In this document: positions 1 through 64,000 of the stretch, piece after piece
How the letters are laid out: the number at the start of each line of letters is the position of its first letter
How positions within the stretch are numbered: the first letter of the stretch is position 1
Origin: Verrucomicrobiota bacterium
GTDB lineage: Bacteria > Verrucomicrobiota > Verrucomicrobiia > Limisphaerales > UBA1412
Length of the DNA: 64,000 nt
Assembly: GCA_023230105.1 (NCBI GenBank)
Contig: JALNXY010000001.1
Span: forward strand, 76,395 to 140,394
Reading direction: 5' to 3'
Notes under the pieces: generated by a model
The model's database searches: none
What the model was told of the DNA's origin: nothing
The model's input: the letters and a program-made list of their open reading frames with translations, nothing else
Made by a program: the position numbers and the translations under genes

Positions 1-158
1 CTCAAGGCAGGGAAGTTCTGGTCACGATCGACGTTTGGGAGCATGCCTACTACCTGAAATATCAGAACCGCAGGCCCGAGCATACGGCTGCTATCTGGAA
101 TCTCTTTAACTGGGATTTCATCAGCAATCGTTATGCACAGTTGATTAAAGAACGCTAA
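1..158 (+). CDS. Fe/Mn-family superoxide dismutase, C-terminal fragment (5' end outside window)
   Basis: Frame-3 translation ...[45 protein letters not shown] contains the D-x-W-E-H-A-Y-Y metal-ligand motif; TAA stop at 156-158. Confidence 0.9.
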
Positions 159-170
159 TATGTTCTAATC

Positions 171-194
171 GGGGCACCAGATAAGGGGTGCCCC
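171..194 (+). terminator. stem-loop downstream of sod (GGGGCACC...GGTGCCCC)
   Basis: 8-bp GC stem 13 nt after the stop; no clear T-tract follows, so weak as an intrinsic terminator. Confidence 0.4.
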
Positions 195-282
195 TGGGTT
201 CAATCAGACGCGAAAAAGAAGGTAAATGCCTTTTTTTTCGGTAAAGTAGTTTTCCGAAGGGAGCCTTTTTTGGTTTGTTAAA

Positions 283-3195
283 TTGCCTTTAGGGTTTGTT
301 TTGAAAACAATTAATAAGACAAGCTCATCCGAAGGGGTGAGCGTTTTTTTATCCCTTCCGAAAGGGATGGCTCCTTTTTTTAATGCCGAGCCCAAGTCGC
401 CGGGTTCAGCACGATGCAGGGCGCTCTATCGCTCCGCTCACCCTTTTGGCTCCGTCGGAGAAATCACCGACCTCATCCAGCGCGCGGCCAAAGAAGAGGG
501 ATTACGGGCCCAGCCGGAGGAGTGGTTCCGAAGCGGCTGGAAAGTGATTGTGCTCTCACGGGATGGCGGCGTGGATTTCCCTCCTGAAATGGCATCCAAC
601 CGGATTCTCCTGCCTGTTCCGGTTTTCCGCTGGTCTCTGGGGCAGCGTCTGGACCAGACCTGGCTCGATTTACAGATACCGCTTCTACTTCGCCTGCTTC
701 AGAAATCCTCGGCAAGCTCGGGCGTCGTCCTCTGCTATGCCGAGAATCTGCTCAAAATTCAAGCTCTCCCCTCTCAGGTACCCACGGCTGATGTGGTTCA
801 TTTCGGAGTCTGGGCTCAGCCTGAAGATTTGGCCGGTAAAGGGGTGCTGCTCTGCCCGCGCAACGCACCCACCGAGCTCGCGGCCTATCTTGCCCAGCCC
901 ACGGCCTCCCAGCTTCGCGATAAGGGGGTGAACTATGCATTTTTGGGCGATGCCGGCATCCAACTCCTGAGCCCCGAAGCGGCCGAGCTTCTCCTTTTCT
1001 GGGGAAATAGAGAACCCGAAAGCAATTTCTCGGCTCTCTTCCTGGAATCTCTGGGCGATACCCCTACCCGATCCAAGCCGAACATGAGCGGCAGGCTCTC
1101 CTCTTCTGTCTGTATCCTGGAGACGGGAGAGCTGCATCCGCTGCGGACGGGCCGGGACCTCATTCAAAGCGTCTCGACGCTGATGAATCTGGAGCTCGAC
1201 GAAACCAAGCTCGGCATGATGGGTGCCAAGCGCCATCCCAATCAATACCTCCAGAATTCGCGCTTCTCTTTCCCATTGCGGCTGGATGCCAATCATACCC
1301 TCTGGATCGAAAACAGCATCATCCCGGCCTCCTGGAGTCTCTCTTATGAACATGTGCTGACGGGCGTGCCGGAAAATAACTGGGATTTGAAACTGGAGCC
1401 GCGGGTTTGCCTGGATTTCTCACCCGAAGACAACGACGACTGGTGCATCAAGTTCTATCAAATAAATGATCGGCTCTCGGCAGCGCTGGGCAAGGCGCTC
1501 TGGTTCGGGAATCCCTTTGAAATCTGGCTCCGCAAGCGTGCACTGACGGCTGAAGAGCTCTTCCCCGATTACAAAATTCCTTTTGCCGACGCCAAGCTCT
1601 TTCCCGTTCTCCCCTTTGAGCGGATTACACCCGCCTTTATCGAATGGCTCACGCAGGAAGACCCCACGCCTTCTGAAGAATTCACCCAGCTCTGGATGAA
1701 ATCCCCCAAGCGCTCGCTTCATGATTCAGTGGCCCAGATGAACTATATCCGCTGGGAGCATCAGCGCTCCACTCTGCGCGATGAAGGTCTGCAGGCCATG
1801 CTGCGCAACTGCCGGTGGAGCGTTTTCTACAAAGCCGACCTGCAATCCAGCGCCGAACTCTTTGGCCAGACAAAATTGAAGCTTCCGCCCGTTACCGTGG
1901 AAACCGCCGAGGGGTATGAACCGCTCCAGGTCGTTCACGACCGGATGTTCCGCTCTGCCGTCATGCGTTACCGCCAGGAGCCCCATTGGGAGCATCTGGA
2001 GGCCGAAGCCTTCCAAACCCTCTGCCGGATGATCGTGGAGGATGCGCAGATCGAGAAAGTCCAGCCCCGGCGCAGCATCATTGAAGATCAGGTCGTCTGG
2101 GGCCGCTGCCCCGTCCGTCTGGACCTGGCCGGAGGCTGGTCCGATACGCCTCCTTATTGCCTGGAGCGTGGAGGCAGAGTGGTCAATCTGGCCGTGGATC
2201 TGAACGGTCAGCCGCCCATCCAGGTTTTTGCCAAGCTGAGCGACCGGCCCGAGCTGGTCGTCCGCAGTATTGATCAGGGCGTGGAAAGCCGCTTCACCAG
2301 CTATGAAGAACTCCGCACCTATGCCCAGCCCGGGGATAGTTTCGCTCTGGCCAAGGCAGCCCTGGCACAGGTCGGGTTCCTGCCCGAATTCTCATCGCTC
2401 TCGCCCTACCCCAGCCTGAAAGAACAGCTTCAGGATTTTGGCGGCGGAATCGAACTCTCTCTTCTCTCAGCGGTTCCCAAAGGTTCCGGCCTGGGCACCA
2501 GCAGCATCCTGGCCGCTACGGTGCTTTCCACTTTAGGGGAAGTCTGCGGCCTGGCCTGGGATAAGAACGCCCTTTTTACACGCACTCTGGCTCTGGAACA
2601 GATGCTCACTACCGGCGGCGGCTGGCAGGACCAAGCCGGCGGAATCTTCCGGGGTATTAAAATGATCGAGACCTCCTCGGGCCTCAAACAGAGCCCGGTT
2701 CTGCGCTGGCTCCCTGATCAACTCTTTGAACAGGATTACGCCAATAAGAATATCCTCCTCTACTATACCGGCATTACCCGGATTGCGAAAAATATCCTCC
2801 ACGAGATCGTTCGGGGTATCTTCCTCAATTCACCCCGGCACCTGAGCGTGATCGAAGAAATCGCTGACAATGCCCGAAGCGCCTTCAATGCGATCCAAAT
2901 GGCCAGCTACTCCTCACTGGTGGAAAGCGTGCGCGAGAGCTGGCGCCTCAATCAGCTCCTGGATAGCGGCACCAATCCGCCCGAAGTGCAGGGCATACTG
3001 GATAAAGTGAAGGATTACCTCGATGCCACCAAACTTCTCGGGGCCGGCGGCGGAGGTTACCTGCTCATGTTCGCCAAAGACCGCGATGCCGCCGAGCGAA
3101 TCCGCAAAACACTCGCCGCCAATCCGCCCAATAACCGCGCCCGGTTTGTCCACTTTGCCCTCTCGGACCAGGGTTTGCAGCTGACCCGCAGCTAA
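283..3195 (+). CDS. fkp: bifunctional L-fucokinase / fucose-1-phosphate guanylyltransferase-like protein (FKP architecture)
   Basis: C-terminal GHMP-kinase motifs PVRLDLAGGWSDTPPY, PKGSGLGTSSILAATV and GAGGGGYLLMF. The ~950-aa length matches the Bacteroides FKP layout. The start is uncertain: the first ~28 codons lie in hairpin-rich non-coding-looking DNA, and ATG 367 is an alternative. Confidence 0.7.
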   Translation: MPLGFVLKTINKTSSSEGVSVFLSLPKGMAPFFNAEPKSPGSARCRALYRSAHPFGSVGEITDLIQRAAKEEGLRAQPEEWFRSGWKVIVLSRDGGVDFPPEMASNRILLPVPVFRWSLGQRLDQTWLDLQIPLLLRLLQKSSASSGVVLCYAENLLKIQALPSQVPTADVVHFGVWAQPEDLAGKGVLLCPRNAPTELAAYLAQPTASQLRDKGVNYAFLGDAGIQLLSPEAAELLLFWGNREPESNFSALFLESLGDTPTRSKPNMSGRLSSSVCILETGELHPLRTGRDLIQSVSTLMNLELDETKLGMMGAKRHPNQYLQNSRFSFPLRLDANHTLWIENSIIPASWSLSYEHVLTGVPENNWDLKLEPRVCLDFSPEDNDDWCIKFYQINDRLSAALGKALWFGNPFEIWLRKRALTAEELFPDYKIPFADAKLFPVLPFERITPAFIEWLTQEDPTPSEEFTQLWMKSPKRSLHDSVAQMNYIRWEHQRSTLRDEGLQAMLRNCRWSVFYKADLQSSAELFGQTKLKLPPVTVETAEGYEPLQVVHDRMFRSAVMRYRQEPHWEHLEAEAFQTLCRMIVEDAQIEKVQPRRSIIEDQVVWGRCPVRLDLAGGWSDTPPYCLERGGRVVNLAVDLNGQPPIQVFAKLSDRPELVVRSIDQGVESRFTSYEELRTYAQPGDSFALAKAALAQVGFLPEFSSLSPYPSLKEQLQDFGGGIELSLLSAVPKGSGLGTSSILAATVLSTLGEVCGLAWDKNALFTRTLALEQMLTTGGGWQDQAGGIFRGIKMIETSSGLKQSPVLRWLPDQLFEQDYANKNILLYYTGITRIAKNILHEIVRGIFLNSPRHLSVIEEIADNARSAFNAIQMASYSSLVESVRESWRLNQLLDSGTNPPEVQGILDKVKDYLDATKLLGAGGGGYLLMFAKDRDAAERIRKTLAANPPNNRARFVHFALSDQGLQLTRS

Positions 3196-3229
3196 CCTCC
3201 CTTGGAGATATCCGCAGGCTAGGATTTTT

Positions 3230-3260
3230 TTAACCGCAGATTACGCAGATTCGCGCAGAA
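3230..3260 (+). repeat. iteron-like motif TTAACCGCAGATTACGCAGATTCGCGCAGAA (distal boundary of array A)
   Basis: Three CGCAGAT-like units spaced 9-10 bp apart. Same orientation as the copy at 6410-6440. Confidence 0.8.
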
Positions 3261-3263
3261 GCA

Positions 3264-3650
3264 TCATTCAATTTTTCCCGTTTGGCCATTAATTTTAACT
3301 GCATTTTTTTTAAGAGCCCTATAATTCAAGGAAAGTGTCCCAAATGTATCCGCAATATAGTAAAATGAAGTATCGTGAAAACAAATCCAGTGATGTTTCA
3401 TTGATAACTTTTTACTTTCTGCAGCTCTTTTAAAAGCATTTGCAGGTGAAATATTAAATCCTGATGGAGGCTCCATTTCTTCTGGTGGCCATTCTTTTGA
3501 GTTATTCCATACCTCATTTAAGGCTTCTGTTTGTGCATCAGATTTGACATAACAACGATGACATCCTGTTTGTAATATGAATAATATTAAAATTAAAAAT
3601 AAGCGAAATAAATAATTAATAAAGTCTCTATTTTTCATTGTAATTTTCAA
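3264..3650 (-). CDS. array A cassette: small secreted/lipoprotein, PepSY-like pattern
   Basis: AT-rich ORF with a hydrophobic N-terminus ending LQTGC. The pattern ...ISPANAFKRAAES...YYI...AVKINGQTGKI resembles PepSY domains (weak). Overlaps the upstream cassette by 23 nt. Confidence 0.55.
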   Translation of the reverse strand: MKITMKNRDFINYLFRLFLILILFILQTGCHRCYVKSDAQTEALNEVWNNSKEWPPEEMEPPSGFNISPANAFKRAAESKKLSMKHHWICFHDTSFYYIADTFGTLSLNYRALKKNAVKINGQTGKIE

Positions 3651-4746
3651 TATTGTCTACTGAATGCAATAATTCTGTTTCATATGACTGAAAAATTATT
3701 TCTACTTTTTTATCAGAAAATCCAACCTTTGTTTTATAAAGTGATAAAGGAAACTCAAAATAAAATAATTCGTTTTGATTATCTGACCATCCAATCCATT
3801 CGTGGGCTAAGTAGTTTCTCCAGTCTTCCCACTCCAGAATCCTGGAAGTTTCTTTGTCTCTAATAATCACTCGTAGCTCACCCATACTGTGCGGATTTAT
3901 ATAACCAGAAATAAAATAATCTTCAGATGAACTAATTTCTCTGAGTTCTTCAAAATTTTCAACTCCTTTTATATAAATATTATTAACATTAAAATTATTT
4001 AATTTATTATTATTTTCAATAATAGATTTATTATTATACAATTCTTTAACAAGATATTCTGTATTATTTTCTTTTATTAAAGAAAATAATTTTGCAATTT
4101 TTTCTAATACCTTGTTTGTAATTTTTCTTTCTTTTATAAATGAACTTTCGTGAATATTTAAACTAATGCCGTCAGAAATTAAAATTAATAACGTTGAATC
4201 ATATTCTTTTATTTCCGACTCTCGTTGATTAGTATAATCTTCTGGCAAGAAAAAAAGTCGGACATTTTCGTCTGACGCCTTAGCAGAAGTAAATAAAAAA
4301 TTTTCAATCCAATAGTTCTCTTCTTGCAGACGACGGTAAACCTGTGTTTCTAATCCACATTTATTTGGATCAATTAAAAAATTAATCTCACACTGGACTA
4401 TATCATTTGAAACGTATGAAAATTTATCATCCAAATCTTTAAAAGGATTTTCTAACATCTGAGTGGTTTTTTCGTCTTTGATGAGTTCCAGAGGATTTCT
4501 ATATTCTGCTGTTATCCCATATCCGTTTGAAACATACCACTCTCTGGATGCGCAAAGAAACCAAAATAAAAATTTCTTTTCAAATGATGAAAATTTTTCA
4601 AATGATGAAAATTCTGAAGGTATTTTAATATCTACATATTCAGAATCTTTTTGCCATTCAAACGGATTTTCATCTTCTGATATTGTTTCTTTTTTGCATC
4701 CTAATATAAAACAAAACAATAAAACAATAAGTAATATATTTTTCAT
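3628..4746 (-). CDS. array A cassette: hypothetical lipoprotein (372 aa)
   Basis: Lipobox MKNILLIVLLFCFILGCKKE. Long uninterrupted ORF in very AT-rich DNA. No recognisable catalytic motif. Confidence 0.7.
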   Translation of the reverse strand: MKNILLIVLLFCFILGCKKETISEDENPFEWQKDSEYVDIKIPSEFSSFEKFSSFEKKFLFWFLCASREWYVSNGYGITAEYRNPLELIKDEKTTQMLENPFKDLDDKFSYVSNDIVQCEINFLIDPNKCGLETQVYRRLQEENYWIENFLFTSAKASDENVRLFFLPEDYTNQRESEIKEYDSTLLILISDGISLNIHESSFIKERKITNKVLEKIAKLFSLIKENNTEYLVKELYNNKSIIENNNKLNNFNVNNIYIKGVENFEELREISSSEDYFISGYINPHSMGELRVIIRDKETSRILEWEDWRNYLAHEWIGWSDNQNELFYFEFPLSLYKTKVGFSDKKVEIIFQSYETELLHSVDNIENYNEK

Positions 4747-4791
4747 ATTTTATAACTCATTTTTAGATTATTAAAAAAATGCTTCCTTCTA

Positions 4792-4932
4792 CTACTTGCA
4801 GCATTCAAAACCACTTGGATTCGAGTAACTGCCCGGGATGATCCCGTTCGCGGCGTCAACCACCAGCAGTTCATTTACCGCACCGCCAAACGCGCCTGAC
4901 AAATGTCCACAATTTATATTTTGCTGATTCAT
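4792..4932 (-). other. 46-codon ORF on a GC-rich patch inside array A, possible decayed Rhs-core fragment
   Basis: My translation: MNQQNINCGHLSGAFGGAVNELLVVDAANGIIPGSYSNPSGFECCK*. GAFGGAVNELLVVDAANG loosely resembles the Rhs-core AGGVGGLLxVxDAxxG segment. It is below the 60-aa cutoff of the ORF track. Confidence 0.3.
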
Positions 4933-4978
4933 TTTCTAACAGCGGAATTTATGTTTATTGACGGAGTACTTAAAAAAT

Positions 4979-5524
4979 TTATTTCCAAATACAGGAGCGG
5001 GTGTAAACAGTATTCTTGCTATGATCAATAACCACAATTAAATGGTACTCCCATTCACTGAGTTCTTTTGAAATACTTTGATCTCTAAAATAAAAGACTG
5101 CATCTTTATCTGGAATTTCTTTTAGCCACCATTCGGGAGGATTGGGATTGTTTCCATATAGAGATTTTGTTAAAAAGTCTATTTCATTATAATTTTTTTC
5201 ATGAAAAAACAGCGAATCATTTTTAGTCCATCCCTCCAAACTAAAAATCTTGTCGAGACAATTACTGTCATAATTGAACATCATCCACCGAGATGCTGTA
5301 TCTCCAACTGAAACCATTTTTACATAGATTTTCCCTAGTTTTTCAGAAGGATCCAACCCGAATTCCTGCTTAAAGGCCGGTGACTGCCCCGGATCATCCG
5401 TGTACTCAGAAGTGCTGAAATACACATAGGCTAAATATAAAAAAACAATAAATCCCAGTACAATAACCAGACAACCTATTGAAGACTTTTTAAGCATTGA
5501 AGTATTAAAATTTAATTGTTTCAT
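4979..5524 (-). CDS. array A cassette: N-terminally anchored hypothetical protein (181 aa from internal ATG)
   Basis: ATG at 5522-5524 gives MKQLNFNTSMLKKSSIGCLVIVLGFIVFLYLAYVY (TM anchor). The upstream 54 codons of the tracked ORF run out of frame through the GC-rich Rhs stub and are unlikely to be translated. Confidence 0.65.
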   Translation of the reverse strand: MKQLNFNTSMLKKSSIGCLVIVLGFIVFLYLAYVYFSTSEYTDDPGQSPAFKQEFGLDPSEKLGKIYVKMVSVGDTASRWMMFNYDSNCLDKIFSLEGWTKNDSLFFHEKNYNEIDFLTKSLYGNNPNPPEWWLKEIPDKDAVFYFRDQSISKELSEWEYHLIVVIDHSKNTVYTRSCIWK

Positions 5525-5738
5525 ACCATTCAAAGATTTGAGTAGTTGAATTGGGTGAATAGTAGCGATAGCGGTAGTAGACGAGGTCGGTTTCGTTGTC
5601 GGTGTATTTGGTCGAGAACTGGAAGGGGTCGACCTTTGCCATATCGACCACCGAGCAGAAAACTTCCCCAAAGGGTCCGTACTCATATTTCGCCGAGATA
5701 TTCCCGTCCGTCGCCAAGTGCAGATTACTTTGCCACAT
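5505..5738 (-). pseudogene. Rhs/YD-repeat core C-terminal stub (no toxin domain)
   Basis: ...LATDGNISAKYEYGPFGEVF...DPFQFSTKYTDNETDLVYYRYRYYSP matches the Rhs-associated core consensus YxYxPFGE...FRFSTKYxDxETGLxYYGxRYYxP. The GC-rich patch (~5535-5735) is flanked on both sides by AT-rich DNA. Only 15 AT-rich codons follow YYSP before the stop. Confidence 0.8.
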
Positions 5739-6138
5739 TATTATTTTTTATTATTTCATTATTTATTATTTTTATAATTTCTAAAATATTACTTTTAGAG
5801 TTTTCTGATGTTTCTTTATTTAAAATAAATTCAAGTTCTTGAATGGAATTCGTTCCAAATCGATCTAAAATTAAACCAGCTAAACAGACTCTTTCTGACA
5901 ATGTATCCGCATTTGCTGTTAGATGTAAATATACCTGATTCCAATATTTTGCATCTCTTTCCAGAGTCATGTTTACCATTACAATCCGCTTAAGAGGATC
6001 TTTCTCATGCTGAAGAGCATATTTATCATACCAATCAATTAATTTATATGGCAAAGAAGTACTGAGAGCTATAAGAAATATTATAGAAATTAAAAGAATT
6101 ATAAAATTTTTACTTATAAACTTATTACTAATTTTCAT
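5725..6138 (-). CDS. array A cassette: N-terminally anchored hypothetical protein (137 aa)
   Basis: MKISNKFISKNFIILLISIIFLIALS TM anchor. AT-rich. First full cassette after the leader. Confidence 0.65.
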   Translation of the reverse strand: MKISNKFISKNFIILLISIIFLIALSTSLPYKLIDWYDKYALQHEKDPLKRIVMVNMTLERDAKYWNQVYLHLTANADTLSERVCLAGLILDRFGTNSIQELEFILNKETSENSKSNILEIIKIINNEIIKNNNVAK

Positions 6139-6150
6139 ACCTATTCAATT

Positions 6151-6288
6151 TCACATCATTCTTTGAAAAGGGCTGACATTTATTTTAACTTTAACCGGGA
6201 CGCCACTGGAAGGATTCTTCGGAAGGCACCACGTATAGGAGCGCTCCAGAGCACCATTACCATCCGTCGTTGTCAGCAGATCAGTCAC
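6151..6288 (-). pseudogene. YD-repeat stub fused to the array A leader (GTG...NVTDLLTTTDGNGALERSYTW...)
   Basis: My translation from GTG 6288: VTDLLTTTDGNGALERSYTWCLPKNPSSGVPVKVKINVSPFQRMM*. VTDLLxxxDGNGxxxxxYxW is a YD-repeat pattern. The GC-rich part ends where the AT-rich tail begins. Confidence 0.55.
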
Positions 6289-6409
6289 GTTAGAATTCGT
6301 TTATATTTCGGGCATTTTGAGTTTACAAAGGTTCTTCGACATTTACACAATAATTACATCAGTGATTGTGGATGATTTTCGAAGGGATGCAATGTTTTTT
6401 CAAATTTTT
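6289..6409 (-). promoter_or_regulatory. conserved array leader, copy A: palindrome CACAAT-N13-ATTGTG plus promoter TTGTAA-17 nt-TATAAA
   Basis: The - strand reads ...cctTTGTAAactcaaaatgcccgaaaTATAAAcgaattctaacGTGact (-35 at 6323-6328, -10 at 6300-6305). Near-identical to 34103-34225 and clearly related to 59086-59212. Confidence 0.65.
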
Positions 6410-6440
6410 TTAACCGCAGATGACGCAGATTTGCACAGAT
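6410..6440 (+). repeat. iteron-like motif TTAACCGCAGATGACGCAGATTTGCACAGAT (proximal boundary of array A)
   Basis: Direct repeat of 3230-3260. The same motif recurs about 12 times in the window. Confidence 0.8.
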
Positions 6441-7011
6441 TTTTATTGGAGGGATGAACGGATGCGACCCCTACGGGGTCGTGGAAGAATGTGTGGGGGA
6501 TGTGTCTTACCCGGGGTCTACGACCCCGGGCTATGGGGATGGGTATGCTCCGCATACCTTAAGTTTGCTGCACCCCCGTGGGGTGCAGTAGGGAATTGAC
6601 GCGTGGAACCTTGGACCTGGAGACCACCGGGCACGAATCCCGATAGGGAAAAGTCCCGTGTTATGAGATGGGTATGCTCCGCATACCTCAAGAATGCGCA
6701 TCCCGGCGGATGCGGGAGAATACGATTCACACCTGTGGAAATACAAACGAATCCGCAGACCTCAGATTTGCTGCACCCCGAAAGGGGTGCAGAAGAAAAC
6801 AATTCGCACCGGAGGGAATACAAAACGCATTCGCATACCTCCTAATTCAGCATCCCGTAGGGATGCCAGCCTATAGCCCGGGGTCGCAGACCCCGGGGAA
6901 TCGGCCACCACCCAAGACCCCATTCGACCCTGGAGGGGTCGCATCCATACCTTGCTTAAAAAACAGGCACCCCGAAAAGGGAATATTGAGGAAGAGAAGG
7001 ATCCGCCGTTT
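6441..7011. repeat. mosaic of short GC-rich hairpin modules (REP/BIME-like)
   Basis: Recurrent palindromes: gcgaccccTACggggtcg, cccggggtcNNNgaccccggg, gggtatgctccgcatacc, ctgcaccccNNNggggtgcag, gcatcccNNNNgggatgc. The same modules occur in different order at 15583-16088, 17600-17788, 32773-33150, 34257-34665 and 58857-59052. Confidence 0.85.
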
Positions 7012-7032
7012 TTAACCGCAGATTACACAGAT
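7012..7032 (+). repeat. short (two-unit) iteron-like motif TTAACCGCAGATTACACAGAT
   Basis: Closes the hairpin mosaic in the same orientation as 6410-6440. Confidence 0.6.
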
Positions 7033-7046
7033 TTTTAAAAAGGAAA

Positions 7047-7094
7047 GCGCCGTATAAAGGCCGACTCCGAAGAGATGCGGGTTTTATACGGCGC
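7047..7094 (-). terminator. hairpin GCGCCGTATAAA...TTTATACGGCGC downstream of the MBL-fold gene
   Basis: 12-bp perfect inverted repeat about 55 nt after the stop of the - strand gene. Confidence 0.45.
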
Positions 7095-7148
7095 CTGTTT
7101 AATTCCATGCGGGCCGCCTGCAAGTTATTGGCGACCGGGGCGCATATC

Positions 7149-8828
7149 TCAATAACCGTCAGTCCGGTAGTTTATTTCTCCAAACTCGTTCGTGGCCGGG
7201 ATTTCCGATGAGAGGTCTATCTGATAGAACGGGTCACCGCCTCCTTTACCATCGTTGTATTTGGGAGGCAGGGTCTTGCCGGAAAGTTTGACAGGCGGAG
7301 TAAAGCAATAATCCGAAACGGCGGCCCGGCACTGTTCGATCCGGTCCGGGAATACCCGCAACACCATAAGATCAAATGACCAGATGAGGTCGCGTCCCAT
7401 TTCGACTTCCGGGCAATGGGCCTTGACACTCTGAAGCGCACTGGCCACGGTGTCGTCCGCTGTCGGGAAGTGTGTAGCGACCGTCAATTTGGGTTTGGGT
7501 TCGATCTGCTTGAGAATGTAGCCGAAGGCCCCTTGCGTCGTATGCGAACTATTCTGGACAGTTTCCATCGCCTTGACGGTCTGTTGAAACTCAGGATAGT
7601 CCGGGTCATCCTCAGAAGGAGGCGCATTCAGGCCCATGTTTTTATAGGCCCAGACCTCCGGAGGGACCACCATTTCATGAATGAAGACATCCACTCCCTT
7701 GCCGGCGTTCCTGGCTTGCTCGACGCAGTTCGTTTCGGGCTTGGTGTCGCTCGTATAAATCATGTTCAACTCGTCACCGCCGGGAGTTTGCCAGCTGAGT
7801 TTGTAGCCCATGGAGCCCTTGCGGGCGTGGATTACCGGGAAGTGCGTGATGGTAACGCTCGTGAGAGCATTGCTGTAGGCCACTCCGCCGACTTGCCTCC
7901 AATCCAACTCGATCGGCACCATGGCGTAGGAGTCATTATTGGCATCCTCGCCGACGGGCAGCGGCTCATGAGGCAGACCCCAGCTGGCTTGAGTGGGCGC
8001 TTCATAATCTTCGTAGGCAGTGGGCTGGAAGCTGAAGCTCTCCGTATGCCAGCGCAGGGCTTCGCGCAGATGCGAGCAAAAGGCTCTAACCCCGTCATCG
8101 TAATAGATGTTTGAATTGGTCGGGCTTTCAATACCGGTCGGCCCAGAGCCCCAGACGTAGAGCGGGGACTTGCGGTCTGACGCGGGACCGAAGCAGTAGG
8201 TATGAACCAGATCGCTCATGTGGTCGGCATGCAGGTGATTAATGAACACCTTATCCATGAGGCGATAGCCCACCTTGGCGGCGGCATAGTTGGCTGAGAC
8301 GCCAGCGCCCATATCGAAGACGAATTGATCCACCGGCTGGCCATGATAGAAGGAGTCACTGGGATCGTCTTGCCATCCCACCTCGACGAAGATGCTCATC
8401 TCCGCTTGAGCCCGGCGCACCGGCAATGGGATCATTGAGCCCATGAAAGTAATCCGCATCTCATTTGTATCGAGCGGGGTGAGCGGATCAAACAGCGGCA
8501 GTTTTTCATAATAGGTGTAGTGTTCTGTCGCTTGATAGTCGGGGTCCGGCGAAACGACCCGGTAGAACATCGGCACATCCACGGTTCCTTCCGGTCCCAG
8601 ACCGGTAAGGTTCGCGTCAGCGTCTTTCCAGGAGTACCAATGATTTGTCCCGTCCGGGGACCACTGTACAGCGCGGTTCGTGCCCGTTCCGCCCGTATCC
8701 TTCCAACTCAGTTTTCCATTACGGCTGAATGAAGTAATTTCCAACTGCGATTGCGCAATCGTAAGAGCCGAAGCAGCAACCGCAATTGTCGTTACGATCG
8801 TTGCCTGTATGGCATATCTCTTTTTCAT
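7149..8828 (-). CDS. secreted metallo-beta-lactamase-fold hydrolase
   Basis: HxHxDH motif in FINHLHADHMSDL. Signal peptide from ATG 8828 (MKKRYAIQATIVTTIAVAASALTIAQS). Confidence 0.75.
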   Translation of the reverse strand: MKKRYAIQATIVTTIAVAASALTIAQSQLEITSFSRNGKLSWKDTGGTGTNRAVQWSPDGTNHWYSWKDADANLTGLGPEGTVDVPMFYRVVSPDPDYQATEHYTYYEKLPLFDPLTPLDTNEMRITFMGSMIPLPVRRAQAEMSIFVEVGWQDDPSDSFYHGQPVDQFVFDMGAGVSANYAAAKVGYRLMDKVFINHLHADHMSDLVHTYCFGPASDRKSPLYVWGSGPTGIESPTNSNIYYDDGVRAFCSHLREALRWHTESFSFQPTAYEDYEAPTQASWGLPHEPLPVGEDANNDSYAMVPIELDWRQVGGVAYSNALTSVTITHFPVIHARKGSMGYKLSWQTPGGDELNMIYTSDTKPETNCVEQARNAGKGVDVFIHEMVVPPEVWAYKNMGLNAPPSEDDPDYPEFQQTVKAMETVQNSSHTTQGAFGYILKQIEPKPKLTVATHFPTADDTVASALQSVKAHCPEVEMGRDLIWSFDLMVLRVFPDRIEQCRAAVSDYCFTPPVKLSGKTLPPKYNDGKGGGDPFYQIDLSSEIPATNEFGEINYRTDGY

Positions 8829-8976
8829 AGTCCTTCCTATTCTGGAGTCAGGGCACACTGCAACGAAGTAATCAACTTTTCATCTGCTCTACCCAATCGC
8901 ACCGTAACCAAAACTCAATCGTAAAGTAGCTCTTTCGAAAAAGTATTACAAGCCCGCTCTGATATTTTTTTAAATA

Positions 8977-9009
8977 TTTGTAACTTGTTGTTTTGCAATA
9001 TGTTACAAA
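8977..9009. promoter_or_regulatory. palindrome TTTGTAAC-N17-GTTACAAA in the AT-rich region upstream of the MBL-fold gene
   Basis: Perfect 8-bp inverted repeat in the promoter region between the MBL-fold gene start and the rluD 3' end. Confidence 0.35.
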
Positions 9010-9070
9010 TTACAAGTACCGAAAAATATGAGCTTTACGGGTATTCAGAAAAAATTTGGGCGATTGCTCC

Positions 9071-10039
9071 TCAGGACTCCGCGGGAGGATTCCAGCCGGT
9101 GAGTTTTTGAGCGGCCTGGGCAAAATCTTCCGGAAGCGGTGCGGTGAAATTCATCGGTTTGCCGGTGGCCGGATGGGTGAAGGAGAGTTTCCAGGCGTGG
9201 AGCATCTGGCGTCCGAGCGCATAACGGGTCTTCTCCTTGAGATGAATATTCTGCCGCTTGCCGTAAACGCTATCCCCGACCAGAGGAAAGCCGATGTGCT
9301 TGAAGTGAACTCGGACCTGATGCGTTCTGCCGGTATGAATCCTGACTTCTGCGAGCGTGACGTGCTCGCCCTTGGCCAGAACGCGGTAGGTGGTCAGGGC
9401 CTCACGGCCGCTGCGGGAATCTTTACTGACGGTCATTCGCTTGCGGTTGACGCTGTCGCGTTCAATGGGGGCATCTATTTTTCCCTCGCGTGCAATCCCG
9501 GTTCCGCAGAGAAGGGCCAGGTAGATTTTGCTGGTCGTGCGGTCTTTAAATTGTTGTGCCAGATTCCGGTGGGTGGAGTCATTCTTGGCGGCAATGAGGG
9601 CACCGCTGGTATCTTTATCGAGCCTGTGGACGATTCCCGGGCGGGCCACGCCGCCAATGCCGCTCAGTTGTCCCCGGCAGTGATGGAGCAGCGCATTGAC
9701 AATCGTATGCTCGACATGACCGGCGGCCGGATGCACACAGACTCCGGGAAGTTTATTAATGACCAGGAGCGACTCATCTTCAAAGAGAATATTTAGGCCC
9801 ATATCCTCGGGCTGGGCCTCGGCCGGTTTGGGTTCAGGCCAGTGAAGGGTCACGAGGTCGCCTGCACGGGGATGGCGAGTGGGACGGATGACTTCCCCAT
9901 TCACCCGGATATGGCCCTCGGCAATGAGGCGCTGGAGAGTCGCACGCGATTGGTCCGGATAGCGTGTCTTCAGGAAGACATCCATCCGCTCAAGGGGCAA
10001 GCTCACTTCGATCGTAAATTGTTCGCTTTTACTTTCCAT
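9071..10039 (-). CDS. rluD: RluA-family 23S rRNA pseudouridine synthase (RluD-like, with S4 domain)
   Basis: Catalytic motif HRLDKDTSGALIAAK. N-terminal S4-like RLDVFLKTRYPDQSRATLQRLIAEGHIRVNG. Start taken at ATG 10039 (MESKSEQ...). Confidence 0.85.
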   Translation of the reverse strand: MESKSEQFTIEVSLPLERMDVFLKTRYPDQSRATLQRLIAEGHIRVNGEVIRPTRHPRAGDLVTLHWPEPKPAEAQPEDMGLNILFEDESLLVINKLPGVCVHPAAGHVEHTIVNALLHHCRGQLSGIGGVARPGIVHRLDKDTSGALIAAKNDSTHRNLAQQFKDRTTSKIYLALLCGTGIAREGKIDAPIERDSVNRKRMTVSKDSRSGREALTTYRVLAKGEHVTLAEVRIHTGRTHQVRVHFKHIGFPLVGDSVYGKRQNIHLKEKTRYALGRQMLHAWKLSFTHPATGKPMNFTAPLPEDFAQAAQKLTGWNPPAES

Positions 10040-10814
10040 TCTGGGAGGGGGTACTGGGGGCCTTCCGGGTGCGGCGCCGATAAATCCAAAGGCCCACACC
10101 GGCGGCGAAAATCACCCCGGCGATACACTGGGCCTGAGTCAGAGATAAAAAGATACGAGGTACATCGCCGCGGAAAAACTCGGTCGCGAAACGGATCACC
10201 CCATAGCCAACCAGGTAATAGGCCGTGATCTGGCCGTCATACTTGCGGCGGCGGAAGAAATATTCCAGGAGCCCGAAGAGAATCAGGTTCAGCCCCATTT
10301 CATAAAGCTGCACGGGGTGGATGCGCACTCCGTGGGTTTCATGCCAGTCGGGGTAAGAGAATCCATAGCCGGAGCCAGTCGGGCAGCCGTAGCAGCAGCC
10401 GTTAATGAAGCAGCCCAAGCGCCCGAGGGCATGACCGACCGCCAGGCTGGGTCCGAGAATATCGAGAAAAATCCAGACCGGTATTTTATTCTTCACCAGA
10501 TAAAACGCCGTCGTCACAATGCTGAAAAGCAGGCCCCCGAAATAAATCAAACCGCCGCGCTGAATGGCGAAAATCTCCCACAAGGGCTGGCCGGCAAAAT
10601 ACTCATCCCAGTAGGTGATGACGAAAAGCGCCCGGGCACCGACCAAAGCGCCGACCACGATCCAGGGAATCGAATCCATGAATTCCTTGGGAGTGACCGT
10701 CGTGAGCCGCGCACGCAGCGACCCGGTCCAGACACCGGCCAGGATGCCCAGAACGAACATCACCCCGTACCAGTAGATCGGGTGACCCGCTATTTCAAAA
10801 GCAACTCTTTCCAT
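10029..10814 (-). CDS. lgt: prolipoprotein diacylglyceryl transferase
   Basis: Polytopic membrane protein with HALGRLGCFINGCCYG and YPVQLYE-like (HPVQLYEMG) Lgt signatures. Confidence 0.9.
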   Translation of the reverse strand: MERVAFEIAGHPIYWYGVMFVLGILAGVWTGSLRARLTTVTPKEFMDSIPWIVVGALVGARALFVITYWDEYFAGQPLWEIFAIQRGGLIYFGGLLFSIVTTAFYLVKNKIPVWIFLDILGPSLAVGHALGRLGCFINGCCYGCPTGSGYGFSYPDWHETHGVRIHPVQLYEMGLNLILFGLLEYFFRRRKYDGQITAYYLVGYGVIRFATEFFRGDVPRIFLSLTQAQCIAGVIFAAGVGLWIYRRRTRKAPSTPSQNGK

Positions 10815-10860
10815 CTCAATAATTCTGAACTTTCACTTGAGTACAAAACCGAATCGGATA

Positions 10861-11934
10861 CTAAAAATCCGGCGAACTTATCCCACATTCCCGGCGAATT
10901 TTTTCCATCAGGACCGCTGTCTGGAGCGTCTCCTCTAACGGCATGAGGGGCGACTCCTTGAGCCCGGAGGCGATGCACCCGGCCACGTGATCTATTTCAA
11001 AGCCGAACCCGTTGCCCTCATAGGGGTGCTCGATCCGCTTTTCGAGGACTTCGGAAGTGGGCTGAGAGCCTTCCTTGCCGCCATGAATCCGGCACAGAGC
11101 CAGCGGCGCTTTCCAGAATGGGCAGGGAATATGAATTGTGGCCCGCTCTGCAAAGAGATAAGCCTCTTTCTGCGTAACGGTATCGATGGAAGCAGCCAGA
11201 CGGGAAAGGGCACCTGATTCATGCCGGGCATTAATCAGGATCCGCGTATCCACTCCGGTCGAGGAAAGAGAGGCCATTGCCTGAAAATCGACGATTTTTC
11301 CCAGGAAAAACTGAGACAGCGTCAAGGGATAGATGCCGACATCATTGAGAGCGCCTCCGCCCAGGTGGGGATCCATCAGGCGGCCCTGAGGGTTTAAATT
11401 GCCGACAAAACCGAAATCCATCTCCGCCTGAGTCACGGCGCCATACTCACGGTCCCGGACAATGTCGCGCACTTCCCCAATTACCGGGAAACACCGGCTC
11501 CAGAGTCCCTCCATGAGGAAGAGTCCCCTCTCCCGGGAAAGAGTAATGAGCTCCCGGGTCTCTTCCGGGTGCAGGGTAAAAGGTTTTTCGCAAAGAACCG
11601 GCTTGCCGGCCAGGAGCGCCTGTTTGCACGCCGGGTAATGCTGGCTGTTGACCAGCCCGATATAGACCACGTCCACATCCTGCCGCTCCAGGAGCTCGTC
11701 ATAGCCGGCACAGGCATGGGGGATTCCGTGCTCACGGGCGAAATTCCGTGCACGCTCGGGGTCTCGAGAGGCCACGGCTTGAGCGATGGAGCCCTGAAAA
11801 GCCTCGAGCCGCTTCAATTCAGAAGCGAATTTCCCGGCAATTTTCCCGGTCCCGAGGATTCCCCAGCGGACCCTTGCACCGTGGGTTTTCTTTTCGCCGG
11901 CGCTCTCCCTATTCTTTCCATTCATGGCATTCAT
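10861..11934 (-). CDS. Gfo/Idh/MocA-family NAD(P)-dependent oxidoreductase
   Basis: N-terminal Rossmann motif RWGILGTGKIAGKFA, EKPF motif (LCEKPFTL), ~350 aa. Confidence 0.8.
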   Translation of the reverse strand: MNAMNGKNRESAGEKKTHGARVRWGILGTGKIAGKFASELKRLEAFQGSIAQAVASRDPERARNFAREHGIPHACAGYDELLERQDVDVVYIGLVNSQHYPACKQALLAGKPVLCEKPFTLHPEETRELITLSRERGLFLMEGLWSRCFPVIGEVRDIVRDREYGAVTQAEMDFGFVGNLNPQGRLMDPHLGGGALNDVGIYPLTLSQFFLGKIVDFQAMASLSSTGVDTRILINARHESGALSRLAASIDTVTQKEAYLFAERATIHIPCPFWKAPLALCRIHGGKEGSQPTSEVLEKRIEHPYEGNGFGFEIDHVAGCIASGLKESPLMPLEETLQTAVLMEKIRRECGISSPDF

Positions 11935-12055
11935 CGCAGCCTTTGCGTATCTTCACACAAAGCCCCTCGGCAAGAAAGATCAAAGATTGGCTTGGACTTT
12001 GGGGTGAAGGTCGATAAAATGACCCGTCTTTTGGCTATATATAATTAAATAGATC

Positions 12056-13654
12056 ATGAGTTCAGGTTCTTATAATACTTCGGGAAGCTGGTGGCGGCAT
12101 TTAAAAGGGTACCACTGGTTTGTTTTTATTCTGGCGGCTTGCGGATGGATGTTCGATACCATGGATCAGCAGCTCTTTACTGCTTCCAGGGCGGATGCGA
12201 TCAAAGAGCTTTTACCCCTGGCAGGTGAAGCCGAAAGATACAACGCGGGCTCCTGGGTAACTACGATCTTCATCATCGGCTGGGCCTTGGGAGGTCTCGT
12301 TTTCGGTGTTCTGGGAGATCGCTGGGGCCGAGCCAAGACAATGTCGCTCACGATTGTTCTTTATGCAGCCTTCACCGGCCTGAGCGGCATGGCCACTTCA
12401 GAGTTCAGCCTGGCGCTGGGAAAAACTCTGGGAGAAATAGGCATCACCTTTACCCCTTATCACTTTTTCACGATTGGCCGCTTCCTGACCGGTCTGGGCG
12501 TCGGCGGTGAGTTTGCCGTTGGTGCCGCGCTGGTGGCCGAAGTCATGCCCGAGAAAGCCCGAGCGGGCGCTCTGGGTATGATGCAGGCGCTTTCGGCGGT
12601 GGGCAACCTCGTCGGAGCCTGGATGCTGGGAGTCATTGTCCCGCTCTGGGGCTGGCAGGGACTCTATTTCGTGGGGACTTTCCCTGCGCTGATCGGCGTC
12701 GTGGTGTTCCTCAAGATGCGTGAACCCGAAAAATGGGTGGCGGCCAGAGCGGCCTCATTGGCTCACCCGAACGATAAATCCAAGCAGTTCGGCAGCATCA
12801 AGGATATGTTCTCCCATCCGATCTGGAGGCGCAACGTCCTGGTCGGCATCGCGTTGGCAGCAGCCGGCGTCCTGGGTCTCTGGGGTGCAGGTTTCTGGAG
12901 CTCGGACCTGATTAAATCAATTATCCCGACCATGAGCCAGGCGGATAAGGTGCGCTATGAACAGCTGGTTTCAGCCGCTCCGGCCCAACAGATTGAGATG
13001 ATCAAGGCGATGGATGAAAAGCAGCAGCATCAATTTGAGCAGTTCCGCCTGAACATGGAAATCAAACCGCGCACGGCACCGGATAAAATCTTCACCGAAC
13101 CGCTGATGGATTCGGAAATCGCCGCTTTTAAATCAATGATCCCCAGAGCGATGGATGAGGACAGCAAGACGCGGCTCCGCTCCAAGGCTCTGATGCTGCA
13201 GCAGGTGGGTGCCTTCTTCGGCATGTACGTTTTCTTCCTGGTTTCGGACCGCATCGGCCGCAAAGCCACCTTCTTCGGGGCGCTGCTGATGGGGTGGATT
13301 GCCGTCACGCTCGTCTTCCTGACTTTCAAAGATGCTTCTCAAATCTGGTATCTGTGGCCGTTCCTGGGCTTCTCGACCCTGGCACCTTTCGGCGGCTATG
13401 CCGTCTATTTACCCGAGCTTTTCCCGACACGCCTGAGGAGCACGGGCATCAGCTTCTGCTATAACGTGGGCCGCTTTATTACGGCTGCCGGAGTCCTGAT
13501 GCTGGGGAGCCTGGCCGTCGCTCTGGACGGGAAAACAACCTTTGCCGGATTCCGTTTGGCTGCTGTTTTGATTGCAACTTCCTACGTAATTGGTTTAATA
13601 GCACTCATCTGGGCGCCAGAGACGGCCAACAAGCCCTTGCCCGAGGATGAATAA
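12056..13654 (+). CDS. MFS transporter with long central loop
   Basis: Twelve-TM-like hydrophobicity. MFS loop motif GVLGDRWGRAKTM, second-half motif SDRIGRKAT. Confidence 0.8.
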   Translation: MSSGSYNTSGSWWRHLKGYHWFVFILAACGWMFDTMDQQLFTASRADAIKELLPLAGEAERYNAGSWVTTIFIIGWALGGLVFGVLGDRWGRAKTMSLTIVLYAAFTGLSGMATSEFSLALGKTLGEIGITFTPYHFFTIGRFLTGLGVGGEFAVGAALVAEVMPEKARAGALGMMQALSAVGNLVGAWMLGVIVPLWGWQGLYFVGTFPALIGVVVFLKMREPEKWVAARAASLAHPNDKSKQFGSIKDMFSHPIWRRNVLVGIALAAAGVLGLWGAGFWSSDLIKSIIPTMSQADKVRYEQLVSAAPAQQIEMIKAMDEKQQHQFEQFRLNMEIKPRTAPDKIFTEPLMDSEIAAFKSMIPRAMDEDSKTRLRSKALMLQQVGAFFGMYVFFLVSDRIGRKATFFGALLMGWIAVTLVFLTFKDASQIWYLWPFLGFSTLAPFGGYAVYLPELFPTRLRSTGISFCYNVGRFITAAGVLMLGSLAVALDGKTTFAGFRLAAVLIATSYVIGLIALIWAPETANKPLPEDE

Positions 13655-13744
13655 CCGGAGGAGAAACCGCAAAAAACAACTCTTCTTTGGGGGTGTTTTG
13701 TTGCTCTCTCGCGCTGATCTCCAGATATATCGATATAAGCGATT

Positions 13745-15064
13745 ATGAAAAGTCCGTTGTTTATGCGAGCCCTATGTGCGGCTCTGTTGTGGATGGGCTC
13801 CGTATTGTGTGCTCATGCCTCAATCACCTATTTGATCAATACTCCTGAAGCGGCGTTCTCTCCCCAGAACGCCCTTTCCATTCAGGTCGTCTTCATGAAT
13901 ACCGGCAGCGAGCCAGAGCGTTTTGAGCTTCCCGGCCAGATGAGCGCATATCTGGAAGATTCCAAAGGGACTCGCACCGAAACTCTCATGGAAAGCAACC
14001 TGCCTAAAAAATGGGTGGAGATAGCGCCCGGCTCCTTCGTAACGCGTCCATATCAGATTCCTGCCGACCAGATCTCGGCTCTGGGGCTGCCGGCTTCCTC
14101 GCCTCTCAAAATTTCTCTGGAAAACAGCTCCTCCATCTCGATCAACCGTCTCCCGAGCGGCACCGGCGAAACACCGGAACCGGATACCAAAGACGGGCTC
14201 CAGACCGACGGTGAACCCTCCGGATTCATCACCGGCGACCTGGGAAAAGAAGGTATACCCGTGGAAGGAGAAAGCAATAGACAGCACAGCGCGATGGTGG
14301 AGTACTTTTTCAAACATTTCCTGCCGTCTGAGCCGATCTACTTCCTGGTCGGCGGCAACCCCAGTGGCGGAGTGAGTGACCTGAGGGGAGATTTCCCCAA
14401 TGCGCGCTTCCAGATCAGCCTCCGGTATGCACCGTTTGTTGAGGACTCCTGGATAGCCGATCAATGGTCGGGCTTCACCAATGTCTTCGTCAGCTATACC
14501 CAGAACACGGTCTGGGATCTGGAAGGCGAATCAGCCCCCTTCCTGGACAGCATGTTCAAGCCCGAGCTCCAATACTACTGGCGTGATGTCTTCAAAGAGG
14601 AAAAGGGCATCCTCAAGAAAATGGATCTACTTGCCTCTGTCTCCCATGAATCCAACGGCCGCAACGGGGCAGGCTCCCGCAGCATCAACTACGCTCTTAT
14701 CCGTCCCACTTTCTACTTTGGCGACCCCGATCGTCTCAATGGCTATCTGGCTCCCGGGTTCTGGTTCTATTTCGGTGCTCTGACCGATAACCCGGAAATC
14801 CGCCACTACCGCGGCCATGCCGATGTCAAAGCGGCCATTCAGTGGGCTGATACGGTCCAGATGGCCAGCACGTTCCGCATGGGCGACGAGCTTGAAAAGG
14901 GAAGCATGCAGTTGGACCTCACCTACCCTCTGGGGCAGATTACGGGCGACACCCTGGACATCTACCTGCACCTCCAGTACTTTACGGGCTACGGCCAGAC
15001 GCTCCTCAACTACAATCGGCGCGAGCAGGCGCTGAGGGCAGGTTTCTCATTTTTACGGCAATAG
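13745..15064 (+). CDS. pldA: outer-membrane phospholipase A (PldA-like C-terminal domain) with ~200-aa N-terminal extension
   Basis: Signal peptide. VSHESNGRNGAGSRSINY matches the OMPLA HxSNG...SRSxN catalytic region. Beta-strand-like alternating C-terminus ending in F-x-R-Q. Confidence 0.6.
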   Translation: MKSPLFMRALCAALLWMGSVLCAHASITYLINTPEAAFSPQNALSIQVVFMNTGSEPERFELPGQMSAYLEDSKGTRTETLMESNLPKKWVEIAPGSFVTRPYQIPADQISALGLPASSPLKISLENSSSISINRLPSGTGETPEPDTKDGLQTDGEPSGFITGDLGKEGIPVEGESNRQHSAMVEYFFKHFLPSEPIYFLVGGNPSGGVSDLRGDFPNARFQISLRYAPFVEDSWIADQWSGFTNVFVSYTQNTVWDLEGESAPFLDSMFKPELQYYWRDVFKEEKGILKKMDLLASVSHESNGRNGAGSRSINYALIRPTFYFGDPDRLNGYLAPGFWFYFGALTDNPEIRHYRGHADVKAAIQWADTVQMASTFRMGDELEKGSMQLDLTYPLGQITGDTLDIYLHLQYFTGYGQTLLNYNRREQALRAGFSFLRQ

Positions 15065-15090
15065 CGCGCGGGCTCTCTAGTTCAACGGAA

Positions 15091-15492
15091 ATGGATTCAG
15101 CTCCAAAACGATCTTCCAAAATCGTCGTCCCCTGCATTCGCTGCGGCGCCTGTTGCCGCTGGAAAGGGCAGGTCAAGGTCACGGACGCTGAAATCGCGCG
15201 GATCGCTCAGTTTCTGGGACTCACCCAGGAAGATTTCATCGCCTCCTATACCGTCCTGCGCCAGGACCGCAGGGGGCTGGGAATCCGGATGCTTGCGGAC
15301 GGGACCTGCGTGTTCCTGGATGAAAAAAACGAATGCAGAATCCATTCCGTCAAGCCGGCCCAGTGCAAAGGCTATCCGCTCAAGTGGCGGAATCTCTCTT
15401 CCGAGCATCTCTGCCATGCCGTCAAAACTTTGATTGAGCAGGGGGTCCTGCCTCCGAACGAATTGCAGTTCCCCCCGACTTTCAGAAAATAA
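15091..15492 (+). CDS. YkgJ-family cysteine-cluster (UPF0153) protein
   Basis: CIRCGACCRW...C-x-FL...C-x-IH...P-x-QCKGYP pattern typical of the YkgJ/Fe-S-or-Zn cluster family. Confidence 0.7.
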   Translation: MDSAPKRSSKIVVPCIRCGACCRWKGQVKVTDAEIARIAQFLGLTQEDFIASYTVLRQDRRGLGIRMLADGTCVFLDEKNECRIHSVKPAQCKGYPLKWRNLSSEHLCHAVKTLIEQGVLPPNELQFPPTFRK

Positions 15493-15513
15493 TCGCGCAT
15501 CGCCTCGAAATCT

Positions 15514-15576
15514 AACCACAGATGACGAAGCTTCAACCGCAGACGACGAAGCTTCAACCGCAGATGACGCAGATTC
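15514..15576 (+). repeat. 21-bp tandem triplication of the iteron-type unit
   Basis: aaccacagatgacgaagcttc / aaccgcagacgacgaagcttc / aaccgcagatgacgcagattc. Confidence 0.85.
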
Positions 15577-16088
15577 CCGCAGAGAAATAAGATGTGGGAA
15601 GGAAGATGAGTCTGCAAAGGATTCGTTTCCGCCGGGCAGACGCCTCAATTTCCTACTGCACCCCTCCCGGGGTGCAGCAAATCTGAGGTCTGCGGATTCG
15701 TTTGTATTTCCACAGGTGTAACTCGTTTTTCTCTGCACCCCTCTCGGGGTGCAGCATTCTTGAGGTATGCGGAGCATACCCATAACATAGCCCGGGGTCG
15801 CAGACCCCGGGAACTATCCGCCCCACATTCTTCCCCGACCCCGGAGGGGTCGCATCCGCCTGTTCCCTTCTGAGTAAACTGCGTTCATCTGCGTAATCTG
15901 CGGTTAAGATTTTCCCCATCTGTCTCCGTGCCCATCTATCTCCATGACCATCTGACTTCGTGCCCGGAGAGGCGAATGTGCATAACCGTAGGTGCGGCTC
16001 CCGCAGGGAGACGTGCCTACGGAGAATACCGCCTCCCCTCGCCTCCGCCTGAAGGGCGGCACTTCACAACCTGAACTTCTCATTTAAA
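15577..16088. repeat. hairpin-module mosaic upstream of array B, including an inverted iteron (15876-15907), 16-bp tandem repeats (15915-15962) and element E (15966-16085)
   Basis: Contains the same hairpin modules as 6441-7011. Element E is ggagaggcgaatgtgcataaCCGTAGGTGCGGCTCCCgcaGGGAGACGTGCCTACGG...ccgcctgaagggcgg...cttcacaacctgaacttctcatt, shared with 58930-59048 and (reverse) 34264-34385. Confidence 0.85.
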
Positions 16089-16143
16089 AAAATCTGCGTT
16101 CATCTGCGTCATCTGCGGTTAAAAAAACGTTCTCTGCGGTTAA
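16089..16143 (-). repeat. iteron-like motif (aaatctgcgttcatctgcgtcatctgcggttaa) plus a partial extra copy; proximal boundary of array B
   Basis: Reverse complement of the TTAACCGCAGATGACGCAGA... motif. It has the same position and orientation relative to the cassettes as in arrays A, C and D. Confidence 0.8.
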
Positions 16144-16200
16144 AAAACATTGCATCCCCTCAAAAATCATCCACAATGTCCGATAGAATTATTGTGTGGA
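16144..16200 (+). promoter_or_regulatory. conserved array leader, copy B (truncated: palindrome part only)
   Basis: aacattgcatcccctcaaaaatcatcCACAATgtccgatagaattATTGTGt matches the first ~55 nt of leaders A and C, then diverges before the promoter part. Confidence 0.55.
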
Positions 16201-16224
16201 TACGAATAATACTGAAGTAAGTGA

Positions 16225-16569
16225 ATGAGAAATCGTTGGGAAAAAATATTGCTGGTCATCCAGATAATTTCAGGGGGTCTAATCAGTGCTGGTTTGGGCC
16301 TTGCATTTATATTTTCTAATCTAGATGAAGAATGTTTTCTAGTAGAAATAATGCGTATTATTCTAATCCCGTCTGAGATTTTTATAAATATGTGGTGGTA
16401 CACTTGGCATCTTCCACCTCATGGAGACGCAGGTTTTGTAATGATATTACTCGTTCCACCGGTGCAATTATTTCTGATGGGATGTTTTCTTTCTTGGTTG
16501 ATTATTTATCTACTGAAGAGGAAAGCTAAAAGAGCATCACGAGATGGAAAAACACATCATTCAAAATAG
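16225..16569 (+). CDS. array B cassette: small multi-TM protein (114 aa)
   Basis: AT-rich ORF with 3-4 hydrophobic segments and a basic C-terminal tail. Confidence 0.6.
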   Translation: MRNRWEKILLVIQIISGGLISAGLGLAFIFSNLDEECFLVEIMRIILIPSEIFINMWWYTWHLPPHGDAGFVMILLVPPVQLFLMGCFLSWLIIYLLKRKAKRASRDGKTHHSK

Positions 16570-16665
16570 TATTCCTATTGCATATCAAGGGAGACGCATT
16601 GCGAATCCGAGACAAAGAGAATAAAAGAAGCGGCGGAGTCCATTTCCCGGCTATTCATTACCGTA

Positions 16666-17034
16666 ATGACATATATGAGTTTCATTTTTATACTTCTTAT
16701 TCCGGTTTTTTGTTACGGAATTCCAATGCTGATCGGGCTTTTGGGAGAGGTTTGGCTTCTCAAAATTCAGGTAAAACGAGAACTAGTAATTTCCTGTTGT
16801 GTGCCAATAATTTTGTGGTTGATTATGGTTTCTTTTTTCGTGGGGAAATCGCTATCGAATGCGATTTGGGAACCTGTGATTTTGGCGGGGGCAATCTTAG
16901 TATTAATCTTTGCTTATGGGATAATAACAAGACTTAAACTTATGGAAACTGGTTTCTTAGGAATGGCTTTGATTGCAATGTCTGTAGTCACGACCATTGC
17001 TGTCCTGCTTCATGTTCCAGCATTTCCAGAATGA
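16666..17034 (+). CDS. array B cassette: small 4-TM protein (122 aa)
   Basis: Coherent four-helix hydrophobic pattern. Preferred over the overlapping 16578-16937 ORF, which starts in GC-richer stub-like DNA. Confidence 0.6.
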   Translation: MTYMSFIFILLIPVFCYGIPMLIGLLGEVWLLKIQVKRELVISCCVPIILWLIMVSFFVGKSLSNAIWEPVILAGAILVLIFAYGIITRLKLMETGFLGMALIAMSVVTTIAVLLHVPAFPE

Positions 17035-17079
17035 AAACTCGGAAGAATTAAGAGAAAACTTTTAGGACCAAAAAATCAA

Positions 17080-17268
17080 ATGATTGTTACACAGATCAAA
17101 AGATTAAATAAAGAACAGTGCCATAAAATATGGATTGTGAAGTATATTTCCATGCCGCTTCTTAGTCTTTTTACAATTCTTGTTTGTTTGTCAGGATGTA
17201 ATGATTCTGTAGGATGGATAAATGTTTGGTGGAATGAGGAATCATTTAACGTAGGGATAATTCCCTAA
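17080..17268 (+). CDS. array B cassette: small lipoprotein (62 aa)
   Basis: Lipobox LSLFTILVCLSGCNDS. Confidence 0.45.
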   Translation: MIVTQIKRLNKEQCHKIWIVKYISMPLLSLFTILVCLSGCNDSVGWINVWWNEESFNVGIIP

Positions 17269-17277
17269 ATAAGATAT

Positions 17278-17598
17278 ATGAAACAGATATTTATAATCTT
17301 TTTTGTTTTGGGTATAGCTTGCACTATATTCGGTTATTTCGGCGAGCAAAATGTTAAAAGCATAAAAAAAGATACAGAAAGTAAATTACTATTATTATCA
17401 GAGGCGGAGTCGGTAATCTGGAGTGAGGCAAAAAAAGAAGTGCGTAGTACTTTAATGCAAATTCATTTTTCGCCAATATCAAAGAAAATTGAAAGATCAT
17501 ATAATAGTATTTTTATTTTTGGGATTTTGTCATCTATTCCTTTGGGTGTATACAGTTTGCGGAAACTTTACTTGAACATACTGAGACCGAAGAAGTAG
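17278..17598 (+). CDS. array B cassette: small 2-TM protein (106 aa)
   Basis: N-terminal TM (IFIIFFVLGIACTIFGYF) and C-terminal TM (IFIFGILSSIPLGVY). Confidence 0.55.
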   Translation: MKQIFIIFFVLGIACTIFGYFGEQNVKSIKKDTESKLLLLSEAESVIWSEAKKEVRSTLMQIHFSPISKKIERSYNSIFIFGILSSIPLGVYSLRKLYLNILRPKK

Positions 17599-17599
17599 T

Positions 17600-17788
17600 T
17601 TTTTTGTTCTTAAAACGTAATTTGCTGCACCCCGGAAGGGGTACAGTGGGAAGAGGCGTGTGCCCTCCGGGCTCGGAGTCAGATAGGGAAAAATTCCGGG
17701 CTATGAGATGGTCATGGAGGCAGATGGGCACGGAACCTTTGCTGACGGATGCGACCCCGATGGGGTCGCATCCGACTTCCCTTCTAAA
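17600..17788. repeat. hairpin-module mosaic at the 3' end of array B
   Basis: ctgcaccccggaaggggtacag, gtgtgccctccgggc, gatgcgaccccgatggggtcgcatc modules. Confidence 0.8.
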
Positions 17789-17821
17789 AAATCTGTGCAA
17801 ATCTGCGACATCTGCGGTTAG
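17789..17821 (-). repeat. iteron-like motif (aaatctgtgcaaatctgcgacatctgcggtta); distal boundary of array B
   Basis: Same orientation as 16089-16122, so the two copies are a direct repeat bracketing array B. Confidence 0.8.
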
Positions 17822-18010
17822 ATAGGCGCAAATATTTTAAGGGATAAACTCCATGTTGGCTCAAAATAACATCTTTGGGCTGATTCTCTTCTTGCAAATA
17901 ACGTCCATTACCGTAGGATAATGGGCCGCGGGGTTCGGCTTCCGTTTTTCTGAAGTACCATGTGTGTTTCGGCAAAGAGTCTTGGGAAGTCGTATTCTGC
18001 GGGAAGGTTT

Positions 18011-18082
18011 GGCCCCGGTCGGTTTTATAATGAAACAGGCGGTGGGCCAGAATAAAAGCGCTCCGGCTTATAAACCGGGGCC
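18011..18082 (+). promoter_or_regulatory. candidate structured 5' leader upstream of rplM-rpsI
   Basis: GGCCCCGGT(18011-18019)/ACCGGGGCC(18074-18082) plus TTATAA(18025-18030)/TTATAA(18068-18073) form a 9+6-bp stem enclosing ~37 nt, about 100 nt upstream of the rplM ATG. Confidence 0.3.
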
Positions 18083-18186
18083 GTGTCTAAAAACAAATCC
18101 GGCACGACAAATCAAACAAAAGTGTCGGTCAGAGTTTGTCAAGGCTTCCATTCCGGAAGAACTGAGGGGCTCTGTGAATAACTGGA

Positions 18187-18624
18187 ATGAGCAAAACATT
18201 CATACCCAAGAATAGCTTGGAACAGCGGAAGTGGCAGGTAGTGGACGCAGATGGCGCCGTGCTGGGCCGCTTGGCTGTACAGGTTGCAAACGTACTCAGG
18301 GGTCGCAATAAAGCGGTTTATACCCCTCATCTGGATACAGGTGACTTCGTAGTCGTGATCAATGCAGAAAAAATACAGGTCACGGGCAACAAGGAAGAAG
18401 ACAAATCATACATGTTCTACTCGGGCTGGAGAGGCGGCGAAAGCCATCGCAAGTTGAAAAAGCTTCGCGAAACCAAGCCGGAGTGGCTTATCTGGCATGC
18501 GGTCAAGGGGATGCTCCCCAAGAATCGCCTGGGTAAAAGACTGATCACAAAACTGAAAGTTTATGCCGGTCCGTCGCATCCGCACGCCGCGCAGAATCCC
18601 TCGGTTTTAACCCTTGATAAATAA
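18187..18624 (+). CDS. rplM: 50S ribosomal protein L13
   Basis: W-x-VVDA-x-G-x-LGRLA...LRGK..-like N-terminus ([28 protein letters not shown]), 145 aa, followed by rpsI. Confidence 0.95.
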
Positions 18625-18641
18625 GAGCAGAGAAAAAGAAT

Positions 18642-19040
18642 ATGTCTGAGAATACATCTGATTTCCTGGGTACGGGCCGCAGAAAAACGGCGGTCGCTCG
18701 CGTTAGAATCAATGTCGGTACGGGTAACATCACCGTCAACGGTCGTCCCTATGCGACTTATTTTCCGCTGGAGCACCTGCGCAGCGTGGTAATCCAACCC
18801 CTGACCTGCACCGAAACCCTCACCAAGTATGACGTTAATGTCAACGTCCGCGGTGGTGGTCTGACTGGTCAGGCCGAGGCGACCCGCCACGGTATTGCAC
18901 GCGCACTGCTGCAAGTGGATACGGCCTTCCGCCCGCTTCTCAAGGTCGAGGGTTTCCTGACCCGCGATCCTCGTATGAAGGAGCGCAAGAAGTACGGTCA
19001 GCCCGGAGCTCGCAAGCGTTTCCAATACAGCAAGCGCTAA
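18642..19040 (+). CDS. rpsI: 30S ribosomal protein S9
   Basis: [12 protein letters not shown]...[17 protein letters not shown]...[13 protein letters not shown]...[10 protein letters not shown]. Confidence 0.95.
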
Positions 19041-19078
19041 GCGCGTTTCACTTTCCGCATCTTTGCGGTTTCACAGAA

Positions 19079-19112
19079 CCCCGGAGGAAATCCCCCCGGG
19101 GCTTTTTGTTTT
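19079..19112 (+). terminator. intrinsic terminator after rpsI
   Basis: CCCCGG...CCGGGG stem followed by CTTTTTGTTTT. Confidence 0.6.
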
Positions 19113-19242
19113 ATCTTCTACACCATTTTTTGATTCAAAAATGGGGGGCTATCCTGTAGAATTACCTGCAGGTATGTGATTCTCCTTTGTTTGAAATTCC
19201 TGTTGAGAGCAGAGGCGGTATCACCTTTGAGATAAAGAGCGT

Positions 19243-20637
19243 ATGAAACTACATTTTTTTGGTGCCACACGCACCACGACCGGTTCCAAGTACCTCCTGG
19301 AAGCCAACGGAAGCAAGATACTCATCGAGTGCGGCCTCTACCAAGGCAAGCGCTTTGAATCCATCGAAAAGAATCGAAACTTCGATTTTGACCCGGCCCA
19401 GCTTGATTGCGTCGTGCTCAGCCATGCGCATATCGACCACTGCGGGAACCTGCCCCTGCTTTGCTTAAAAGGTTTTGAGGGCAATATCTACAGCACGTTC
19501 GCGACGCGGGACCTGGCCAGTATCATGCTCGAGGACAGCGCCCGGATACAACGGGCTGATGCCGCCTTCGTCTCCAAACAGCGGGCCAAAGAGGGTCTGC
19601 CGCCAGTAGAGCCGCTCTATACACCGGAGGATGCCGAGAAATCGGCGCGCCAGTTTATCTCCATGAATTACTACCGGCCGATGTTGATCGCCCCGGGCGT
19701 AACGCTCACCTTCTACGATGCGGGCCATATTCTGGGAGCCGCGCAGGTCTGCCTGGATATCGTGGAGAACGGTAAAAAACAGCGTTACCTTTTCTCGGGC
19801 GATATCGGCCGCGGCGAAGACGATATTCTTCGGGACCCGGACTCGGTGGAAAATGTCGATTTCCTCCATATTGAAAGCACCTACGGCGACCGTCTTCACT
19901 CCCCCCGTAAAGATGCGACCGAGGATGTGTACAACCATGTCAGCGCAGCTCTGGAGAAAAACGCGCTGGTGCTTATCCCCTCTTTCAGCATGGGCCGCAC
20001 TCAGGATATCGTCTATGCGCTGCATCAATTGACGCTGGAGAACCGCCTGCCCAAAGTCCCGATCTTCGTGGACAGTCCCCTGAGCGTCAACTCGACCGAG
20101 GTCTACCGGCTTCATCCGGAGTGCTTCAACGAGGAGATTTACGAATTTCTGCAATCGGGGACCAATCCCTTCGGTATGGATAACCTGACCTACATTCGCG
20201 AGGTCTCCCACTCCATGAAGCTCAACGAGGTTAATGAGCCGGCGATCATCATCAGTGCCTCTGGGATGTGCGAAGCAGGCCGCATCCGCCACCACCTCAA
20301 AAACCATATCGGCGACCCCAATACGTTAGTCCTCTTCATCGGTTACTGCGCGGCCAATACTCTGGGCGATTATATCCTGGCCGGCAACAAACAGGTCAAC
20401 ATCTTCGGCAAACCGTACCCGGTCCGTGCGCGGATTGCCCAGATTGATTCATTTTCCGGTCATGCCGACCGCAATGAATTGCTGCACTATGTCGGCAATC
20501 TCAAAGGCAGCCTCAAGAAGATCATGGTCTCCCACGGTGAAGAAAACCAGTCCCTGGCCTTCGGGGAGCATTTGAAAAAATTTAGACCCGAGAGCGAAGT
20601 TATTGTACCCGAGATGGGCCAATGCGTTGAGCTCTAG
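19243..20637 (+). CDS. MBL-fold / beta-CASP family ribonuclease-like hydrolase
   Basis: VLSHAHIDHCGNLP (HxHxDH), later D/H motifs (DAGHILG, HIESTYG, SGHAD). ~460 aa, typical of the beta-CASP RNA-metabolising subgroup. Confidence 0.8.
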   Translation: MKLHFFGATRTTTGSKYLLEANGSKILIECGLYQGKRFESIEKNRNFDFDPAQLDCVVLSHAHIDHCGNLPLLCLKGFEGNIYSTFATRDLASIMLEDSARIQRADAAFVSKQRAKEGLPPVEPLYTPEDAEKSARQFISMNYYRPMLIAPGVTLTFYDAGHILGAAQVCLDIVENGKKQRYLFSGDIGRGEDDILRDPDSVENVDFLHIESTYGDRLHSPRKDATEDVYNHVSAALEKNALVLIPSFSMGRTQDIVYALHQLTLENRLPKVPIFVDSPLSVNSTEVYRLHPECFNEEIYEFLQSGTNPFGMDNLTYIREVSHSMKLNEVNEPAIIISASGMCEAGRIRHHLKNHIGDPNTLVLFIGYCAANTLGDYILAGNKQVNIFGKPYPVRARIAQIDSFSGHADRNELLHYVGNLKGSLKKIMVSHGEENQSLAFGEHLKKFRPESEVIVPEMGQCVEL

Positions 20638-20674
20638 GAAAAAAGAACCCCCTATCCATTAGAAAATAAATAGT

Positions 20675-22528
20675 ATGAAACTCAATACACTCATTGTCTG
20701 TTTGAGCACTCTGGGCATGTGCTCCGGTCTCTCACTCACGGCCCCGGCTCTCGATGAAGCGCCAGCGCCCTGCCCTCTGAAGAGTGGAGCCCGCGTTCCG
20801 GATTCGGTTCAGGATGCTTTCAGCGGCAGGATCGAAAAGGATCCGCGCGTGCGCACGTACGTGACGCCGGCGCGCATCGTCTGGCAATCGGAAAACAGCG
20901 ATCAATCCTCCGTGAAAAACGCGGAGTGTCTGCTCAAGAGTACCAGCGGGCAGGTCAGCCTGACCACGCCTGAATTCTGCGCTCTGGAAAACAAAGGCCA
21001 ACCGGCGAGCATTCTGCTGGATTTCGGCAACGAGCTTTCGGGCGGTATCCAGATCGCCGCCTCCGGTACTTCTACAGGCCAACCGGTAGAGGTACGCATC
21101 CGCTTCGGTGAATCGGTCAGCGAAGCCATGAGCGATCTGGGCGGCAAGAAGAACGCCACCAATGACCATGCGGTGCGTGACCAGACGACGCTTATCCCCT
21201 GGCTGGGTACGGCTGAGATCGGCAACACCGGTTTCCGGTTTGTCCGCATTGACCTGGTGCAGCCCAATTCGACCCTGAACCTGAAGTTCACCCGGGCCGT
21301 GTTCCTTTTTAACGACCTGCCTTATCTGGGCAGCTTCCAATCCAGCGATGAGCGCCTCAATAAAATCTGGAAGACCGGCGCCTACACCGTCCAGCTCAAT
21401 ATGCAAAACTATGTCTGGGACGGCTTCAAGCGCGACCGGCTGGTCTGGATCGGCGATATGCACCCGGAGACGATGACGATCAACAGCGTTTTCGGCGCCA
21501 ACTGGATGGTTCCGCGCAGTCTGGACCTGGTCCGGGATGAGACCCCGCTGGGAAGCTGGATGAACGGCATCAGTTCCTACTCCATCTGGTGGCTCCTGAT
21601 CCACAATGACTGGTACCGGATCAACGGCGACTTCGAATATCTCAAAGCTCAGCAGCCTTACCTGACGGGCCTATTGCGCCAGCTCATCAGCTGTGTCGAT
21701 GAGAATGGAAAAGAAAAGATGCCCGGCGGACGCTTCCTCGATTGGCCCAGCAACGCCAACCCGCAGGCCATTCATGCCGGTTTGCATTCGCTCATGATTC
21801 TCTCTTTTGAAGCGGGTACGACACTCTGCGATGCACTGGGCGAGAAAGAGCTCTCTGCCCAATGCAAAGAAATGGCGGCCAAAATGCGCACCTATACCCC
21901 CGACCCCAATAACAGCAAACAGGCGGCTGCACTGATGGCGCTGGCGGGTTTGGCCGATGCCAAAAAGCTCAATAACGAAGTGATGGCCGTGGACGGCGCC
22001 AACCGCATGTCCACCTTCTACGGATACTATGTGCTTCTGGCCCGCGCCAAAGCTGAGGATTATCAGGGATGTCTGGACGTCATCCGCCAATACTGGGGCG
22101 GAATGCTCGATATGGGAGCGACCACCTTCTGGGAAGATTTCGATATCAAGTGGATGGAAAACGCCGCCCGTATCGATGAGATGGTCCCCGAGGGCAAAGT
22201 GGATATCCATGGCGATTACGGCAACTATTGCTATATCGGCCTGCGTCACAGCCTGAGCCACGGCTGGGCAAGCGGTCCCACGGCCTGGCTTTCTGAGTAT
22301 GTGCTCGGAGTCCGCGTGGAAGAAGGCGGAAAACTGGTGCGGATTACTCCTCACCTCTGCGACCTGGAATGGGTTGAGGGCTCCTTCCCGCTGAAGAATG
22401 GCGTCCTGGAAATCCGTCACGAGAAGCAGCCCGACGGCTCCGTGAAAACTCAGATCACCGCACCCAGGAAGGTGAAGATCGTGAGCGGCTCCAAGGAGAT
22501 GAAAATGAAGGTCAAGACCCGGAGGTAA
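20675..22528 (+). CDS. secreted six-hairpin glycoside hydrolase, alpha-L-rhamnosidase (GH78)-like
   Basis: Signal peptide. WDGFKRDRLVWIGDMHPE, GATTFWEDF and LSHGWASGPTAWL resemble the GH78 catalytic-domain blocks. Family assignment by eye only. Confidence 0.5.
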   Translation: MKLNTLIVCLSTLGMCSGLSLTAPALDEAPAPCPLKSGARVPDSVQDAFSGRIEKDPRVRTYVTPARIVWQSENSDQSSVKNAECLLKSTSGQVSLTTPEFCALENKGQPASILLDFGNELSGGIQIAASGTSTGQPVEVRIRFGESVSEAMSDLGGKKNATNDHAVRDQTTLIPWLGTAEIGNTGFRFVRIDLVQPNSTLNLKFTRAVFLFNDLPYLGSFQSSDERLNKIWKTGAYTVQLNMQNYVWDGFKRDRLVWIGDMHPETMTINSVFGANWMVPRSLDLVRDETPLGSWMNGISSYSIWWLLIHNDWYRINGDFEYLKAQQPYLTGLLRQLISCVDENGKEKMPGGRFLDWPSNANPQAIHAGLHSLMILSFEAGTTLCDALGEKELSAQCKEMAAKMRTYTPDPNNSKQAAALMALAGLADAKKLNNEVMAVDGANRMSTFYGYYVLLARAKAEDYQGCLDVIRQYWGGMLDMGATTFWEDFDIKWMENAARIDEMVPEGKVDIHGDYGNYCYIGLRHSLSHGWASGPTAWLSEYVLGVRVEEGGKLVRITPHLCDLEWVEGSFPLKNGVLEIRHEKQPDGSVKTQITAPRKVKIVSGSKEMKMKVKTRR

Positions 22529-22563
22529 TCTCCGCAGTTCGCGCAGGATTCGCGCAAAAAATT

Positions 22564-22601
22564 AAGGCGTTTCAAAGTGCCCGGCACTCCTGAAACGCCT
22601 T
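22564..22601. terminator. bidirectional hairpin AAGGCGTTTCA...TGAAACGCCTT between convergent genes
   Basis: 11-bp perfect inverted repeat with A/T runs on both sides. A degenerate iteron-like sequence lies immediately upstream (22528-22560). Confidence 0.65.
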
Positions 22602-22607
22602 ATTTTA

Positions 22608-23192
22608 TTAGGGGAAAAACACCCGGGAGAGCTCGGCATAGAGTTCCACGGGGGTTCCGTTATTGTGAACGACGTGATGAGAGAGGCGGATCTTCTCCTC
22701 AATCGGCCACTGTGCGGCCAGGCGTCCGGCAATCTCCTCTTCACTCAATCCCCGTTTGAGGAGACGCTCCTTCTGTATCTCGGGCAGGCAGGCCACGCAG
22801 ACCACTTCGTCAAACTCTCCCTGGGCCCCGGTTTCAAAGAGCAGCGGAATGACGACGACGCAAAAAGGCGGCGGTTCATTTTCCCGAAGCTCCCGGCACC
22901 AGGCACGCCAGCGCTGCCGGATCAGGGGATGCAAAGTCGCTTCCAGAAACCGGCGCTCACGCTCATCCCGGAAGACGATTTCGGCCAGGAGAGGCCTATT
23001 GAGCGAGCCATCCTCCCGGAGGATTTTTTTCCCGAAATGCTCCGCCAGCCGTGCAAGAGCCTCCTCTCCGGGCCGGGTCACTTCCCGGGCCAGGTCATCG
23101 GTATCGAGCACGGCCACACCCCGGCTTTTCAGCCAGGCGGCGGCGGTGGATTTACCCATCCCCATGCCGCCGGTTAAAGCATAAGTACGCAT
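22608..23192 (-). CDS. coaE: dephospho-CoA kinase
   Basis: P-loop LTGGMGMGKST, DTDDLAR..., ~195 aa CoaE layout. Confidence 0.85.
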   Translation of the reverse strand: MRTYALTGGMGMGKSTAAAWLKSRGVAVLDTDDLAREVTRPGEEALARLAEHFGKKILREDGSLNRPLLAEIVFRDERERRFLEATLHPLIRQRWRAWCRELRENEPPPFCVVVIPLLFETGAQGEFDEVVCVACLPEIQKERLLKRGLSEEEIAGRLAAQWPIEEKIRLSHHVVHNNGTPVELYAELSRVFFP

Positions 23193-23206
23193 CTTTGCGA
23201 GGCGGT

Positions 23207-25027
23207 TTACTCAGGACTCACCCAGCGGTAGAGCGCTCTGCCGTTGGGGGCTGCATCGCCATGGACGAGCCAATCAATCGGGTTGCGCTCATCCTGCATA
23301 TTATCAGACCACTTAAAGCGAACGCGTAGTTTCTCGCCCTCGGGAACTCGGGTGAATTCTTTGGGAAGAGCGATGATGACCCGCTTATCCTCCACCTGAG
23401 AGAAGAGTGTTTTTTCCGGCAACCAGTTTGAAACCGTCTCGGGACTGTAGCGGTAGAGGGTCGCCATTTTCCCCTTCTCGTCAAACTGAACGCGGTATTG
23501 GATCCCATTCCACTGCGGGGCCTGGCTTCCCTCAATCGTAAACCAGAGGTTCATCCATTGGGAATCGATCGGTTGGGAAAGAGACTCCGCGCATTCGGCC
23601 ATGAAGTAGAGGCGATCGCCCGCCAGAGTCACTTTGCTCGAGACAATGTCATTGCGTCCGCTCTTATTTACATACATTCCCAGGCGAGGACCGTAGCCGC
23701 GGTGATTGCGGTGGAAGGTGTCGCCGGTGTCATCCCGGTAGGCGGGCTGCACGCTGCTCCAATCGGCTAAATCCCAATTCCGAGGCAGTGCGGCAGAAGC
23801 TTCCGGCAAGGGGCGCACGCCCTTGAACTTGCGGATATTGCTCCACAACTGATAATAGTAATTATCCCCGAAGCCGCCTTTCATCGGCTCCATGTCGCGG
23901 TTATACTCCATGTTGTAGGTATCCACGAAAACTCCCTCCGGGTCGCTCATAGGCTCGCCTGCATATTCGGTCCATGGAATTTCCTTCGTGGTGAAACGCA
24001 TGGCGATCCACTCGTTCCACTGCGTCACGAAAATAAACTCCGGGTCCACCTTCAGGGCGTGCTCCCACTGCTCGGCAAAATAGAGACCTTTTTCAGTCTG
24101 ATGCGGCTTGGGATTGCTCCCGTCGTGGAAGCTCTTGCCGCGGTCGCTATTGGGGTGCTCAGCCGTGCAGACCACTACCTGCTCAGGCTTATCCGGGGAT
24201 TCATGCCAGCCATACCCCTGCGGGGTATGGTCGAGCCAAGGCCAGGCATCCTTGCCGTCTTTGAACCATTTTTCCCCGTCGCCGTCTTTGGTCCAGGCCC
24301 AGGAGCGGCGTAAGGTGAAGAAATTCTGAAGTTCTTCGCTGATTCCCTCCGGATTGGCCATGACCAGCGGTTTGCCTTTCCAGAAAAACCAGAGATCTTT
24401 ATAAAGTCCTTTGGAGTACAAATCACGGTAGAGAGCTTGCACGACCTGATCGTGGCCGCTATTGGTCAGGAAGGAAATAGCCGGAGTCTTGCCGCCTGCC
24501 TTGCGGATATCGGAGTAGACCCGCAGGAGGTTCATATAAATGTCGTGATAGTGAAGCGCATTGGTGACGTCAAAAATGATGACATCAACTCCCGCATCGG
24601 CCAGAAGCTGCGCATTGCGGCGGATCACCCACTCGTCATCGGCCACATAGTAACCGTAGAGCGATTCACCCCAGTGATGATAAGCCATGGCCGGACCCCA
24701 TTTGCGCTGCCCCGGAGGATCCTGCAAAATGATGCTGTTATCGTAGGGGCAATTGGGATCGACCTGTTCCAGCGGGACAACTCCCTGGCCGGGCGGAAGC
24801 GGTCCATTATGGGCACCATGCCAGAGGTAATAAAAAACGCCCACGAACTTGCCCTGACGCGGTGCCGGCGCACTATCCTCCAGGGGCAAAGGGCGCCCCA
24901 GAGCATCCACAGCCGCCCAAGTGTCACTCAGGGTATCGACAGGTTGTGCTGACTGCGCACTCACGGCCAGAGTGGCCGCCGCGGTCAGCGTCAGGGTCTT
25001 CAATAAATTGAGCTTTTTCATCTTCAT
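23207..25027 (-). CDS. secreted glycoside-hydrolase-like protein, family unassigned
   Basis: Signal peptide from ATG 25027 (MKMKKLNLLKTLTLTAAATLAVSAQSA). Aromatic-rich TIM-barrel-like core (GVFYYLWHG, DVIIFDVTN). C-terminal beta-sandwich-like region. Confidence 0.4.
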   Translation of the reverse strand: MKMKKLNLLKTLTLTAAATLAVSAQSAQPVDTLSDTWAAVDALGRPLPLEDSAPAPRQGKFVGVFYYLWHGAHNGPLPPGQGVVPLEQVDPNCPYDNSIILQDPPGQRKWGPAMAYHHWGESLYGYYVADDEWVIRRNAQLLADAGVDVIIFDVTNALHYHDIYMNLLRVYSDIRKAGGKTPAISFLTNSGHDQVVQALYRDLYSKGLYKDLWFFWKGKPLVMANPEGISEELQNFFTLRRSWAWTKDGDGEKWFKDGKDAWPWLDHTPQGYGWHESPDKPEQVVVCTAEHPNSDRGKSFHDGSNPKPHQTEKGLYFAEQWEHALKVDPEFIFVTQWNEWIAMRFTTKEIPWTEYAGEPMSDPEGVFVDTYNMEYNRDMEPMKGGFGDNYYYQLWSNIRKFKGVRPLPEASAALPRNWDLADWSSVQPAYRDDTGDTFHRNHRGYGPRLGMYVNKSGRNDIVSSKVTLAGDRLYFMAECAESLSQPIDSQWMNLWFTIEGSQAPQWNGIQYRVQFDEKGKMATLYRYSPETVSNWLPEKTLFSQVEDKRVIIALPKEFTRVPEGEKLRVRFKWSDNMQDERNPIDWLVHGDAAPNGRALYRWVSPE

Positions 25028-25188
25028 TTTCGCCTCACTATTGGAACAAATCGCTTCCCTTCTGTCCAACGTAAAGTCCGCTTTCAAATTAAATGGTTAA
25101 TTTTATTTGAATTTTAATGCCTCTGGGGCCATACTTCAGGAAGGTCAGGCAGTTTTAATCTGTGACCTGTTATTGATACGTGTTGATT

Positions 25189-25500
25189 ATGAAGAATATG
25201 AATCTTATTGTGGTGTCGGTTGCGTGCGCACTGGTTTTGGCTTTCTCATCTGCTTGTTCTAAAGAAGACAGCACCAGCAACGGTACACCGGCCGTAACAG
25301 AAGCCCAGAAGACTGAGCTCCAAAAGGCAGCTGACACGACCGGAGCCGCCGTGGACAAAGCCGCCACTGATGCAGCAGCCGCTGTGGACAAAGCCGCCGC
25401 CAAGACTGGCGAAGCTGTTGAAAAGGCAGCCGACAAAACCGCCGAAGCTGTTACCAATGCAGCAGCCGCGGTGAAAGAGGCAACGCCGCCCGCCAAGTAA
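25189..25500 (+). CDS. small alanine-rich lipoprotein with 11-residue amphipathic repeats (copy 1)
   Basis: MKNMNLIVVSVACALVLAFSSACSKE lipobox. Repeats of the type AAVDKAATDAA / AAVDKAAAKTG / EAVEKAADKTA. Confidence 0.7.
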   Translation: MKNMNLIVVSVACALVLAFSSACSKEDSTSNGTPAVTEAQKTELQKAADTTGAAVDKAATDAAAAVDKAAAKTGEAVEKAADKTAEAVTNAAAAVKEATPPAK

Positions 25501-25567
25501 ACGATTTTTTTAAATCCACATTTTACGGAGAACTCTTTTAGAGATCATCCGTAAAACGCAAACTACA

Positions 25568-25610
25568 AAAGCCACGAAGGATGATTTTCTCTCGTGGCTT
25601 TAGATTTTTC
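25568..25610 (+). terminator. terminator hairpin AAAGCCACGA...TCGTGGCTTT after lipoprotein copy 1
   Basis: 10-bp stem followed by a T-rich stretch. A second upstream hairpin TTTACGGA...TCCGTAAA lies at 25522-25555. Confidence 0.6.
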
Positions 25611-25839
25611 TGCGAGAAGGCTGCCGCCTTCGCCAGTGAAATCTACAAATTGAGCTCTTCGTCTTCATTTTCGTTTCATTATTGGAATAAAACGTACCCT
25701 CTCCCCCCTACACAAATTCCGTCTTTCGATTAAATGCTTAGATTTATTTGAATTTCAACACATCCTGGTCCATATTCCAGGAAGGTCAGGAAGTTTGATC
25801 TGTGACCTATCTGTAACCTATTATTGATACGTATTGATT

Positions 25840-26349
25840 ATGAAAAACATGAATTTTATCGTGGTTTCGGTTGTATGCGCACTGGTTTTGGCTTTCTCAT
25901 CTGCCTGTTCCAAAGAAGAGAGCAGCTCAGGTCCCCGTCAAACGGAGCTGACCACTGGCTCGGTGGAGCAGGTGAAAGCTCAACAGGAAGCAGTCGAAGC
26001 TCTGGAACAGACTATTCAAAAGTCAGGAGCCGCTTCAAGCGAAGCAGCTACTAACACAACATCTGCTCTGGACAAAGCCGCTGAGAAAGCAGGCGAAGTT
26101 CTGGAAAGTGCTACCGACAAGACAAAGACCGCTTTAAGCGGAGCCGCTGCTGATACAAAAGCTGCGTTGAACGAAGCTGCTGCTGACACAAAAGCCGCCT
26201 TAAACGAAGCCGCAGCTGATACTAAGGAAGCTTTGAACGAAGCTGCCGAGAAGACAGGCGAAGCTATTGAAAAGGCAGCTGACAAGATAACCGAAGCTGT
26301 TACCAATACAGCGGACAAGGTGAAAGGGATTACGATACCCGCTAAGTAA
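25840..26349 (+). CDS. small alanine-rich lipoprotein with 11-residue amphipathic repeats (copy 2, expanded)
   Basis: MKNMNFIVVSVVCALVLAFSSACSKEE. Three near-identical 33-nt units encode AAADTKAALNE (about 26143-26241). Confidence 0.7.
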   Translation: MKNMNFIVVSVVCALVLAFSSACSKEESSSGPRQTELTTGSVEQVKAQQEAVEALEQTIQKSGAASSEAATNTTSALDKAAEKAGEVLESATDKTKTALSGAAADTKAALNEAAADTKAALNEAAADTKEALNEAAEKTGEAIEKAADKITEAVTNTADKVKGITIPAK

Positions 26350-26417
26350 AAGATTATTCAAATCCACATTTTACGGAGTAACTCTTTGAGAGATTATCCG
26401 TGAAACGTAAACGACGA

Positions 26418-26456
26418 AAGCCACGAAAGATAATTTCTCTCGTGGCTTTAGATTAT
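26418..26456. terminator. terminator hairpin AAAGCCACGA...TCGTGGCTTT (duplicate of 25568-25610) between convergent genes
   Basis: Same stem sequence as copy 1. Lies between the 25840-26349 (+) and 26507-27616 (-) genes. Confidence 0.6.
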
Positions 26457-26506
26457 TTGCGAGGAGGCGCTCAAGCATTCTCAAAAGCGCTCCCGGAAAT
26501 TAGAAG

Positions 26507-27616
26507 TTACTTCTTCTCTTCTTTCTTTTCCTCTTTCTTTTCCTCTTTCTTCTGCTGCTGGCGAGTCATTTTGGTCTTGTTGCCTTCCATGGTCCAGTAG
26601 ACCGTCTGGGCAACACCCTTATCGTCGAAGTCAGCGAAATCGAAAGCGAAATCGGTTCTCTCCGTCACAAAATGAGTCGTGCTCTCGGCAGTCATCTTCC
26701 AGGGGTTAGTCCGGTTATTGGGCCAGCTCAGGTAGAGGCTGTTGCCATCACGGTATATCTCCCAGCTGTGGCCGCCCTTGTAAATACCGGTCAGACCATC
26801 CAGGTACTGATTCGAGTACTGAAACACCTTCTCCTTGGAGCCCATCTCGCGAACCCAGATGTTGCGGAATTTGACCGGGTTGCCATGGTCTTGCAGGGCG
26901 ATCGGCTGCTTGTAATCATGAGCCTCATAGGGTGCGCGGCTCAGCCAGCCGGTCGGACCGGTCAGCTCTTTATTCCACTGAACCATTACGCCGTTGAAGA
27001 AGAGCGTCACCCGGGCCGGTGATTTCAGTGTGCCATCTTTCTCGAAACGGGGCGCCACATAAATAATGTCGTAAATATTCCACTCACCCGGTTTGCGGAT
27101 CGGCAGCACTTCCGGCGGATATTGTGCGTAGATCGAACCGGCATGGCCATCGGGATAGGTCACATTCTTGTAGGAATCAAGCACCTGGATTTCGTAGCGC
27201 GCACCGCCCAGGAAGACGCCGCTATTGCCGCGACCCTGGCTGCTGCCGCTGATATTCTCGGGCTCAGCCCACTCCACATGCAATTGGCAATCGCCAAAGC
27301 ACTGCAGCGAGCGGACGTACCCTGAACCAGGCACGCACTCCATGATCCCATCCTTGATCACCCACTTGGTCGGGCTGCCATCCATGGCGACCCAGTTATC
27401 CATGCTGGCACCGTCAAAAAGCACCACCGCATCCGAGGGGGCTTTGCCGGTACGCTGATTGTCGCCTACGAAACCCGGGTCGATCTGCTCAGGCTGAGGA
27501 CGGGTGAAATCATGAATCTTATACTGCGGGTCGGGCTGCGCCTGCATTTGGGAAGCCACCATCACGCCTCCGCCGACCAGTGCCGATACGATCGTTTTCT
27601 TGGAAATTAAACTCAT
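26507..27616 (-). CDS. secreted DUF1080 (3-keto-disaccharide hydrolase-like) domain protein with KE-repeat tail
   Basis: Signal peptide. W..KDG.. / GNSGVFLGG..YEIQVLD / FRNIWVRE blocks typical of DUF1080. C-terminal QQQKKEEKKEEKKEEKK. Confidence 0.7.
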   Translation of the reverse strand: MSLISKKTIVSALVGGGVMVASQMQAQPDPQYKIHDFTRPQPEQIDPGFVGDNQRTGKAPSDAVVLFDGASMDNWVAMDGSPTKWVIKDGIMECVPGSGYVRSLQCFGDCQLHVEWAEPENISGSSQGRGNSGVFLGGARYEIQVLDSYKNVTYPDGHAGSIYAQYPPEVLPIRKPGEWNIYDIIYVAPRFEKDGTLKSPARVTLFFNGVMVQWNKELTGPTGWLSRAPYEAHDYKQPIALQDHGNPVKFRNIWVREMGSKEKVFQYSNQYLDGLTGIYKGGHSWEIYRDGNSLYLSWPNNRTNPWKMTAESTTHFVTERTDFAFDFADFDDKGVAQTVYWTMEGNKTKMTRQQQKKEEKKEEKKEEKK

Positions 27617-27715
27617 ATTCTTTTTTCTCTGTAGTTACCAAAAAATCTAACTGCTTGATAAGCAAACTACAGGCTCTATTTTAGGAAAACGGCAGCGCTC
27701 ACTCAAGGTCTAAAT

Positions 27716-28987
27716 TCAATCCTCCGCGTCGGATTTCTTCGCCTCTGCGGGCGCTTCAGACGACTTTGGGCTCTGCAACACCCCGATGGCACGATCGGCT
27801 GCCCGGAAAAGCACCTCAATGCATTTGATGAGAGAATCCCTACCCTCGCGCAAATCCCAGAACGGCATATAAACCACGATGGAAATTTCGGTCTGCGGAT
27901 GGTACACCATGATGGAAATGTTGCCCATGCGGGCCCCGTCATGGCCATAGCCCAGCGGCTCCCGGTGAAAGCATCCCAGAGCATAATTGGGGTTATGGGC
28001 CGAGGCGCTTTTTTGCATCAGGGATACCGTTTCGGGCCGCAGGACGTTCTTGCCCTGAAAGAGGGTCCGGATGAAGCGGTTCAGGGAGTAAAAAGAGCCG
28101 TAACCGTTGCCCTCGGCCACATTCGCGCTCACGTTGCCCTCGGCCAGGGTGTGGAGGCCTCCCTTATCCAGAATATAGCCCGGCGAAAAAGGCTCGGGCA
28201 GCGTCTTGTCGCTAGCCTGATTGGGGAAGCGGATATCGGGCAGCGGCACCGGGCTTTCGGGGCCGGTCAAAACCTCATGGAAATAATCAGAGCAGCTCTT
28301 GCGGGTGCCGCATTGGATCGAATACACCCGGGCGATAATCTCCCCCAGGAGAGTGTAGCCCGTGTTGCTGTAGTGATAACCCTTGCCCGGCTCGAAATAG
28401 GAAAGCTTGTGCCTGGCCGCCTGACCCACGAGCTCCTCGGCACTGAAGGTGTGCGAGGGATCTTTTGAAAGCTTGTAGGTTTCATAGCTCATCCCGTCAC
28501 ACTCGGGCACCGGGTCATTGCTCACATCGTAAACTCCGGCCGCATGCTGCAAGAGCATTTCCAGAGTAATCCGCTCCCTGTTGGGGATATTCCAGGCGGG
28601 AGTCGCGGGCAAATAAGGCTCCTCGGTTCCCGGGATTTTATCGCTCAGGCGGTCCTGAATGCGGAGCTTGCCCTGCTGATGGAGGTTCAGTATGGCCGCG
28701 GCGGTGAAAACCTTGGTATTGCTGGCAAAGCGGAAAATCGTATTCGTGGTGAGCGCCTTGCCGTCGGCTGAAGGAGCTGAGACGAAATAGACCTTGTTCG
28801 AAGTCTGCAGATAGAGATTGAGCGAAGGGATAGCGGCCCCGAGCTCCTTTTCCAAATCCTGACGCACCCGGTCCACAGCCCGGAAAAGCTCCGGGGAAGC
28901 ATCTTGTGCGGGCAGCTCGAGCGCCAGTGTCATGAGACAAAGCCAGCCCGCAAGCACTCCTCTCAAAACTATCCCGCCTATTTTCAT
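27716..28987 (-). CDS. serine hydrolase, class C beta-lactamase/PBP-like family
   Basis: S-x-x-K motif in FRFASNTKVF and Y-x-N motif in YHYSNTGY. Signal peptide. Confidence 0.8.
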   Translation of the reverse strand: MKIGGIVLRGVLAGWLCLMTLALELPAQDASPELFRAVDRVRQDLEKELGAAIPSLNLYLQTSNKVYFVSAPSADGKALTTNTIFRFASNTKVFTAAAILNLHQQGKLRIQDRLSDKIPGTEEPYLPATPAWNIPNRERITLEMLLQHAAGVYDVSNDPVPECDGMSYETYKLSKDPSHTFSAEELVGQAARHKLSYFEPGKGYHYSNTGYTLLGEIIARVYSIQCGTRKSCSDYFHEVLTGPESPVPLPDIRFPNQASDKTLPEPFSPGYILDKGGLHTLAEGNVSANVAEGNGYGSFYSLNRFIRTLFQGKNVLRPETVSLMQKSASAHNPNYALGCFHREPLGYGHDGARMGNISIMVYHPQTEISIVVYMPFWDLREGRDSLIKCIEVLFRAADRAIGVLQSPKSSEAPAEAKKSDAED

Positions 28988-31554
28988 CGCCTGCTCAGGC
29001 CCGGATCATACACCTTTTTGTCCTCGCGGATGGCCTTATAGACGATGGTCTCCTGCCCGGCACGCTCATCATATTTTTTGAGCGCTTTCTGGTGCTGCTC
29101 CGATGGGACAAAGCCCTCCATATCCGCGCGAAGCTTGGCGGCCAGCTGTTCTTTGCCGGATTGAATAATCGCCAGCGCCTCCTTGTATTCAGCGCTTTCC
29201 TTATTCATTTTGGCAAGAATGGGGCTCAGCTCCGGCCGGTCAAAAAAGACAAGGGCCTCCTGCTTGTCGGAGTGGCGATTGGAAATTTTGATCCCGGTCA
29301 GTTGCTGCAGGCGGTCCCGGTCTTTGAAGCTGATCGGAGAGCGTCCGCAGGGCGAATCAGGATAGGCGCTTTCATAAATGGGATAATAGACCGCGTTGAG
29401 GTCGATCCAGGTGAACACCCGGTCTTTTTCCTCGGGAGTCAGGTTGACGTTATTGTGGTGATTGCGAATCTGCGAAGCCACTTTGGAGGCGTGGCTGCCC
29501 CAGGAATAGGCCTCCTGAATGGCTGCGGGTCCGGCACCGATGGGACGAATCACCCCTTTGCGCCACATATCCGTGTAGCCGGCATTGAAAGGAATCGATT
29601 GATCGGGAGCCAGCACGAGTTTCTCACCCGCTTTTTTGCCGATATCGTGGCAGGGAACGCAATTCTTGGTAAAGACCGGCTGGACCTCTTTGAGATAGTT
29701 GAAGAGCCGAGCCTCACCATACCAGCCATTCATCGGACTGGGCGGACGGGATACCGCCTTGGGCATCTCGCTCACCGGAGGCGCTGCGTCGCCCACACGG
29801 CTTTCGTGGCAGCCGACGCATCCCTGAATCTCTCCGGGCTGAAGGATCGTGCCGCTGCGCATCGATTGAATCATCATCCCCTCTTTATCCAGAAGCTGGA
29901 AATAGACGAAGCGATTGGCCGGGATTTCAAAATAGGCTGAGCCATCCTCCTCCACCGGCACGGTTCCCAGAATGCGTTTATTTTCAAAAGCGTGCCAGCT
30001 CATGGCGGGAGCCTGCTCACCCTGGCCGAACCAGCCATCGCTCCAGCCCGCATAAGTCCGCTTCTCGGGCGACTCCACGACACGCAGATATTTCACTGCG
30101 CCGGGCTCGACCCCTTTCATGTGGGTGCCGATATAGACATTCTGCACGTAGAATTTGCCGGTTTTTTCCTCAAAATTCCGAGCCGGAGGCCGAACCGGCG
30201 GCAGCTTGCGCGGAGCCGCGGGCATCGAGTCAAAACATCCGGGCGCATCCTGATGCACTACGATTTCGTGGCCAAACGTATCCAGCAGGACAATCGCCGT
30301 CTCTTCCTGATAACCGGTCATGCGGCTGGCCAGGAAGAAATGCTCATCCAGCGGGAAAGGGTCTTCGTATTTGAGCGGAACCGAAAGAGGGCTGTCATAA
30401 TCCTCCCAGGTGGTCGTGCTCACGCGGTCAATGAAGTTGGAAGGCCAAGTGCGGATAACCGATTCTTTGCCGTCCACCCCGAGGTTACGGTCCAGAATCG
30501 CCAGCGCTCCCCAGGGGCGGTCATGGCAGGAGGCAAATGTCGCCAGGCAGAGATCGGTGCCGGGGATAATCCGCGCATCGAGCGCGCCTCCGGGCGAAGA
30601 GGTATTGTTGCCCCAGTAAATGCTGTGCTGAGTGCCATCGGGATTGCAGACCCAGAGTCCCTGCGCATCGCCGAAATTCCGGTCCACATATTCCCAACGC
30701 GAATAAAGGATGCGTCCATCCGGAGCCAGAGAGGAATGCCCCTCAAAGAGAGTGCTCTTGCCGATCTGGTGGATATTGGCGCCATCCTCATCCATGCGGT
30801 AAAGGTTGCACATGATATGCCGATTGCACATGCAGTACTTGGGCTCACGGGTGGAGGAGAAAACGATGCTGCCGTCGCCCAGGTAAATCGGGTCGATATC
30901 GGTGACTCCCGGCGCGGAGGTGAGCTGGAGGAGGTACAACCCGTCCAGACCGATCTCGTAAATATGGTAGCTATCCTGGGGATTGCGGCGCATGGAAAAG
31001 AGAATCTTCTCGCCATCGGGGCTCACTTCCAGGTCGCGAACCGTCGCGCGCGTCCCCGGGTCATAGATCGTGCGCGTCACCCCTTCGGGCAGATAGAGCG
31101 CCTTGAGGACCCCGTGCGTATCGTAGCTGCCGGCATTGATTTCGCCGGGCTGGAACATCGTGGCCGTATTATGATGGTCGGAGCGATATTGCCTGCGCTC
31201 GACGTATACCAGCGGATGCTGCGTCAGGATGGGATGCGCCAGGAGAGCCCGGCGCGTCAGGCCGTTGACCTCTTCTTCAGAAGCCGGGATGCCGTTGGTT
31301 GAATTCGGCTCGGAACCGATCCGTTTCTCCAGCCGCTTGACCTCTTCGAGCCACTCGCTCTGATAATCACCGGGGTATTTCCTCGAGAGATATTCTACCG
31401 CAGATCGAAGGCTATCGAGACTCCCCTTTTGGGCCAACACCGGTTCAAGCTCGGCCTGGCTTTCGGCCGGGACGCTCACCGTGAATGCAGCGGCCAGCCC
31501 CAGCACCAGGGTACAGAGTGCTGAGCCGCTTCGGAGTAATGTCTTCTTTTTCAT
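28984..31554 (-). CDS. secreted beta-propeller (TolB/PD40-like) protein with two CxxCH haem-binding motifs
   Basis: Signal peptide. Repeated SPDG..I.F / APDGRILYSR propeller-blade patterns. CVGCHE and CVPCHD in the C-terminal third. Confidence 0.5.
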   Translation of the reverse strand: MKKKTLLRSGSALCTLVLGLAAAFTVSVPAESQAELEPVLAQKGSLDSLRSAVEYLSRKYPGDYQSEWLEEVKRLEKRIGSEPNSTNGIPASEEEVNGLTRRALLAHPILTQHPLVYVERRQYRSDHHNTATMFQPGEINAGSYDTHGVLKALYLPEGVTRTIYDPGTRATVRDLEVSPDGEKILFSMRRNPQDSYHIYEIGLDGLYLLQLTSAPGVTDIDPIYLGDGSIVFSSTREPKYCMCNRHIMCNLYRMDEDGANIHQIGKSTLFEGHSSLAPDGRILYSRWEYVDRNFGDAQGLWVCNPDGTQHSIYWGNNTSSPGGALDARIIPGTDLCLATFASCHDRPWGALAILDRNLGVDGKESVIRTWPSNFIDRVSTTTWEDYDSPLSVPLKYEDPFPLDEHFFLASRMTGYQEETAIVLLDTFGHEIVVHQDAPGCFDSMPAAPRKLPPVRPPARNFEEKTGKFYVQNVYIGTHMKGVEPGAVKYLRVVESPEKRTYAGWSDGWFGQGEQAPAMSWHAFENKRILGTVPVEEDGSAYFEIPANRFVYFQLLDKEGMMIQSMRSGTILQPGEIQGCVGCHESRVGDAAPPVSEMPKAVSRPPSPMNGWYGEARLFNYLKEVQPVFTKNCVPCHDIGKKAGEKLVLAPDQSIPFNAGYTDMWRKGVIRPIGAGPAAIQEAYSWGSHASKVASQIRNHHNNVNLTPEEKDRVFTWIDLNAVYYPIYESAYPDSPCGRSPISFKDRDRLQQLTGIKISNRHSDKQEALVFFDRPELSPILAKMNKESAEYKEALAIIQSGKEQLAAKLRADMEGFVPSEQHQKALKKYDERAGQETIVYKAIREDKKVYDPGLSRR

Positions 31555-31587
31555 TCATCCACCCTTTACCCATTCTCGGGAATAAAT

Positions 31588-32667
31588 CTACTTCTTCACC
31601 AGGTCCTCGGCCGTGGTCACTCTGGGCTGAATGCGGTCCATAACGGCCCGGCCGCGGTTGAGCGCGTTTTTCTTGGTCTGGCCCAGGAATTTCTTCAAAA
31701 CGACCGTCACGGCACCCATGGGGTCGCCATTCCGATCAAGCAAAGGCATGGTCACCGTCCAGGATCTCCTTGTTTCGCCCGTGTAGACGGCATTATCGCG
31801 AATGCAATTCTTGGCCCCTTCGCTGATGGGCTTGCCCACGTCATCGGAATTCTTGGCAGCCACGACGATGTAATCGCCGCCGCCTTCTGGCCGGGCGAAC
31901 ATTTTCAAATCTTCCAGCCGGTCATAGCGCTTCAGAGCAGCCTGGACCAGAATTTCGGCAAGCGTCTCGCGCGGGGTGAAATCAATATGGATATCGCGGA
32001 AATAGCTCACTGAATCGGATTTGGTCCAGAGCCCGATCATCCCCTTATTGTAGGAGAGGTCAGTCAGCTCCGGGATTACTATTTTGCCGTTCAGGGAGCA
32101 GCGGATCTTGTTGCCTCTGCATTCCACTTTGAGGTCATGCCACTCATTGGCGGATATCTCAGCCGTCTCGCCAATCGCGGGAGAACGAACCCCATCCACG
32201 TATTTATAGAAGCGGAAAGTATCGCCCAGGGCGCTGGCGCGGACCACGTAATAATTCTTCTCGTCCTGAATGCGGAAAGCCACACCGGCCATCTGCTCCA
32301 TTTCGCCCGATACCATCTTGATCTTGAGGGTCAGCGTGAAATCTCCAAAGACTTCATCCGTATAAACCAGCATCGGGAAATGCTCATCCACCTTTACGCC
32401 GGCCTCTTGAGAGATCACCGGCTGCTTGGTATTGGAGGCGGCCTCCGGAGTGACGGACGGGAAAAAGCTGGGTGCGTCATCCATAACAATCTTCCAGCCC
32501 TCCGCTTTGCCTTCACCCGAGACCATCGCCTTAAACCCCTCCGGGAGCGCAAAAGCATTGGTAATTGAAGTCTTTGAGAGGTTAATTGCCAGCTCCGCAG
32601 CCTGCACACCGGCCACCAGGGCCAAACCCACTCCGCAACAAAGTATCCTTGTAATCAGCTTTCTCAT
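31588..32667 (-). CDS. secreted hypothetical protein with LamG/DUF1080-like beta-sandwich
   Basis: Signal peptide from ATG 32667 (MRKLITRILCCGVGLALVAGVQA). FGDFTLTLKIK...AGVAFRIQDEKNYYVVR...EWHDLKVECRGNKIRCSLNG pattern. Confidence 0.4.
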   Translation of the reverse strand: MRKLITRILCCGVGLALVAGVQAAELAINLSKTSITNAFALPEGFKAMVSGEGKAEGWKIVMDDAPSFFPSVTPEAASNTKQPVISQEAGVKVDEHFPMLVYTDEVFGDFTLTLKIKMVSGEMEQMAGVAFRIQDEKNYYVVRASALGDTFRFYKYVDGVRSPAIGETAEISANEWHDLKVECRGNKIRCSLNGKIVIPELTDLSYNKGMIGLWTKSDSVSYFRDIHIDFTPRETLAEILVQAALKRYDRLEDLKMFARPEGGGDYIVVAAKNSDDVGKPISEGAKNCIRDNAVYTGETRRSWTVTMPLLDRNGDPMGAVTVVLKKFLGQTKKNALNRGRAVMDRIQPRVTTAEDLVKK

Positions 32668-32740
32668 TTTCCAAGCGCCATTCACTGCGGCCCATCCTAG
32701 CAAACGATTTCACCTTTCGCAACATTATAGGGTGAGGCAC

Positions 32741-32772
32741 TTAACCGCAGATGACGCAGATTCGCACAGATT
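32741..32772 (+). repeat. iteron-like motif TTAACCGCAGATGACGCAGATTCGCACAGATT; distal boundary of array C
   Basis: Same orientation as 34226-34256, so the two copies are a direct repeat bracketing array C. Confidence 0.8.
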
Positions 32773-33150
32773 ATTTAGAGGGGATGAATGGATGCGACCC
32801 CTCCGGGGTCGTAAAATGTTGTGGGGGCATCGGGTCCCCGGGGTCTTCGACCCCGGGCTATGGGCTGGCATCCCTCCGGGATGCTGAATTAGGAGGTCTG
32901 CTTCGCATACCTCGGGGTTCGTGCATAGAGGTCTCTATGCCGGGCTCTCCCCATGCCCAGAGGGCGCACGCCCAGCTGTCTCCGCGCCCGGAGGGCACAC
33001 ACCTTTTCCCACTGCACCCCTTCCGGGGTGCAGCAAATTAAGGTATGCGGAGCATACCCATCCCCCTAGCCCGGGGTCGCAGACCCCGGGGAAACATCCA
33101 TCCCACGCCCCCACCCGACCCTGTAGGGGTCGCATCCACTCTTGAATCCT
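32773..33150. repeat. hairpin-module mosaic at the 3' end of array C
   Basis: gatgcgacccctccggggtcg, ccccggggtcttcgaccccggg, gcatccctccgggatgc, ctgcaccccttccggggtgcag, ggtatgcggagcatacc, cccggggtcgcagaccccggg, gaccctgtaggggtcgcatcc. Confidence 0.85.
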
Positions 33151-33255
33151 TTTCTCTGTGATATGGGGGCGTTCATTTCTTCATCTTCACTCACTCTGAA
33201 CTTTTTTCTAACTTTTTGGAGCCATTGTATTCAGGTACAATTTTCAGAATGTCAT

Positions 33256-33780
33256 TCATTCTAACAACTCATCCCAATTAATTTCCATCCACTCCGACAA
33301 TTCCTCCTCGCAAAGGGGAACAACCATACCCTTTTTATCCCTCTTAAATACTGTTGCCGGGTTCCCTTTATCATCAAATAAGACTATTGTTTCAAATAAA
33401 GCGTCTCCGTTTTCGTCACACTCCATCATCATAACTTTGTCATCTAAACGATAGCTATGTGTAACTACTCTTCTATTCCCATCAACAGTCGAGAAAAGCG
33501 TCTTTTTTCCACCTTGAAAATGAAAATATACAGTAAGAACAAGATCAAATTTCCCATTATCCTTGACGGAAACCTCTGTTTTTCGACTGAAAAGAGCATC
33601 ATCAATAAACACCTCTGTAACACGTTTGTACTGACCATATTCTCTTGATTCTACAACCTTTGTTTCTTCTTTTAAGCGGTTGGCCGCAACTGATTCTGTT
33701 TGTGTATGCAATCTATTCATGCATCCACCAAGAAAGAAACAGCATAATAATACTCCAATAATAATCCCGTTAAATTTCAT
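33256..33780 (-). CDS. array C cassette: hypothetical lipoprotein (174 aa)
   Basis: MKFNGIIIGVLLCCFFLGGCMN lipobox. AT-rich. No catalytic motif. Confidence 0.65.
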   Translation of the reverse strand: MKFNGIIIGVLLCCFFLGGCMNRLHTQTESVAANRLKEETKVVESREYGQYKRVTEVFIDDALFSRKTEVSVKDNGKFDLVLTVYFHFQGGKKTLFSTVDGNRRVVTHSYRLDDKVMMMECDENGDALFETIVLFDDKGNPATVFKRDKKGMVVPLCEEELSEWMEINWDELLE

Positions 33781-33796
33781 AATTTTATTTATTATG

Positions 33797-34093
33797 CTAC
33801 ATTTTACACAATATGCCTATTATGAGAATTAACAAAGTAAATATATAAAAAACAAGGCTAATCCAAGGCTTTCCGACCGGATAAATCAACTTTTGTAAAA
33901 GTCTTATTACGCTGTAAACAACGGCTCCTGCTACACTACATATACAAGGCACAAATACACCTAACAGTCCATAAGCAGGATGGACGAGCTTCCCCGTATC
34001 CCAGCTTAGGATTTGTATATAAGAAATCGGTGTTAATAAAGCAAAAGGTATCAATGCCGCAATCGCAACGTATTTCATCTCAATTTTTTTCAT
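33797..34093 (-). CDS. array C cassette: small 3-TM protein (98 aa from ATG 34093)
   Basis: MKKIEMKYVAIAALIPFALL... with three hydrophobic segments. Begins 9 nt after the conserved leader end (aacGTGact). Confidence 0.6.
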   Translation of the reverse strand: MKKIEMKYVAIAALIPFALLTPISYIQILSWDTGKLVHPAYGLLGVFVPCICSVAGAVVYSVIRLLQKLIYPVGKPWISLVFYIFTLLILIIGILCKM

Positions 34094-34102
34094 AACAGTC
34101 AC

Positions 34103-34225
34103 GTTATAATTCGTTTATATTTTGGGCATTTTGAGTTTACAAAGGGTATCCACGATTTACACAATAATTACACCCGGCATTGTGGATGATTTTCAAGGGG
34201 ATGCAATGTTTTTTTCAAATTATTT
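34103..34225 (-). promoter_or_regulatory. conserved array leader, copy C: palindrome CACAAT-N13-ATTGTG plus promoter TTGTAA-17 nt-TATAAA
   Basis: -35 at 34137-34142 and -10 at 34114-34119 on the - strand. Near-identical to 6289-6409. Confidence 0.65.
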
Positions 34226-34256
34226 TTAACCGCAGATTACGCAGATGGGCGCAGAT
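34226..34256 (+). repeat. iteron-like motif TTAACCGCAGATTACGCAGATGGGCGCAGAT; proximal boundary of array C
   Basis: Three CGCAGAT units directly abutting the leader. Confidence 0.8.
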
Positions 34257-34665
34257 TTTTTTTGAATGAGAAGTTCAGGTTGTGAAGTACCGCCCTTCAG
34301 GCGGGAATACGGGGGATGGTTCTATCCGTAGGCACGTCTCCCTGCGGGAGCCGCACCTACGGTTATGCACATTCGCCTCTCCGAGGCGTGTGCCCTTCGG
34401 GCACGGAGTCAGATGGCAACAAAGATAAATAGGCAGGGAGATAGAGGCCACGGAGACAGATGGGCATGAGAACAGATGGGCACGAATCCCGTGTTCCGGG
34501 CTATGGGATAGGTATGCTCTGCATACCTCATTATTCAGCATCCCGGAGGGATGCCAGCCGATAGCCCGGGGTTGCAGACCCCGGGGAACCTTCCACACCA
34601 AAAACCCACCCGACCCTGGAGGGGTCGCATCCATACCTTGCTTAAAAAACAGGCACCCCGTGGGG
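34257..34665. repeat. hairpin-module mosaic upstream of array C, including element E (34264-34385, reverse) and 16-bp tandem repeats (~34400-34480)
   Basis: Reverse-complement copy of the 15915-16085 module. 34610-34660 is identical to 6925-6975 (gaccctggaggggtcgcatccataccttgcttaaaaaacaggcaccccg). Confidence 0.85.
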
Positions 34666-34779
34666 TGCAGGAGAAAAAGTTGGGAAAAAGCAGATGAGAT
34701 AAGGGAAAATTTCGGTCTTTTATCCTGATAAAACAGAAAAAAACTTCACAATCTGGCCCTCAGAAGGTAGGATTTTTCC

Positions 34780-36156
34780 ATGAATGAATTTCAGAAGACG
34801 CCTCCGTCAGAGACTTCGAACCCTTCGGCTTCAGACAAAGCGCCCTTTGTCGTGACCGACCTGGTACTCATTCTGACCGCCGTTGGGATTCTTACTTTCA
34901 CACAGCATCCCCTTTCGGGTTCAGCCGTCTGGACCATTACGCTGTTGGTCGCATCCGGTGCCTGGATCGCCGTGACGCCGTGGATTATGGAGCAACGCTC
35001 GAAAACCAAACTGGCCGAGCTCGAGGGTCTGAAAGGAGTGGAGGAAAGCATTCAGAAAATGAACAGCTTTTCCGACGGGGTCAATTCGGCGCTTCTCTCC
35101 CTTTCCAACGTCCAGGAGATCGCGCAGGCATCGGCCCAAAGAGCAGCGGAAGCTGAGGAAAAAATCGCTCAGTACGGACTGGATTTTGAAGAAAGATTTT
35201 CCAAGGCGGCAAATTACGAGAAAAGCGCCCTTCAACTGGAGATTGATAAGCTCAAGAGAATCGAGAAGGATTGGGTCTCATCGGCCAGCGGAATGCTCGA
35301 TCATATTCTGGCCCTGGCCAGTGCGGGCATTCATTCGGGCAAGCCTGAAATCGCCGAGCAGATGAAGCGCTTCCGGGCGGCCTGCCTGGATATCGCCTCC
35401 CATGCCGGCATCCAGCCCTATATGCCTGCGCCGACGGACCTCTATGACCCGGAGAAACATGCCGTTCCGCCTAATGCACCTGCACCTGCCGCGGAAGCCA
35501 AGATCGCACGAGTGCTGGCACCGGGCTTCATTTATCAGGGTGTTATGACCCGCAAGGCGATGATCCTGACCGAGGATATGGAGTTCACGCAGGAAGCGGG
35601 TGCACCGGCCAAAGGGGTGACTCATTCCTTTGCAAGTACACCGGCCGAAGCGCCCCAGGCAGAGGCAGCGCCCTCCTTTACTCCGGCTGAACCGCTGGAA
35701 GAGGAAGTGGAAAAAGAGAGCCCGGAGCAGATCGAGCCCGAAGTTCCTGAAGCGGCCGAAGAGACTGAGGAGATTCAGGAGGTGAACGAGGTTGAAGAAA
35801 CCGAAGAGGCCGAAGAGATCATTCCGGACCCGGAAGAGGAGTTGGAAGAGGAAGAGGAAAAACCGGCAGAGCTCAGCGAAGATTTGCTGGGTGAAGTGGA
35901 AGAGAGCCCGGTCGAGGAGAACGCCACAACCGAACGGGAGGATGAGCCGCTGCACGAAAGCGAATTACTTTTCCGCCAGGAGAGTTTTGAATCCCTTTCG
36001 CCCGAAGAACTCTCTCCGGACGAAGAGGCAGAAGAAGAAACCGAAGCGTCTGAAATTGAAGAGCCCGAAGCGGAAGAAATTGCAGAGGAGGAAGAAGATG
36101 AGGAGCAATTCCCGAATGAGAAAAAACGGGACGATGATGATAAACTGCCTCTCTAA
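34780..36156 (+). CDS. membrane-anchored acidic protein with GrpE-like region
   Basis: Two N-terminal TM segments, then a coiled-coil-like stretch. LDHILALASAGI...DLYDPEKHAVPP...AKIARVLAPGFIYQGVMTRKAMILT resembles the GrpE C-terminal pattern (FDPxxHxA...V...GY...R.A.V.V). ~150-aa E/D-rich tail. Confidence 0.45.
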   Translation: MNEFQKTPPSETSNPSASDKAPFVVTDLVLILTAVGILTFTQHPLSGSAVWTITLLVASGAWIAVTPWIMEQRSKTKLAELEGLKGVEESIQKMNSFSDGVNSALLSLSNVQEIAQASAQRAAEAEEKIAQYGLDFEERFSKAANYEKSALQLEIDKLKRIEKDWVSSASGMLDHILALASAGIHSGKPEIAEQMKRFRAACLDIASHAGIQPYMPAPTDLYDPEKHAVPPNAPAPAAEAKIARVLAPGFIYQGVMTRKAMILTEDMEFTQEAGAPAKGVTHSFASTPAEAPQAEAAPSFTPAEPLEEEVEKESPEQIEPEVPEAAEETEEIQEVNEVEETEEAEEIIPDPEEELEEEEEKPAELSEDLLGEVEESPVEENATTEREDEPLHESELLFRQESFESLSPEELSPDEEAEEETEASEIEEPEAEEIAEEEEDEEQFPNEKKRDDDDKLPL

Positions 36157-36217
36157 AGATTCTGAATTACGCGACACCTCGAGAGAAAATTTATAGCCAA
36201 TACGTGATTGAGCAAAT

Positions 36218-37339
36218 ATGAATGATGAACTAGCAAAATTAGCCGAAGTTTTCGGCAGCCGCTCCCCGGAGCTCGCCACCCTGCCGATTGTTTCGGGGTT
36301 TGACGGTTTCGTGGACGAGATGATTTCGGTGGTTGAAGAGCGCACCGATTTGAGTCACTGGACACCCGTGCCGACGATCGCCCGCATGGCCGAGCATATG
36401 AACGCAGCCGCGGGCCGAAGCAGTCTGCGGGAAATCATCGTCCATGACATGGCCGCCGGCGGCTGCACCGTGAACCTGAGCGATGGGACCGCCACGCTGG
36501 GAATTCCGATGCACGTTTTCGCCACGATGGGCGAGCCGATTCACTCCGCTTTTCAGAGCCTGCTGCAGAAATGCGCCAGCTACCGCTCCTGGGGTGCGAC
36601 ACTCGGCCGCACACTGGCCCTGGAATTCAGCGACGGCAAATATATGCTCTCGGCGATCACGCCCACGTTCGATTTCACGCCTGAACATCTGGATAAAATG
36701 CTCGCTGACGGCTACTACCTGCAGTGCTGCCGGGATGCCTCCATGCTGGTGCTGACCGATTGGAGCATGTTCCCCCACATGACCGCCTGCTGGAAGAAGC
36801 TCAATGCCGAGGTCTTCAGCAAGCTTCCCCGGAGGCTGCCGCTTTATATCGACCTGGTGGATCCCTCCAGCCGGACCATTACCGATATTGACGAAATGCT
36901 CAATACGGTGACTGAACTCGAGAAAAACGTTGAGACGATTTTCGGGCTCAACGGTGTGGAAGCCAATGTCGTTGCCCGCGTACTGGGAATTCCGACCGTG
37001 ACCGATTCGCTGGAAGATATCGCCACGCAGGCCGCCGAGATTCGCGAGAATCTTCAAATCAACGCAGTCTCGATTCATTGTGTGAAGACCGCCGCACTGG
37101 CTGATGCCACCGGCAGCTATGCCGTCAGCGGACCCTACTGCGCCCAGCCCAAAAAGAGCACCGGAGCCGGCGACCGTTTCAATGCCGGTTTTTGCGCCGG
37201 GACACTGCTCAAGCTCTCGCCAAGAGAGAGACTCCTCGTGGGTTGCGCCTGCTCAGGCTTCTTCGTTCGCGAGGCCCGCAGCGCCACGGCAAAGGAGCTG
37301 GCCGAGTTCATCCAGAAATGGAGCCGCTCGGAAATTTAA
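36218..37339 (+). CDS. PfkB-family carbohydrate/nucleoside kinase-like protein
   Basis: C-terminal GAGDRFNAGF (PfkB signature 2 type). ~370 aa ribokinase-like length. Confidence 0.6.
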   Translation: MNDELAKLAEVFGSRSPELATLPIVSGFDGFVDEMISVVEERTDLSHWTPVPTIARMAEHMNAAAGRSSLREIIVHDMAAGGCTVNLSDGTATLGIPMHVFATMGEPIHSAFQSLLQKCASYRSWGATLGRTLALEFSDGKYMLSAITPTFDFTPEHLDKMLADGYYLQCCRDASMLVLTDWSMFPHMTACWKKLNAEVFSKLPRRLPLYIDLVDPSSRTITDIDEMLNTVTELEKNVETIFGLNGVEANVVARVLGIPTVTDSLEDIATQAAEIRENLQINAVSIHCVKTAALADATGSYAVSGPYCAQPKKSTGAGDRFNAGFCAGTLLKLSPRERLLVGCACSGFFVREARSATAKELAEFIQKWSRSEI

Positions 37340-37354
37340 ATTTCCATTTATAAT

Positions 37355-38242
37355 ATGAATAAAAAAATCTGCACGAAACTGTTATCCGTTGCGGCCTTTA
37401 TCGCCGCGCTCACATTCACCTCTTTTGAAACTCAGGCGGCTGACGGCCGCGCGCTGGAGCTGATGAAGTCCGAGCGCACGATCGTCGTGGGCCATCGCGG
37501 CTTCTCAATGGGGGCTCCCGAAAATACGATTCCCTCTTACCAATGGGCCAAGCTGGCCTGCGCCGATCTGGTAGAGCTCGATTTCTACGTCAACAAGGAT
37601 GGGACCCTCTTCTGCCATCACGATTCGAAGATGGACCGCACGACCGATATCCGCAGTTCGCTCAATTTGACCAATGTGTCCATCGTCGACCTCACCGATG
37701 AACAGATACGCAAGCTCGATGCGGGCAAATGGAAATCGCCGCTCTTTGCCGGGACTCGTACTCCCAGCTTTGAAGAGGCGCTGACCGCGATTCAGGCCGA
37801 TGGCGGCATGACGCTGGCCGAGCACAAGACCGGTTCCGCCGAGCAATGCGCCGCCGTGCTGAAGAAGCTCGATTGCGTGAATGACCTGATCATCCAATCC
37901 TTCAACTGGAATTTCCTGGCCGATATGAACAAGGTCATGCCCGAGCAGATCACCGTCGCCCTGGGACCGCAAAACCAACTGCGCGGAGTGAAACTGACCG
38001 ACGAGCAGAAATATCTGGATAAGACCGCCGTTGACGAAATGCTCAAGCTGGGTGTCAAAGGCGCCGCATGGAATTCCCAGGTCACAGCCGAGGGGATCAA
38101 ATATGCGCATAGCAAGGGACTCAAAGTTTTCGTCTATACCATTAACGAAATTCCGAAAGTTCATGAGCTGACCGCTCTGGGTGTGGACGGTATCATTACG
38201 GACAATCCGGCTCTGGTCTGGAAAGCTCTTGCCACTCGATAA
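37355..38242 (+). CDS. secreted glycerophosphodiester phosphodiesterase
   Basis: Signal peptide. VVGHRGFSMGAPENT (GDPD HR-x-x-x-PENT motif). ELDF...HD. Confidence 0.85.
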   Translation: MNKKICTKLLSVAAFIAALTFTSFETQAADGRALELMKSERTIVVGHRGFSMGAPENTIPSYQWAKLACADLVELDFYVNKDGTLFCHHDSKMDRTTDIRSSLNLTNVSIVDLTDEQIRKLDAGKWKSPLFAGTRTPSFEEALTAIQADGGMTLAEHKTGSAEQCAAVLKKLDCVNDLIIQSFNWNFLADMNKVMPEQITVALGPQNQLRGVKLTDEQKYLDKTAVDEMLKLGVKGAAWNSQVTAEGIKYAHSKGLKVFVYTINEIPKVHELTALGVDGIITDNPALVWKALATR

Positions 38243-38327
38243 GAGGTGCTGCACAAATTGAGGGGATCTATAGCGCGTGAAAGAGCCATAGGTCCCATCT
38301 CTTTTCCATAGTCCATTCTTTGCCCGT

Positions 38328-39314
38328 ATGCTCAGGGTCGAAAATCTGAAAGTTTACTATCCCTCAACGCAACGCCTGTTTGCGCCCCGGCGCTTTGTGC
38401 GTGCGGTTGACGGCGTCTCGTTCGCATTGGGCGATGCCCGGACGCTGGGCCTGGTGGGCGAAAGCGGCTGCGGCAAGACGACTCTGGGCCGCGCCATTCT
38501 GGGGCTCTCACCGGTGACGGAAGGGAGCATCTCATTTGAGGGGCAGGATATCGCCTCGCTTTCGGGCTCGGAGCTGCGCAGGCACCGCCGGAAAATCCAG
38601 ATGATTTTCCAGGACCCCTACAGCTCGCTTGATCCCCTGATGACCATTGAGCAAATTCTGGGAGAGCCGCTGGATATTCACCGCCTTTACTCAAGCAGCA
38701 CGGAGCGGCGGGAAAAAATCCTTTCGCTGATGGACTGGGTCGGGCTGGACCCCTCGCAGGCCAAGCGCTACCCCCATGAATTCAGCGGCGGCCAGCGTCA
38801 GCGTATCGGCATCGCGCGCGCCCTGGCTCTTTCCCCTCGCCTCATCGTCTGCGATGAACCGGTCAGCGCGCTGGATGTGTCCATTCAGGCTCAGATCATG
38901 AATCTCCTGATGGATATTCAGGAGCGCGAAAAAATTTCCTATCTCTTTATTTCGCATGACCTGGCGCTGGTCCAACACGCCTGCCACCGGATCGCGGTGA
39001 TGTATCTGGGGCGGATTGTGGAAGAGGGCTCGGTGGAAGAGATTCGCTCACGGCCGCTTCACCCCTATACGCAGGCGCTCTGGAATGCAATTCCGACTCT
39101 GGAAAAGGAGACTCTCTCCAGGAGTCTTCCGCTTTCAGGCGAAATCCCCTCTGCCTTGAACCCGCCTGCCGGGTGCCACTTTCATCCGCGCTGCCCCCAT
39201 GCCGGAGAGCAATGCCGCCGCGTTTACCCGACCCTGAGCGAAATCTCAAGCGGTCACTGCGTCGCCTGTCATCTGCATTCCCCTTCGGAGAAACCTATCC
39301 CTCATGAAAACTGA
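38328..39314 (+). CDS. oligopeptide/dipeptide-type ABC transporter ATP-binding protein (OppF/DppF-like), no cognate permease adjacent
   Basis: Walker A GESGCGKTT, signature FSGGQRQRIGIARAL, Walker B LIVCDEPVSALD. C-terminal HPYTQAL...CHFHPRCPHAGEQC oligo_HPY-type extension. Confidence 0.85.
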   Translation: MLRVENLKVYYPSTQRLFAPRRFVRAVDGVSFALGDARTLGLVGESGCGKTTLGRAILGLSPVTEGSISFEGQDIASLSGSELRRHRRKIQMIFQDPYSSLDPLMTIEQILGEPLDIHRLYSSSTERREKILSLMDWVGLDPSQAKRYPHEFSGGQRQRIGIARALALSPRLIVCDEPVSALDVSIQAQIMNLLMDIQEREKISYLFISHDLALVQHACHRIAVMYLGRIVEEGSVEEIRSRPLHPYTQALWNAIPTLEKETLSRSLPLSGEIPSALNPPAGCHFHPRCPHAGEQCRRVYPTLSEISSGHCVACHLHSPSEKPIPHEN

Positions 39315-40308
39315 ACCGCAAATTTTGACTGAAGAAAAACCTCTTTGCACTCTCTGCTCCGAGCGCGGCGAGCTGCTTTACTCCAAGCTCTCGGATTCAC
39401 TTTTCGGAGCGCCCGGCCAATGGAATCTTTTTAAGTGCCCCCGGAGCAACTGCGGTCTCATCTGGCTCAACCCGGCTCCCCAGGCCGCGGAGCTTCATAA
39501 GGTCTACGCCAACTACTACACGCACGATGTCGGCAGCGAAAGCCTCGCACGCAAAGGGGTCAAGCTCGTTTACAACGGTCTCTCAATGCTCATCCAGTGG
39601 CCCATAGGTCTGGCGCAGGCACGCAAACGGATGCAATATCTCTACCTGGACGATAAATTCTCGGGGCGGCTCCTGGATATCGGCTGCGGCGATGGGGTCT
39701 ATATGCGTTTCATGGCCGGAAAAGGCTGGAAAGTCGAAGGACTGGATTTCGATGAGCAGGCGGTCAGGCGTGCCCGGAATGTCTATCGGCTCAACGTCAA
39801 ACAGGGGACTCTGGAAGAGGCCCGTTATCCGGATCACTCCTTTGACGCGGTGACGCTCCGCCATGTGATTGAACATCTGGCCGACCCGTTGAAGACCCTG
39901 CGGGAATGCCTGCGAGTCTTGCGGCCCGGCGGTACTCTGGTCGTAGTCACCCCCAACAGCGAAAGCCTGGGCCATGGACTCACGCACGAATACTGGCGGG
40001 GTCTGGAGGTTCCCCGGCACTTGAATATCTTTTCGCTGACGTCGCTGCGGCGCTGTGCACGCGAGCTCGGCTTCACCGAGACCATGCAGAACTCCTTCAC
40101 CACGGCGACCGGGGCCGACTTTATTCTCGATGAAAGCCTGGCGCTGCAGGCGCGCTCACAGGCGGGCAACCTGCAGGGCGTCGAGAAAAAAACGCTTCAC
40201 TTCCAGCGCACTCTGCGGGCGATCCTTTTGCAATACAAAGAGCATCTCTCCCTGAGGCGCGATCCCTCCATTGGCGAGGAAGCGGTTTTGATTCTTCAAA
40301 AGAGGTAA
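39304..40308 (+). CDS. class I SAM-dependent methyltransferase with N-terminal Cys4 ribbon
   Basis: LLDIGCGDGVY motif I. CTLC...CPRSNCG zinc-ribbon-like N-terminus. Start overlaps the ABC ATPase stop. Confidence 0.7.
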   Translation: MKTEPQILTEEKPLCTLCSERGELLYSKLSDSLFGAPGQWNLFKCPRSNCGLIWLNPAPQAAELHKVYANYYTHDVGSESLARKGVKLVYNGLSMLIQWPIGLAQARKRMQYLYLDDKFSGRLLDIGCGDGVYMRFMAGKGWKVEGLDFDEQAVRRARNVYRLNVKQGTLEEARYPDHSFDAVTLRHVIEHLADPLKTLRECLRVLRPGGTLVVVTPNSESLGHGLTHEYWRGLEVPRHLNIFSLTSLRRCARELGFTETMQNSFTTATGADFILDESLALQARSQAGNLQGVEKKTLHFQRTLRAILLQYKEHLSLRRDPSIGEEAVLILQKR

Positions 40309-40363
40309 AAAATGGGGCCCCTTCGGACCCCATCTCTTCAATTCGTTTTTTTCGCACCACGCT

Positions 40364-41302
40364 CTACTTTGTCTTAAAAGCGGAGCGGATTGGACGTCCT
40401 GTCCAGACCTGAGGTGGCTCCACATCGAGCAGCCAGGCCATCGTCGCCGCTAAATCGTAGACAACGGTGCTCTCCTCAATGGTGTAGCCTTTCTTGACGT
40501 TCTTGCCGTAGAAAACGACGGGCCGCTGCATTTCTTCCATCTTCATTCCGCCATGGCCCTTATCAATGCCGCCATGGTCGGAGGTGACGATTACGACCGA
40601 TTCTTTTAGAATGCCGGCTTCATCCAGCGCAGCGATAATCTCCTTGAGAGCATTATCGAGCTCCAGAATCTTGGCCATATATTCGGGAGAACGCCAACCG
40701 TCTTTGTGCCCCACGGCATCGGGCTGATCATAAATAACGCCACAGAGATTGGGCTTTTTCTCCTTGATGTACTGAACGGCTGCCGTGGTGCAGTCCTTCG
40801 TATTGAGCCGGAAATCTGTGGCGGCAGGATCGGTCAGGAAATCCATCCCGTCCCACTCAAAAATGTAACCGATTTCGGCATCAGGGTTCTTCTTGTGATA
40901 TTGCCAGAAAACATCCGGGTAGCGTCCGTTTTCATTGACGACGCGCGGTTCCAGGTCAGGCGCTTTGGAGCCCCAGGTGGTATAGCCGTGAAGCTCGATG
41001 CCGCTGCCCATGAAAATACTGGCCCAATTGCAGGCACTGCTTGAGGGCAATATGGTGCGGCTTTCGAGCGTGGAAGAACCCTTCGCCATCAAATCCCGCA
41101 ACGTGGGCATATCGGCCCCGTCACGGATGGATTTAGCGCAGAGGCCGTCAAAGCCGACGAAAATCACATGCTCCGGACGCCAATCCGAGCAGCTCTCTTT
41201 TTCGACATGTTTTTCGTTATGCTTCCCGGTGGAGATGCATACACAACCACTCTGGCAAAAGGCCAGAATCAAACAAGCGGATAATACGATTAATTTTTTC
41301 AT
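40364..41302 (-). CDS. alkaline-phosphatase-superfamily nucleotide pyrophosphatase/phosphodiesterase-like lipoprotein
   Basis: Lipobox LSACLILAFCQSGC. FVGFDGL...PSSSACNW...VTSDHGG metal-ligand blocks of the type I phosphodiesterase/NPP family. Confidence 0.7.
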   Translation of the reverse strand: MKKLIVLSACLILAFCQSGCVCISTGKHNEKHVEKESCSDWRPEHVIFVGFDGLCAKSIRDGADMPTLRDLMAKGSSTLESRTILPSSSACNWASIFMGSGIELHGYTTWGSKAPDLEPRVVNENGRYPDVFWQYHKKNPDAEIGYIFEWDGMDFLTDPAATDFRLNTKDCTTAAVQYIKEKKPNLCGVIYDQPDAVGHKDGWRSPEYMAKILELDNALKEIIAALDEAGILKESVVIVTSDHGGIDKGHGGMKMEEMQRPVVFYGKNVKKGYTIEESTVVYDLAATMAWLLDVEPPQVWTGRPIRSAFKTK

Positions 41303-41443
41303 TAAATAATGATCTGTTCAGTTTTTTTCCAACAACAATGCCCAATACTCTAGGAGCTCGGCGGGCTGTTGTCGAGGCTATTATTCGATAGATGGGTAGT
41401 AAAAGCTTGCAAGCGCTTTGCCCATGAATAAGAATCTGTCTGT

Positions 41444-41824
41444 ATGGGACAGTTGGATCAACTCAGGGAAATGTTCAAGATGCAGAAGGCGCTCAATGCG
41501 AGAATCGGCGTCAACACCGACTCTATGAGCGATGAAGAGAAGGTCAAATGGGTTTTAAATTATTGCCGGGCAATGAGCCAGGAAATCGCCGAGCTGACCG
41601 ATAGCGTTCCCTGGAAATGGTGGGCAAAATACCAGAAATTTGAAGAACAGAATGCCCGGGTGGAAGTGGTCGACCTCTTTCACTTCCTGATCAGCGCCGC
41701 CCAGGTCCTGGGAATGAGCGCCGACGACGTCTACAATGCTTATCTCAAAAAGAACGCCGTTAATTTTCAGCGCCAGGATTCGGGCTATACTGTCAAGGAC
41801 GAGAACGATTCCAAGCATATCTAA
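41444..41824 (+). CDS. all-alpha NTP pyrophosphohydrolase (dimeric dUTPase / MazG-like family)
   Basis: SQEIAELTDSVPWKWW and EVVDLFHFLIS match the paired E-x-x-E / E-x-x-D helices of dimeric dUTPase-like proteins. 126 aa. Confidence 0.55.
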   Translation: MGQLDQLREMFKMQKALNARIGVNTDSMSDEEKVKWVLNYCRAMSQEIAELTDSVPWKWWAKYQKFEEQNARVEVVDLFHFLISAAQVLGMSADDVYNAYLKKNAVNFQRQDSGYTVKDENDSKHI

Positions 41825-41897
41825 GAGGAGAGGCAGATAGAACCGCCTCTTCCCTGACTCTCTCCAAAGAGAGAGGGTCTTTCGAAAACGAGTTGCC

Positions 41898-43097
41898 GTG
41901 GCCGTTTATCTTTACCAAGCACGGGAAGCCGGAACAGGACGCGAAGTCCGCGGCTCCATAGATGCCTCCAGCGAGCAGACCGCAATGGCTGCCCTGAGAG
42001 GACGGAATCTATTCGTGCTCTCTTTGAGGGAAAAAAAGATCTCCACCAGCTCCATTCACCGGGCAGTGCGCCTGATTGACTTGGCGGCCTTCACGCGGCA
42101 GCTTGCCAGTATGCTCGATGCCGGGCTGACCATTCCGCAGGCGCTGCAGACTCTTTCCACTGAAACGGCAAGCCGAACGCTCCAGAAGGTCATCGCCGAT
42201 ATTCTGAAACAGATCGATTCAGGCGAGAGCTTTTCGGGGGCCCTCCAGAAGCACCCGGAAGTCTTCAGCCGCCTATACGTCAACATGGTCGATGCGGGTG
42301 AGCGAGGCGGAATTCTCCCCAATATTCTGGCACGGCTGGCGACCTATTCTGAGAAGACCCATAAGCTCCGCTCCAAGGTCCGCGCAGCCCTGTTGTACCC
42401 GACCATTGTTTCACTGGTAGCCATAGCGGTCGTGAGCTTCCTTCTGATCATGGTGGTCCCGACTTTCAGCAACATCTACCAGGAGCAGAAAATCCCCCTA
42501 CCCGCTTTTACTCAATTCGTCATCACGGTGGCGAATTCTCTCAAGGATAATGTCCTCTATTATGGCATGACGCTCGGCGTTTTGATTCTAGGCTCTTTTT
42601 CCTTAATCCGAACGCCCGCAGGCCGAGCCTGGTGGGACGGCTTCAAATTAAAACTCCCCGTTCTGGGTCCGCTCTTCCACAAGCTGGCACTGAGCCGCTT
42701 TGCCCGCACGACCTCCTCGCTGATTCACTCCGGAGTGCCCATTCTGGAGGTTCTGAACGTCGTCTCGGCCACCGTCAACAACGTCCAGATGGAAGCAGCC
42801 CTCAGGAGCTCGGCTCTGCGGATTGAGCGCGGCGATACCCTCTCGGGCGCACTCTCGACCTACCCGATTTTCCCGGCGATTATCCTGCGGATGATTACGG
42901 CCGGTGAACAGGGCGGCGCCGTCGATACCATGCTCGAGAAAGTCTCTGATTATATGGACGATGAGCTCGACCAGGCTCTCTCCGGACTGACCTCGCTGAT
43001 TGAGCCAATCCTGATTATTTTCCTGGGCGTCATGATCGGCGGCATGGTCCTGGCTATGCTCCTGCCGGTGTTCGACATGGTCAACCACGTACGCTAA
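41898..43097 (+). CDS. pilC: type II secretion / type IV pilus platform protein (GspF/PilC family)
   Basis: GTG start. Duplicated T2SS-F domain architecture, 3 TM, ~400 aa. Typical N-terminus (Y.A.d..G....G...A.s...A...L). Confidence 0.85.
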   Translation: MAVYLYQAREAGTGREVRGSIDASSEQTAMAALRGRNLFVLSLREKKISTSSIHRAVRLIDLAAFTRQLASMLDAGLTIPQALQTLSTETASRTLQKVIADILKQIDSGESFSGALQKHPEVFSRLYVNMVDAGERGGILPNILARLATYSEKTHKLRSKVRAALLYPTIVSLVAIAVVSFLLIMVVPTFSNIYQEQKIPLPAFTQFVITVANSLKDNVLYYGMTLGVLILGSFSLIRTPAGRAWWDGFKLKLPVLGPLFHKLALSRFARTTSSLIHSGVPILEVLNVVSATVNNVQMEAALRSSALRIERGDTLSGALSTYPIFPAIILRMITAGEQGGAVDTMLEKVSDYMDDELDQALSGLTSLIEPILIIFLGVMIGGMVLAMLLPVFDMVNHVR

Positions 43098-43193
43098 AGA
43101 TTTTGGTTCCTCTCCAGCCTTTTTCTGCGTTTTTATTAGTGACAAAAATATAATTCCCAGTAAAATGCTTCAAATTTCTCGGGAAGAAATAAT

Positions 43194-45911
43194 ATGCAAA
43201 AAAACGCAGCCAAAGAACTAACTTGGGATGAAATGATCGCCAATGCTGTTGCTTTCTCAAAAAAATGGGAGTCAGCGGCCAAAGAGAAAGCTCAATCTCA
43301 GTCTTTCCTCCGTGATTTTTTCGAGGTTTTCGGCGTCGATGCCCTGCAGGTCGGCGCTTTTGAACACGATGTACCCAAAGAGGTCGATGACGATGGATTC
43401 ATCGACTATTTTTGGAAGGGAAAAATTGCCATTGAGATGAAGAGCAGAGGCAAAAGTCTGAGCGCAGCTTATCGTCAACTTAAAGACTATGTTATCCAAT
43501 TGCCATCGGAAGAAATGCCTGACCTGATGATGGTTTGCGATTTTGAGACAGCTATTCTCTACCATCGAGGAAAAAACAAACGTAAGCAGTTTAAAATAAA
43601 AGAATTGCACAAAAATATCCGTCAGTTTTCCTCTATTGCCGGATATGAAACCACTCGAGAAATCGAAGAACAGGTCGAAGTCAACGTCAAGGCTGCCGAA
43701 AAGATGGCAAAACTTCATGACGCTCTCAAAGACCATGGCTATGAGGGACATGATCTGGAGGTCTACCTTGTACGTCTACTGTTCTGCCTCTTTGCGGATG
43801 ATACCGGCATTTTTCCAAAACAGATTTTCCTCAATTATCTGGAAAATTCTAGAGTGGATGGAAGCGATTTGTCAGACCGAATCAACCGCCTGTTTGAAAT
43901 TCTGGATCTGTCGGATGAGGCACGAAAAAAACGTACGCTGCTTTCTCACGATTTAAAACAGTTCCGATACATTAATGGCAGTCTCTTTAAGCAGCATCTG
44001 CCCACCGCAGATTTTGATGCAAAAATGCGGCAATCTCTGCTGGATTGCTGCCACTTTGATTGGAGCAAAATCTCCCCTGCCATCTTCGGCGCCATGTTCC
44101 AAGGAGTCATGGACAAAAAGAAACGCCGCGAGATGGGAGCTCATTATACCAGTGAAGAAAATATCTTAAAACTGATCAACCCCTTATTCATGGATGAGCT
44201 CTATGAAGAATTTGAACACGCAAAAGTTGATGTTAGACTCTTGGACCGCTTTCATGAAAAAATCAGCAACTTGAAATTCCTGGACCCCGCCTGCGGTTGC
44301 GGCAACTTTTTGATTGTCACCTATGGCAAACTCCGTGAGCTTGAATTGAAAGTGCTCGAAATGAAAATCGGCGGTAGCCAGCTACAACTCGATATTTCAT
44401 CTTTATTGAAAGTCAATGTCGGTCAATTTTACGGTATCGAATACGAAGATTTTCCATGCCAAATCGCTCAGGTGGGAATGTGGCTGATGGACCATCTGAT
44501 GAACACTCGCGTTGCCGAACGCTTCGGGATGTATTACGTCCGGTTACCACTGACGCAAAGCGCAAAAATTGTACGCAACAACGCCCTACGGATTGATTGG
44601 AATGGAGTTGTGCCAAAGCAGGAACTAAGCTACATCCTAGGTAATCCCCCGTTTGTTGGCTTCTCTTGTATGACACCCTCACAAAAAGCAGATCTAGCAC
44701 TGATATTTCCAAAAACAAAAAATCTTGATTATGTTACTGCATGGTATATGCGTTCATTGAATTATATTCACAACACAAATATTAAATGCGCTTTTGTATC
44801 TACAAATTCTATTTGTCAAGGAGAAGTTGTTCCTGTTTTATGGCCAAAACTGTTTGATAAAGGTCTCATAATTAATTTTGCTCGACGCACATTCGTATGG
44901 TCAAATGAAGCAAAAGGTAAAGCAGCTGTACATTGTATTATTATTGGTTTTTCATTAAACAAAAAAGATAAACAGATTATTTTTGAAAATAACAACTTAT
45001 ATTCAGCAAAAAATATAAATCCGTATTTATTAGATTCAAGTAATATAATTGTTTTTCCTAAAAGAAAACCATTTTATAATGTTCCAAAGATGGTTTATGG
45101 GAACAAACCTGCAGATGGAGGAAATTTAATAATCAAAGAAAAAGAATATTTTGATTTTATAACAAAAGAACCTAATTCTATAAAATATATTCACCGTTAT
45201 TATGGCGCGAAAGAATTTTTACATAAAAAAATTAGATATTGTCTATGGTTAAAGAATGCTAGTCCAAATGATTTAAAGAAATTACCTCTTGTTCTGGAAA
45301 GAATTGAAAAATGCAAGAAGAAACGAGAAAATAGTAAAGCAGCAGGTATTCGGAAATTTGGAAAAACACCAACCTTGTTTGCTCAGATAACACAGCCGGA
45401 TAATCAGCCTTACATAATTGTGCCAGCTCACAGTTCTTGTACTCGCAAATATATACCTCTTGGATTTGTGCAACCCGATATCATTTCAAGCAATGCCGTT
45501 TTTATTATTCCAAACGCGGAGCTCTATCACTTCGGTGTATTAATGTCAAGTGTGCATAATGCTTGGATGCGTGTGACATGTGGTAGAATAAAAAGCGACT
45601 ATCGCTATTCAAAAGAAATAGTATATAATGCTTTTCCATGGCCATCTCCAACCAGTGATCAAAAGAACTCTATTGAGAAAGCCGCACAAGGGGTATTGGA
45701 TGCGCGAGGAATATTCCCTGACAGTTCTCTTGCTGCGCTCTACGATCCATTGACAATGCCTCCGGAGTTGTTAAAGGCACACGAAAATCTTGATCGTGCC
45801 GTAATGAAGGCCTACGGTACAAACTGGAAAACTGAAGATGAGTGTGTTGCTGATTTGATGCAGAGATATCAGGCTCTTCTCGACAAACAACCCAAAAAAA
45901 AGGGCATCTAG
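43194..45911 (+). CDS. Type IIL (MmeI-family) bifunctional restriction endonuclease / N6-adenine DNA methyltransferase
   Basis: N-terminal nuclease motif GFIDYFWKGKIAIEMKSRGKSL (D...ExK), SAM motif FLDPACGCGNFL, catalytic ILGNPPFVG. ~905 aa single polypeptide as in MmeI. Confidence 0.8.
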   Translation: MQKNAAKELTWDEMIANAVAFSKKWESAAKEKAQSQSFLRDFFEVFGVDALQVGAFEHDVPKEVDDDGFIDYFWKGKIAIEMKSRGKSLSAAYRQLKDYVIQLPSEEMPDLMMVCDFETAILYHRGKNKRKQFKIKELHKNIRQFSSIAGYETTREIEEQVEVNVKAAEKMAKLHDALKDHGYEGHDLEVYLVRLLFCLFADDTGIFPKQIFLNYLENSRVDGSDLSDRINRLFEILDLSDEARKKRTLLSHDLKQFRYINGSLFKQHLPTADFDAKMRQSLLDCCHFDWSKISPAIFGAMFQGVMDKKKRREMGAHYTSEENILKLINPLFMDELYEEFEHAKVDVRLLDRFHEKISNLKFLDPACGCGNFLIVTYGKLRELELKVLEMKIGGSQLQLDISSLLKVNVGQFYGIEYEDFPCQIAQVGMWLMDHLMNTRVAERFGMYYVRLPLTQSAKIVRNNALRIDWNGVVPKQELSYILGNPPFVGFSCMTPSQKADLALIFPKTKNLDYVTAWYMRSLNYIHNTNIKCAFVSTNSICQGEVVPVLWPKLFDKGLIINFARRTFVWSNEAKGKAAVHCIIIGFSLNKKDKQIIFENNNLYSAKNINPYLLDSSNIIVFPKRKPFYNVPKMVYGNKPADGGNLIIKEKEYFDFITKEPNSIKYIHRYYGAKEFLHKKIRYCLWLKNASPNDLKKLPLVLERIEKCKKKRENSKAAGIRKFGKTPTLFAQITQPDNQPYIIVPAHSSCTRKYIPLGFVQPDIISSNAVFIIPNAELYHFGVLMSSVHNAWMRVTCGRIKSDYRYSKEIVYNAFPWPSPTSDQKNSIEKAAQGVLDARGIFPDSSLAALYDPLTMPPELLKAHENLDRAVMKAYGTNWKTEDECVADLMQRYQALLDKQPKKKGI

Positions 45912-46089
45912 GGAAACTCTGCATATTGTTTCATATGCCTCGCTTTGCACTGGAAGCAAGCTCTGCAACGCTATGGGGTAGTGCATTATTTCGTGGCAAC
46001 CGGATGCCTTCCTTCTTGTTTCAGGGGCGGTTCTGCTTTATTGTGTTGCAAGGGACACGTTATACCCACGGATAGCATCTGGCAATAAA

Positions 46090-47529
<1,440 letters not shown>

Positions 47530-47547
47530 ACTCTACCTATTTACAGA

Positions 47548-48252
47548 ATGCAAACCGATCCTCCAAACCGGGAAAACCGGGTTCACGCCGAAACGACAGA
47601 CGGCACCCCCGCGGCAAAGGGACGCTTCATCGTCTTTGAAGGAATCGAGGCCTGCGGCAAAACGACTCAAATCGAACTTCTGGCGGAGCGCTTCCGTGCA
47701 CGGGGTCAGGATCCGCTCATCCTGCGCGAGCCCGGCGGAACGGAAATCGGCGAGAAAATCCGCAACCTCTTGAAAGACTCCAGCTATCTGGGGCAAATGA
47801 GCCCGGAGGCGGAACTTCTTCTCATGAACGCCTCGCGCGCCCAGCTCGTCCGGGAGGTCATCCGTCCGGCTCTGGACAAGGGCCGCATCGTTATTTGTGA
47901 CCGCTATTTCTACAGCACGATCGCCTATCAGGGTTTTGGCCGCTCGCTGCCCTGGGATGCGCTCAATGCCGTCAACCGCTTTGCCGTCGGTGGATTGGAT
48001 GCCGACTTTGTCATTTTCCTGGATATTCCCCTGGAGGAAAGCTGGGAGCGTCTTTGCCGCCGCAACGAGGAGCTTTTCCGGACTCTGGGAATCCAGATCA
48101 GTGATCGCTTTGAGGAATCCGGCTGGCTTTTTCACGAGCGTGTTTATAAGGGCTTTCAATCCCTGGCGGAGGAGAGCCCCGTCTTCTGGAGAATCAATGG
48201 CGCACAATCCCGCGAGAAAGTTGCCGAAGAAATCTGGAATATTTTGAAATGA
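47548..48252 (+). CDS. tmk: thymidylate kinase
   Basis: FIVFEGIEACGKTTQ P-loop, DRYFYSTIAYQG, about 30-aa N-terminal extension. Confidence 0.9.
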   Translation: MQTDPPNRENRVHAETTDGTPAAKGRFIVFEGIEACGKTTQIELLAERFRARGQDPLILREPGGTEIGEKIRNLLKDSSYLGQMSPEAELLLMNASRAQLVREVIRPALDKGRIVICDRYFYSTIAYQGFGRSLPWDALNAVNRFAVGGLDADFVIFLDIPLEESWERLCRRNEELFRTLGIQISDRFEESGWLFHERVYKGFQSLAEESPVFWRINGAQSREKVAEEIWNILK

Positions 48253-49193
48253 GCATCTCTCCCATCAACGCCTCCACGCGCTACTGCGGGCTCTTCGGCT
48301 GCCCGGTCCGGCATTCGGCCTCCCCGGCCTTCCAGAATGCGGGCATTGCGGCCATGGGTTTAAACTGGCGCTATCTGGCGCTGGAAGTTTTGCCCGAGAA
48401 CCTGCCTCAGGCCATTGAAGGTGCCAAAGCGATGGGCTTCGTGGGTCTCAACCTGACGGTCCCGCACAAAGAGCAGGCGTTCCGGCTGGCTAATGAAGTA
48501 GAGGATTCGGCCCGGATATTGGGCTCGGTCAATACGCTGAAATTTGAAGGGCTCACCCCGGAAGGCCTCTGGCTGCCGGTGCGCGACTGGGGTCGTGAGA
48601 CTCCGCGGCAAATTCGCTCCATCGGTTACAATACCGATGCTGAGGCGATTATCCGCGCTCTGAAGGAAGACCTCGGGTTCAAACCGGCCGGCAAAAGAAT
48701 TCTCATTCTGGGAACCGGCGGCGCGGGCCGTGTGGCTGCGCTGCGTCTGGCCGCTGAATCCGCCGCTGAGCTTTATCTGGTCAACCGGACTCTCTCAAAA
48801 GCGCAATCGCTCAGCCGGGAGATTGAGAGCCATTTCCCAGACGTCCGGGTTCATATCGGTTACCCGCCGGAGACTCAACCGGTGGATCTGATTCTGAACT
48901 CCACCTCGCTGGGCCTCAAGGAATCCGACCCTCTGCCGTGGGACGGCCAACAGTTTTGCCTGAAGCGCTCGGCTCTGGCGTTTGACATGATCTATCGGCC
49001 TGCCTGCACACCTTTCCTCCAAGCCGCCAAAGACGCCGGCTGCCGGGTTGCCAACGGCCTCAGTATGCTCCTCTATCAGGGCGTCACTTCGCTGAAGCTC
49101 TGGTCCGGAGCCGAACCCCCTGTTGAAACGATGAGAGCTGCACTCAAGGGACATATTTATTCACCTTCCGGACCCGATTCACCCCATGCCTGA
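48249..49193 (+). CDS. aroE: shikimate dehydrogenase
   Basis: SPAFQNA..., GLNLTVPHK, GTGGAGRVAA. ATGA overlap with tmk. Confidence 0.9.
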   Translation: MSISPINASTRYCGLFGCPVRHSASPAFQNAGIAAMGLNWRYLALEVLPENLPQAIEGAKAMGFVGLNLTVPHKEQAFRLANEVEDSARILGSVNTLKFEGLTPEGLWLPVRDWGRETPRQIRSIGYNTDAEAIIRALKEDLGFKPAGKRILILGTGGAGRVAALRLAAESAAELYLVNRTLSKAQSLSREIESHFPDVRVHIGYPPETQPVDLILNSTSLGLKESDPLPWDGQQFCLKRSALAFDMIYRPACTPFLQAAKDAGCRVANGLSMLLYQGVTSLKLWSGAEPPVETMRAALKGHIYSPSGPDSPHA

Positions 49194-50385
49194 TACTGAA
49201 TACTTTGACGCTATTCCCTTCCATTTCTGGACGGTTACCTTTTTTATTTTCGGCTGCATCGTAGGCAGCTTTCTTAATGTCTGCATCTATCGGTTGCCCC
49301 GCGGAGAGAATATCATTTTCCCGCCTTCTCACTGCCCGCACTGCAATTACCATATCCCCTGGTATCTCAATATTCCCCTTTTCACCTGGGTGTTCCTGAG
49401 AGGCCGCTGTGCCCATTGCCGGGCGCCAATTACGGTCCGCTATTTCATCGTAGAGCTCTTGACCGGTTCGCTCTTTGCCCTCTCCTGGCTCTGCGTGGGC
49501 AACAGCAGTCTGACGCTGGCGCTCATATATTGCCTGGTCATCGGCGCACTCATCGTCTCCTCGTTCATAGACCTGGAGCATTTCGTCATTCCCGATTCCA
49601 TTACTCTGGGCGGAATCGGAGTTGGTTTCGTCCTCTCCTTCTTTTTCCCGCAGATACACTGGACCGATTCGCTCAAGCTCTCCATGCAGGAGAGCTTCCT
49701 GGGCATACTGGTCGGCGGAGGAATCCTCTACGCCATCAGCCGCCTGGGCAAACTCGCCTTTGGACGCTACCGCTACAAGATTAAAGCCGATGAGAAAATC
49801 ATTCTCTCCGAAGAGGCGCTGGAAACCCCTTCGGAAAAAATCCCCTACTCCGAAATCTTTTATCGTCCCACTGACAGAATCATTATCCAGGCCGCCTCGG
49901 TGGAGCTCACTCTGATAAACGCACCCCAGCCGCAGGAACCTGCCGATACAGAGGCAACGGAGCCGACTTCCCCGGCATCGCCCTCTTATCAATGGGAAAG
50001 CGCGCGGATCGAGCTCTCTCCCACTCAGCTCAAGGTAGATTCCCAAACATGGGACCCGAGCGAAGTGCGAAAAGTGGAGCTGAACGCCCACAAACTGACG
50101 CTGCCGCGCGAAGTGATGGGTCTGGGCGACGTCAAATTCATGGCTGCAATCGGCGCTTTTTTTGGCTGGAAGGCGGTTATCTTTATTCTCTTTGCCAGCT
50201 CGCTTCTGGGCTCGCTCGTCGGGCTTACCCTGGTAGCGCTGCGCAAGCATGAGCTCTCGGCACGGATTCCCTACGGGCCCTATCTGGCTTTGGGAACGCT
50301 CCTCTGGATGATGGGCGGCTACTACTGGTATCCCTCGCTTTTCGAGCTGGTAAACCAAATCCTGAGCCCCTTTTTCCAAAGCTGA
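49186..50385 (+). CDS. pilD: prepilin peptidase / N-methyltransferase (A24 family) with ~120-aa insertion
   Basis: CPHC...CAHC Cys4 box. First Asp block SSFIDLEHFVIPD. Second Asp block GLGDVKFMAAIGAFFGW. Confidence 0.85.
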   Translation: MPDTEYFDAIPFHFWTVTFFIFGCIVGSFLNVCIYRLPRGENIIFPPSHCPHCNYHIPWYLNIPLFTWVFLRGRCAHCRAPITVRYFIVELLTGSLFALSWLCVGNSSLTLALIYCLVIGALIVSSFIDLEHFVIPDSITLGGIGVGFVLSFFFPQIHWTDSLKLSMQESFLGILVGGGILYAISRLGKLAFGRYRYKIKADEKIILSEEALETPSEKIPYSEIFYRPTDRIIIQAASVELTLINAPQPQEPADTEATEPTSPASPSYQWESARIELSPTQLKVDSQTWDPSEVRKVELNAHKLTLPREVMGLGDVKFMAAIGAFFGWKAVIFILFASSLLGSLVGLTLVALRKHELSARIPYGPYLALGTLLWMMGGYYWYPSLFELVNQILSPFFQS

Positions 50386-50394
50386 TAAAGATAC

Positions 50395-54107
<3,713 letters not shown>

Positions 54108-54137
54108 CGGCCCGGCATGGCCCTCGCGGCAGGCGCG

Positions 54138-54905
54138 CTAATAGCTCACTCCGTCACTTATCTTCTGGATGAGGCGCGGTTCTTCATCAGCCGTGACAGC
54201 GCCCTCGCGGGTCACCTTTACTTCTTTCTCAAAAAACCCGTCCACCTGAATAATCGAATAGACAATGAGCTGAGCCTTGAAATCGACACCGCTGCGGGTG
54301 ACCGTGCTCAAACGAGGCGGCGGACGCTTGGCCTTCCGCAAACCCTTCTCCGTTTCGGAGGTGACCACGCAGACGACCGGGCTCACGAAAAGATTCTCAT
54401 ATTCCGCCAGATAGTTGAGCGCCTCCTCTTCGTCTCTCAAATCCCCGAAAATCGTTTCAAAATTTTTCGGTGTCAGGAGGTAGTAATCTTTTGAAACTTT
54501 AGCCAGATAGAAGGGGCCCAGACCGGCCAGGTCCAGAGGCAAATTTTTCTGAGCCTCGGCCTTCAAAGAAACCTTATAGAAATTGTTGATTTTCACGCGC
54601 GGAAGCAAGTTCTTGAACTTGTGTTTCTTCATCTCGAACTGCCCCTTGAGATAGACAATAGTCCCCTGGTTGGGAACCTCATCCATATCTTCACGCGCTT
54701 CGACCATCAGGAGATTGAGCATCATGGGGCTCTCCTGGTGATCCTCCGGCACTTTGGCTTCCAGCTTCACCGTGGAAGGGTCCGCCAATTCTTTTTTAGC
54801 TTTCCTGGCGGAAGCCGCCTCGGACGCAAAAGAAAATCCGAAAATGAAAACGAAGCTGAGCAGGAGGCCCAGACCCGTTTTTCCCATAATAGTCCTCTGT
54901 TTCAT
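54138..54905 (-). CDS. secreted hypothetical protein (255 aa)
   Basis: Signal peptide LLLSFVFIFGFSFASEA. No recognisable motif. Confidence 0.6.
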   Translation of the reverse strand: MKQRTIMGKTGLGLLLSFVFIFGFSFASEAASARKAKKELADPSTVKLEAKVPEDHQESPMMLNLLMVEAREDMDEVPNQGTIVYLKGQFEMKKHKFKNLLPRVKINNFYKVSLKAEAQKNLPLDLAGLGPFYLAKVSKDYYLLTPKNFETIFGDLRDEEEALNYLAEYENLFVSPVVCVVTSETEKGLRKAKRPPPRLSTVTRSGVDFKAQLIVYSIIQVDGFFEKEVKVTREGAVTADEEPRLIQKISDGVSY

Positions 54906-54924
54906 ACTCTCGTCTCTGCGCTCT

Positions 54925-55782
54925 TCAGCGCTCAGATTCCACCTCTTTGAGCTCCTGGCTGCGGTCCCGGCTTAAATCCGCCTCAGCGAATCCGGCTGAG
55001 TCCTTGGGCAAAATCAGGTGAAAATCATGCACCTGCTGAACCTCGATCTTACCCGTCTCGAACTCCATCGCCAGAATATGGCCGCCGGTTTTGCGGTCCG
55101 CCGAGAGGAAATGCAGGTGATACCCCGGCACATTGATCCCTTTCAAGTACTCCGGCAGCCGGAATCCTATCACGTCGCCCTCCACTTTGCCCAACTCAAA
55201 TTCTGGCTGATTGCGCGTGACCTCCACCAGGGGCGGATAAGGCGCATTCTGAGCAGGAACAGAACGGGTTTTCATGTTGGAGAATTTCCCCCGGATATGC
55301 ACGGCAACCGGGATATTTTTCTGGGGACAGAGCTCATCCACATAGTCGCTCAAACCCTGATAATCCAACGGACCGTCGAAACGGGTCTTAATATTCGGCT
55401 CGAAAAACAGAACCGATGCGAAAGGCGTCGTCATGGCATCCGACGGACGGTAGACCCGGCCATCTGCGCACACCTGGTAGACATCCCCGGAGAGCATCAC
55501 CATTTCGCCATCAAGCCGATTGAAAGTGCCGATGCCGAAATCGCCATTCTTCTTGAGCTCCCCGAAACTCGTCACTCCGTCATAGACACCTGCCAGAAGC
55601 GAATCAATCGTCGCTACCTGCATCAGCCCCTGCGGACGGGTTTCTTCAAACGACACGGCCTCGAAGTCTGCCTGCTCCGAGTCGTGCAGCGTTATCGAAA
55701 TACACCCGCTCAGGAGAGAGCTTCCCAGCAAGAGAGCCATCAGCCGAAGGGGATATCCTGTTTTCTTAATATAATTCATCAT
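54925..55782 (-). CDS. budA: alpha-acetolactate decarboxylase (lipoprotein form)
   Basis: NGDFGIGTFNRLDGEMVMLSGDVYQ and GYHLHFLS blocks typical of AlsD/BudA. Lipobox LLSGCIS from ATG 55782. Confidence 0.8.
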   Translation of the reverse strand: MMNYIKKTGYPLRLMALLLGSSLLSGCISITLHDSEQADFEAVSFEETRPQGLMQVATIDSLLAGVYDGVTSFGELKKNGDFGIGTFNRLDGEMVMLSGDVYQVCADGRVYRPSDAMTTPFASVLFFEPNIKTRFDGPLDYQGLSDYVDELCPQKNIPVAVHIRGKFSNMKTRSVPAQNAPYPPLVEVTRNQPEFELGKVEGDVIGFRLPEYLKGINVPGYHLHFLSADRKTGGHILAMEFETGKIEVQQVHDFHLILPKDSAGFAEADLSRDRSQELKEVESER

Positions 55783-55862
55783 ATCACTCCCATAAAAAAT
55801 AAAGACGCCCCAAGAGCTTTTCTTCTCAGCTCTCAAAGCGTCCTTACCAAAAGAAATACGGC

Positions 55863-56189
55863 TTAGCGCCCGGCTTCTTCGATCGCTTTAGTGATGTCAG
55901 CCTCGGACTTGAGACCCATGAGTTGTTTAACCGGCTGACCATCTTTGAAGATGAACATCGCAGGAATACTGGTTACCTGAAATTGGGCCGCCAGCTCCTG
56001 GTTTTCGTCCACGTTTACCTTGGCGATCACCGCCTTATCCTTCAGCGCCGCAGCAACCCTGGCTAAAACCGGGCCCAGCATCTTGCAGGGTCCGCACCAA
56101 GGCGCCCAAAAATCCACCAGTACCACACCTTTTTGAGAAGTGGTCGAGTTAAAATTCTCACTTGTTAAATCAATGATTCCGTCTGCCAT
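55863..56189 (-). CDS. trxA: thioredoxin
   Basis: FWAPWCGPCK active site. 108 aa from ATG 56189. Confidence 0.9.
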   Translation of the reverse strand: MADGIIDLTSENFNSTTSQKGVVLVDFWAPWCGPCKMLGPVLARVAAALKDKAVIAKVNVDENQELAAQFQVTSIPAMFIFKDGQPVKQLMGLKSEADITKAIEEAGR

Positions 56190-56304
56190 AATTTTTATTT
56201 TCAGTTGATAAGCGATACTCTTCCAAAAAATGCCGCGCAACAAACAAGTGCACGGCACTCCTCTATAAGCTACACCTGAACGGGAAATTTTTCAACTTTT
56301 CCGG

Positions 56305-57714
56305 TCACTTTTTCAGATAGTCAGAAATCTCCGATGCAGCGCGCTTGCCGTCACCCATGGCCAAAATCACCGTCGCGGCTCCGCGCACGATATCCCCACC
56401 GGCGAAAACGCCCGGAATAGTCGTCATGCCCTTTTCATCGACCAAAATATTGCCATATTTATTGAGCTTCATCTCCGGACAAGTAGCTGTCAGGAGCGGA
56501 TTGGCGCGGGTGCCGATGGCCACCACGACCACGTCGCAATCAAGGACGAACTCCGAACCCGCCACAGGAACCGGACGACGACGCCCGGAGGCATCAGGCT
56601 CACCCAACTCCATTCTCTGGCATTTCAGCCCGGTCACCCAATGGTTTTCATCACCGACTACTTCCAAGGGAGCGGTCAGCATTTCAAAGCGGATTCCTTC
56701 GGCCTCGGCATGGTGAACTTCCTCAACGCGGGCAGGCATCTCCACCTTGCTGCGCCGATAGACGATGATCGCTTCTTCAGCACCCAGGCGCTTGGCCGTA
56801 CGCACGGCATCCATCGCCACGTTGCCGCCGCCCACGACGCAAACCCGTTTGCCTTTGATGACCGGCGTATCCGACCCCATCGGGAATTGATAGGCTTTCA
56901 TCAGGTTCACGCGCGTCAGGTATTCATTGGCTGAATAGACACCCTTCAAATTCTCACCCGGGACGTTCATGAAGACCGGCAGACCGGCTCCGTTGGCGAT
57001 AAAAATCGCATCAAACTGCTCCCGCAATTCGTCAATCGTCCAGGTGCGGCCCACGACCACATTGGTCTCGATCTTCACACCGGCGCGAACGAGGCGGTCC
57101 ACCTCCGATTGCACGATTTTCTTGGGCAGGCGAAACTCCGGAATTCCATAAACCAGCACGCCGCCGGTTTTCTGCAGCGCTTCATACACCGTCACGTCGT
57201 GGCCCTTGCGGACCAATTCCCCGGCAGCCGTGAGGCCTGCAGGACCGGCACCGATCACGGCCACTTTCTTGCCCGTCGCCGGAGCCTTGGCCATATCGGT
57301 ATTCATGTTGGCCCGGGCCCAATCGGCCACAAACCGCTCCAGGTAACCGATCGCGACCGGTTTGCCTTTCTTGCCGCGGATGCAGACGCATTCGCACTGG
57401 GTTTCCTGAGGGCAAACGCGACCGGTCACCGCCGGCAATGCGTTATCCGAGGCCAGGGAGAGAGCCGCATCTTCCATCTTGCCTTCCATCACGAAACCGA
57501 TGAAACGGGGAATATTCACATTCACCGGGCAGCCCTCCACACAGGTGGGTTTCTTGCATTCAAGGCAGCGTTGGGCCTCTTTCAGAGCGATTTCCATGCT
57601 CAAGCCCAGATTCACCTCGCCAAAATTTCCGGCTCGTTCCAGGGGGGCCTGTTCATCCATCACGCAGCGCTCAATAGCCATGCGCTCCTTCACTGAAGGT
57701 TTGGGTATGCTCAT
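56305..57714 (-). CDS. nfnB: NADPH-dependent glutamate-synthase-small-subunit-like oxidoreductase (NfnB/SudA-type)
   Basis: N-terminal Fe-S Cys clusters (CLECKKPTCVEGCP), two Rossmann motifs (VAVIGAGPAGL, VCVVGGGNVAMD). Paired with an NfnA-like gene. Confidence 0.8.
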   Translation of the reverse strand: MSIPKPSVKERMAIERCVMDEQAPLERAGNFGEVNLGLSMEIALKEAQRCLECKKPTCVEGCPVNVNIPRFIGFVMEGKMEDAALSLASDNALPAVTGRVCPQETQCECVCIRGKKGKPVAIGYLERFVADWARANMNTDMAKAPATGKKVAVIGAGPAGLTAAGELVRKGHDVTVYEALQKTGGVLVYGIPEFRLPKKIVQSEVDRLVRAGVKIETNVVVGRTWTIDELREQFDAIFIANGAGLPVFMNVPGENLKGVYSANEYLTRVNLMKAYQFPMGSDTPVIKGKRVCVVGGGNVAMDAVRTAKRLGAEEAIIVYRRSKVEMPARVEEVHHAEAEGIRFEMLTAPLEVVGDENHWVTGLKCQRMELGEPDASGRRRPVPVAGSEFVLDCDVVVVAIGTRANPLLTATCPEMKLNKYGNILVDEKGMTTIPGVFAGGDIVRGAATVILAMGDGKRAASEISDYLKK

Positions 57715-57737
57715 ATAAAAATCTAAATTATTGGGGG

Positions 57738-58586
57738 TTAAGATTGTTGAGGTGTTTGATGTTGGCAGTGGCAGCGAGGTTCCTCGAGCTTCTCCTTTTC
57801 CTGTGTCTTGTAAATGCCCAGGCGGTCCATCAGTGTTTCAAAATCGACCTGGTGCGCATCAAATTCGGGACCGTCCACGCAAGCGAACTTGGTTTCACCG
57901 CCCACATTGACACGGCAGCCGCCGCACATCCCCGTGCCGTCAACCATCACCGGATTGAGCGAAACAATGGTATGCACTCCGTATTGCTTGGTGAGGTTGG
58001 AAATGGCGCGCATCATCGGCACCGGCCCCACGGCGTAAACCGTCGAGATTCCTCCGGCCTCGAGCTGATCTTTCACCGCATCGGTCACGAAACCTTTGCG
58101 GCCATAGCTGCCGTCATCCGTGCAGACGACCACTTCGCCACATTTCTTGAGTTCCGGTTCAAAGAAGACCCACTGCTTGGAGCGGCCACCGATCACCGAA
58201 ACCACTTTGACTCCGCGGGCATGAAGCGCCTGCGCGATGGGATGCACCACACCGGTTCCCACACCGCCGCCGACACAGATCGCCTTGGAGCCCGGCTCGG
58301 CCAGTTCGGTCGGCTTGCCCAGAGGTCCGGAAATATCGCGAATGAATTCTCCCACCTGTGTCTCCACCAGTTCGCGGGTCGATTTACCGACAGCCTGAAT
58401 CACCAGCGTAATCCAGCCCTCTTTGGGGTCCGCATTGGCGATCGTCAGCGGAACCCGTTCGCTGCCTTCTCCCTTGCAAACAATGACAAACTGTCCCGCC
58501 TTACGAATTTTTGCAATCCGAGGCGCCATTACATCCAGACGCCAGACATTGGGACTTAACTGAGTATTGGCTATGACCTTAAACAT
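57738..58586 (-). CDS. nfnA: ferredoxin-NADP+ reductase-like FAD/[2Fe-2S] subunit (NfnA/SudB-type)
   Basis: PyrK-like fold. C-terminal DGTGMCGGCRV...C.DGPEF cluster motif. 282 aa, immediately upstream of the nfnB-like gene. Confidence 0.8.
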   Translation of the reverse strand: MFKVIANTQLSPNVWRLDVMAPRIAKIRKAGQFVIVCKGEGSERVPLTIANADPKEGWITLVIQAVGKSTRELVETQVGEFIRDISGPLGKPTELAEPGSKAICVGGGVGTGVVHPIAQALHARGVKVVSVIGGRSKQWVFFEPELKKCGEVVVCTDDGSYGRKGFVTDAVKDQLEAGGISTVYAVGPVPMMRAISNLTKQYGVHTIVSLNPVMVDGTGMCGGCRVNVGGETKFACVDGPEFDAHQVDFETLMDRLGIYKTQEKEKLEEPRCHCQHQTPQQS

Positions 58587-58763
58587 CGTACTCTATTTTG
58601 AAAATTCGGCGGATGATTTTCCTCCATTCCGGTGCCCCAAAAAATTGACTCTAATCAACGGCCCCCGGAAACATCAGCCGGGGCATTCTAAACCAGCAGC
58701 CACCCTTCATCAAATATAATTATCTTTAAAACGGGATTCGCCGCAACCCAACCCTTTCAAAAG

Positions 58764-58856
58764 AAATCTGCGCGAATCAGCACAACTCTGCGGTTTATTC
58801 TCTCCCTCAATATTCCCTTCAAAAAATCTGTGCGAATCTGCGTCATCTGCGGTTAA
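58764..58856 (-). repeat. two iteron-like motifs (degenerate 58764-58796; canonical 58824-58856)
   Basis: aaatctgcgcgaatcagcacaactctgcggttta and aaatctgtgcgaatctgcgtcatctgcggttaa. Confidence 0.75.
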
Positions 58857-59052
58857 GATTTTCCCTATCGGGATTCGTGATTATCTGACTCCATGCCCAT
58901 TTGCCTTGTGCCCAGCGGGCACACGCCTCGGAGAGGCGAATGTGCATAACCGTAGGTGCGGCTCCCGCAGGGAGACGTGCCTACGGATAGAAGCGGCCCC
59001 TGTGCTCCCGCCTGAAGGGCGGTACTTCACAACCTGGACTTCTCATTCCAAA
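58857..59052. repeat. upstream module of array D: degenerate 16-bp repeats, gtgcccagcgggcac hairpin, element E (58930-59048)
   Basis: Collinear with 15908-16085. Same junction ctgcggttaa|gattttccc. Confidence 0.85.
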
Positions 59053-59084
59053 AAATCTGCGCTCATCTGCGTAATCTGCGGTTA
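59053..59084 (-). repeat. iteron-like motif (aaatctgcgctcatctgcgtaatctgcggtta); proximal boundary of array D
   Basis: Directly precedes the A-rich spacer and leader D. Confidence 0.8.
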
Positions 59085-59085
59085 G

Positions 59086-59212
59086 AAAAAAATCGAAAAA
59101 AACATTGTAAAACATCGAAACTCATTCACAATACCGTATGTAATTTTTTGCGTAAATGTTGGAGCACCTTACTAAACTCAAAATGCCCGAAATATAATTG
59201 AATTTCAACGTG
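59086..59212 (+). promoter_or_regulatory. conserved array leader, copy D: promoter TACTAA-17 nt-TATAAT
   Basis: ...accttactaaactcaaaatgcccgaaaTATAATtgaatttcaacGTGact, with -10 at 59193-59198. Aligns with leaders A and C over ~125 nt. The palindrome is degenerate here. Confidence 0.6.
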
Positions 59213-59308
59213 ACTGATCTGCTAAACATGAGGGATACGACAGGGTCCGGGTACGGATACACCCCCTTGAATATACGAGAGATGCCTGAAAAAGGGTATA
59301 ATTTGTAA
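59210..59308 (+). other. 32-codon ORF starting at the conserved GTG (VTDLLNMRDTTGSGYGYTPLNIREMPEKGYNL*), YD-like stub
   Basis: Shares aacGTGACTGATCTGCT (NVTDLL) with array A. GC-rich patch. The stop overlaps the ATG of the first cassette. Confidence 0.35.
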
Positions 59309-59802
59309 TGAAAATATTTAAAATAAATTTAATTAAATCATTATTAATTTTAATATTCCCACTCATTATGCTGAGTGGGTGTGAAAAATACTATGAGGAG
59401 CTTGATAAAAAGCGAACTGAAGAGTTAAAATGCTGCGGTGAATTAAATATAATTTCTTTAAGAATATACAACGAATTTAAATACAATCAGAAAAAACCGG
59501 ATAGTATAAATAGATTGTGTCAAGTGTTTAAAGAAGATGGACAGCTTTCGTTCTTTGAATCTTATGGGCTAGAAAACCTTTATTTTAATCAAGATATCGA
59601 GCTATGGACTCATAGGGTAGATTATTATAATTCAACTAATATAGATTTTTTGACAGATAACAAAGATAATGAAATAAGAAAATTGGCTATCGCTTTAAAA
59701 ATAGAACCTGAAAAATATTTGGGAATAAGATTTGACGGTACATGGTGCAAGACAAACACACTTTCCCCGGAATTACATAATATCCTAATTGAACAAGAGT
59801 AA
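59308..59802 (+). CDS. array D cassette 1: hypothetical lipoprotein (164 aa)
   Basis: Lipobox LILIFPLIMLSGCEKY. AT-rich. Confidence 0.65.
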   Translation: MKIFKINLIKSLLILIFPLIMLSGCEKYYEELDKKRTEELKCCGELNIISLRIYNEFKYNQKKPDSINRLCQVFKEDGQLSFFESYGLENLYFNQDIELWTHRVDYYNSTNIDFLTDNKDNEIRKLAIALKIEPEKYLGIRFDGTWCKTNTLSPELHNILIEQE

Positions 59803-59803
59803 G

Positions 59804-59932
59804 ATGAAAAATATTATCGACAGAGTCCATTTCCCTGCCCTGGACAAATGGCTAAGCAGAGGCCACATCGAAGAACGTGGTGGATTCAATCTCCGTGGTT
59901 TTGTGAATGATGATTCAGTGAATAAACAGTGA
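59804..59932 (+). pseudogene. Rhs core-end stub (MKNIIDRVHFPALDKWLSRGHIEERGGFNLRGFVNDDSVNKQ*)
   Basis: Position-for-position match to the Rhs core end RYYxPxxGRWLSRDPIxExGGxNLYxFVxNxPVNxxD with decayed residues. GC-rich patch between AT-rich cassettes. Stops before any toxin domain. Confidence 0.75.
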
Positions 59933-59951
59933 ATACTTAAAAAATATATTT

Positions 59952-60635
59952 ATGATTGAATTATTTAAAGATTTGATTATATTTGTTTTTACATTGTTTT
60001 ACAAAATAATATTTTTTATAATTGTTATTATTTTTCTTATATTTTCATTTGCTTTAAAATTCATTATTACTATTATCCTCCTTCCGTTAGCTTTGTTTTT
60101 AAGTGACCCTGAAGTAGATGCTGTTGATGTTATTGGAACATGGATTCCAGGAGAGCAGACATCTTTCGATATAACAAATAAAACATGTCAAATTATCTTT
60201 AATAAAGATGGAACGTTTGAAGGTTATTTTCCTTCTCCAGTGGTTCATTTCTCTGGAGTGGATGCCGGACAATGGAGCAATAGAGAAGATCGTGAAACAA
60301 TGTGTTATGGAATCGGCGACTGGTATATGGAACCAGTTAAAGAAGACGATGATTATTATGACAAATACAATAAAAAATATTTAGAAGGAGGATACCAAAA
60401 AGGTAATCAGATATCGTTATATTTTCGGGAAGTTGATGGTGATAGTTCTAAATCGATTGCTACTTGTTTATATATTCAATCCACCGCAGATTCTACCTTT
60501 TGGCAAGAGACTCAATTCAATCTTTTATCAAAATGTGAGAACTTCGATCTTTATTTTGGAATTGGGGACCCGGATTCCAGAAATAAGTTTAACTTTAAAA
60601 AGACAAGAGCCGTTGAGGAAGATAAGAAGGAGTAA
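59952..60635 (+). CDS. array D cassette 2: membrane-anchored hypothetical protein (227 aa)
   Basis: Two N-terminal hydrophobic segments followed by a soluble domain. Confidence 0.65.
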   Translation: MIELFKDLIIFVFTLFYKIIFFIIVIIFLIFSFALKFIITIILLPLALFLSDPEVDAVDVIGTWIPGEQTSFDITNKTCQIIFNKDGTFEGYFPSPVVHFSGVDAGQWSNREDRETMCYGIGDWYMEPVKEDDDYYDKYNKKYLEGGYQKGNQISLYFREVDGDSSKSIATCLYIQSTADSTFWQETQFNLLSKCENFDLYFGIGDPDSRNKFNFKKTRAVEEDKKE

Positions 60636-60647
60636 TGCTAAAGGCTA

Positions 60648-60722
60648 AGCAGAGACACGATCGAAGACCGCGGTGGATTCAATCTCTGTGGTTTTGTGAA
60701 TGATGATTCGGTGAATAAATGG
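60648..60722 (+). pseudogene. Rhs core-end stub, second copy (LSRDTIEDRGGFNLCGFVNDDSVNKW*)
   Basis: Near-identical at the DNA level to 59858-59932 (ggctaagcagag.cac.atcgaaga..g.ggtggattcaatctc.gtggttttgtgaatgatgattc.gtgaataaa). Closer to the LSRDPIEE consensus. Confidence 0.75.
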
Positions 60723-60730
60723 TAGATATT

Positions 60731-61276
60731 ATGAAAAAATTAAAGAAAATAAAAGTCTTATTTAAGTGGGTTAGTATTTTAATACTGCTATTGGTTCTAA
60801 TTGTTAGCGGATACATAGTGTATAACTTTATTGATTATTCTAAGAATAATCATAAAAAACTTTTCCGGAGCTATATAAATCCCATTCCTTCAACAATTGT
60901 TTTCGTTGATTCCGGGGTTTCGGGAATTATGGAACCATGGCAATTCCATTACGTGCAGTTAACACCTCAAAATTTCGATGATATTCTCAAATATCATCAG
61001 TATAGAAAAATTGATGAGCTTTCAGATGATGAGATAAAATCAATTGCAGATCCATCGGAGGAAGAATTTTTGGCTACTGAATACAAAAAGAATAGATATA
61101 ATAATTTTATTCGTTATTATAAAAACTTTGATATGAAATTTAAACTTCCATTTGATGTTAATAAAATAGATTTGTATGAGATATATTATAGAACAGATGT
61201 TTCAAATTCATATCATATTTTTCTAATTGTCAATCGCGAACATTCAGAATTGCTCGCACTTTATACACATATGTAA
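60731..61276 (+). CDS. array D cassette 3: N-terminally anchored hypothetical protein (181 aa)
   Basis: MKKLKKIKVLFKWVSILILLLVLIVSGYIVY anchor. ATG 60731 preferred over the tracked upstream start. Confidence 0.65.
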   Translation: MKKLKKIKVLFKWVSILILLLVLIVSGYIVYNFIDYSKNNHKKLFRSYINPIPSTIVFVDSGVSGIMEPWQFHYVQLTPQNFDDILKYHQYRKIDELSDDEIKSIADPSEEEFLATEYKKNRYNNFIRYYKNFDMKFKLPFDVNKIDLYEIYYRTDVSNSYHIFLIVNREHSELLALYTHM

Positions 61277-61423
61277 CAATGAAAGTTCTGCATAAAAGAC
61301 TCAAAAGGACTACATGAACGCCCAACTATCAGGCAGAGAAGGATTCAAGTGTGGATGCGCCCCCCTACAGGGGCGGGTGTGGCCGTGGGGTGGATTAATG
61401 CGTGGGCACATACAGATGATGTT

Positions 61424-61948
61424 ATGAAAAAGAATATTCAATCAGTACTTTTAGTGAGCGCAGGAATAATGGTTTTGTTGTTTTTGATTATTCCCGCGTT
61501 ATATACACCAACAGTCAAAGCTCCTTATCCTCAGACTTATGGCTCCCTTAAGCGACTTGGATTCTGGGTTAAACAATCCGAGCTTGATAATAAAACTTCA
61601 ATAGTTGATCTTATTAGGGACGCTGCGGTATCTTCTGAGTTTAATCTCCGAGAACAATTTTTTCATATGCTTCAAAATGACCTTGGGATCGATAATGATT
61701 CATTATCTATAATTGAGAAGTCAAAAAAAGATGGCTGGGGAATTCCTTTCAACATAGATTACACGACAAATATTAGTGGGCTTTCAAAAGAACTATTTAA
61801 TTCATTGAGCACATGTTCTATCGTGATATGGTCGAACGGGCCCAACCATGAAGATGAAAAATGTCTCGGCGATGACATTCCGTGGCCAATATCTGAACTG
61901 GAGTTGCATTTAGATGAATATCTCGAACTACTTCGAAAAAGAAGATAA
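61424..61948 (+). CDS. array D cassette 4: N-terminally anchored protein with GspG-like C-terminal domain
   Basis: MKKNIQSVLLVSAGIMVLLFLIIPALY anchor without a G/FTLIE prepilin site. DGWGIPFNIDY...IVIWSNGPNHEDEKCLGDDIPW parallels the GspG pattern DPWG..Y......S.GPDG....DDI.NW. Confidence 0.6.
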   Translation: MKKNIQSVLLVSAGIMVLLFLIIPALYTPTVKAPYPQTYGSLKRLGFWVKQSELDNKTSIVDLIRDAAVSSEFNLREQFFHMLQNDLGIDNDSLSIIEKSKKDGWGIPFNIDYTTNISGLSKELFNSLSTCSIVIWSNGPNHEDEKCLGDDIPWPISELELHLDEYLELLRKRR

Positions 61949-62019
61949 TCAAATACCTGAATTTTTCGACGTGGTCCGTAATATTACGGCAGGTATGGGG
62001 CCCCCGGCTACTTACTTGA

Positions 62020-62130
62020 AATATCTCTTACGATAGCTGGAACCTGGTGCACTCCTATGCGTGGGGATTGGATGCCGGTGGGAGCATGCAGGGAGCCGGG
62101 GGAATAAAAATGAGAAAGGAAAGAGAATGA
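62020..62130 (+). pseudogene. Rhs core internal stub (...NLVHSYAWGLDAGGSMQGAGGIKMRKERE*)
   Basis: YxWGxDxxGSxQGAGG(VGGLL) is a recurrent block of Rhs-associated core domains. GC-rich patch ~62040-62105. The stop overlaps the ATG of cassette 5. Confidence 0.6.
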
Positions 62131-62531
62131 AGAAGATTTTGTGGCAAGGGATTCCTTGGGTAATTCTGGTGTGCCTATGTTTCGTTTTTTGGATTGTAAA
62201 AGAATTGATGACAATAAGAGATTGGCCTTTAAGTTCTGGTACCATAAAAATAGAAAAAGTATCTATCGGAGAAAGAAACTTTATTCTGATCGATGGCGAA
62301 CCTATGAATTATTTAGCTCAAGTGCAATCTATTAACGTGGAGTTAGATAGCTCACTAAATGAAGTGAAGGTTAACCGATACAGAATTTTTTGGTGCCCCT
62401 TTACTGAAATCACGGTCAACAATCAATTTCCCATTTTGTATTCAATTGATGGATGGAAGCCAGGAAAATACTCCGTGGTTTATGGATCTGAGACAGGAGA
62501 TGTTTTAGCAGGCGAATTCGAGATTCCTTGA
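62127..62531 (+). CDS. array D cassette 5: N-terminally anchored hypothetical protein (134 aa)
   Basis: MKKILWQGIPWVILVCLCFVFWIV anchor then a beta-rich-looking domain. ATG 62127 preferred over the tracked start in the GC-rich stub. Confidence 0.6.
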   Translation: MKKILWQGIPWVILVCLCFVFWIVKELMTIRDWPLSSGTIKIEKVSIGERNFILIDGEPMNYLAQVQSINVELDSSLNEVKVNRYRIFWCPFTEITVNNQFPILYSIDGWKPGKYSVVYGSETGDVLAGEFEIP

Positions 62532-62780
62532 GATAGCGTGCACCAGAATGAAGCAAAAGCTCAGAGAGAATGAAGAACCAACTATCAGGCAGAGAAGGAT
62601 TCAAGTGTGGATGCGCCCCCTCCAGGGCGGGTGTGGCCTAATCGACGGAATGACCGGTGCACCGCAGATGACATAGTACAGGGAATCCCATATAGCGTGA
62701 TAAAGAAAGATGAAGAGGTTTCTTTGCGAAAATTACGAGAAGTGTATACAGGCCCACAATATTGATAATTTAATATAAAT

Positions 62781-63095
62781 ATGAAAAGAATTTATTTATT
62801 GGCTTTATCTGCATCCGCGGCGTGTTTATTTCTTTCCTACCTCTTTATCCGGTATCTAACAATGCCGCTTGTGAAGATATTTGTAACACCGCAGACTCTA
62901 GTCTGGAACTCTGAAACAAATAAATATGACCCAGTTTGGACCATGGGAGAAATGGAGAAAATAGGGGACTTTGTTCAAATAGAGTCTATGATTGCGATTG
63001 CATTATCGCTAATCGTGTTTTTTGGAGTTGTATTTGTTGGACGAAGGAATAAAAGGAAGGGAAGTAGAGCGGAAGAATCAAAAATCAAAATGTAA
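62781..63095 (+). CDS. array D cassette 6: small 2-TM protein (104 aa)
   Basis: Two hydrophobic segments and a basic tail. Confidence 0.55.
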   Translation: MKRIYLLALSASAACLFLSYLFIRYLTMPLVKIFVTPQTLVWNSETNKYDPVWTMGEMEKIGDFVQIESMIAIALSLIVFFGVVFVGRRNKRKGSRAEESKIKM

Positions 63096-63106
63096 ATATT
63101 TTTATT

Positions 63107-63982
63107 ATGAAAATAATTAAATGGTTTTTAAAGTTTTTCGCATATTTTTTTCTGCTACTTGTTTTCATAATATTTGTCTCTATATGTCTTTCTGTATTGA
63201 ATATTTTTAGGAATTTACCTTTTGAGCCATCTCAAATTAAATCTGTCACATTTTACTGTGTGGACCCTTTCGATCTCATGGATTATGAAGGGTACCTCAC
63301 TTACATAGAGCCTTATTCTTACAAGCTCAGTTTGGAAGAGGCCCAACTGCTATTCAAGGAAACACAAGGAAATATCCATACAGGCTGGAAGGGTGGAAGG
63401 TTTCTCGGGGTAGTAGAGCTTGAAAATGGAAAAAGATACGATATGGCCATGGGTATGATGTCCGATTATAAGGTTTTACATAAGGGACTCCATATGCGTT
63501 TCAGTGGTGAGTCCGCTGCTCTGTATGAGGAGTTATCGGGAAAACTATATGGGGATTGTCAACCGTTGTTAAAATCCAAAATAGGATTGAATCAAATTAA
63601 AAAGAATTTAGACATTTTAGAAAAGGGCGGTGAATATTCTTTAGAGGAGCTATTTGGGAACGAGAAGGAAAGTCTGGAAATCAATCGTCAGTTAAGCAAA
63701 ATTTTTCAAACGTCAACCAATGAGGATGGGGGGAATATCTTCCATACCTCTGAAATATCGGTAAAAGATGGTCTCCTTTGCGATGCTTATGAAACACCAC
63801 TTTTTTTTACAAGTGGGAGCAAGGAATGGGCTTCAAAAGTCAATCCACTCATGAAGCCTATGAGCGAAAACTTTTTTGTTTGGTCCTCCGGGAAAAATCA
63901 ATCTAACGAGTTTGGATTTGGAGATGACATCTTTTTCCCAAAAACCCGATTCGAGCCCTTTGTCATACATCTAAGCTGGTAA
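63107..63982 (+). CDS. array D cassette 7: N-terminally anchored protein with GspG-like C-terminal motif (291 aa)
   Basis: MKIIKWFLKFFAYFFLLLVFIIFVSICLSVL anchor. C-terminal FFVWSSGKNQSNEFGFGDDIFFP resembles the pseudopilin S.G.....E.G.GDDI motif. Confidence 0.6.
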   Translation: MKIIKWFLKFFAYFFLLLVFIIFVSICLSVLNIFRNLPFEPSQIKSVTFYCVDPFDLMDYEGYLTYIEPYSYKLSLEEAQLLFKETQGNIHTGWKGGRFLGVVELENGKRYDMAMGMMSDYKVLHKGLHMRFSGESAALYEELSGKLYGDCQPLLKSKIGLNQIKKNLDILEKGGEYSLEELFGNEKESLEINRQLSKIFQTSTNEDGGNIFHTSEISVKDGLLCDAYETPLFFTSGSKEWASKVNPLMKPMSENFFVWSSGKNQSNEFGFGDDIFFPKTRFEPFVIHLSW

Positions 63983-64000
63983 AAAACCGATAAGTGCGGA

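Follow-up and report, generated by a model that had tools for sequence, protein, structure and literature searches.

Four dispersed AT-rich islands of a Limisphaerales-related verrucomicrobium as probable immunity-only remnants of Rhs toxin/immunity modules

Classical Rhs elements show a GC-rich core adjoining an AT-rich tip and an immunity gene. For the orphan type, the promoter of an orphan Rhs toxin in Salmonella is a precedent (PMC7043789), and orphan immunity gene arrays built by displacement have been described (PMC5361080; bioRxiv 10.1101/471110). The window studied here, i.e., the whole 64-kb stretch of DNA analyzed, belongs to an uncultured Limisphaerales-related verrucomicrobium and contains four AT-rich islands (arrays A–D); in A and D, with a trace in B, GC-rich core pieces lie beside AT-rich genes, as in classical Rhs elements. 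These islands are probably dispersed orphan-type Rhs C-terminal toxin/immunity modules that have decayed to immunity-only (polyimmunity) arrays.

The GC content per 1-kb bin was 0.29–0.37 in array A, 0.39–0.40 in array B, 0.40 in array C and 0.33–0.41 in array D vs. 0.52–0.59 in the neighbouring bins, which agreed with the initial annotation of four AT-rich segments between GC-rich flanks (29–41% vs. 52–59%). The genes within each array were co-directional, and array D extended beyond the window end. Neither an integrase, transposase or recombinase gene nor a full-length rhs gene was found within the 64-kb window, as had been stated earlier for all of these except the recombinase. The window also contained genes for T2SS-F and prepilin peptidase, both unrelated to the arrays. 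The array anatomy given in the initial annotation was correct overall; the heads and borders were as follows:

3231–3250, minus strand: tail iteron of array A, ATCTGCGTAATCTGCGGTTA, oriented as the head iteron
6289–6440, minus strand: head unit of array A (ATCTGYG ×3 iteron at 6411–6440, A-tract, conserved leader)
6403–6375: promoter-like TTGAAA-17-GAAAAT in the head of array A
6441–7032, minus strand: hairpin mosaic upstream of array A, bounded by another iteron at 7013–7032
15513–16090: whole left border of array B, spanning two mosaics and iterons
15513–15583, minus strand: inverted iteron cluster of this border, then a mosaic
about 15880–15908, plus strand: iteron of this border, then the second mosaic
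16089–16224, plus strand: head of array B, triple iteron and the first half only of the leader
17618–17822, plus strand: hairpin mosaic and tail iteron of array B
17801–17820 (wider, about 17782–17822), plus strand: tail iteron of array B, oriented as the head iteron
32741–33200, minus strand: tail iteron and tail-side hairpin mosaic of array C
32742–32761 (wider, about 32741–32779), minus strand: tail iteron of array C, oriented as the head iteron
34103–34225 and about 34226–34256, minus strand: leader and triple iteron of the array C head
34257–34660, minus strand: upstream hairpin mosaic of array C (with the head, 34103–34660)
58817–59204, plus strand: upstream border of array D (iteron at about 58817–58857, mosaic, then head)
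about 59046–59086 and on to 59204, plus strand: iteron and leader of the array D head

In the direction of transcription, every array began with approximately three copies of ATCTGCG (the iteron), followed by an A-tract and then the conserved leader. The CGCAGAT motif occurred 38 times in the window vs. 9.8 ± 3.4 expected, a number reached in none of 100 shuffles, and its double and triple copies marked the array borders. The head units of arrays A, B, C and D could be aligned with one another and with copies from other genomes (13 head copies from several genomes in one alignment), which bore out the proposed common head unit, including the truncated leader of array B, where the second half was missing; copies on other contigs and in other genomes likewise indicated that the head is not confined to the window. 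The description of the arrays as paralogous held for the heads and failed for the cassettes, which had no paralogy to one another. The promoter previously assigned to the leader was only a promoter-like site with a 9/12 match to the consensus (TTGAAA-17/18-GAAAAT), whose position was shared by heads A and C and the related locus L007. The arrays may be transcribed from the head. It should be noted that one head in L002 preceded the gene of a 490-aa leucine-rich-repeat protein and not an Rhs module.

The direct-repeat brackets were real: the iteron was found at the tails of arrays A, B and C, and for array D at position 7947 of locus L009, where the hairpin mosaic continued for ~650 bp past the window end and included an inverted iteron, then came the direct tail iteron and a convergent glycosyltransferase gene. 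The left and right sequence contexts were shuffled among iteron copies. In the window, 50 approximate matches to seven families of short GC-rich palindromes and to the iteron were obtained (palindromes counted on both strands), all of them in 1-kb bins containing or adjoining the four arrays and none in the rest of the window; the mosaics had more stable folds than shuffled sequences (z = −3.7 and −4.5), so that the flanking hairpin mosaics reported earlier were corroborated. Metagenome contigs with the same rplM (ribosomal protein L13 gene) reached the array B tail or broke in or near it.

In related Verrucomicrobiota of the order Limisphaerales, the head was located 5′ of intact short genes encoding the ~130 C-terminal residues of the Rhs core and a variable toxin tip, followed by small genes; the head in these relatives is, as judged from sequence, the 5′ region of short Rhs-tail-toxin genes. 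At locus L007, the mosaic, iteron and leader preceded a 294-aa ORF composed of the Rhs tail and an Ntox16 domain, with two small ORFs after it, and L006 and L013 had the same arrangement. At L022, the iteron and leader were followed by three ORFs of 344, 576 and 319 aa, encoding Rhs-tail or longer Rhs toxins and alternating with small anchor or lipoprotein genes, one of which had weak HEAT-repeat Pfam matches, and the array terminated at an iteron. A HMMER search with the Rhs core tail against 1.84 billion representatives gave 13,726 matches; those with 79–96% identity were mostly proteins of 170–470 aa, with a few shorter fragments, and in the 13 close matches inspected the tail was at or near the N-terminus, while the C-terminal tips differed in most. 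Full-length Rhs proteins (1.7–2.1 thousand aa) had only 60–68% identity to the core tail; no full-length rhs gene with the same core tail was found, and two word-indexed Rhs searches returned only proteins of ≤224 aa.

Pieces of the same core were present in the window, which substantiated the Rhs/YD stubs noted in arrays A and D and the weak trace in array B; array C had no Rhs stub:

6208–6288, minus strand: head-proximal start of the Rhs tail in array A, GTG VTDLLTTTDGNGALERSYTW, cut after YTW, weak match
5505–5738, minus strand: Rhs core stub in array A, core homology at 5553–5714 (...YEYGPFGEVFC...YYRYRYYSP)
16627–16651, plus strand: minimal Rhs core trace in array B, SGGVHFPA
59205–59300, plus strand: head-proximal start of the Rhs tail in array D, VTDLLNMRDTTGSGYGYTP..., truncated
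59822–59926, plus strand: stub from the very 3′ terminus of the Rhs core in array D, ..LDKWLSRGHIEERGGFNLRGFVNDDSVNK
60645–60722, plus strand: second Rhs core 3′-end stub in array D, LSRDTIEDRGGFNLCGFVNDDSVNKW, repeat family D10
61974–62106, plus strand: Rhs core stub in array D, ..TAGMGPPATYLKYL / YDSWNLVHSYAWGLDAGGSMQGAGG, internal deletion, cut after QGAGG

The stub at 6208–6288 matched the start of the intact L022 toxin ORF, VTALLTTTDKTNAPVRSYTWGLD, and the region 5553–5714 showed 85–87% identity in tblastn (E = 1e-26 to 1e-28) and matched TIGR03696 (33.5 bits, cut-off 32.5). The array B trace comprised 24 nt identical to the L006 core DNA (read by eye) and matched the L022 core at 17/18 nt (blastn, E = 0.25). 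The 59822–59926 stub lacked a toxin tip and led directly into the next cassette. At 5505–5738, the stub ran into the 15 C-terminal residues of a toxin that was otherwise deleted, and the cassette at 4979–5524 directly downstream of it occupies the immunity position. At L010, the same gene followed a differently deleted toxin remnant ending, as in the window, in TQI[FY]EWYETIKF; both stubs had the same last 12 residues and different core breakpoints, and the two toxin deletions were independent.

The 17 cassettes between these elements were as follows:

3264–3650, minus strand: array A, 128 aa, N-terminal membrane anchor
3628–4746, minus strand: array A, 372-aa predicted lipoprotein, ILGC lipobox
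4979–5524, minus strand: array A, about 181 aa from MKQLNF, N-terminal anchor
5725–6138, minus strand: array A, 137 aa, N-terminal anchor
16225–16569, plus strand: array B, 114 aa, 3 predicted membrane segments
16666–17034, plus strand: array B, 122 aa, 4 predicted membrane segments, common to strain L013 (99% aa)
17080–17268, plus strand: array B, 62-aa ORF made of pieces
17278–17598, plus strand: array B, 106 aa, common to strain L013 (95% aa)
33256–33780, minus strand: array C, 174-aa predicted lipoprotein, kept at the locus in three strains
33797–34102, minus strand: array C, about 98–101 aa, 3 predicted membrane segments, strain-specific
59308–59802, plus strand: array D, 164-aa predicted lipoprotein (LSGC)
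59952–60635, plus strand: array D, 227 aa, N-terminal anchor, an orphan whose homologue occupies the cognate-immunity position
60719–61276, plus strand: array D, 185 aa, N-terminal anchor
61349–61948, plus strand: array D, 199 aa (probably 174 aa from MKKNIQ), N-terminal anchor
62061–62531, plus strand: array D, 156 aa (probably 134 aa from MKKILW), N-terminal anchor
62781–63095, plus strand: array D, 104 aa, 2 predicted membrane segments
63107–63982, plus strand: array D, 291 aa, N-terminal anchor

In a simple scan for hydropathy and lipoboxes, all 17 products had an N-terminal hydrophobic segment, directly followed by a lipobox in 4/17, and 4/17 had 2–4 predicted membrane segments, in line with the earlier assignment to lipoproteins, N-terminally anchored and 2–4-TM proteins. 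Since all cassette products are envelope-targeted, the Rhs toxins that they would counter probably act in the cell envelope. Pfam matched none of the 16 products scanned (all except the 62-aa ORF; E ≤ 0.01), and no known immunity family was found among them. The 174-aa lipoprotein weakly resembled the model for C-type lysozyme inhibitors, at a score below the threshold (E = 0.0045). Among 10 cassettes analyzed with PADLOC, the only match was a weak one of the 137-aa product to Cas10 (E = 0.0044, 13.9 bits), treated as chance. Two single-sequence structure models (mean pLDDT 55 and 46) were too poor for a fold search. The 372-aa gene was found in only 2 contigs of the public collection, and the array of locus L003 contained a relative of the 61349–61948 cassette with 30% identity. 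Residues 1–43 of the 62-aa ORF matched the beginning of the L013 gene for a 182-aa lipoprotein (88%), and residues 39–62 matched another L013 stretch (5199–5270).

By position, only one of the 17 cassettes was tied to a toxin. The 59952–60635 cassette had 94.6% amino acid and 96% nucleotide identity (710 nt) to the L022 gene at 3180–3863, with window positions 59932–60641 aligned to L022 3161–3869 (96% DNA identity). This near-identical homologue is located 15 nt downstream of the intact 344-aa Rhs-tail-toxin ORF, so that the suggested relation of the cassettes to rhs toxins was borne out in this case; the toxin tip (about 2572–3160) is missing from the window at the cassette. The core genes of the L022 species had only ~80% DNA identity to those of the window (87% protein identity for CysS, cysteinyl-tRNA synthetase), and since the cassette reached 96%, the sequence comparison points to its horizontal exchange. 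The other 16 cassettes may have a similar immunity function.

Cassette content varied between strains at fixed loci. At locus C (window, L002 and L004 compared), other strains carried 73/74-aa and 160-aa genes in place of the 33797–34102 cassette, which in the window was fused directly to the head GTGACTG; at locus B, where the window was compared with L013, the latter carried a full head and an Rhs stub. In the sister species, neither a leader nor called genes were found at loci A, B and C, in agreement with the view that the cassettes are not core genes. Locus A of this species contained iteron–mosaic–iteron alone, locus C a solo iteron and a ~190-bp mosaic alone, and locus B neither iteron nor mosaic, the whole of 15427–17863 being absent. 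Homology to the sister species resumed at 3239, inside the array A tail iteron, while the borders of the locus C indel lay somewhere within repeated iteron/mosaic DNA and were not placeable on the iteron itself.

In relatives, the intact unit starts with a hairpin mosaic and the ATCTGCG iteron; next come the AT-rich leader, which includes a promoter-like site, and a short ORF for the last ~130 Rhs core residues and a variable toxin tip, followed by at least one small envelope immunity gene. According to the proposed scheme, new modules would recombine with the conserved head and Rhs tail and so enter head-proximally, displacing older modules downstream; toxin tips would be lost through internal deletions, leaving core stubs cut at differing points, and the immunity genes would be retained and read from the common head. 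Whole arrays may be gained or lost at sites marked by the iteron/mosaic repeats, which could involve Campbell-type recombination at the iteron or recombination between its direct repeats, whether by general or by dedicated recombination enzymes. The likely benefit would be protection from Rhs toxins delivered by related neighbours.

Thus, the initial proposal of an undescribed cassette/immunity system was overstated, as the head corresponds to the 5′ region of Rhs-tail-toxin genes, while orphan Rhs toxin/immunity arrays and immunity-only islands had been named correctly as the closest analogues. The arrays are decayed members of this known class, formed by toxin deletion with the immunity gene retained. 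Compared with known interbacterial-defence loci, their dispersal, conserved non-coding head and iteron/mosaic borders are uncommon: a known kind of locus is here scattered over many sites, each with a conserved head and an unusual border repeat.

The 17 small array genes (cassettes) were distributed over four arrays:

3230–6440, minus strand: array A
16089–17821, plus strand: array B
32741–34256, minus strand: array C
59053 to beyond the window end, plus strand: array D

The GC content of these segments was 29–41% in 1-kb bins, as against 52–59% in the adjoining bins, in agreement with the AT-richness noted earlier by eye, and each array comprised from two to at least seven co-directional genes. 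The CGCAGAT motif was found in 38 copies versus approximately 10 expected, and its clustered copies were located at the array borders, as iterons with the consensus (ATCTGYGnn) × 2–3 followed by GGTTAA. An iteron not only opened the head unit of each array (iteron, A-tract and conserved leader) but also ended its tail in the same orientation, so that the direct-repeat brackets proposed in the initial annotation were real; the tail iteron of array D lay beyond the window end and was seen in L009, a locus in which this array continues. The flanking hairpin mosaics, also proposed earlier, were found to consist of seven families of short GC-rich palindromes, which varied in order and orientation and occurred in intergenic DNA only; the mosaics folded better than shuffled sequence (z = −3.7 and −4.5). 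Iterons and hairpins were limited to the 1-kb bins containing or adjoining the four arrays, with none elsewhere in the window, and Rfam and tRNA scans of the window gave no matches. Two types of sequence were present on the left side of the iteron, one hairpin-ending (GGGCGG...CTTCTCATTCAAAAAA) and the other ending GGGGTCGCATCC..., while the right side was the leader, 'AGATTTTCCC...' or a unique flank, and these types were combined differently among copies. The DNA between cassettes was mixed (Rhs stubs, i.e., cut fragments of the Rhs core, single hairpins, overlaps, or about 10 nt), and the only repeats inside arrays were two core-end stubs and two hairpin copies, all in array D. No attC-like site common to the cassette borders was found, these borders being Rhs stubs, hairpins or nothing. 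At three places, inverted iteron pairs with outward TTAACC ends surrounded a hairpin mosaic of approximately 260–400 bp, resembling small non-autonomous transposable elements, and the outer border of the whole B island was an inverted-iteron end of the same TTAACC type.

Inverted iteron pairs enclosing hairpin mosaics
Window, 15513 (minus) and 15887 (plus), span 15513–15908
L009, 7662 (minus) and 7947 (plus), span 7640–7966
L022 (locus of the sister species), 10424 (minus) and 10686 (plus), span 10424–10705

The heads of arrays A, C and D aligned over about 165–250 bp, and array B retained the first half only, in line with the truncation originally described. Thirteen heads from several genomes could be aligned, and in all 13 one iteron end abutted the leader. 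Upstream of the GTG codon, the leader was conserved as DNA, with the frame shifted between copies by indels; an upstream leader peptide was consequently ruled out, an ATG ORF being open only in the related loci L006, L007 and L013. No conserved RNA structure was found in the leader (RNAalifold −0.56 kcal/mol), which contained only a 5-bp inverted repeat, CACAA...TTGTG, approximately 20–45 bp downstream of the promoter-like GAAAAT (e.g., window 34160–34190, minus strand). One position of this repeat co-varied (C-G to T-A) in L007 and L013; too weak as an RNA structure, it could be a putative pair of operator half-sites. The promoter-like sequence TTGAAA-17/18-GAAAAT occupied the same head position in A, C and L007, with a mere 9/12 match to the consensus, and a sigma-70 scan of the AT-rich array D was uninformative (29 sites versus 18.7 expected).

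In the heads of the window, the GTG and about 20 initial codons were preserved before the sequence broke off. In L007, a 294-aa ORF (P0026) came after the same mosaic, iteron and leader; it reads MVEAHINSKRPKYQVTDQ...LVRAYTWGLDASGSMQGAGG...YEYGPFGEVFC...YYGYRYYSPALGRWLSRDPIEE...DPVNKWDRLGL before an Ntox16 domain, and two small ORFs lie behind it; L006 and L013 had the same head-to-Rhs-tail junction. In L022, the iteron and leader were followed by a 344-aa ORF starting from the conserved GTGACTG (VTALLTTTDKTNAPVRSYTWGLD...), and further Rhs-toxin ORFs of 576 and 319 aa alternated with anchor or lipoprotein genes, the array ending in a stub and an iteron; one of the partner genes gave weak HEAT-repeat matches. 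From these intact junctions, the head is the 5′ region of short Rhs-tail-toxin genes that form a clade-specific class. Head-pattern scans returned only two loci in a one-genome-per-species collection and two in JGI metagenomes; the head is restricted to a narrow, rarely sampled clade, and a full-length Rhs gene of another organism (L011) was without it. The use of the head is not limited to Rhs modules, because in L002, a locus of strain UBA1412, one copy directly precedes a leucine-rich-repeat (BspA-like) surface-type gene (2754–4226); a large gene of this kind was also present beside the L022 array (10849–13326).

A search of 1.84 billion representatives with the 129-aa core tail gave 13,726 matches. 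Those with 79–96% identity were mostly proteins of 170–470 aa, with a few shorter fragments, whereas full-length Rhs proteins had just 60–68% identity. In the 13 matches examined, the tail was at or near the N-terminus, and most continued into differing C-terminal tips. Word-indexed protein searches with Rhs queries returned no protein longer than 224 aa, and no full-length rhs gene was present in the 64-kb window, where the arrays abutted housekeeping genes. Stubs of the same metagenome-assembled genome gave no recorded match on exact look-up. In the locus-B array of L013, a 141-aa ORF (3447–3872) had weak similarity to PPPDE peptidase and DUF4796_C (E = 3 × 10−5 to 4 × 10−4, below the cut-off) and is probably a toxin-tip remnant. 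On a 28,983-bp contig of the same genome as the window, P0193 (M0Q48_09875) was a 147-aa chimera, in which a twin-arginine signal from a gene of the C_GCAxxG_C_C family was fused in frame to an Rhs core stub; in L007, the gene of this family lies just after the array. Therefore, more arrays are present on other contigs of this genome and are able to disrupt neighbouring genes.

The Rhs-core stubs reported in the initial annotation were recovered in arrays A and D and as a trace in B; array C had none. The following were located in arrays A and D:

5505–5738, array A, minus strand: Rhs stub, TIGR03696 above the cut-off
5714–5553, array A, minus strand: Rhs stub, tblastn
6288–6208, array A, minus strand: weak Rhs stub, tblastn
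59822–59926, 60645–60722 and 61974–62106, array D, plus strand: Rhs stubs, tblastn

No toxin domain was found behind any of the window stubs in the Pfam scan of 16 of the 17 cassette products. The loss of a toxin could be followed in array D, where window positions 59932–60641 were 96% identical over 710 nt to L022 3161–3869. The latter segment opens with the last five bases of an intact toxin ORF, and a 227-aa gene starts 15 nt later; its product (3180–3863) and that of the window cassette 59952–60635 were 94.6% identical. Upstream of the window cassette, only the degraded stub 59822–59926, corresponding to the last ~35 residues of the core, was present, and approximately 590 nt encoding the L022 toxin tip were missing. 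The order of core-end stub and cassette recurred at 60645–60722. In array A, the stub 5505–5738 read ...YYRYRYYSP, followed by NSTTQIFEWYETIKF and a stop, and adjoined cassette 4979–5524; in the related locus L010, the same downstream cassette stood behind a remnant cut after ...ALVRSY and ending ...TQIYEWYETIKF. The two remnants result from separate, independent deletions inside a single toxin gene whose partner was retained. Thus, two cassettes were placed by position, one beside an intact toxin in L022 (59952–60635) and one beside a toxin remnant (4979–5524), and the role of the other 15 as immunity genes is inferred. Cassette 59952–60635 was much closer between the window and the sister species than were their core genes (~80% DNA identity), which fits horizontal exchange and selection for protection.

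The envelope-type character previously ascribed to the cassette products was supported by simple hydropathy and a lipobox scan: all 17 started with a hydrophobic segment, with a lipobox right behind it in four and two to four predicted membrane segments in four. The cassettes were unrelated to each other. Pfam (16 of the 17 cassettes) and NCBIfam searches gave no immunity family or other meaningful match, and PADLOC applied to ten cassettes gave one weak match to Cas10 (E = 0.0044), which was treated as chance. The cassettes of relatives likewise received no usable annotation from Pfam, NCBIfam or PADLOC, apart from the weak PPPDE-like remnant in L013. The 174-aa lipoprotein encoded at 33256–33780 (minus strand), predicted to be all-beta at low confidence, had weak, sub-threshold similarity to the C-type lysozyme inhibitor PRK11372 (E = 0.0045; 17 bits versus a cut-off of 168), which might point to immunity against a toxin that degrades the cell wall. 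AlphaFold models of the 174-aa and 227-aa cassette products (mean pLDDT 55 and 46, respectively) were too poor for fold comparison. By eye, the partner genes of the intact toxins in L022 had the same anchor and lipobox appearance as the window cassettes. Since all 17 cassettes are envelope-targeted, the matching toxins probably act in the envelope, periplasm or membrane, unlike what is usually assumed of Rhs nuclease tips. The 17 products, without known-family matches in the scans run, are candidates for new immunity families.

Two other readings of these genes were weighed. The short Rhs-tail toxins and their partners could be intracellular, toxin–antitoxin-like selfish modules with their own promoter, the arrays being antitoxin graveyards uninvolved in defence against other bacteria. 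The promoter-like head and start codon directly before a shell-less Rhs tail agree with this, as does the failure to find a full-length rhs gene in the window or in the protein searches with Rhs queries. The reading is nevertheless very unlikely: the anchors and lipoboxes of the cassettes, shared by eye with the L022 partners, misfit a cytoplasmic leaderless toxin; the retention of the partner after loss of the toxin is the opposite of what addiction predicts; and near-identical immunity genes in species of ~80% identity fit selection for protection from foreign toxins. Least probable of the readings considered is that the cassettes are a variable set of small proteins of the surface or envelope (serving, for example, to mask phage receptors, in adhesion or in anti-phage defence) that accumulate at recombination-prone, repeat-rich sites, with the Rhs fragments as bystanders. 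Such a repertoire would be in keeping with the envelope targeting of all cassettes, their lack of immunity-family matches, the leucine-rich-repeat genes behind the L002 head and after the L022 array, and an MmeI-type restriction-modification island, by which the region is seen to accept other accessory DNA. Against it, Rhs stubs lie between the cassettes where modules meet, the head is in itself the 5′ end of Rhs-tail genes, an intact toxin has one of the cassettes as its partner, and PADLOC, for the ten cassettes scanned, produced only the chance-level Cas10 match. The reading of the arrays as orphan-type Rhs modules decayed to polyimmunity arrays is well supported as regards both origin and function.

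Array content was compared among strains with 95–97% DNA identity, namely UBA1412 (L002 and L003), GCA_009930015.1 (L013) and several metagenome contigs, and with a syntenic sister species ('Limisphaerales bacterium', 2.74-Mb contig; ~80% DNA identity; cysteinyl-tRNA synthetase CysS, 87% protein identity). An Akkermansia origin was rejected, the close relatives and their source names indicating Limisphaerales.

Gene content of locus C in three strains and state of three sister-species loci
Locus C, window: head, then genes of 101 and 174 aa
Locus C, UBA1412: head, leucine-rich-repeat gene, head, 160-aa, 73-aa and 172-aa genes
Locus C, L004 (third strain): head, 74-aa, 171-aa and 213-aa genes
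Sister locus C: intergenic, 360 bp, containing a single iteron and ~190 bp of mosaic
Sister locus A: 869 bp, iteron–mosaic–iteron
Sister locus B: 314 bp, devoid of iterons and hairpins; 66 bp in place of window 15427–17863

At locus B, L013 had a complete head with an Rhs stub and six cassettes, two of them common to the window; a locus beside the ammonium transporter gene held different arrays in two genomes. The tandem units of L002 had iterons between them, and strain-specific cassettes were head-proximal. The sister species had neither leader nor called genes at A, B and C, the three loci reached. The sequence AAAATAA at the B island was discounted as a target-site duplication, its complexity being too low. 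In the sister locus L032, rpsI (ribosomal protein S9) directly precedes a 3-keto-disaccharide hydrolase gene, whereas the two are ~7.5 kb apart in the window (17.8–27.7 kb); therefore, the chromosome was rearranged beside array B.

The modules would enter via recombination in the conserved head and tail, and the toxins would be lost by deletion, following the models for Rhs elements and Vibrio immunity arrays (PMC5361080); the head-proximal position of the strain-specific cassettes fits such entry. Gain and loss of whole arrays would proceed via the iteron and mosaic repeats, by general or dedicated enzymes. In the latter case, the iterons would be sites of a recombinase or transposase encoded elsewhere that captures, inserts and excises Rhs-tail/immunity modules at landing pads, an integron-like or mobile-module capture of immunity genes without an adjacent integrase; we consider both formulations unlikely. 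What speaks for them is that same-orientation iterons bracket every array, separate the tandem units of L002, have shuffled left and right contexts and, with the hairpins, occur in the window only beside arrays; that the single iteron of sister locus C and the iteron–mosaic–iteron of locus A are expected of pre-integration or post-excision states; that inverted iteron pairs, their TTAACC ends facing outward, surround mosaics in the manner of small non-autonomous transposable elements; and that the B island, which has inverted iterons at its bounds, is missing in its entirety, with its repeats, in the sister species. However, neither the window nor the called genes of the ~20-kb loci L022, L028, L031 and L032 included a recombinase or transposase, and the cassette borders lacked a common attC-like site. 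The iteron is a direct heptamer repeat, unlike tyrosine-recombinase sites, which typically have an inverted-arm core; the possible duplication at B is unconvincing; and general homologous recombination on a repeat of 40–200 bp would give the same products. There is accordingly only a modest chance that a dedicated trans-acting system uses the iteron as its site, capturing Rhs-tail toxin/immunity modules and moving them among chromosomal landing pads; as part of this doubtful scheme, the pads might be seeded by small iteron-ended mosaic elements, with the head as insertion junction and shared promoter/operator. If true, such a system would be a dispersed, integrase-distant counterpart of the integron that specialises in genes for interbacterial immunity.

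The rest of the window was housekeeping, apart from an MmeI-type restriction-modification gene, and contained no integrase or transposase. This gene (905 aa, all five MmeI Pfam domains) is the single gene of a fifth AT-rich island at 43194–45911 (plus strand; GC 0.37–0.43), without iteron or hairpins; the gap between the T2SS-F gene and cysS in the sister species is only 155 bp, and the island is therefore an independent insertion. The region 25000–26400 (GC 0.46), unrelated to the arrays, contained two diverged tandem copies (651–849 bp apart, 74–89% identical) carrying a small ORF, in which there were internal repeats of 33 nt (11 residues) and a weak match of apolipoprotein type.

The arrays described here extend Rhs toxin/immunity turnover to Limisphaerales-type Verrucomicrobiota, a phylum for which no description of it was found in the literature searched; at least one related contig came from an anaerobic-digester metagenome. 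They provide a compact natural example of the deletion of toxin genes and the hoarding of immunity genes, with one gene 96% identical between species that are ~80% identical, and raise the questions of whether a shared iteron-first head is a common regulatory unit of many immunity arrays and whether array-specific repeats serve as recombination sites for arrays appearing and disappearing at fixed positions.

Among known systems, Rhs elements with orphan rhs-CT/rhsI modules and C-terminal displacement, as far as they are presented in Jackson et al. 2009 (cited in PMC5361080), PMC3150448 and PMC7043789, are similar in having a fragment of the conserved GC-rich Rhs core that precedes a variable, AT-rich tip with its small immunity gene, co-directional stacking, stubs cut at different core positions, and a turnover thought to be driven by core recombination; a promoter of an orphan Rhs toxin has a precedent in Salmonella (PMC7043789). 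Unlike these modules, the window arrays stand alone in several housekeeping intergenic regions rather than behind a full-length rhs gene, each has at its start a conserved head, non-coding and fused to the final ~130 residues of the core, every toxin tip in the window is deleted, array-specific repeats lie at the borders, and the host is verrucomicrobial, with no Rhs-delivery secretion system encoded in the window. The variable toxin behind the core of classical orphans, absent from the window, is present in relatives with the same head (Ntox16 protein P0026 in L007; 344, 576 and 319 aa in L022).

In the T6SS clusters of Vibrio cholerae, orphan immunity arrays arise by sequential effector displacement (PMC5361080). 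There, too, effectors are replaced or lost, immunity genes are retained with effector remnants, and orphans are highly similar to cognate genes of other strains, pointing to horizontal transfer. The Vibrio arrays follow a complete effector gene at the 3′ end of T6SS clusters, whereas the window contains neither such a cluster nor a complete effector, and here every array has the shared head and iteron/mosaic borders. Polyimmunity loci of polymorphic toxin systems, in the form cited from Zhang et al. 2012 in PMC5361080, are tandem immunity-family genes with or without a toxin; one window cassette (59952–60635) corresponds to them by genomic position and none by Pfam or NCBIfam immunity family.

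The recombinase-associated acquired interbacterial defence clusters (rAID-1) of Bacteroidales are defined by a XerD-like tyrosine recombinase gene at the 5′ end, at least two co-directional downstream genes with GC ≤41%, and repetitive intergenic sequence (bioRxiv 10.1101/471110). The window arrays resemble them in their co-directional low-GC genes of immunity type (from two to at least seven per array, GC 0.29–0.41), repetitive non-coding DNA, strain-variable content and an organisation which suggests that genes are actively acquired. They differ in that no recombinase domain was found in the window, the array flanks being housekeeping genes, in that the DNA between cassettes is heterogeneous, with no repeat in common, and in that several small arrays are present instead of one large one, with a head that is the start of an Rhs-tail gene. 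An integron was ruled out, there being no integrase in the window and no recurrent site at the cassette borders.

The REP/BIME repeats of enterobacteria and the dRS3/RS NIME repeats of Neisseria are short GC-rich palindromic units that occur between genes in variable order and orientation; the Neisseria dRS3 repeat alternates with longer segments, and such repeats are linked with variable loci. The palindromic mosaics of the window are similarly intergenic and variable, and the iteron alternates with them as dRS3 does; no sequence relationship to either group is known. No REP-associated tyrosine transposase or recombinase was encoded in the window or the ~20-kb pieces of relatives, and the window repeats, in contrast to REP, BIME and NIME, occur only beside Rhs-derived arrays. 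Thus, of the undescribed system proposed in the initial annotation, a real and well-delimited feature stands, while its class, decayed Rhs modules, is a known one; the remaining novelty is mostly in the iteron/mosaic borders and the shared head.

What the first reader, a model, noticed from the sequence alone, without database searches (positions are those of the whole stretch)
6289..6409. Conserved ~120-bp leader carrying a sigma70-like promoter and an upstream palindrome at the head of each array
Read in the gene direction, copies A (6289-6409, -), C (34103-34225, -) and D (59086-59212, +) align over about 125 nt: aacattgcatcccYtYgaaaatcatcCACAAT-N13-ATTGTGtaaat-N9-cctTTGTAAactcaaaatgccc(g/a)aaaTATAAAcgaattNtaacGTGact.
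- TTGTAA-17 nt-TATAAA (TATAAT in D) is close to the sigma70 consensus.
- The 6-bp palindrome arms are conserved while the 13-nt spacer varies. That is the signature of a protein-binding operator or an RNA stem.
- Copy B (16144-16200) keeps only the palindrome half.
- Conservation stops exactly at aacGTGact, after which each array continues with different DNA.

This looks like a portable promoter module placed in front of unrelated cassettes.
Basis: seen in the sequence. Interest (0 to 1): 0.7.

Follow-up and report, generated by a model that had tools for sequence, protein, structure and literature searches.

The report
Shared head of RHS-derived gene islands
A ~125-base non-coding sequence repeated in a Verrucomicrobial genome is the common head, most likely the promoter region, of several low-GC islands of small orphan genes left over from RHS toxin systems. 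The islands are insertions next to a repeated ATCTGCG motif.

Summary
The repeat is real. Copies A, C and D are 76-89% identical over about 130 nt, and B is a truncated copy. I collected 14 copies in 4-5 related genomes, all Verrucomicrobiota with Limisphaerales-like relatives.

Two details of the observation are wrong:
- Conservation does not stop at GTGACT. It continues into a decayed RHS core fragment (VTDLLTTTDG...SYTWGLD.SGSMQGAGG / YGYGPFG).
- It also extends upstream into an (ATCTGCG)n-GTTA motif and GC-rich REP-like hairpins.

The 6-bp palindrome is not supported. 42% of shuffles contain one, its right arm decays, and there is no significant covariation. The RNA fold is weaker than shuffles.

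A better candidate is TTGCAT-16-CACAAT. Its hexamers are conserved in all 14 copies while the spacer varies, and truncated copies keep it.

The arrays carry RHS relics, have no recombinase nearby, and differ between strains behind the same leader. An 80%-identical relative has empty sites, and at locus A island A sits exactly at the motif, which is duplicated.

Verdict: a promoter-bearing head of mobile RHS-orphan (putative immunity) arrays, a new variant of a known kind. Transcription is untested.

The parts
6289..6409 (-). Leader copy A (the finding): AT-rich non-coding head of island A
   Evidence: Alignments. Profile match E = 2e-57. GC 0.306.
6365..6392 (-). Candidate promoter P1': TTGCAT (6392-6387), 16 nt, CACAAT (6370-6365).
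   Evidence: Over 14 copies the hexamers hold 5 non-consensus letters of 168, against 27 of 224 in the spacer (Fisher p = 0.0012, copies not independent). The -10 varies only at position 3 (C, T or G). It is kept in all truncated copies.
6300..6328 (-).
   Evidence: Matches 9 of 12 consensus positions but lacks T6, and the scan tool does not list it. The -35 varies and the spacer is nearly invariant. It is absent from copies B, E, L007a and G3.
6346..6370 (-). Inverted repeat CACAAT-N13-ATTGTG
   Evidence: 42% of shuffles contain such a repeat. 86.9% of cells pair, with one compensatory change, no different from shuffles.
6411..6448 (-). Head motif of island A: A-run plus ATCTGTGCAAATCTGCGTCATCTGCGGTTA
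   Evidence: (family D4). Its left flank is homologous to the left flank of the single motif at the empty site of a relative.
6151..6288 (-). RHS core relic fused to the leader (VTDLLTTTDGNGALERSYTW...), decayed
   Evidence: Longer versions in G1 and G2 run into SYT(W)GLD.SGSMQGAGG(VGGLL).
3264..6138 (-). Cassettes of island A: 137, 172, 372 and 128 aa, all with an N-terminal membrane or lipoprotein signal. An interior RHS relic lies at 5535-5729.
   Evidence: ORFs. No Pfam or NCBIfam family for the cassettes. The relic matches TIGR03696 Rhs_assc_core at 33.5 bits against a cut-off of 32.5. GC 0.318.
3231..3250 (-). Tail motif of island A, a direct copy of the head motif
   Evidence: Homology with the relative resumes at 3242.
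6431..7032 (.). REP-like GC-rich hairpin array upstream of leader A, with a further motif copy at 7013-7032
   Evidence: GC 0.553.
34103..34225 (-). Leader copy C. Head motif at 34227-34246. The junction to the first cassette lies right after GTGACTG.
32742..34102 (-). Island C: cassettes of 101 and 174 aa (33256-34102), a REP array (32762-33200) and the tail motif (32742-32761)
   Evidence: The same locus carries different cassettes behind the same leader in L009 and L007.
59065..59212 (+). Head motif (59065-59084) and leader copy D (59086-59212). GTG at 59210.
59210..63982 (+). Island D: a leader-proximal RHS relic (VTDLLNMRDTTGSGYGYTPL), seven cassettes, and interior RHS relics at 59849-59932, 60640-60722 and 62035-62103. 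It runs off the window. The tail motif is at L015 7937-7968.
16102..16200 (+). Head motif (16102-16121, with an extra CTGCGGTTAAAA unit) and truncated leader B (16144-16200)
   Evidence: The same locus in a 96% strain has a full leader, G1.
16225..17820 (+). Island B: cassettes (16225-17598), REP hairpins and the tail motif (17801-17820)
   Evidence: The whole block 15461-17864 is absent from the 80% relative.

Best explanation
The element is the conserved non-coding head of RHS-derived orphan gene arrays (putative immunity islands) in a Verrucomicrobial genome.

Each island reads: REP-like hairpins, then the (ATCTGCG)n-GTTA motif, then the ~125-nt AT-rich leader, then a relic of the last ~120 codons of an RHS core, then co-oriented low-GC genes for small envelope proteins separated by further RHS relics, then a second direct copy of the motif.

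Shown:
- The anatomy above.
- The RHS relics.
- Strain-to-strain turnover of cassettes behind a constant leader.
- Island A as an insertion at the motif, with the motif duplicated.
- The absence of a nearby recombinase.

Inferred:
- The leader supplies the promoter that transcribes the array. The best candidate is TTGCAT-16-CACAAT.
- The well-conserved 3' block plus the RHS relic serves as a homology anchor. Recombination with rhs genes or with other arrays adds or removes cassettes there.
- The cassette products are immunity proteins retained after loss of the toxin domains.
For: - **Repeat and extent:** (14 copies).
- **RHS link:** relics follow the leader in A, D, L007b, L008, L009, L010, F, G1 and G2. 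The interior relic matches TIGR03696, and its homologues carry PF25023. Core-end relics WLSRGHIEERGGFNLRGFVNDDSVNK precede cassettes in island D.
- **Need for a promoter:** arrays C, D and E face divergent upstream genes. The leader is the only AT-rich conserved block between them.
- **P1' conservation pattern:**
- **Truncated copies:** B, E and L007a keep the 5' half and abut an ATG 15-30 nt later.
- **Lineage parallel:** a housekeeping promoter footprint has the same -35 and spacing. TTGCAA-16-TAGGAT before rplM is conserved in an 80% relative despite a diverged spacer.
- **Phylum precedent:** Cappable-seq in A. muciniphila, another member of the phylum, shows -35 and TATAAT-type bias and 10% leaderless starts (PMC4782308).
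- **Turnover:** locus C in three genomes has the same leader and different cassettes. One difference is a ~590-nt cassette lying between two pieces of RHS relic. Locus B differs between 96%-identical strains.
- **Insertion:** empty sites in a syntenic relative.
- **No mobility genes:** no recombinase or transposase in 64 kb plus flanks.
Against: - There are no transcription data, so every promoter here is a consensus-level call.
- P1' matches only 7 of 12 E. coli consensus positions.
- The copies are related, so the Fisher test overstates independence.
- Truncated copies could keep the 5' half merely because rearrangements come from the cassette side.
- No cassette protein matches a known immunity family, and homologues are almost absent.
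- One structure prediction was too poor to use (pLDDT 55).
- No full-length rhs gene was found in the window or the fetched loci.
- A promoter role alone does not explain the strong conservation of the 3' block.
Confidence: 0.55

Rival explanations
1. One reading: TTGTAA-17-TATAAA is the active sigma70 promoter, and the CACAAT-N13-ATTGTG palindrome upstream is an operator or activator site (or an RNA stem) that controls it.
For: - The pair matches 9 of 12 consensus positions with 17-nt spacing in A, C, L007b, L009 and G2.
- The -10 is TATAAT in D and F.
- The -10 lies 11 nt before the GTG, which fits the near-leaderless starts common in A. muciniphila.
- G1 shows one compensatory change in the palindrome.
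Against: - The -35 is more variable than the spacer, and the -10 lacks T6 in 7 of 10 copies and is TGTAAA in G1.
- The promoter is missing in B, E and L007a, which still head genes.
- The palindrome occurs in 42% of shuffles. Eleven of 84 cells are unpaired, and covariation is no better than shuffles.
- The RNA folds worse than shuffles, z = +1.43.
Confidence: 0.15
2. The leader is mainly a recombination module. The islands are integrative elements that enter the (ATCTGCG)n-GTTA motif by site-specific or Campbell-type recombination. The leader, next to the crossover site, carries binding sites for a recombinase or accessory proteins encoded elsewhere, like the arm of an attP or an attI. Any promoter activity is secondary.
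For: - Every island with both ends in hand is bracketed by direct motif copies.
- The empty site in the relative has one motif and the occupied site has two, with the leader starting right after the head copy.
- The leader has two conserved boxes separated by a variable stretch.
- The same head occurs at five or more loci that are unoccupied, where testable, in the 80% relative.
Against: - No recombinase lies within 64 kb plus flanks (Pfam).
- Motif copies also occur inverted and inside REP arrays.
- At locus B the inserted block includes REPs and several motifs, and the empty site has no motif.
- Cassette junctions behind the leader fall at different positions in different copies.
- Homologous exchange through the flanking repeats gives the same end structure.
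Confidence: 0.15
3. The leader is a functionless passenger. It is the leftover upstream end of one ancestral leader-plus-rhs-fragment junction that was copied to several loci together with the arrays, and it is conserved only because the copies are young or homogenised by gene conversion.
For: - All copies share the same fusion point to the RHS core, which suggests a single origin.
- The element is restricted to one species cluster. The exact 21-nt core pattern hit one of 185,579 species genomes, two contigs from one metagenome sample and no viral contigs.
- The long contiguous 3' block looks more like homogenised DNA than like a set of short functional sites.
Against: - Divergence is very uneven. 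The middle differs by about 20-40% while the hexamers and the 3' block are nearly invariant.
- Changes in the -10-like hexamer are confined to its least critical position.
- Orthologous leaders at locus C are only about 81-90% identical while flanking core genes are 95-97% identical, so the copies are not simply young.
- Arrays C, D and E need a promoter from somewhere.
Confidence: 0.1
4. The leader is a 5' UTR with a regulatory job after initiation. The conserved 3' block could be a site for a processive antiterminator, a small RNA or a protein that allows transcription or translation through long AT-rich foreign arrays.
For: - If P1' is the start, the invariant ~55-nt block lies at about +50 to +105 of the transcript.
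- The arrays are long, AT-rich and co-oriented.
Against: - No Rfam family matches at any useful score.
- There is no stable or conserved secondary structure.
- Truncated copies lack this block yet still head genes.
Confidence: 0.05

Closest known systems
Orphan rhs toxin/immunity modules behind rhs genes (Enterobacteria; Koskiniemi et al. 2013, 2014, as cited in PMC8920140) and the 'toxin cassette' arrays of polymorphic toxin loci (Zhang et al. 2012, PMC3482391)
   Same: - Cassettes are preceded by fragments of the conserved RHS core.
- The DNA is AT-rich relative to the genome.
- Content varies between strains.
- Recombination at core homology is the likely way cassettes are exchanged.
   Different: - No full-length rhs gene lies upstream.
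- Arrays sit at five or more separate housekeeping loci.
- The toxin domains are gone.
- Each array has its own conserved non-coding head and is bracketed by a repeated motif and REP hairpins.
Polyimmunity loci (Zhang et al. 2012, PMC3482391)
   Same: - Tandem, co-oriented small genes with short spacers, probably one transcript.
- Content differs between strains.
- Proposed role is pre-emptive immunity.
   Different: - That paper reports usually one locus per genome and extended loci only in Proteobacteria, Bacteroidetes, Firmicutes and Actinobacteria. Here there are several loci in a Verrucomicrobium.
- The genes match no known immunity family.
- The arrays are interrupted by toxin-gene relics.
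[quoted passage not shown]
   Same: [quoted passage not shown]
- A conserved non-coding sequence at the head of the array.
- The structure suggests active gene acquisition.
   Different: - No XerD-like recombinase at the head.
- No conserved motif between each pair of genes.
- A different phylum.
- Multiple arrays per genome.
- RHS relics lie between the genes.
Integron platform (intI, attI, Pc promoter, attC-bounded cassettes)
   Same: A single head element with a promoter reading into promoterless, co-oriented, exchangeable cassettes, with a repeated sequence at the array boundaries.
   Different: - No integrase gene.
- No attC-like site after each cassette. The motif occurs only at the array ends.
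- Junctions behind the leader are not at a fixed base.

Membership tests
Sigma70-type promoter | Two hexamers resembling TTGACA and TATAAT, 16-18 nt apart | tested here: met
   P2 TTGTAA-17-TATAAA matches 9 of 12. P1 TTGAAA-17/18-GAAAAT matches 9 of 12. P1' TTGCAT-16-CACAAT matches 7 of 12. These are consensus-level matches only.
Sigma70-type promoter | Hexamers more conserved than the spacer across copies | tested here: inconclusive
Met for P1': 5 of 168 non-consensus letters against 27 of 224, p = 0.0012. The copies are not independent.
Sigma70-type promoter | A mapped primary transcription start 5-9 nt after the -10 | not testable with these tools
   No transcript data were available for this organism.
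RHS orphan toxin/immunity array | Fragments of the RHS repeat-associated core precede the cassettes | tested here: met
   TIGR03696 matches at 33.5 bits, above the cut-off of 32.5. The motifs YEYGPFGE, DLVYYRYRYY, WGLD.SGSMQGAGG and GGFNLRGFV are present.
RHS orphan toxin/immunity array | Array lies downstream of a full-length rhs gene | tested here: not met
   No long RHS ORF in the window or flanks. The neighbours are housekeeping genes.
RHS orphan toxin/immunity array | Cassette consists of a C-terminal toxin domain plus its cognate immunity gene | tested here: inconclusive
   The relics stop at or before the core end with no toxin domain. The downstream genes have no family assignment.
Polyimmunity locus | Tandem co-oriented genes belonging to known immunity protein families | tested here: not met
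   The co-orientation and short spacers are present, but there are no Pfam or NCBIfam immunity hits. One search found only two homologues.
rAID-1 | XerD-family tyrosine recombinase gene at the head of the array | tested here: not met
   No integrase or recombinase domain in any ORF of at least 80 aa scanned across the window.
rAID-1 | Co-oriented short genes with GC below 41% | tested here: met
   The islands have 32-36% GC against 51% for the window and about 56% for core genes.
rAID-1 | Conserved repetitive intergenic motif between the array genes | tested here: not met
   The leader and motif profile hits only the array ends. Interior spacers hold RHS relics or nothing.
Integron | intI integrase next to attI and Pc | tested here: not met
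   No integrase found.
Integron | An attC recombination site at the 3' end of every cassette | tested here: not met
   There is no repeated site between cassettes.
Cis-regulatory RNA or small RNA | Conserved, stable secondary structure with covariation, or a match to a described family | tested here: not met
   No Rfam match at the gathering threshold. Fold z = +1.43. The consensus structure is only the 6-7 bp hairpin with no compensatory pairs in 7 copies. With 14 copies, one compensatory pair is no better than shuffles.

The most novel reading that the evidence does not exclude
The islands are a recombinase-in-trans gene-capture system. The (ATCTGCG)n-GTTA motif would be the attachment site of a so far unseen site-specific recombinase, and the leader would be the platform (promoter plus recombinase-binding arm). 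Whole arrays would hop as circles between motif-bearing REP clusters, giving a multi-copy, integron-like immunity platform in Verrucomicrobiota.
Probability: 0.15. Interest if true: 0.8.

Novelty: new variant of a known kind. Interest (0 to 1): 0.5.

Why it matters
Arrays of orphan immunity genes are thought to shape who can live next to whom in dense microbial communities. How such arrays are expressed and how they spread is known mainly for Bacteroidales, where a recombinase sits at the head of the array.

Here a different phylum has several arrays per genome. Each has the same non-coding head fused to an RHS relic, is embedded in REP-like repeats, and has no recombinase beside it. For island A, clean empty sites exist in a relative.

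If the head is the promoter and recombination anchor, three things follow:
- It offers a simple sequence tag for finding such islands in Verrucomicrobial metagenomes.
- It provides a defined system for testing how immunity arrays are built without a dedicated integrase.
- It may supply a natural promoter part for a poorly tractable phylum.

Tried and rejected
- **Rfam:** nothing at the gathering threshold over the window. Permissive thresholds gave only weak hits of flanking hairpins to Acido-Lenti-1 and to microRNA models.
- **tRNA/tmRNA:** no tRNA or tmRNA gene in the window, so there is no tRNA-type attachment site.
- **RNA structure of the leader:** rejected.
- **Coding reading of the leader:** rejected. 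There is an in-frame stop and single-base indels between copies.
- **Sigma54 reading of TTGCAT:** considered by eye. The GG-to-GC spacing does not fit.
- **Collection scans with the 21-nt core:** one species genome, one metagenome sample and no viral contig. The pattern is exact, so divergent copies such as F and G1 are missed.
- **Full-length rhs parent:** the protein search with a composite relic returned only 15 short fragments.
- **Cassette as immunity protein:**
  - The homologue search found two proteins.
  - Pfam and NCBIfam gave nothing except a faint C-type lysozyme inhibitor hint for the 174-aa lipoprotein, E = 0.0045 and far below the cut-off.
  - The AlphaFold model had pLDDT 55, and the Foldseek matches were meaningless.
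- **Antisense pseudo-ORF trick:** searching with the antisense ORF over the leader to harvest copies gave one new copy, F.
- **Exact-protein look-ups of neighbours:** several found nothing.
- **A cysS cluster mate:** this led to an unrelated low-GC contig.
- **Early Bacteroidales/Akkermansia idea:** dropped once record titles and cluster names pointed to Verrucomicrobiota with Limisphaerales-like relatives.

Full report
**Observation.** Identity is 88.5% for A/C, 78% for A/D and 76% for C/D. A profile built from the copies recovers them at E = 1e-50 to 1e-58. Copy B keeps only the 5' half. The repeat is therefore real and far beyond chance.

Two parts of the description do not hold.
- First, conservation continues past GTGACT in every full copy except C. 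The continuation reads GTGACTGATCTGCTGACAACGACGGATGG and beyond.
- Second, conservation also continues upstream. It runs through an A-run and two to four ATCTGCG repeats ending in GTTAAAA. That motif has 11 copies in the window against none expected. In B, C, D and L008 it runs further, through a ~130-nt GC-rich hairpin unit.

**More copies and source organism.**
- An exact 21-nt core of the leader occurs in only one of 185,579 species genomes, 'Verrucomicrobia bacterium UBA1412'. It occurs in two contigs from one metagenome sample and in no viral contig.
- Walking out from window genes and from cluster mates gave further copies: E, 9.4 kb left of the window; F; and G1-G3 in a 96% strain. The total is 14 copies.
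- Proteins of the window are named Verrucomicrobia/Verrucomicrobiota bacterium. Cluster mates at 90% or more are named Limisphaerales or Verrucomicrobiae.

**Context.** The window is about 56% GC in core genes. It holds four low-GC islands of 32-36% GC. Each island starts with a leader and consists of co-oriented small ORFs. Nearly all of these begin with a membrane helix or lipoprotein signal.
- None of the ORFs matches Pfam or NCBIfam. One that was searched has only two homologues in 5.8 billion proteins.
- The islands sit between housekeeping genes such as rplM-rpsI, lgt, a GHMP kinase, glutamate synthase and cysS.
- No recombinase, transposase or regulator is present in the 64 kb or the 10-kb flanks seen.
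- All GC-rich REP-type hairpins of the window lie next to islands and nowhere else.

**The RHS link.**
- The ORF that starts at the leader's GTG reads VTDLLTTTDGNGALERSYTW in A.
- In G1 and G2 it continues SYT(W)GLD.SGSMQGAGG(VGGLL). In L009, L010 and D it continues (Y)GYGPFG.... These are the last YD repeats of an RHS core.
- Interior spacers hold more relics:
  - 5535-5729(-) reads YEYGPFGE...FSTKYTDNETDLVYYRYRYYSPN. It matches TIGR03696 above its cut-off, and its homologues carry PF25023.
  - Two copies of WLSRGHIEERGGFNLRGFVNDDSVNK and one of SYAWGLDAGGSMQGAGG lie in island D.
- No toxin domain survives. The arrays are therefore RHS-derived orphan arrays. That their genes are immunity genes is an inference from this context and from what is known of polymorphic toxin loci (PMC3482391).

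**Is the leader coding or an RNA?**
- The frame of the GTG has a TAA five codons upstream. Copies differ by single-base indels. The leader is therefore not coding on either strand.
- As RNA it folds worse than shuffles, with z = +1.43.
- The only consensus pairing is the 6-7 bp hairpin. It shows no compensatory change in 7 copies. In 14 copies it shows one compensatory change and eleven unpaired cells, no better than shuffles.
- A perfect inverted repeat of that size is present in 42% of shuffles of the leader.
- Rfam gives nothing.

**Promoter candidates.** Three sigma70-like pairs lie in the gene direction.
The -35 is variable: TTGTAA, TTATAA, TACTAA, TTCTGA or ATATAA. The spacer is almost invariant. 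The -10 lacks the key T at position 6 in 7 of 10 copies and is TGTAAA in G1. Its hexamers hold 11 non-consensus letters of 120, against 8 of 170 in the spacer.
- **P1', TTGCAT-16-CACAAT.** This pair shows the pattern expected of a promoter. Its hexamers hold 5 non-consensus letters of 168, against 27 of 224 in the spacer (p = 0.0012, with the caveat that the copies are related).
  - The -10 varies only at its third position.
  - The one change in the -35 (TTGTAA in D) moves toward consensus.
- **Truncated copies.** B, E and L007a keep this half and are joined 15-30 nt later to an ATG. No copy keeps only the 3' half.
- **Need for a promoter.** Arrays C, D and E face divergent upstream genes, so they must have a promoter of their own.
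- **A lineage footprint.** TTGCAA-16-TAGGAT before rplM is conserved in an 80% relative although 9 of 16 spacer bases differ. It shares the -35 core and the spacing of P1'.
- **Precedent in the phylum.** In A. muciniphila, Cappable-seq shows -35 and -10 bias and 10% leaderless starts (PMC4782308).

None of this is a measurement of transcription.

**How the arrays change.** Locus C was compared in three genomes.
- Flanking genes are 95-97% identical, and the leader is present in all three.
- The window has cassettes of 101 and 174 aa.
- L009 has an RHS relic and cassettes of 74, 171 and 213 aa.
- UBA1412 has two leaders in tandem. The first is truncated and drives a large, apparently repeat-containing gene.
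- Homology between the window and L009 ends exactly after GTGACTG.
- L007 and L009 differ by a ~590-nt cassette that lies between two pieces of RHS relic. This is what recombination within relics would produce.

Locus B differs between strains that are 96% identical. One has a full leader plus a long relic. The window has a truncated leader plus a different first cassette. The junctions fall at different bases, which argues for homologous or illegitimate exchange rather than a fixed site behind the leader.

**Empty sites.** A syntenic relative with about 80% DNA identity was found in Limisphaerales MAGs from anaerobic digesters.
- **Locus A.** The relative has only REP hairpins and one motif.
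  - The left flank of that motif matches the left flank of the window's head motif.
  - Homology on the right resumes inside the window's tail motif, at 3242.
  - Island A is therefore leader, cassettes and one extra motif copy, inserted at the 3' edge of the motif.
- **Locus B.** The relative has a 314-nt gap with no REP, motif or leader. The window has 2.4 kb in place of 32 nt.
- **All islands.** Every island with both ends in hand is bracketed by direct motif copies. Inverted motif copies also occur in the REP arrays.
- **Mechanism.** This anatomy fits either Campbell-type or site-specific entry at the motif, or transfer between loci through the flanking repeats. I cannot tell which.

**Comparison with known systems.** The closest functional relatives are:
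- orphan rhs modules and polyimmunity loci (PMC3482391);
- rAID-1 of Bacteroidales (10.1101/471110; 10.1101/2025.05.03.651265);
- in layout, the integron platform.

Membership fails for rAID-1 and integrons because there is no recombinase and no per-cassette site. It fails for classical orphan rhs arrays because there is no full-length rhs upstream and no toxin domains. It fails for polyimmunity loci as defined because there are no known immunity families and the arrays are interrupted by relics.

**Verdict.** The element is a promoter-bearing, portable head of RHS-derived orphan arrays, and the arrays themselves are insertions. I put confidence at about 0.55 for the whole model, and somewhat higher that some promoter lies in the leader.
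- Its specific promoter and operator are the weaker candidates.
- Its claim that conservation ends at GTGACT is wrong.
- What remains unexplained is the very high conservation of the 3' block of the leader and the agent that places islands at the motif.

Noticed in passing
window 43194-45911 (+): A low-GC (37-43%) gene for an MmeI-family type IIL restriction-modification enzyme, with all five MmeI domains. It sits between a T2SS-F gene and cysS, with no leader, motif or REP hairpins.
   Followed up: partly
window ~17880-17910 (+): TTGCAA-16-TAGGAT, about 280 nt before rplM, is conserved in an 80%-identical relative while 9 of 16 spacer bases differ. This is a likely rplM-rpsI promoter footprint with a long 5' leader.
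   Followed up: partly
window 6851-6896 (-), 32838-32883 (+), 34539-34570 (-): Pairs of REP-like hairpins weakly resemble the Rfam family Acido-Lenti-1 RNA, at 19.7-23.5 bits against a gathering score of 37. Probably chance similarity of GC hairpins, but the family comes from a related superphylum.
   Followed up: no
window 58856-59064 (+), 15907-16101 (+), 34247-34460 (-): A ~130-215-nt GC-rich unit with a GTAG...CTAC long hairpin and a CCGCC-TGAA-GGGCGG hairpin is 85-92% conserved upstream of leaders B, C and D, and occurs inverted in the tail of island D. Fold z = -2.95.
   Followed up: partly
window 25000-26400: Several direct repeat families (D1, D2, D7, D9) and Ala-rich small ORFs with a weak apolipoprotein-like match. 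This looks like a duplicated pair of repeat-protein genes.
   Followed up: no
window 28984-31554 (-): An 856-aa protein combines a hydrazine-synthase-alpha middle domain, a PD40 repeat and a cytochrome c motif.
   Followed up: no
window 61314-61364 and 62570-62620 (+); also ~33066-33194 (-): A 51-nt repeat (94% identical) ending in a GC hairpin lies inside island D and recurs at the tail of island C. REP-type hairpins therefore also insert between cassettes.
   Followed up: no
L019 (Logan SRR29243428 contig, 29.8 kb): A cysS at least 90% identical to the window's (local GC 0.53) sits in a contig of 22-31% GC with unrelated neighbours. This is either an assembly chimera or a transferred gene.
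   Followed up: no
L007 ~3990-4292 (-) (UBA1412, locus C): Two leaders lie in tandem in one island. The first is cut after ATGCCCAAAA and sits 18 nt before the ATG of a large, apparently repeat-containing gene, which is followed by REP hairpins, a second motif and a full leader.
   Followed up: partly
window 15490-15575 (-) and L015 7937-7990 (+): A variant of the motif is built from tandem GAAGCTTCGTC(A/G)TCTGCGGTT units. The first bases of leaders F and G2 (GCGCTTGCAT) resemble this unit, so the leader's 5' end may derive from the motif array.
   Followed up: no
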